Virus record (IMG/VR): IMGVR_UViG_3300029608_000062
Location: 1 to 11,864 of that record
Length of the DNA: 11,864 nt
DNA from: a virus
Strand: one strand, 5' to 3'
The translations under genes were made by a program, and so were the position numbers. The notes under the pieces are model-generated. The model saw only the letters and a list, made by a program, of their open reading frames with translations. It had not been told where the DNA came from and did no database searches. Of the stretch, positions 1-11,864 are shown one piece after another (the stretch's first letter is position 1; the number at the start of each line of letters is the position of its first letter).

Positions 1-111
1 CTGCTGGTCACGGTCTTCCATGTGATCTTGTAATCCGCGCCCGTCAGCGTGTCAGCGTCGATGGCAGTCATGTGCGCCTTGATCGCGTCCTGAATGCTCT
101 CGATCTCGGCT
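1..111. repeat. Terminal direct repeat, copy 1 (identical to 11754-11864)
   Basis: Compared base by base with the last 111 nt of the window: 111/111 identical. It lies inside a coding region. Confidence 0.97.
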
Positions 112-182
112 GTCAGCTCGTCGGCCATGCGGCGCAGCTCGCGAAGCTCGTTGACCTTGTTCTGAATTTCTGTGTTGCTCAT
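1..182 (-). CDS. 5' part of a junction-spanning 91-aa coiled-coil hypothetical protein (MSNTEIQNKVNELRELRRMADELTAEIESIQDAIKAHM...). The complete gene is 11660..11753 joined to 1..182.
   Basis: ATG at 182 (minus), with SD-like AAAGGGG 7 nt upstream (rc of about 190-196). The frame stays open to the window edge and continues in frame from 11753 down to TAA at 11662-11660. This gene is not in the ORF track because it is split by linearisation. Confidence 0.8.
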   Translation of the reverse strand, partial: MSNTEIQNKVNELRELRRMADELTAEIESIQDAIKAHMTAIDADTLTGADYKITWKTVTS

Positions 183-193
183 GGAAATACCCC

Positions 194-222
194 TTTCAAT
201 TTTCGGCGGGGCGTGGTATACT
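194..222 (+). promoter_or_regulatory. Candidate plus-strand promoter (weak -35 TTTCAA 194-199, 17-nt spacer, extended -10 TGgTATACT 214-222), antisense to the leader of the minus-strand operon
   Basis: Sequence match to an extended -10 promoter. An intrinsic terminator lies about 25 nt downstream on the same strand. Confidence 0.35.
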
Positions 223-244
223 GACCGCGACCCCTTTTGTGGTT

Positions 245-293
245 GCGTCCTGCGTTTGCTTCCTACGGCGTGCAGGACGCTTTTCTTTTGTTT
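245..293 (+). terminator. Plus-strand rho-independent terminator-like hairpin
   Basis: 9-bp GC-rich stem GCGTCCTGC (245-253) / GCAGGACGC (272-280) with an 18-nt loop, followed by TTTTCTTTTGTTT (281-293). On the minus strand no U-tract follows the stem. Confidence 0.5.
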
Positions 294-422
294 GGGAACT
301 CCGGCGGCGGGCGGCTCTGAGTATCTAGCCCTTTTGGCATTTCTCTCAAGCTTCTCCGTTCCCGCTCTTATGTTGCCGCGTTTGTGTTCGACCTTCGCCG
401 TGTCCCCTCAACTCATGGCCTT

Positions 423-450
423 ATTATATCACGATAGCGTTATATTTCAA
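423..450 (-). promoter_or_regulatory. Strong minus-strand promoter for the junction-spanning operon
   Basis: On the minus strand: -35 TTGAAA (445-450), 16-nt spacer, extended -10 TGaTATAAT (-10 hexamer at 423-428). Confidence 0.65.
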
Positions 451-514
451 TTGACGTTATGTATAAAGATATCGTTATACATTGGTGCAATTTGTACAAT
501 TGATATCGTTATAT
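433..514. promoter_or_regulatory. Four direct copies of a GATAnCGTTATA-type motif (candidate operators) spread over the two divergent promoters
   Basis: gatagCGTTATat 433-445, ttgaCGTTATgt 451-462, gatatCGTTATac 468-480, gatatCGTTATat 502-514. CGTTAT cores start at 438, 455, 473 and 507, so spacings are 17, 18 and 34 bp. Confidence 0.6.
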
Positions 515-528
515 TTATGTGGTATAAT
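500..528 (+). promoter_or_regulatory. Promoter of the RHH gene
   Basis: -35 TTGATA (500-505), 17-nt spacer, extended -10 TGgTATAAT (-10 hexamer at 523-528). Followed by AAGGAGG (538-544) and the GTG at 552. Confidence 0.7.
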
Positions 529-551
529 GCACAATGTAAGGAGGTGGAAGT

Positions 552-746
552 GTGACCGTATCAAAGGCGCAGAAAGCAGCAACTGCAAAATATGAAGCAA
601 AAGCATACGACAAAGTGCTTGTGCGGTTGCCCCGTGGAAAGAAAAGCGAAATTGAAGCAGCGGCAAAACCGAAAGGTCAGAGCGTAAACGGTTTTATCAG
701 CGAGGCCATAGACGAAAAGCTTCAGCGAAACAACACAGCCGAATAA
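552..746 (+). CDS. Ribbon-helix-helix (Arc/CopG/MetJ-like) DNA-binding protein, 64 aa; candidate repressor of the divergent promoters
   Basis: GTG start 7 nt after AAGGAGG. The protein shows a beta-strand-like VLVRLPRGKK followed by helices (SEIEAAAKPKGQSVNGFISEAIDEKL), typical of RHH proteins. A terminator lies immediately downstream. Confidence 0.75.
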   Translation: MTVSKAQKAATAKYEAKAYDKVLVRLPRGKKSEIEAAAKPKGQSVNGFISEAIDEKLQRNNTAE

Positions 747-751
747 CAAAA

Positions 752-781
752 GCCGGGGCAGATCGCCCCGGCCTCTTTTCC
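752..781. terminator. Bidirectional-looking intrinsic terminator after the RHH gene
   Basis: Stem GCCGGGGC (752-759) / GCCCCGGC (765-772) with a 5-nt loop, flanked by AAAA upstream and CTCTTTTCC downstream. Confidence 0.75.
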
Positions 782-784
782 GGA

Positions 785-812
785 TTGACAACGGCGGGAA
801 ACGCCGTATAAT
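785..812 (+). promoter_or_regulatory. Consensus sigma-70/SigA-type promoter with a palindromic spacer
   Basis: TTGACA (785-790), 16-nt spacer, TATAAT (807-812). The spacer holds the inverted repeat ACGGCG (791-796) / CGCCGT (802-807). Confidence 0.7.
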
Positions 813-834
813 GAAAACATGGAGGGATGAAGCA

Positions 835-1095
835 ATGTTAGACGAAAAAGATTTACAGCAGGTCAAAGCGATTGCAGACGAGGCGCGGCGCGGGGCTGTG
901 CATGATATGCAAGTGATTATCGAAAATACGATCATGCCGAGCCTTAAGCTTCTTGCCGAAGGCCAAAAGACGATCTTGGAGACGATGACGCCGAAAACAC
1001 GGGTTGACGAACTCGAGGACGAAATGCAGCTGTTAAAAGCTGTTATCCGGTCGCAGTCAGAGCGAATCGCGGCGCTTGAAAAGCGTCTTGCTTAA
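835..1095 (+). CDS. 86-aa coiled-coil hypothetical protein (MLDEKDLQQVKAIADEARRG...IAALEKRLA)
   Basis: ATG 835 lies 8 nt after GGAGGG (821-826). The track start at 811 sits inside the -10 box, so it is unlikely. A strong terminator follows. Function unknown. Confidence 0.7.
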   Translation: MLDEKDLQQVKAIADEARRGAVHDMQVIIENTIMPSLKLLAEGQKTILETMTPKTRVDELEDEMQLLKAVIRSQSERIAALEKRLA

Positions 1096-1112
1096 TACGA
1101 TGTTTTGCATAT

Positions 1113-1153
1113 GCCGCTGTGAGGCCGTACAAGCCTCACAGCGGCGTTTTTTA
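1113..1153 (+). terminator. Strong rho-independent terminator
   Basis: 13-bp stem GCCGCTGTGAGGC (1113-1125) / GCCTCACAGCGGC (1133-1145) with a 7-nt loop, then GTTTTTTA. Confidence 0.9.
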
Positions 1154-1275
1154 TTCTCCCGCATAAACCGAGCGGGTATATGGCTTCTGGCGGCGTGTGC
1201 GGCGTTACAACAGCCACACAGCAAACGAACGTTCGTGTTTCTTCAAGGGTTCATCGGCGGAATTTCGCTGGTGAA

Positions 1276-1310
1276 CAGCAAAAGGAGCGGGAGGCCTTTC
1301 CCGCTCCTTT
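1276..1310 (-). terminator. Intrinsic terminator closing the long minus-strand morphogenesis operon
   Basis: Stem AAAGGAGCGGGA (1281-1292) / TCCCGCTCCTTT (1299-1310) with loop GGCCTT. On the minus strand the GC core is followed by UUUUGCUGUU. Confidence 0.65.
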
Positions 1311-1493
1311 CGTCTATATTTAGGGCTAAGAACAGATGGTCAGCACGCCGCAGGTGCTTTAGCGGCGTACCTGCGCAGTACCTCGCGCAGGATTTTGCAA
1401 AGCTGCAAAGGGTAGGCAGCCCCGCGCGCTCTGCCGACGGACACCGGGACTTTCTCCCGGCTGGTGGCCTGTCACCTCCGCAAAAATGAAATC

Positions 1494-2828
1494 TCAGTTT
1501 ACACCCATTCTCGACACAAGACGCTCGTTTTGCGCAATACGGACAACATCATTAAACTGCGTAACGCGGTTCGCATCAATACTTGTATTGTATGTGTTGT
1601 AATAATTATTCGTTGTCGTTCCCGCGTTTCCGGAAACAAATTTTCCTGTTCCGGCTTCGATGTATCCACTAACCGAGCCGACCCAGCCGCCGCGCGATGC
1701 GTCATAGACATTAGAGTTCAGCGCATTGCCGTATTTAATCCTCTGCGTATTAGACAGTTGACCGGACGACATATTCAAGCCAAGCGCGGTTTTGATCTTG
1801 TCCCCGTTCAGTGTAAGCAAACCGACAATGACGTTAGCCGTATCAGCGACAAGCGCAAGTATTTCCGCAACCGGCTTCAAAGACTGTTCCAACGCCGGAA
1901 GAAAATACACGATCAGATCTCCTAACGGCTCGAGTAGCGAAAACGCTGTCTCCAGAACGGTTCCGAGCAATTCAACGATTCTGCTGTTCTTGAACGCGCT
2001 GGACACCTTGTCGATGAACTTTAAACCCGCATCCATGACCTTTTGAAAAGATGGTGTTAATTTTTCAAGAAAGTCATTTTTCAGGGACTGGAATTTCTCA
2101 CCAAGAACCGCCGTGCTTTCCTGTAATTTCACCTGATTTTCTCTGGCTTTGACAACTTCCTCATTGTTTTCATAGAAGGATGCCGCAGCGTTGTCATACG
2201 TTGCCGCCAGTGTCTCCATGATAAGCTGGTTACGCATACTTTCTGTGCCGCACTCGGCAAGCTTGGCATTAAAGCCATCTTCGGAAATGCCCGCCCAGTT
2301 CAGAGCATCAGCAAGCACGCCTGTGACCTGTCCAACCTTTGCCGTCTCATTGCTGGCTTCCATAAGACTGTTGATCGGAAGAGCATCACCAAATGTACCG
2401 GCTACGCCTGCGGCAATATTTGTCCATTCGGCGAGATCTGCTTCACTTTCGCTCAGTTTTGCCATCAGCTGTGCGGCTTCCGTCGCAGTATCCGTATCGC
2501 CGATGATCTTATATAGTCCCGAATATGACTCTTTCGCCTTCTCCGCGCTGTATCCGGCGGTGCTGAACGCTGTGTTCAGCTTGCCCATTGCAACGCGGTA
2601 TTCCTCCGTCGAAGCAATTATTTTTTCCATAACCGCTGCACCTGCGGCGATTGCCCCAAACGCAACGGCGGTGCCCTTTCCTATTGTCTTGAATGCACCA
2701 ACAATTTTTTCGCCCGTGGACTTTGCTTTTTCGGAAAACTTGTCAATGGCTGTCTTCGCCTGCTCCGTCCCTCTCGAAACCTCGCTGACATCCGCGCCAA
2801 TTTTTACACAGAGTTCAAACAGATTCAT
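1494..2828 (-). CDS. Tape-measure-like protein, short (444 aa)
   Basis: Helical, Ala/Gly-rich N-terminal region with a hydrophobic GKGTAVAFGAIAAGAAV segment. The block FGDALPINSLMEASNETAKVGQVTGVLADALNWAGISEDGFNAKLAEC resembles conserved cores I recall from Firmicutes phage tape-measure / minor tail proteins. The start is taken as ATG 2828 (MNLFELCVKIG...), which overlaps the upstream gene by 14 nt; the track start at 2897 would lie inside that gene. Confidence 0.6.
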   Translation of the reverse strand: MNLFELCVKIGADVSEVSRGTEQAKTAIDKFSEKAKSTGEKIVGAFKTIGKGTAVAFGAIAAGAAVMEKIIASTEEYRVAMGKLNTAFSTAGYSAEKAKESYSGLYKIIGDTDTATEAAQLMAKLSESEADLAEWTNIAAGVAGTFGDALPINSLMEASNETAKVGQVTGVLADALNWAGISEDGFNAKLAECGTESMRNQLIMETLAATYDNAAASFYENNEEVVKARENQVKLQESTAVLGEKFQSLKNDFLEKLTPSFQKVMDAGLKFIDKVSSAFKNSRIVELLGTVLETAFSLLEPLGDLIVYFLPALEQSLKPVAEILALVADTANVIVGLLTLNGDKIKTALGLNMSSGQLSNTQRIKYGNALNSNVYDASRGGWVGSVSGYIEAGTGKFVSGNAGTTTNNYYNTYNTSIDANRVTQFNDVVRIAQNERLVSRMGVN

Positions 2829-3060
2829 CCGTATTCGCCTTCTTTCCAGCCCGATAACCCATGTGATACAGTTCCCGCGCAAAGGCAACTGCCGCATATG
2901 CAGTTGTTCCAGGCTTTATTTCGTCCGGGCACGGGGTGGGGCGCTGGTCGCGCCCCGCTTCCGCATCATCAAAGCCCATGTTCCATGCTTCTTGAAAGCG
3001 TTTTTCCATCTCGCGAAGGTAATTCCTTGCAATTTTAAAATACGCCCTTCTTTTTTTCAT
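2815..3060 (-). CDS. 81-aa hypothetical protein (MKKRRAYFKIARNYLREMEK...)
   Basis: ORF in the operon between the gp10-like and tape-measure-like genes. The start is trimmed to ATG 3060, just after the upstream stop (3075). The SD is weak. Confidence 0.55.
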   Translation of the reverse strand: MKKRRAYFKIARNYLREMEKRFQEAWNMGFDDAEAGRDQRPTPCPDEIKPGTTAYAAVAFARELYHMGYRAGKKANTDESV

Positions 3061-3074
3061 GCAATCACCGCTTT

Positions 3075-3500
3075 CTACGTTTTTTCTTGGAAGCCTTGTT
3101 CTTGGAAGCACTGGGACAACGCACTTTTGCTGTTCATTGCCGCCGGTTTTAGAAATGGCTTTGCTTTCTGCTTTGCAGTTCCGAGCTCCACATATGGTGC
3201 ATACTCGACGTTTGTACCGACAAAAACGGATAATTCATCGTCGTTCGGCGCTGCGCCGCTGTATTTGCCTGTCTGGATAACACCGTTTTTCTGTTTATTC
3301 GCTTTATAGGTTTCGACTGTTGGCTTCTTCCCAGCGAGTGCCCATGTGATGCTGTTTCGCAAAAGGCCAGTGTCTACCGTCGCAAGCCCCTTTGCCGCTC
3401 TCTCAATGACCATGCCGCACATCGTAAGTGCTTTCAATACCCGCAACTCGATTTCCTCTTTGCATTCTGCACTATAGTCTTTGAACTCAATGTTTGTCAT
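3075..3500 (-). CDS. HK97 gp10-family protein (head-tail joining / tail completion type), 141 aa
   Basis: Carries the family hallmarks VDTGLLRNSI ... VGTNVEYAPYVELGT ... KPFLKPA. SD GGAGAG lies upstream of ATG 3500. Confidence 0.8.
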   Translation of the reverse strand: MTNIEFKDYSAECKEEIELRVLKALTMCGMVIERAAKGLATVDTGLLRNSITWALAGKKPTVETYKANKQKNGVIQTGKYSGAAPNDDELSVFVGTNVEYAPYVELGTAKQKAKPFLKPAAMNSKSALSQCFQEQGFQEKT

Positions 3501-3606
3501 TGCGCCTGTCTCTCCGTTCCTGCCAGATTTCCCCGTAGCTCATAAAGACGATACCGAAAAACGCACCAGCGAGGAACAGCCCCGCTCCGATGATCATATT
3601 TCCCAT
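3487..3606 (-). CDS. 39-aa single-pass membrane peptide (MGNMIIGAGLFLAGAFFGIVFMSYGEIWQERRDRRNDKH)
   Basis: Not in the ORF track because it is under 60 aa. ATG 3606 lies 6 nt after AGGGGG. It fills the gap between neighbouring genes and overlaps the gp10-like start by 14 nt. It has a hydrophobic helix followed by a basic tail. Confidence 0.5.
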   Translation of the reverse strand: MGNMIIGAGLFLAGAFFGIVFMSYGEIWQERRDRRNDKH

Positions 3607-3616
3607 GTCTGCCCCC

Positions 3617-4288
3617 TTAAAAGTTCTCGATAGCCTGTCCGGTCAGCTCTTCCCACCATTTTCCCATGCTGATAATATGCTCGGGAGTTGTCACTGAACG
3701 GCTGCTTCCGCCGCGTCCGGAACAATAGGACGCAACGCCTTCCAGCTCATTCCAAGCCCGCAAAACTGTCCCCATACCCGTTTTGCAGTTGTCGGAAAGA
3801 ATACGCAGCGCAAGCGCGTCTTTGGTATCATCCGCGTTTTCAGAAGCGTCCAGCGCATACTTTGAAATCACGCGCAGCATGGTCGCGTTGCTCTCGTACC
3901 GCTCCGCAAACGAATAGTAATCTTCCACGGTCAGCGCACCGGATTTCAGAAGCTCCAATGCGTTCGCGTCGATCGCGTCCGGGTTCGCGAGGCTGTTTTT
4001 CTGAACGTCCTTTTCAAGCTCCTTGCGCAGTTCCTTGCACTTCGCGTCAAACTCCGGCCAGATTCTGGCCTCGGCAATCTTGAAAGCTGCGTCAGCCTTG
4101 TTCAGTTCAAGTTCTGCCGTCGCAATGCGAAGCCGCTTGTCTTCTTCGTTGTCGTTAGGCTTCCACGCCTTCGCGTCGGTGTCTGCCTGCCGTGCCTGCT
4201 CAAGACTGCTATAAGCCTCAGCGTATTCATCTCGGGCTGTCTTGAAAGCAGCGTCAAGCTGCTGTGCATAGGTGTTGTACTTACTCAT
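3617..4288 (-). CDS. 223-aa predicted all-helical / coiled-coil hypothetical protein
   Basis: ORF with SD GAAAGGAAA. Charged, Ala/Glu/Lys-rich heptad-like sequence. No motif I recognise. Confidence 0.75.
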   Translation of the reverse strand: MSKYNTYAQQLDAAFKTARDEYAEAYSSLEQARQADTDAKAWKPNDNEEDKRLRIATAELELNKADAAFKIAEARIWPEFDAKCKELRKELEKDVQKNSLANPDAIDANALELLKSGALTVEDYYSFAERYESNATMLRVISKYALDASENADDTKDALALRILSDNCKTGMGTVLRAWNELEGVASYCSGRGGSSRSVTTPEHIISMGKWWEELTGQAIENF

Positions 4289-4321
4289 AAATTTCCTTTC
4301 TGCGGTCTTTCCCGCCGTCTA

Positions 4322-4606
4322 TCAATCCAAATTTGGACAGTTTTCATAGCCGTTGCGGAATACGCTGTCGGCCTCATAGCTGACCTCAAAAAGCGGGGTA
4401 TGGTAGCCGCTGCTGTCCTTTACAAGCTCGCGGTTTGCATCGTCCAGCGCATGAAACGCCGGAATGATCTGCTTTTCCCATGTCTGCCTTTCAATGGCCT
4501 TGAAGCAATGCGGGCAAGTGCGGGCATAGTCCCCATTTGTGACGCTTCGCCCGTACACTTCCCATGTGCCGCCGCAATAGTGGCACTTGATACGCATATA
4601 GCCCAT
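4322..4606 (-). CDS. 94-aa zinc-ribbon hypothetical protein
   Basis: CxxC (CHYCGG) ... CxxC (CPHCF) pair. Strong SD AAAGGAGAA before ATG 4606, directly after the terL stop. Confidence 0.75.
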   Translation of the reverse strand: MGYMRIKCHYCGGTWEVYGRSVTNGDYARTCPHCFKAIERQTWEKQIIPAFHALDDANRELVKDSSGYHTPLFEVSYEADSVFRNGYENCPNLD

Positions 4607-4621
4607 GACTTTCTCCTTTCT

Positions 4622-6004
4622 TTAAGCGCTCTGCCCTCGCTTGCGGTAAATCTCACGGTCTAACGCATAAGCGAGGCTGTCTATACTGTGGTTGTCCCTG
4701 TCAGGGAGAGAGGAAAGCATATTGCCGTCCTTGTCCTTTTCGTATTCGTAGTTTGCAAGCTCCCGCGCCGCGTTTGGTGTCCTTGCAGGGTCAACCACAA
4801 TGCGCCGGTGTTGCAGCCACTTGATACGATACGCCACGCATCCCGGCTCTTTGTGGCAAGCTCTGGCCTGCTTTAAGCCGCAGTCCCTTAAATCGCTTAT
4901 GCTTTTCGGTTCTGCTGCATCGCAATAAATGTCGCTGTGATCTTGAAAGCACAAGCCGCTTACCGGGGAAAGGTAGCTGCTGCCTTTGGTGTCCCCCTCC
5001 ACAAGTGGGGCGATTTCCTCCGCAAGCTGCCGGTTACTCATGCCGCGCTTGTAAATCTCGTTCAGAATGTAGATTGTCTCGTGCTTACGGTCATAGCTGC
5101 AACGGATAAAGCAAGCGGGGTCTGCCGCAAAGCCAAAGTCCACGCCGGAAAAGAAGTATTCCATGTTCGCCACTTCCTCTGCGGTGATCTCCCGCACTTC
5201 CAGCGCCGGGAATACCTCCGCGCCGGTGCCGGTCGCCTCGCCTAAGTATTCATGCCGGTATGCCTGCTCATTGACGGCCTCCAAGCGTTCAGCCTCCGCT
5301 ATGAAAGCCTCGCCTAACCATTCGGCGGGTATGTCCTTATAGGTGGTGTGAAAGGTGATCCCCTGCGCGTCTGGCTCTGCAACAAACTGATTCGCCCAAT
5401 TCGCCTTACTGATCGGCGGGTTGAAGCTGCGGAACACTTGCGGATTTGTCCCTTGCCCTCGCATGACCGATTGCAAAACATTTCGGGCGAAGTTTGCACC
5501 GTTCAGCTCTGCAAATTCTTCAAACCAACAATAGCGGAAAGTGCCGCGCCTGGGCTTGATAGATTTCAATTTGCCTGCATCGTCCAGCCCTCGAAAAAGG
5601 ATCTGTGCGCCGGTCGGCCTGTATTCATACATCATCGGGGAAACGGTCGCTTTCCAGAGGTGGGAAACGCCCAGCATATCAATAGCCCATGCGATTTGAG
5701 AAAAAACGCTGTCGCGCATTGTCCCCGCTACCTTGCGGAACACAATAGCGTTGCTCTGGCCTGTGGGGTCGCTCTGTATGCCGTCCACGATCTCAAACGA
5801 TACGAAAGAGCTTTTGCAGCTCCCGCGCCCGCCCGGAAGATTGTAAAAGCGGTGCTGCCCTGCTTTTATATCCTCGTGCAAAGGGAGATAGCACGGGGCT
5901 ATGAAGTCCTCCACGGTGGCGGTGGTGGTCATGCTATCCCGGCGCTGCTTCTCTGCCATTTCAAGGGCTGCTATGCGCTGTTCCAGCTTGTCCCGTGTTA
6001 TCAT
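4622..6004 (-). CDS. terL: Terminase large subunit, PBSX / Terminase_3-like, 460 aa
   Basis: P-loop LPGGRGSCKSS, Walker-B-like YCWFEEF, and nuclease-domain acidic motifs GVDFGF, CDAAEP and DNHSIDSLAYAL. ATGA overlap with the upstream terS-like gene. Confidence 0.95.
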   Translation of the reverse strand: MITRDKLEQRIAALEMAEKQRRDSMTTTATVEDFIAPCYLPLHEDIKAGQHRFYNLPGGRGSCKSSFVSFEIVDGIQSDPTGQSNAIVFRKVAGTMRDSVFSQIAWAIDMLGVSHLWKATVSPMMYEYRPTGAQILFRGLDDAGKLKSIKPRRGTFRYCWFEEFAELNGANFARNVLQSVMRGQGTNPQVFRSFNPPISKANWANQFVAEPDAQGITFHTTYKDIPAEWLGEAFIAEAERLEAVNEQAYRHEYLGEATGTGAEVFPALEVREITAEEVANMEYFFSGVDFGFAADPACFIRCSYDRKHETIYILNEIYKRGMSNRQLAEEIAPLVEGDTKGSSYLSPVSGLCFQDHSDIYCDAAEPKSISDLRDCGLKQARACHKEPGCVAYRIKWLQHRRIVVDPARTPNAARELANYEYEKDKDGNMLSSLPDRDNHSIDSLAYALDREIYRKRGQSA

Positions 6005-6354
6005 TGCCGCATTTCCTCCAAAGCCGTTAAACGCTCTGCAAGGTCGTTCTGATCGGTCAGGCGCACGGCATAATCAAGGGCGATTTTCGCGGCGTTTACT
6101 CTGGCGGCGGGGTTTATTTCCTCATCCTCCATGACCGTTTGCAATGTGGATAATGCAGGCTCTAATAGCTGCTGCGCCCTGCGCGTTGCGTCCTGTACTA
6201 CTCCGGCAAATGCTTCCCGGTATCGCTGGCAAAATTCGGGGTTTTCAAAATAGCGCCTCATGGTGCGGTCTGTGATCCCCGCTTTCTCTGCCGCCTCTAA
6301 CTTCGTTTTCGAGGTCAAGAGCGCAGATAAGGCGCGTTCTTCATTGGGTGTCAT
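6001..6354 (-). CDS. terS: Putative terminase small subunit (HTH-containing), 117 aa
   Basis: Sits immediately upstream of terL and is translationally coupled to it (ATGA at 6001-6004). N-terminal HTH-like KLEAAEKAGITDRTMRRYF followed by a helical tail. The start is trimmed to ATG 6354 (SD AAAGGAG; ATGA overlap with the upstream gene). The call rests mainly on position. Confidence 0.6.
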   Translation of the reverse strand: MTPNEERALSALLTSKTKLEAAEKAGITDRTMRRYFENPEFCQRYREAFAGVVQDATRRAQQLLEPALSTLQTVMEDEEINPAARVNAAKIALDYAVRLTDQNDLAERLTALEEMRQ

Positions 6355-6713
6355 TCGCTGCGCTCCTTTCCGATTTCTTCCGCTTTTTTCCGCTGGTAAA
6401 GCTCTATCCAGTCCGCAAGCGTCATGCAAACAAGCCACTTTGCACGGTTTTTTCTCCAAAAGACAGCCGGTAAACCATCTTTGAATTTTTCGCTATCTCT
6501 CTGCGCCTGCTGAATCCACTCATAAAGCGCCTGCCTTTCTCCGCGCTTGCACTCAATATGTACGCCCTCAAGCCCTGTTAGATCGGGCGTACTGCCATAG
6601 CTCACGGCCTCGCCAGGCTGCACGGGGTATCCGTATTCCTGCAAGAGGCGGCAAAGCTCCAGCTCCCCGGCGCGGCCTTTCGCTTGTGATCTTTTCCCGC
6701 TCAGTTCGTTCAC
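6351..6713 (-). CDS. PD-(D/E)XK nuclease, Hjc-like Holliday-junction-resolvase fold, 120 aa
   Basis: Motif spacing E17 (GRAGELE), D44 (TPDL) and E54-x-K56 (IECK) matches the E-D-ExK arrangement of archaeal-Hjc-type resolvases. GTG start at 6713. Confidence 0.6.
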   Translation of the reverse strand: MNELSGKRSQAKGRAGELELCRLLQEYGYPVQPGEAVSYGSTPDLTGLEGVHIECKRGERQALYEWIQQAQRDSEKFKDGLPAVFWRKNRAKWLVCMTLADWIELYQRKKAEEIGKERSE

Positions 6714-6716
6714 CCC

Positions 6717-7070
6717 CTAAAAAAGCTCCTCGAAAAATCTTAGTTCCCGAATCCGTCCGGAAAAGAAATGATTTATCCGATAGTTGCAATTTTTGAATGG
6801 TGTCTGAAAATATTTGTCAATCAGCATCGTGTAACAATCCGGGTCAATGTCTACAATTGAACCGCATCTGTCGCGCTGCTCCACATAAGGCATGTCAAGC
6901 ATAATGCGGACAATTTGGCTTGCCCTGATTGGCGGGTGCGGTTCCCCTCGCACTTCTTCGTATTTCTCGAAAAAGTAGCGAAACACGTTTAGCGTTTCTT
7001 CAAGACTGTAAGCCCCTCCGGGGTATACACTGGCGGCAATTCTTGAAAACTTGTCAAAATCAAAAAGCAT
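6717..7070 (-). CDS. 117-aa hypothetical protein
   Basis: ORF with SD GAGGAAAG before ATG 7070. No motif recognised. Confidence 0.7.
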   Translation of the reverse strand: MLFDFDKFSRIAASVYPGGAYSLEETLNVFRYFFEKYEEVRGEPHPPIRASQIVRIMLDMPYVEQRDRCGSIVDIDPDCYTMLIDKYFQTPFKNCNYRINHFFSGRIRELRFFEELF

Positions 7071-7140
7071 TTCTCTTTCCTCGATTCAAGAGCGGGGGGC
7101 GTGGACGCGCTAGCGTCCTCCCTCCTACTGTGTGAAAACG

Positions 7141-7277
7141 TAAGTTTTCCCTCCTATTCTCTCGCTCTGTTTCTTCCTCTTCCTCTTACTCTTACTCTTA
7201 GTAACTTCGTGACGTTTTGCCGTCACAATGTTACACCAGTGACCGGGGTTTTTAGTGCTCACCGTCACAATGTGACG
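7141..7277. repeat. ori-like region: strand-asymmetric pyrimidine tract with tandem hexamers plus GTGAC/GTCAC palindromes
   Basis: 7141-7200 is almost pure pyrimidine on the plus strand and contains tandem CCTCTT CCTCTT ACTCTT ACTCTT (7176-7199). CCGTCACAATGT occurs at 7220-7231 and 7262-7273. CGTCACAaTGTGACG (7263-7277) is a 7-bp-arm palindrome, and GTGACG (7209-7214) pairs with CGTCAC (7221-7226). The region lies at and after the 3' end of the replisome-organizer gene. Confidence 0.5.
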
Positions 7278-7650
7278 ATTTGCGTTCTCGCAATCGCCGC
7301 ATTCTTGCCGCTGAATCGCTTTCGCTTCCCGTATTTGATACGGCTTCTGGCATAAAAAAGCTAGTGTCTGTAATGTCTTCAACGAGCTTATAGCGGCGAA
7401 GAATTGCGATTGCGTTTGCTACGTTGTCCACATCTTCATTGATAGCGAACGCAATTTCTTTTGCAAAGGTTTCATCATATCCGTTATAGGAAAGAACGCC
7501 ATCCGTGCGCAGGCTTGCAAGCTGCATTTTCAAATAAATGATTGTGAAAACTTCCCCGCCTGCCTGTTTTCTCAATCGGCGCATTCCCTCAGAATTGAAA
7601 TACCCTTCTTTCAGTTTCAACCACCAAAATCTTTTCTTGTCTTCTGCCAT
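7252..7650 (-). CDS. Phage replisome organizer, N-terminal-domain protein (132 aa)
   Basis: KKRFWWLKLKEGYFNSEGMRRLRKQAGGEVFTIIYLKMQLASLRTDGVL...NVANAIAILRRYKLVE matches the pattern YWLKLKE-FF...IK.L....GG..Y.IIYLKL.L.SL of replisome-organizer N-domains. Confidence 0.75.
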   Translation of the reverse strand: MAEDKKRFWWLKLKEGYFNSEGMRRLRKQAGGEVFTIIYLKMQLASLRTDGVLSYNGYDETFAKEIAFAINEDVDNVANAIAILRRYKLVEDITDTSFFMPEAVSNTGSESDSAARMRRLRERKSSHCDGEH

Positions 7651-7654
7651 TCGC

Positions 7655-7927
7655 TTAAATCTCCATTTCCAGAATTTGAATCCTTAAAATTATGTTCTTC
7701 GCTTTCCATGAAGATTCTGTCTTCATGTCTTCTTTCTTGCCCACATCCTGTGCAACAATGTGCTTATACGCCGCCCCGACATCCTCGGCGGGCATTTCTA
7801 AAAGCCTTTCTTTCAATCGCCGGAGTTCGTATTTCTTTTTCGCCCTTGTAATGTCCGCCTGAAAAAATGTCTCTGCAAGCTCTTCCCCAAAATATTCTGC
7901 AAAGTCTGCATATCTCCCTATTAGCAT
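7655..7927 (-). CDS. 90-aa hypothetical protein (MLIGRYADFAEYFGEELAETFF...)
   Basis: The start is trimmed to ATG 7927, 6 nt after AAGGAG. The track start at 7960 would overlap the upstream gene. Confidence 0.7.
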   Translation of the reverse strand: MLIGRYADFAEYFGEELAETFFQADITRAKKKYELRRLKERLLEMPAEDVGAAYKHIVAQDVGKKEDMKTESSWKAKNIILRIQILEMEI

Positions 7928-7929
7928 AT

Positions 7930-8190
7930 TTAACTCCTTTCCACGGCATCCGCCGCGCATAAAATTTCTTTCGCCCTGTGCCGCATGGAGCGGACAAAGC
8001 GCGCCTTTTCTTCCTCGTTTGCAGGAAGGTAATAGCCAGTCTGGTTGTTGCTCAGTATGGCCGCGCCCGCTCGTCTCTCGGCGGAGATCATAGCGCGGAC
8101 GACTCGACCGTCAAGGCCGGTTATTCCCGCCAAATCTCGAAGCGGAACGGCGTTAGCCTGCCCGTAGCGCAGAAGATCAGCTATTTTCAT
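7930..8190 (-). CDS. 86-aa putative winged-helix DNA-binding protein
   Basis: The start is trimmed to ATG 8190 (MKIADLLRYGQANAVPLRDLAGITGLDGRVVRAMISAERRAG...). The HTH-like segment is recognised by eye only. Confidence 0.5.
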   Translation of the reverse strand: MKIADLLRYGQANAVPLRDLAGITGLDGRVVRAMISAERRAGAAILSNNQTGYYLPANEEEKARFVRSMRHRAKEILCAADAVERS

Positions 8191-8368
8191 CGGACAGGAA
8201 CCTTTCCAGCTCGTCAAGGTTGATCAGCGTAAACGTATAGCTTCCGTTTACGGGCTTGATCGTACCATCTTTGACCCATCTGCGCAGCAGACGTTCGTTG
8301 ATGTAAGTTCCGGGGTCTTGCGCCTTGATCTCTGCAACTGCTTTCGGAATAGTTCTAATTCGTACCAT
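8177..8368 (-). CDS. 63-aa excisionase-like (Xis/MerR-type HTH) DNA-binding protein
   Basis: Strong SD AAAGGAG 6 nt before ATG 8368. The layout TIPKAVAEI...INERLLRRWVKDGTIKPVNG..FTLINLDELERFL resembles Tn916-Xis / HTH_17 excisionases. It is the first gene after int. Confidence 0.5.
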   Translation of the reverse strand: MVRIRTIPKAVAEIKAQDPGTYINERLLRRWVKDGTIKPVNGSYTFTLINLDELERFLSDENS

Positions 8369-8387
8369 TGTAAACTCCTTTCAATTC

Positions 8388-8445
8388 AAAAAAATAAAAA
8401 GTGCCCACCGCTCACGCACTGTTACCATGCGTAAGTGATAGGCAC
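8388..8445 (-). terminator. Very strong, strand-specific intrinsic terminator between int and the Xis-like gene
   Basis: In minus-strand RNA the 18-nt arms GUGCCUAUCACUUACGCA / UGCGUGAGCGGUGGGCAC pair at 17 of 18 positions (3 G-U, 1 A-C mismatch) around a 9-nt loop, then UUUUUAUUUUUUU follows (A-run 8388-8400). On the plus strand the same arms would have 4 mismatches. Confidence 0.8.
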
Positions 8446-8503
8446 AAAGGCACACGCAAAAAGGAAATTTCTCACCTTAAAGCTACTTCATTCAGTTTTC
8501 TTT

Positions 8504-8532
8504 ATTGTATCACAAAATTGTATATTTTGCAA
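8504..8532 (-). promoter_or_regulatory. Minus-strand promoter immediately after the int stop codon
   Basis: -35 TTGCAA (8527-8532), 17-nt spacer, extended -10 TGaTACAAT (-10 hexamer at 8504-8509). Confidence 0.55.
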
Positions 8533-8535
8533 GCG

Positions 8536-9918
8536 TTATGCGTTCTTTTTATGAAAAATAGTTTCGCTTATACAGTCTGCTGTCTTGCGCTTTGCTTCGT
8601 CTATGGCGTGCGCGTATGTGTCAAGCGTCGTCGACACGTCAGAATGTCCCAACATTCCAGCCACGGTCAGCGCGTCCACGCCATTTGAAAGCAAAATAGA
8701 GGCGGCAGAGTGGCGGAAAAGATGCGGGTTAATGTGCGGCAGGTCATGGCGCTTGCAAAATTCATCAAGTTCGAGATTCACTGTTCCCGGATTCATCGGC
8801 GCACCGTCCCACCTTGTAAAAACAAGGTTGCTGTTTTTCCAAAGGTCGCCCAACTTCAACCGCTCTTCTGCTTGCCTTGCCCGCAATCTGCGTAAAAGCT
8901 CCGCCGTTTCTTTTGGTATCGCTACTTTGCGGCTATTTCCGGTCTTTGTCGTTCCACTTTGTATGCCGGTTTCAGGAAGATAGATCATGCTTTTGTCGAT
9001 CAAAATTTCACGCCGGTCAAAGTCCACCTTCTCCCACGTCAAGGCGAGGGCTTCACCCCTGCGGCAGCCCGTCGAAATAAAAAGGGTTATCAATGCACGG
9101 AACGGCAGCGGTTCGGCTTCCAGCGCGGTCAGAACGGCTTTTAGCTGCTCCGGCTGCAATGTCTTACTTTCCCGAACGCGCTTTTTCTTTGGCAGCGTCA
9201 CCCGCTCGGCGGGGTTGTATTTGATGATCATTTCTTTGTATGCCTGTCCGAGCACTGTAGAAATAATGGCGTGATAATCTCGAACTGTTCCAGGAGACAG
9301 TGCTTTCCCCTCACCTGTCAGCTTGAAAAGATCTTTGCGGCCTAATTTTTCCTCAATAATAGCGGCATTTTTGCGGCTGATTGGCTGGTTTTCGCATAGT
9401 CTACGAATCAAGTTCCCATAAACGCCGCATTTTTCCGCAAAAGCTTTGCGCGTCTCACCCTCAGGAATAAGCGCATTAAAGTCAACGGTAGGAAGCGCGA
9501 ATACCTGCCACCGGCAGGCGCCAGGCTCTGAAAGCTTCTTGTAAAGATCATTCAAGGTCTTTGGACGAATTTCTTGTATTGGTATTTGCCCTATGTATTC
9601 GTTGATTCGTTCGGTTTGCCGGCGGACGCGGGCTAGCGTTTGCGGCTTGTCTCCGCGCTGCTCCCTGATAGTGTAGCAGTATGCGGCATACTCCGCGAAT
9701 GTCTGCCTGTTGTCTGCTTGGAACCCGTTTATCAGGTCTTGTTCAAACTCGGTCGCTACTCGCTGTAACTCCCGGTTCAATTCTCTCGCGGACATAGGCT
9801 TTTCCGGTTTCCACGTCTTGTAGTGCCTGATTTGTCGATCAATGGAATCACGGCCGAGCGTGACCGTGATTTTGTACGCCGTTCCATGTTTCCCCTCGAT
9901 TTTCCTGATACTCGCCAT
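8536..9918 (-). CDS. int: Tyrosine site-specific integrase, 460 aa, with an N-terminal arm-type (AP2-like) DNA-binding domain
   Basis: Catalytic signature TGCRRGE (Arg), HLFRHS (His-x-x-Arg), LGHSDVSTTLDTYAH (His ... Tyr). The N-terminus MASIRKIEGKHGTAYKITVTLGRD is typical of arm-binding domains. SD AAAGGAG lies inside the end of the upstream gene. Confidence 0.95.
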   Translation of the reverse strand: MASIRKIEGKHGTAYKITVTLGRDSIDRQIRHYKTWKPEKPMSARELNRELQRVATEFEQDLINGFQADNRQTFAEYAAYCYTIREQRGDKPQTLARVRRQTERINEYIGQIPIQEIRPKTLNDLYKKLSEPGACRWQVFALPTVDFNALIPEGETRKAFAEKCGVYGNLIRRLCENQPISRKNAAIIEEKLGRKDLFKLTGEGKALSPGTVRDYHAIISTVLGQAYKEMIIKYNPAERVTLPKKKRVRESKTLQPEQLKAVLTALEAEPLPFRALITLFISTGCRRGEALALTWEKVDFDRREILIDKSMIYLPETGIQSGTTKTGNSRKVAIPKETAELLRRLRARQAEERLKLGDLWKNSNLVFTRWDGAPMNPGTVNLELDEFCKRHDLPHINPHLFRHSAASILLSNGVDALTVAGMLGHSDVSTTLDTYAHAIDEAKRKTADCISETIFHKKNA

Positions 9919-9921
9919 TGT

Positions 9922-10083
9922 TTAAGCTCCTTTCCTGTCTCGAATGTTCATCACCCCTTCCCATTTGCATTTCTTGCAAAACGTTATAACGCCGCTGCAA
10001 ATAGCGTCAGGGGTTAATTTGTGAAGCTTCTGGCCGCAGACCGGGCAGCAATACCACAACTGTCCGTTTATCAACCTAACCAC
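9922..10083 (-). CDS. 53-aa Cys-rich zinc-ribbon protein (Cys_rich_KTR-like), translationally coupled to int
   Basis: CPVCGQK...FCKKCKWE matches the CPVCG.KTR...CPKCK pattern. GTG 10083 lies 8 nt after AAGGAG (10092-10097). The 114-aa track ORF (to 10266) would run through the repeats and the promoter. Confidence 0.6.
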   Translation of the reverse strand: MVRLINGQLWYCCPVCGQKLHKLTPDAICSGVITFCKKCKWEGVMNIRDRKGA

Positions 10084-10098
10084 GCCGCCCTCTCCTTT

Positions 10099-10371
10099 CT
10101 TGGCGCACACTTGGCGCACAATTTCGGTAAATAGGCTGAAACAGGCTGTAGTTTTGGCGCACAGTTCAAGAGTAAAACGCCCAATTTTGCGTAGAAGCCA
10201 CAACGTTTTCGCGTGGTTGGTAAGAATATTGTATATTCTTGGGGCAAATATTACAACTCGCAACATTGCACAAATTTAATAACTATTTTTCTCTGTTTCA
10301 GCCTAATATACCTGTTTTTGTTGCCGCTTTTGTTCCTTCTCTAGTTTCTTGGCGCACATTCTTGGCGCACA
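10099..10371. repeat. Five same-orientation copies of (C/T)TTGGCGCACA plus a 12-bp inverted repeat: candidate integrase arm-type sites / attP or operator array
   Basis: TTGGCGCACA occurs at 10100-10109, 10111-10120, 10154-10163, 10349-10358 and 10362-10371. AGGCTGAAACAG (10133-10144) is the reverse complement of CTGTTTCAGCCT (10293-10304). All lie in a 297-bp non-coding gap upstream of the KTR-int pair. Confidence 0.7.
10228..10256 (-). promoter_or_regulatory. Candidate promoter of the KTR-int pair, with a palindrome over its -10 box
   Basis: -35 TTGTAA (10251-10256), 17-nt spacer, -10 TACAAT (10228-10233). The inverted repeat AAGAATA-n5-TATTCTT spans 10222-10240. Confidence 0.5.
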
Positions 10372-10380
10372 AGTTGAAAA

Positions 10381-10716
10381 TCAACGCCGTTTTTTAACGG
10401 AATCCGCCCACGAGGAAGCGAAGATTCGCAAAAGACTGATATCTTCTTCCGAACCATTCTCGCAGATCGTTGCCAAACTGCGCATCAACGCGCCGTATTC
10501 GTCAAGCAGACTGCGGTTTTGGCTGACGGCCTTCGCCATCCGGAACAGAGCGGCGGCAATGGCGGGGAAATAGCCGTCGGTTTTGTTTTCGTCAAGGGTG
10601 CGCAGATTCTTTTCAAGCTGCGTGAACAGCGCGTCCGCAGTCTTCGGCAGGCGCTTGCAGTTGGTTTCACTCAGGAAGCGCGCATAAGCGGCTTCGGTTT
10701 CCTTCATAGTAAGCAT
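10381..10716 (-). CDS. 111-aa hypothetical protein (MLTMKETEAAYARFLSETNCKRLPK...)
   Basis: The start is trimmed to ATG 10716, 7 nt after AAGGAG. Predicted helical; no motif recognised. Confidence 0.7.
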   Translation of the reverse strand: MLTMKETEAAYARFLSETNCKRLPKTADALFTQLEKNLRTLDENKTDGYFPAIAAALFRMAKAVSQNRSLLDEYGALMRSLATICENGSEEDISLLRIFASSWADSVKKRR

Positions 10717-10729
10717 ATTGAGTCTCCTT

Positions 10730-10999
10730 TCAATCATCAAATCTGTACACAAAGCCCTCCGGCAGAAGGTTGACAATCTGGCAGGCAGGAATTACACAAT
10801 CCGGGAGCGGACAGGTGAAGCAGCTGGCGCTGTAAGGGCAGGTTGCTGTGCTTGTGTTCTTCCTGTGCTTTTTCGGTGACCTTGCTGCTCTGAGAAGGTT
10901 TGAAACGGTGGCGTGGTTCTTTTTGAGCATGGCGGCAATCTCTTTGACGCTAAAGCCGCGCTCATAGAGGTCATAACACTCAAACTGCTTTCTGGTCAT
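10730..10999 (-). CDS. 89-aa sigma-70 region-4-like HTH protein with a Cys-rich tail
   Basis: MTRKQFECYDLYERGFSVKEIAAMLKKNHATVSNLLRAA resembles region-4/LuxR-type HTH proteins found on Firmicutes mobile elements (compare Tn916 orf7-like). The C-terminus is CPYSASCFTCPLPDC. The start is trimmed to ATG 10999. Confidence 0.6.
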   Translation of the reverse strand: MTRKQFECYDLYERGFSVKEIAAMLKKNHATVSNLLRAARSPKKHRKNTSTATCPYSASCFTCPLPDCVIPACQIVNLLPEGFVYRFDD

Positions 11000-11333
11000 G
11001 GTGAAGCCTCTCTTTCTGCGCCCGCACAGCGTCTGCGTTGGCTTTGGCACGTTCGGCGCTTTCGATGTACCCTTTTACGCCCTGTGCGTCATAATGCCCG
11101 GTTTGTAGATGGTATTCCAGCACGGAATCTGAGAGAATGTCGGAAACAATCCACAGACGGTATCCGATTGTCTCAGTGTCGTAGTCGGTGAGCTTCTTCT
11201 GTTCCCGGTCTCCGAAGTAGTCTTCCAGCAGATCATAGAGCAGCTTTCCGGCCTGATCGATTTTCAGAAATGCGCTGTCAAGCGCTGTTTCAATCGTCAC
11301 GCGTTCTTCTCTTGTCGTTCTGGAAATGAACAT
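10980..11333 (-). CDS. 117-aa hypothetical protein (MFISRTTREERVTIETALDSAF...)
   Basis: The start is trimmed to ATG 11333, 9 nt after AGGAGG. It overlaps the downstream gene by 20 nt. Confidence 0.7.
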   Translation of the reverse strand: MFISRTTREERVTIETALDSAFLKIDQAGKLLYDLLEDYFGDREQKKLTDYDTETIGYRLWIVSDILSDSVLEYHLQTGHYDAQGVKGYIESAERAKANADAVRAQKERLHHDQKAV

Positions 11334-11334
11334 A

Positions 11335-11646
11335 TCAATTTTCCTCCTTCGTCTGCACAACGGGGAGCATTTGCAGCGTGTCTGCGGTAAGAGAAACCAA
11401 CTGCTCAACTGCAAACAGCGCTGCGCCCAGCGCGTCAAAGTTCTCTTCCATCCATTCCCGGGCGGCCTTGTCCAGATCGCCGCCGGTCTCCTCTGCGTAC
11501 TCTTCCAGAATCCCCTCGCAGGTTAGACCGTGAATCATCGGTTCAAGCACGTGTTCAAGAAGCCCATGCGCAGATACGGCGTTCAGTTCAGCGCCGATCA
11601 GTTCCGCCTTGAGCGCGGCGGGGGCGATAATATATCTTTCGTCCAT
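11335..11646 (-). CDS. 103-aa acidic hypothetical protein
   Basis: ATG 11646 lies 5 nt after GGGAGGG, directly after the stop of the junction-spanning gene. Confidence 0.7.
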   Translation of the reverse strand: MDERYIIAPAALKAELIGAELNAVSAHGLLEHVLEPMIHGLTCEGILEEYAEETGGDLDKAAREWMEENFDALGAALFAVEQLVSLTADTLQMLPVVQTKEEN

Positions 11647-11659
11647 AATTGCCCTCCCG

Positions 11660-11864
11660 TTACGCTACAACAAATCTACGCGAAGTGGTCGAGCGGGTGA
11701 AGCGCTCGGCAAGCTCGGGCATTGCCTTCTTGAACGCCGTGCTGTCAAAGCGGCTGCTGGTCACGGTCTTCCATGTGATCTTGTAATCCGCGCCCGTCAG
11801 CGTGTCAGCGTCGATGGCAGTCATGTGCGCCTTGATCGCGTCCTGAATGCTCTCGATCTCGGCT
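11660..11864 (-). CDS. 3' part of the junction-spanning 91-aa gene (same gene as 1..182; 11754-11864 duplicates 1-111)
   Basis: TAA at 11662-11660. Translation ...TWKTVTSSRFDSTAFKKAMPELAERFTRSTTSRRFVVA. The frame is continuous with 1..182 once the duplicate is collapsed (94 + 182 = 276 nt). Confidence 0.8.
   Translation of the reverse strand, partial: AEIESIQDAIKAHMTAIDADTLTGADYKITWKTVTSSRFDSTAFKKAMPELAERFTRSTTSRRFVVA
11754..11864. repeat. Terminal direct repeat, copy 2 (identical to 1-111)
   Basis: 111/111 identity read directly from the sequence. Confidence 0.97.

Follow-up and report, generated by a model that had tools for sequence, protein, structure and literature searches.

The window, by which we mean the whole 11,864-nucleotide stretch analysed here, ends in the bases with which it begins, and closes into a circle of 11,753 bp. 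The same element, assembled independently (L203; ENA ERZ918290), measures 11,880 bp, that is, the 11,753 bp plus a 127-nt overlap, bearing out the closed 11.75-kb unit proposed in an earlier interpretation made from the bases alone (the sequence-only reading). The source of the element is human-gut Clostridia. Gene content was established by profile searches against Pfam, PHROGs and NCBIfam (Table 1), and the earlier gene map needed correction in that g01, which opens the leftward operon, spans the contig junction, its N-terminal part lying at 1..182 and its C-terminal part at 11660..11753, and in that several ORFs, including TerS and the TMP-like gene, start later than the longest ORF implies.

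Table 1. Features of the window, with coordinates, strand and basis of assignment.
Feature	Position	Strand	Basis
Terminal assembly overlap	1..111 and 11754-11864	.	identical bases; closes circle
g01, 91 aa	1..182, continuing across junction into 11660-11753	-	ATG at 182, GGGG ribosome-binding site; 91-aa gene call in L203
Structured leader of leftward operon, ~240 nt	183..422	-	fold z-score -3.3; 83-89% nt identity to L001, L037
Divergent promoter region	423..528	.	- strand promoter 450-423; + strand promoter 500-528
Arc/RHH-like DNA-binding protein, 64 aa	552..746	+	phrog_13890 2e-19; Arc-like PHROGs 1e-5
Coiled-coil protein, 94 aa	811..1095	+	phrog_33872 2e-17; consensus promoter 785-812
Tape-measure-derived protein, 444 aa	1494..2828	-	phrog_23464 4e-76; homology to helper TMP
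g19, 81 aa	2815..3060	-	family gene order
HK97-gp10-like/tail-completion (Neck1) protein	3075..3500	-	PF04883 2e-8, TIGR01725 3e-9, phrog_5 7e-16
g17, 223 aa, all-helical	3617..4288	-	>499 homologues; AlphaFold model; family conservation
g16, 94 aa, Cys-rich, zinc-ribbon-like	4322..4606	-	phrog_15404 1e-10; co-occurs with TerL
TerL, PBSX/Terminase_3 type	4622..6004	-	PF04466 6e-34, PF17288 9e-14, TIGR01547
TerS, 117 aa, probable	6001..6354	-	weak PHROG matches; 4-nt overlap onto terL; gene calls
PDDEXK/RusA-like nuclease, 120 aa	6351..6713	-	PF24608 6e-7, phrog_244 3e-22
g12, 117 aa, conserved	6717..7070	-	57-65% identical in most family members
Ori-like repeats, GTCACAATGTGAC-type direct and inverted copies	7201..7283	.	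repeat scan
Replisome-organizer N-terminal domain protein, 132 aa	7252..7650	-	PF09681 6e-18, phrog_5968 2e-35, TIGR01714 1e-21
g10, 90 aa	7655-7927	-	between xis and replication gene; gene call
g09, 86 aa	7930-8190	-	between xis and replication gene; phrog_2113 2e-13
Xis-like HTH protein, 63 aa	8177..8368	-	HTH_17 3e-4, under Pfam cut-off; next to int
Tyrosine integrase, 460 aa	8536..9918	-	PF00589 4e-31; always adjoins attL inside MTP genes
KTR-domain ORF, Cys-rich	9922..10266	-	PF14205 8e-5
attP	10100..10374	.	core TGCCCCAAGAA at 10236-10246, read on - strand
Leftward early operon, downstream part (g02-g05)	10381..11646	-	gene calls
g05, 111 aa	10381-10716	-	gene call
g04, HTH_38/sigma-r4-like, 89 aa	10730-10999	-	PF13936 1e-6
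g03, 117 aa	10980-11333	-	gene call
g02, 103 aa	11335-11646	-	gene call

The leader of the leftward operon is kept in sister elements (L001, L037) despite their different backbones. The divergent promoter region contains three copies of the 15-nt repeat GATAnCGTTATAnnT at intervals of 34-35 nt (433-516), which are candidate operators, and the Arc/RHH-like protein, whose gene is transcribed against the rest of the element, is a candidate repressor. A strong terminator-like hairpin (1111-1147) lies 3' of the coiled-coil gene.

The integration module described by the sequence-only reading stands as regards the tyrosine integrase, while its Xis-like partner matches an HTH profile only below the cut-off; the latter is 79-100% conserved together with this integrase clade and is a candidate excisionase. 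The arm-binding N-domain claimed for the integrase has no direct Pfam match, yet five TTGGCGCACA arm-type repeats flank the attP core, at 10100, 10111 and 10154 on one side and at 10349 and 10362 on the other. The core also lies between imperfect inverted repeats and is straddled by a promoter-like site (10256-10228, - strand; 9/12 consensus match), the only one directly upstream of KTR-int in our scan. Since the annotated N-terminus of the KTR ORF crosses the core, its true start is probably downstream of it. The minimal replication module was confirmed, with the ori-like repeats at and just 3' of the 3' end of the replisome-organizer gene, and no helicase, loader or primase was found in the element using Pfam, PHROGs and NCBIfam profiles.

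Of the two terminase subunits claimed earlier, the large one is secure, scoring 149 bits against the TIGR01547 PBSX family (cut-off 105), while the small one is probable from its position and from weak matches to four PHROG TerS families (7.7e-5 to 3e-3); the TerS candidate has no NCBIfam or PDB-sequence match. TerL holds a Walker A-like GGRGSCKS and a CWFEE motif and, judged by its sequence, its ATPase and RNaseH-like nuclease domains are intact; the closest complete phages have TerL proteins 42-48% identical to it. The gene g16 accompanies terL across family members. The PDDEXK/RusA-like nuclease gene (6351-6713) is an addition to the earlier gene list.

Four ORFs only are at least 200 aa long, encoding the integrase, TerL, the TMP-derived protein and the 223-aa g17. 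The last is the signature gene of the family, kept even in variants without terL; it has no Pfam, PHROG or NCBIfam match, and >499 homologues, again with no Pfam domain. The sequence-only reading had named it as an example of an ORF that might prove to be a capsid or portal homologue. Its AlphaFold (AF2) model (pLDDT 74) is all-alpha and gave no Foldseek match at E<0.001 in PDB or BFVD, and given this model and the lack of a profile or fold match, an HK97-fold capsid or portal is ruled out. The reported absence of shell and lysis genes thus holds: profile searches (Pfam, PHROGs, NCBIfam) together with the fold search of g17 revealed no capsid, portal or tail-tube homologue in the element, and the same profiles no lysis gene. 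In family members the small gene g19 always immediately precedes the TMP-like gene.

The defining feature of the element, which could not be seen in the sequence-only reading, is its integration within the major tail protein (MTP) gene of its likely helper prophage. The integrated form, for which a search had been proposed, was found: one copy is 98-99% identical to the element in nucleotide sequence (L007), another lies on a contig whose proteins are all 96-100% identical, most of them 100% (L202), and both sit between two halves of an MTP gene, with identical attL and attR cores. Here attP recombines in frame within the MTP gene of a ~41-kb temperate siphophage, attP and the phage gene sharing the identical core consensus TGCCC-NNN-GAA. 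The insertion splits the gene after about codon 67, is oriented with the phage late operon, and brings no replacement for the lost part of the MTP. Joining the flanks yields an in-frame MTP of 196 aa (phrog_885 3e-22); of 299 related IMG/VR contigs, mostly of 40-42 kb, the best 80 encode exactly this MTP without interruption. A census of IMG/VR with an attL/attP-specific pattern returned 32 contigs (20 attL and 12 attP). All 20 attL junctions are in frame in the MTP motif D[YFM]G[SE]D[VI]DNCP[KV] (D-x-G-x-D-x-DNCP) and all 20 insertions are co-oriented; the MTPs concerned are 46-100% identical. Within a locus, attL and attR vary together in the central triplet of the core. The integrase targets the phage MTP gene. 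An identical copy of the element is known in both states, integrated and circular, with the MTP restorable in frame.

The target is a complete temperate phage, encoding an integrase, a CI-like repressor, YqaJ/RecT and its own TerL, besides portal, minor head protein, scaffold, MCP, connectors, TMP and tail proteins. This siphophage is likely the helper, since besides portal, capsid and tail genes it encodes a TerL of its own, unrelated to that of the element. A search for co-occurring prophages with related gp10 or PBSX-type terminase genes had been proposed; the element's gp10-like protein (whose earlier assignment is upheld; Table 1) is about 30% identical to the helper's own, while the helper TerL is of the Terminase_6 type and shows no BLAST similarity to that of the element. 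The tape-measure-like call was likewise upheld, the 444-aa protein being, by sequence comparison, a shortened, diverged relative of the helper's 675-aa TMP: identity is 35-37% over residues 1-121 and, against some helper variants, 66-69% over the last 29 residues, and sister elements have a full 675-aa TMP at the same position. In one of these (L238) the full TMP is 93% identical to that of the resident phage on the same contig, and the gp10-like genes of two others (L010, L012) are 69% identical to the helper's. We infer that the gp10-like and TMP-derived genes are captured, diverged copies of helper late genes. In C. perfringens phages whose TerL shares 42% identity with that of the element, the portals are 32% identical to the helper's (E about 1e-62), so that the element's TerL family pairs with the helper's portal family in complete Clostridium phages; by analogy, a PBSX-type TerL could plausibly dock on the portal of the helper.

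Close variants that share the integrase and att site are without terL and retain only a TerS-like gene that is not homologous to the helper's putative TerS; terL is thus evidently dispensable for the lineage. A nuclease-TerS-TerL-g16-g17 module (TerL 96-98% identical) recurs both in elements that have integrated into bacterial tRNA genes, at their 3' ends, and on plasmid-like circles of 11-12 kb that encode ParA and a primase-helicase. One of these circles, MT836267.1, is labelled as from human faecal samples, Mexico; its overlap of 124 nt agrees with the assembler settings used in a virome study of DNase-treated VLPs, from which it probably derives.

We consider it likely that the window shows a helper-embedded phage satellite, excised and circular, whose hosts are gut Clostridia of the Oscillospiraceae type. 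The earlier proposal of an element that depends on a helper, has a terminase of its own and lacks shell genes gains support from the missing capsid, portal and tube homologues, from the excised and integrated forms with a concrete candidate helper, and from the TerL-portal pairing. The claim that it matches no described satellite family stands for gene content and lineage, but not for mode of life, since helper-embedded PICIs (HE-PICIs) of Gram-negative bacteria have one site in tail-tube gene V (Tommasini et al. 2023; PMC10111431); the helper-embedded lifestyle has so far been described only for this one Gram-negative satellite group. Nor is terL as such distinctive, being a core gene of cfPICIs (PMC10085698).

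Membership of the HE-PICI lineage itself, that is, of Gram-negative PICIs with an 11capE-type integrase, would account for the shared lifestyle, co-orientation, lack of replacement sequence, arm repeats doubled on either side of attP and int/HTH/replication/late-zone order (PMC10111431). It is nevertheless very improbable: the integrase has no significant BLASTP similarity to that of 11capE (best E 0.014 over 53 aa), the Xis-like protein is unlike the latter's AlpA-type neighbour, Bro-N proteins and primase are absent, the arm motif differs, and the hosts are Clostridia rather than Gammaproteobacteria. Still harder to credit is an assembly artefact, chimera or collapsed stretch of a bigger prophage, a concern already raised by the sequence-only reading. 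A related contig (L206) does link phage to element via common TMP sequence, which could be a repeat-borne assembly path, but the circle was reassembled independently with a different k-mer overlap, many relatives also close (circles of 5.8-12.1 kb), and the attP, attL, attR and attB junctions are reciprocal and base-precise in tens of contigs from different samples.

The alternative we take most seriously, though it is unlikely, is that the resident phage is the target and not the helper, the element being an integrative satellite mobilised by another phage with a PBSX-matching portal; insertion into the tube gene would then disable the prophage or hold it hostage, as interference, defence or 'regulated gene integrity'. 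The unrelated TerL proteins, the near-identical terminase module in tRNA-gene elements away from the phage, and a prophage left tail-less while the element is integrated all fit such a view. However, the captured TMP and gp10-like genes stem from exactly the resident phage lineage, every insertion follows the late operon, the resident portal family partners this TerL family, and a tail-less helper is no gain to a satellite unless it excises. Somewhat less probable again is a small replicon, plasmid-like or derived from a phage-plasmid, or else a decaying mini-prophage, that keeps terminase genes by chance and is never packaged; the circular contigs would then be plasmids and the MTP insertions dead ends. 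Its replication module with ori-like repeats, the sister circles with ParA and primase-helicase, and the partial origin of circular forms from bulk metagenomes are in keeping with this, but conservation of an intact TerL over very different backbones argues for selection on packaging. The precise att sites with arm repeats in an element found both excised and integrated also speak against it, as do the family members in IMG/VR and in a record probably from a VLP virome, and family sizes mostly clustering at about 10-12 kb, though circles of 5.8 and 7.6 kb exist.

Under the helper-embedded satellite reading, late transcription from the head genes upon prophage induction would run into the element's KTR-int-xis-replication-terminase genes, integration having cut the promoter-like site upstream of KTR-int in two. 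Int and Xis would then excise the element, precisely restoring the tube gene so that tails become possible, and the circle would replicate with replisome proteins of the host or helper, starting at its own origin. The element's TerS and TerL would recognise satellite DNA and package it into helper-built procapsids, and the gp10-like, TMP-derived and 223-aa helical proteins might, speculatively, bias assembly or DNA delivery towards the satellite. Like the dependence on this helper, packaging into its particles by the element's own enzyme is inferred. With attB located in the helper, the satellite would settle only in cells already carrying its helper. Given so minimal a replication module, circular contigs from bulk metagenomes could also represent a plasmid-like state.

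The first and last 111 bases of the window are identical, so that the contig closes into a circle of 11,753 bp, and another public assembly (L203) holds the same element as an 11,880-bp contig with an overlap of 127 nt. All of the element's genes except two lie on the minus strand. Searching the encoded proteins against Pfam, PHROGs and NCBIfam profiles bore out the sequence-only reading of a closed unit with integration, replication and terminase genes, a gp10-like gene and a tape-measure-like gene, with gene starts corrected. The probable small terminase (TerS) gained no added support from NCBIfam or from a PDB profile search. Scans of the window for tRNA, tmRNA and Rfam families gave nothing above threshold, and megablast of the window against plasmids gave no match.

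Positions of the features discussed, in the window and in related loci
Feature	Locus	Position	Strand	Basis or remark
Leftward-operon leader	window	183-422	-	folding and conservation
Three GATAnCGTTATAnnT copies, candidate operators	window	433-516		34-35 nt spacing
Arc-like protein	window	552-746		
Conserved non-coding stretch	window	1370-1470		just downstream of the TMP-like gene
Tape-measure-homologous 444-aa protein	window	1494-2828	-	N-terminus MNLFELCVKIGAD... homologous to phage TMP
HK97-gp10-like protein	window	3075-3500	-	profile match
g17, 223 aa	window	3617-4288		uncharacterised
Large terminase (TerL), PBSX family	window	4622-6004	-	TIGR01547, 149 bits against a cut-off of 105
Probable TerS, upstream of terL	window	6001-6354	-	weak PHROG matches and position
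PDDEXK/RusA-like nuclease	window	6351-6713	-	profile match
Replisome-organizer N-domain protein	window	7252-7650	-	profile match; GTCACAATGTGAC-type repeats adjoin
Small Xis-like HTH protein	window	8177-8368	-	weak match
Tyrosine integrase	window	8536-9918	-	profile match
Promoter-like site	window	10256-10228		weak match
Integrated element	L007	6134-16583		
Sigma-70-r2-like protein (202-204 aa), TerS-like protein, three small ORFs	L229	13696-15199		replacement genes
Same replacement genes	L237/L238/L239	8197-10004		
Minor head protein (Mu-F/SPP1 gp7-like)	L237-L239	1-378		
TMP of embedded element	L238	11021-13048		same contig as next row
TMP of resident phage	L238	17175-19202		
Identity block with tRNA-Thr(GGT) 3' end	L001	5592-5637		46 bp
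Module on closed circle	L003	4285-10664		
Chromosomal relative	L233/L234	4435-12605		NCBI GCA_048390965.1
Split integrase	L009	1868-3156		ORFs of 162 and 254 aa
Split TerL	L041	4458-5791		two overlapping ORFs

Pfam, PHROGs and NCBIfam found no major capsid protein (MCP), protease, portal, head-tail adaptor or connector in the element, returning only the gp10-like protein. Just four of its ORFs reach at least 200 aa, and the single uncharacterised one among them is g17, whose more than 499 homologues are all uncharacterised as well. The sequence-only reading had named this protein as one that might prove to be a capsid or portal homologue. Its AlphaFold (AF2) model is all-helical (pLDDT 74), made up of a long helical hairpin and a small helical domain, and matched nothing at E<0.001 when searched by Foldseek against the PDB and BFVD; a profile search of PDB sequences with g17 likewise gave no match at E<0.001. 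With neither a profile match nor a Foldseek match, we set aside g17 as a cryptic capsid, portal or scaffold protein; a scaffold-like or size-redirection role is speculation. Given that there are only four ORFs of this length, and that g17 is all-helical without a fold match, no room is left for a capsid, portal, tube or lysis gene. The absence of these genes, first read from the sequence alone, therefore holds under Pfam, PHROGs, NCBIfam, AF2 and Foldseek, as does the view that this is not an autonomous tailed phage, since MCP, portal, tail and lysis functions are not encoded in its 11.75 kb.

Relatives of the element's TerL are numerous in IMG/VR and GTDB. The closest lies at locus L007, in DNA that is 98–99% identical to the window but linear and permuted, with both ends of the element mapping to about window position 10236-10246 and phage late genes on either flank. 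The 5' flank ends with the first 67 codons of a major tail (tube) protein (MTP) gene and the 3' flank opens with the remainder; joined, they encode an in-frame protein of 196 aa that matches the 'major tail protein' PHROG (3e-22). The best 80 out of 299 related IMG/VR contigs, mostly of 40–42 kb, encode this same 196-aa MTP without interruption. The core common to the three junction sequences is TGCCC(A/C)AAGAA. In L202, an ENA locus, the window's element is integrated directly after the MTP 5' fragment, and all of its proteins in that contig, including the 444-aa TMP-like protein, are 96–100% identical to those of the window, most of them 100%. Integrated and excised states thus both exist for one identical element.

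A collection-wide scan of IMG/VR, using a pattern designed specifically to match the half-site next to the integrase, recovered 32 contigs, 20 containing attL (a junction of the integrated copy) and 12 containing attP (the site on the circle). Every one of the 20 attL sites is in frame in the MTP motif D[YFM]G[SE]D[VI]DNCP[KV] and co-oriented with the late operon, in MTPs that are 46–100% identical to one another. The MTP core sequence at the empty site, attB, is TGCCCNNNGAA. At the centre of the core, three bases differ between loci (AAA, CAA, GAA, TGT and others) yet match between attL and attR of one locus, as expected if strand exchange occurs there. Five TTGGCGCACA repeats, candidate arm sites, surround the attP core of the window in a 3 + 2 arrangement. 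We found no MTP homologue inside the elements, which carry no replacement copy. The integrated form for which the sequence-only reading had proposed a search has therefore been located, to the base, inside MTP genes (L007, L202 and the 20 attL sites).

Stitching L324, L128 and L043 together maps 38.6 kb of a 41.4-kb IMG/VR prophage, the candidate helper. Its lysogeny and recombination genes encode a tyrosine integrase, a CI-like HTH protein and YqaJ/RecT; these are accompanied by a ParB-methylase and by a TerL of its own, of the Terminase_6 type, directly upstream of the portal. The head genes comprise an SPP1-type portal, an SPP1-gp7/Mu-F-like minor head protein, a gp10-like protein, scaffold, MCP and connectors, and the tail genes comprise MTP, a 675-aa tape measure protein (TMP) and distal tail proteins; the two ORFs that separate MTP from TMP have no family match and are presumed from their position to be chaperones. 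The phage surrounding the element is a complete temperate siphophage. A phage without its own terminase, for which the element supplies one, is ruled out by the phage TerL directly upstream of the portal. The two TerL proteins, that of the phage and that of the element, have no meaningful similarity (E 0.05). Of the anticipated co-occurring prophage with a related terminase or gp10 gene, the gp10-like gene is present, whereas the terminase is unrelated. Both partners occur together in samples such as ERR912009 and ERZ825560. By portal, the nearest cultured relative of the helper is Flavonifractor phage Chenonceau (50% identity), and the metagenome-assembled genomes (MAGs) holding sister elements are titled Oscillospiraceae or Eubacteriales; from these titles and the portal homology we infer a host in the Oscillospiraceae/Eubacteriales. 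In some variants of the helper (L237-L239), the minor head protein carries an ADP-ribosyltransferase toxin domain (precomputed Pfam PF03496).

The contents of the element vary within the same integrase clade. The window, L010, L012 and L023 carry TerS, TerL, g16 (a 94-aa Cys-rich protein) and g17. In L229 and L237-L239, terL and g16 are replaced by the genes listed in the table, while g17, the gp10-like gene, the integrase and the att site are the same. The TerS-like protein of these variants is 49% identical to the window TerS; it has no similarity to the helper's putative TerS, which rules out that it is a mimic of the latter. The same integrase clade and attP also occur on much smaller closed circles, of 5,791 bp (L230/L241), 7,621 bp (L225/L258) and 10,903 bp (L216), the first of which carries int, xis, the nuclease, a TerS-like gene and regulators without g17, terL, gp10 or TMP.

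The element embedded in L238 has a full 675-aa TMP that is 93% identical in amino acids and 92% in nucleotides to that of the resident phage a few kb away. This is a recent capture, and the 2-kb repeat that it creates invites homologous recombination. L010 and L012 have gp10-like genes that share 69% identity with the one in the helper. These two comparisons indicate that the late zone of the element consists of genes captured from the helper lineage. In L206, the MTP gene is intact and the order is phage TMP, whole element with intact attP, and TMP again (7006-7042, 16150-17668); either the two have formed a cointegrate by recombining homologously within the TMP that they share, or the assembly ran through the TMP repeat.

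The nuclease-TerS-TerL-g16-g17 module, with TerL 96–98% identical, also occurs in two settings outside MTP genes. The first comprises elements with other integrases at the 3' end of tRNA-Thr, and others near tRNA-Ser, -Gln and -Cys genes. In a sister clade with a 399-aa integrase (L001, L009, L018, L019 and L037), a 46-bp block is identical to the 3' end of tRNA-Thr(GGT), which we read as a classical chromosomal tRNA att site. The second is an 11.3-kb closed circle (L003; also L005, L011 and L013) that carries the module together with a XerC-like recombinase, ParA, a small partner ORF and a DnaG-DnaB-type primase-helicase, without gp10 or TMP genes, and that resembles a plasmid carrying the hijack module. 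The GenBank record MT836267.1 ('Bacteriophage sp.', human faeces, Mexico) is a circle of the tRNA-Thr type with an overlap of 124 nt. In one study, virus-like particles (VLPs) treated with chloroform and DNase were sequenced and assembled with IDBA-UD (PMC8361208); since the 124-nt overlap fits those assembly settings, we infer that the record stems from that data set. Three further loci belong beside these. L233/L234 hold a chromosomal relative adjoining obg, rpmA and rplU, with a DUF6291 protein and IstB/DnaC-like replication module, sigma-like and TerS-like proteins, g17 and a gp10-like protein, without terL. The integrase of L009 and the TerL of L041 are each split in two, and both copies look decayed; the binning of L041 as Bacteroidaceae is probably an error.

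We think it likely that the element is a satellite that is embedded in its helper and dependent on it, this being the best reading of the data, and we hold each mechanistic detail that follows with less confidence. While the element is integrated, the prophage would produce no tail tube. Late transcription of the helper, coming from the head genes, would cross attL into KTR (a Cys-rich ORF beside int), int and xis, and on into the replication and terminase genes. Excision would restore the tube gene; the circle would replicate, and its own TerS/TerL would then load it into procapsids of the helper. The closest named relatives of TerL belong to C. perfringens phages (42%), whose portals are 32% identical to the helper portal (E about 1e-62); this suggests that the element's TerL family and the helper's portal family work together in nature, and it is this one comparison that makes such packaging plausible. 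Our guess for g17 is assembly bias or capsid-size control. We likewise guess that the captured TMP allele serves injection into helper lysogens, given that only lysogens offer attB and that prophages often block entry at the TMP step.

The direct precedent that we found in the literature for a satellite inside a helper tail gene is the description of the helper-embedded PICIs (HE-PICIs) by Tommasini, Mageeney & Williams (2023, PMC10111431), who mapped 491 Gram-negative PICIs to 14 insertion sites spread over nine lambda-like late genes, with the tail-tube gene V accounting for one site. HE-PICIs are co-oriented with the gene, carry no replacement sequence, capture late genes and have the arm motif TGTATTGC in doubled form both about 81 bp upstream of the attP centre and about 132 bp downstream; the prototype, 11capE, has no terS and presumably uses the helper's cos machinery (PMC10111431). 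Our element shares with them its small size, co-oriented integration in a helper late gene (here MTP, 20/20 attL), the restoration of that gene only by excision with no replacement sequence, arm-type repeats doubled to either side of the attP core, helper late genes captured in a downstream 'late zone', and relatives with related integrases at chromosomal sites. The architecture of the arms is the same but their sequence is not, TTGGCGCACA being doubled on both sides at about 110–135 bp from the core. HE-PICI integrases form a single clade around that of 11capE; the integrase of the window is unrelated at BLAST level to 11capE Int of E. coli NRG857c (L349:19503-20735; best BLASTP E 0.014, 26% over 53 aa), and the Xis-like protein is not similar to the HTH neighbour of 11capE. 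AlpA, Bro-N and primase have no Pfam match in the window, so that the HE-PICI four-zone organisation with AlpA, a Bro-N network and primase is not found, the order int, HTH, replication, late being analogous only. Furthermore, the hosts here are Gram-positive gut Clostridia with an SPP1-like siphophage as helper, in contrast to lambdoid phages of Enterobacterales; the TerS/TerL pair is complete and foreign, whereas 11capE lacks terS; and there is no capsid gene, the captured genes being a tape measure and a gp10-like neck protein. Our conclusion is that the element works like an HE-PICI and is not a member of that lineage. In the literature we found no extension of the HE-PICI term to Gram-positive bacteria, and work on gut VLPs mentions candidate satellites and GTAs in Oscillospiraceae without this family among them.

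Other satellites differ more in content. The capsid-forming PICIs (cfPICIs) of Alqurainy et al. reportedly steal only tails from their helper. Their core set is terL plus capsid, protease, portal, adaptor and connector (de Sousa et al. 2023, PMC10085698). Our element shares with cfPICIs its own terL and (probable) terS, head-tail joining proteins and reliance on the helper for the remaining virion parts, but having no shell genes it would have to steal both capsids and tails. SaPI-type PICIs, the classical Gram-positive ones, use chromosomal att sites, helper TerL, remodelling or interference proteins of the cpm/ppi type, and a primase-replicase; an antirepressor encoded by the helper induces them, and their high-frequency transfer depends on the helper. 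The element resembles them in its size class (~10–15 kb), integrase, divergent regulators, own replicon, terS and lack of structural and lysis genes, the TerS-only variants L229 and L237 coming closest; it differs in an attB in a phage MTP gene, a self-encoded TerL, a replisome-organizer N-domain in place of pri-rep, and no match to cpm/ppi families in the window (Pfam, PHROGs). P4-like elements have sid/psu/delta, an alpha primase-helicase and the cos site of a P2-like helper, and PLEs have a Vibrio-specific repertoire (RepA_N, TcaP, NixI and others) with ICP1 as helper; neither set of functions is matched in the window among Pfam or PHROGs annotations, the helper here is a siphophage, and the host clade differs from that of PLEs according to MAG titles. 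The claim that the element matches no described family thus stands for the repertoires of cfPICIs, SaPIs, P4 and PLEs and for the 11capE-clade integrase, but not for its mode of life, which HE-PICIs precede.

The splitting of a gene by an element also recalls regulated gene integrity elements such as skin in sigK and SPbeta in spsM (a class cited in PMC10111431). In both cases programmed excision rebuilds the gene in frame, but skin and SPbeta split host developmental genes for the host's programme, whereas here it is a gene of a second mobile element that is split, most likely to the benefit of the element inserted in it. Provirophages in giant-virus genomes are likewise parasites resident in the genome of the virus that they exploit; theirs is a eukaryotic system with unrelated proteins, in which the virophage encodes its own capsid.

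Taking these results jointly, we lean slightly towards the view that the element founds an independent, Gram-positive, helper-embedded lineage that is widespread in the human gut, with an integrase specialised on the conserved tail-tube codon block of Oscillospiraceae siphophages and a complete foreign terminase, rather than TerS alone, to take over procapsids; that it belongs to a larger undescribed family in which the nuclease-TerS-TerL-g16-g17 module moves between phage-embedded, tRNA-integrated and plasmid-like backbones; and that the captured TMP may aid injection into helper lysogens, the sole source of attB.

Satellites shape phage ecology and gene flow, and to our knowledge almost all that is known of them comes from Proteobacteria, staphylococci and Vibrio. 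The helper-embedded lifestyle is already known; what would be new is a second satellite lineage of independent origin, residing in gut Firmicutes, that brings a complete foreign terminase but lacks shell genes. It would extend this lifestyle to strict anaerobes of the gut and give it at least two origins, with integrases unrelated to each other. The combination of a captured tape measure and a complete terminase, with shell genes absent, falls outside current satellite models, and such elements are probably filed as small 'viral' contigs, as in IMG/VR and GenBank. The data name a concrete helper-satellite pair with base-precise att sites, testable in Flavonifractor/Oscillospiraceae lysogens, and would describe a natural system in which phage tail production is gated by the excision of its parasite.

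Several non-coding stretches may bear on regulation. A promoter-like site, TTGTAA-17-TACAAT, straddles the attP core and so would be present only in the circle. Compared with shuffled controls, the long untranslated leader of the leftward operon has the more stable fold (z = -3.3), and it is 83–89% conserved in sister elements with otherwise different backbones (L001 7143-7239; L037 9226-9627); it has no Rfam match and could be a regulatory RNA element. The GATAnCGTTATAnnT copies lie between divergent promoters, overlapping both -35/-10 pairs, and are candidate operators for the Arc-like protein. The stretch following the TMP-like gene is 70–76% conserved (L001 7683-7782; L037 8000-8249) in sister elements that integrate at tRNA genes and have no TMP-like gene, and one possibility is that it is a pac site.
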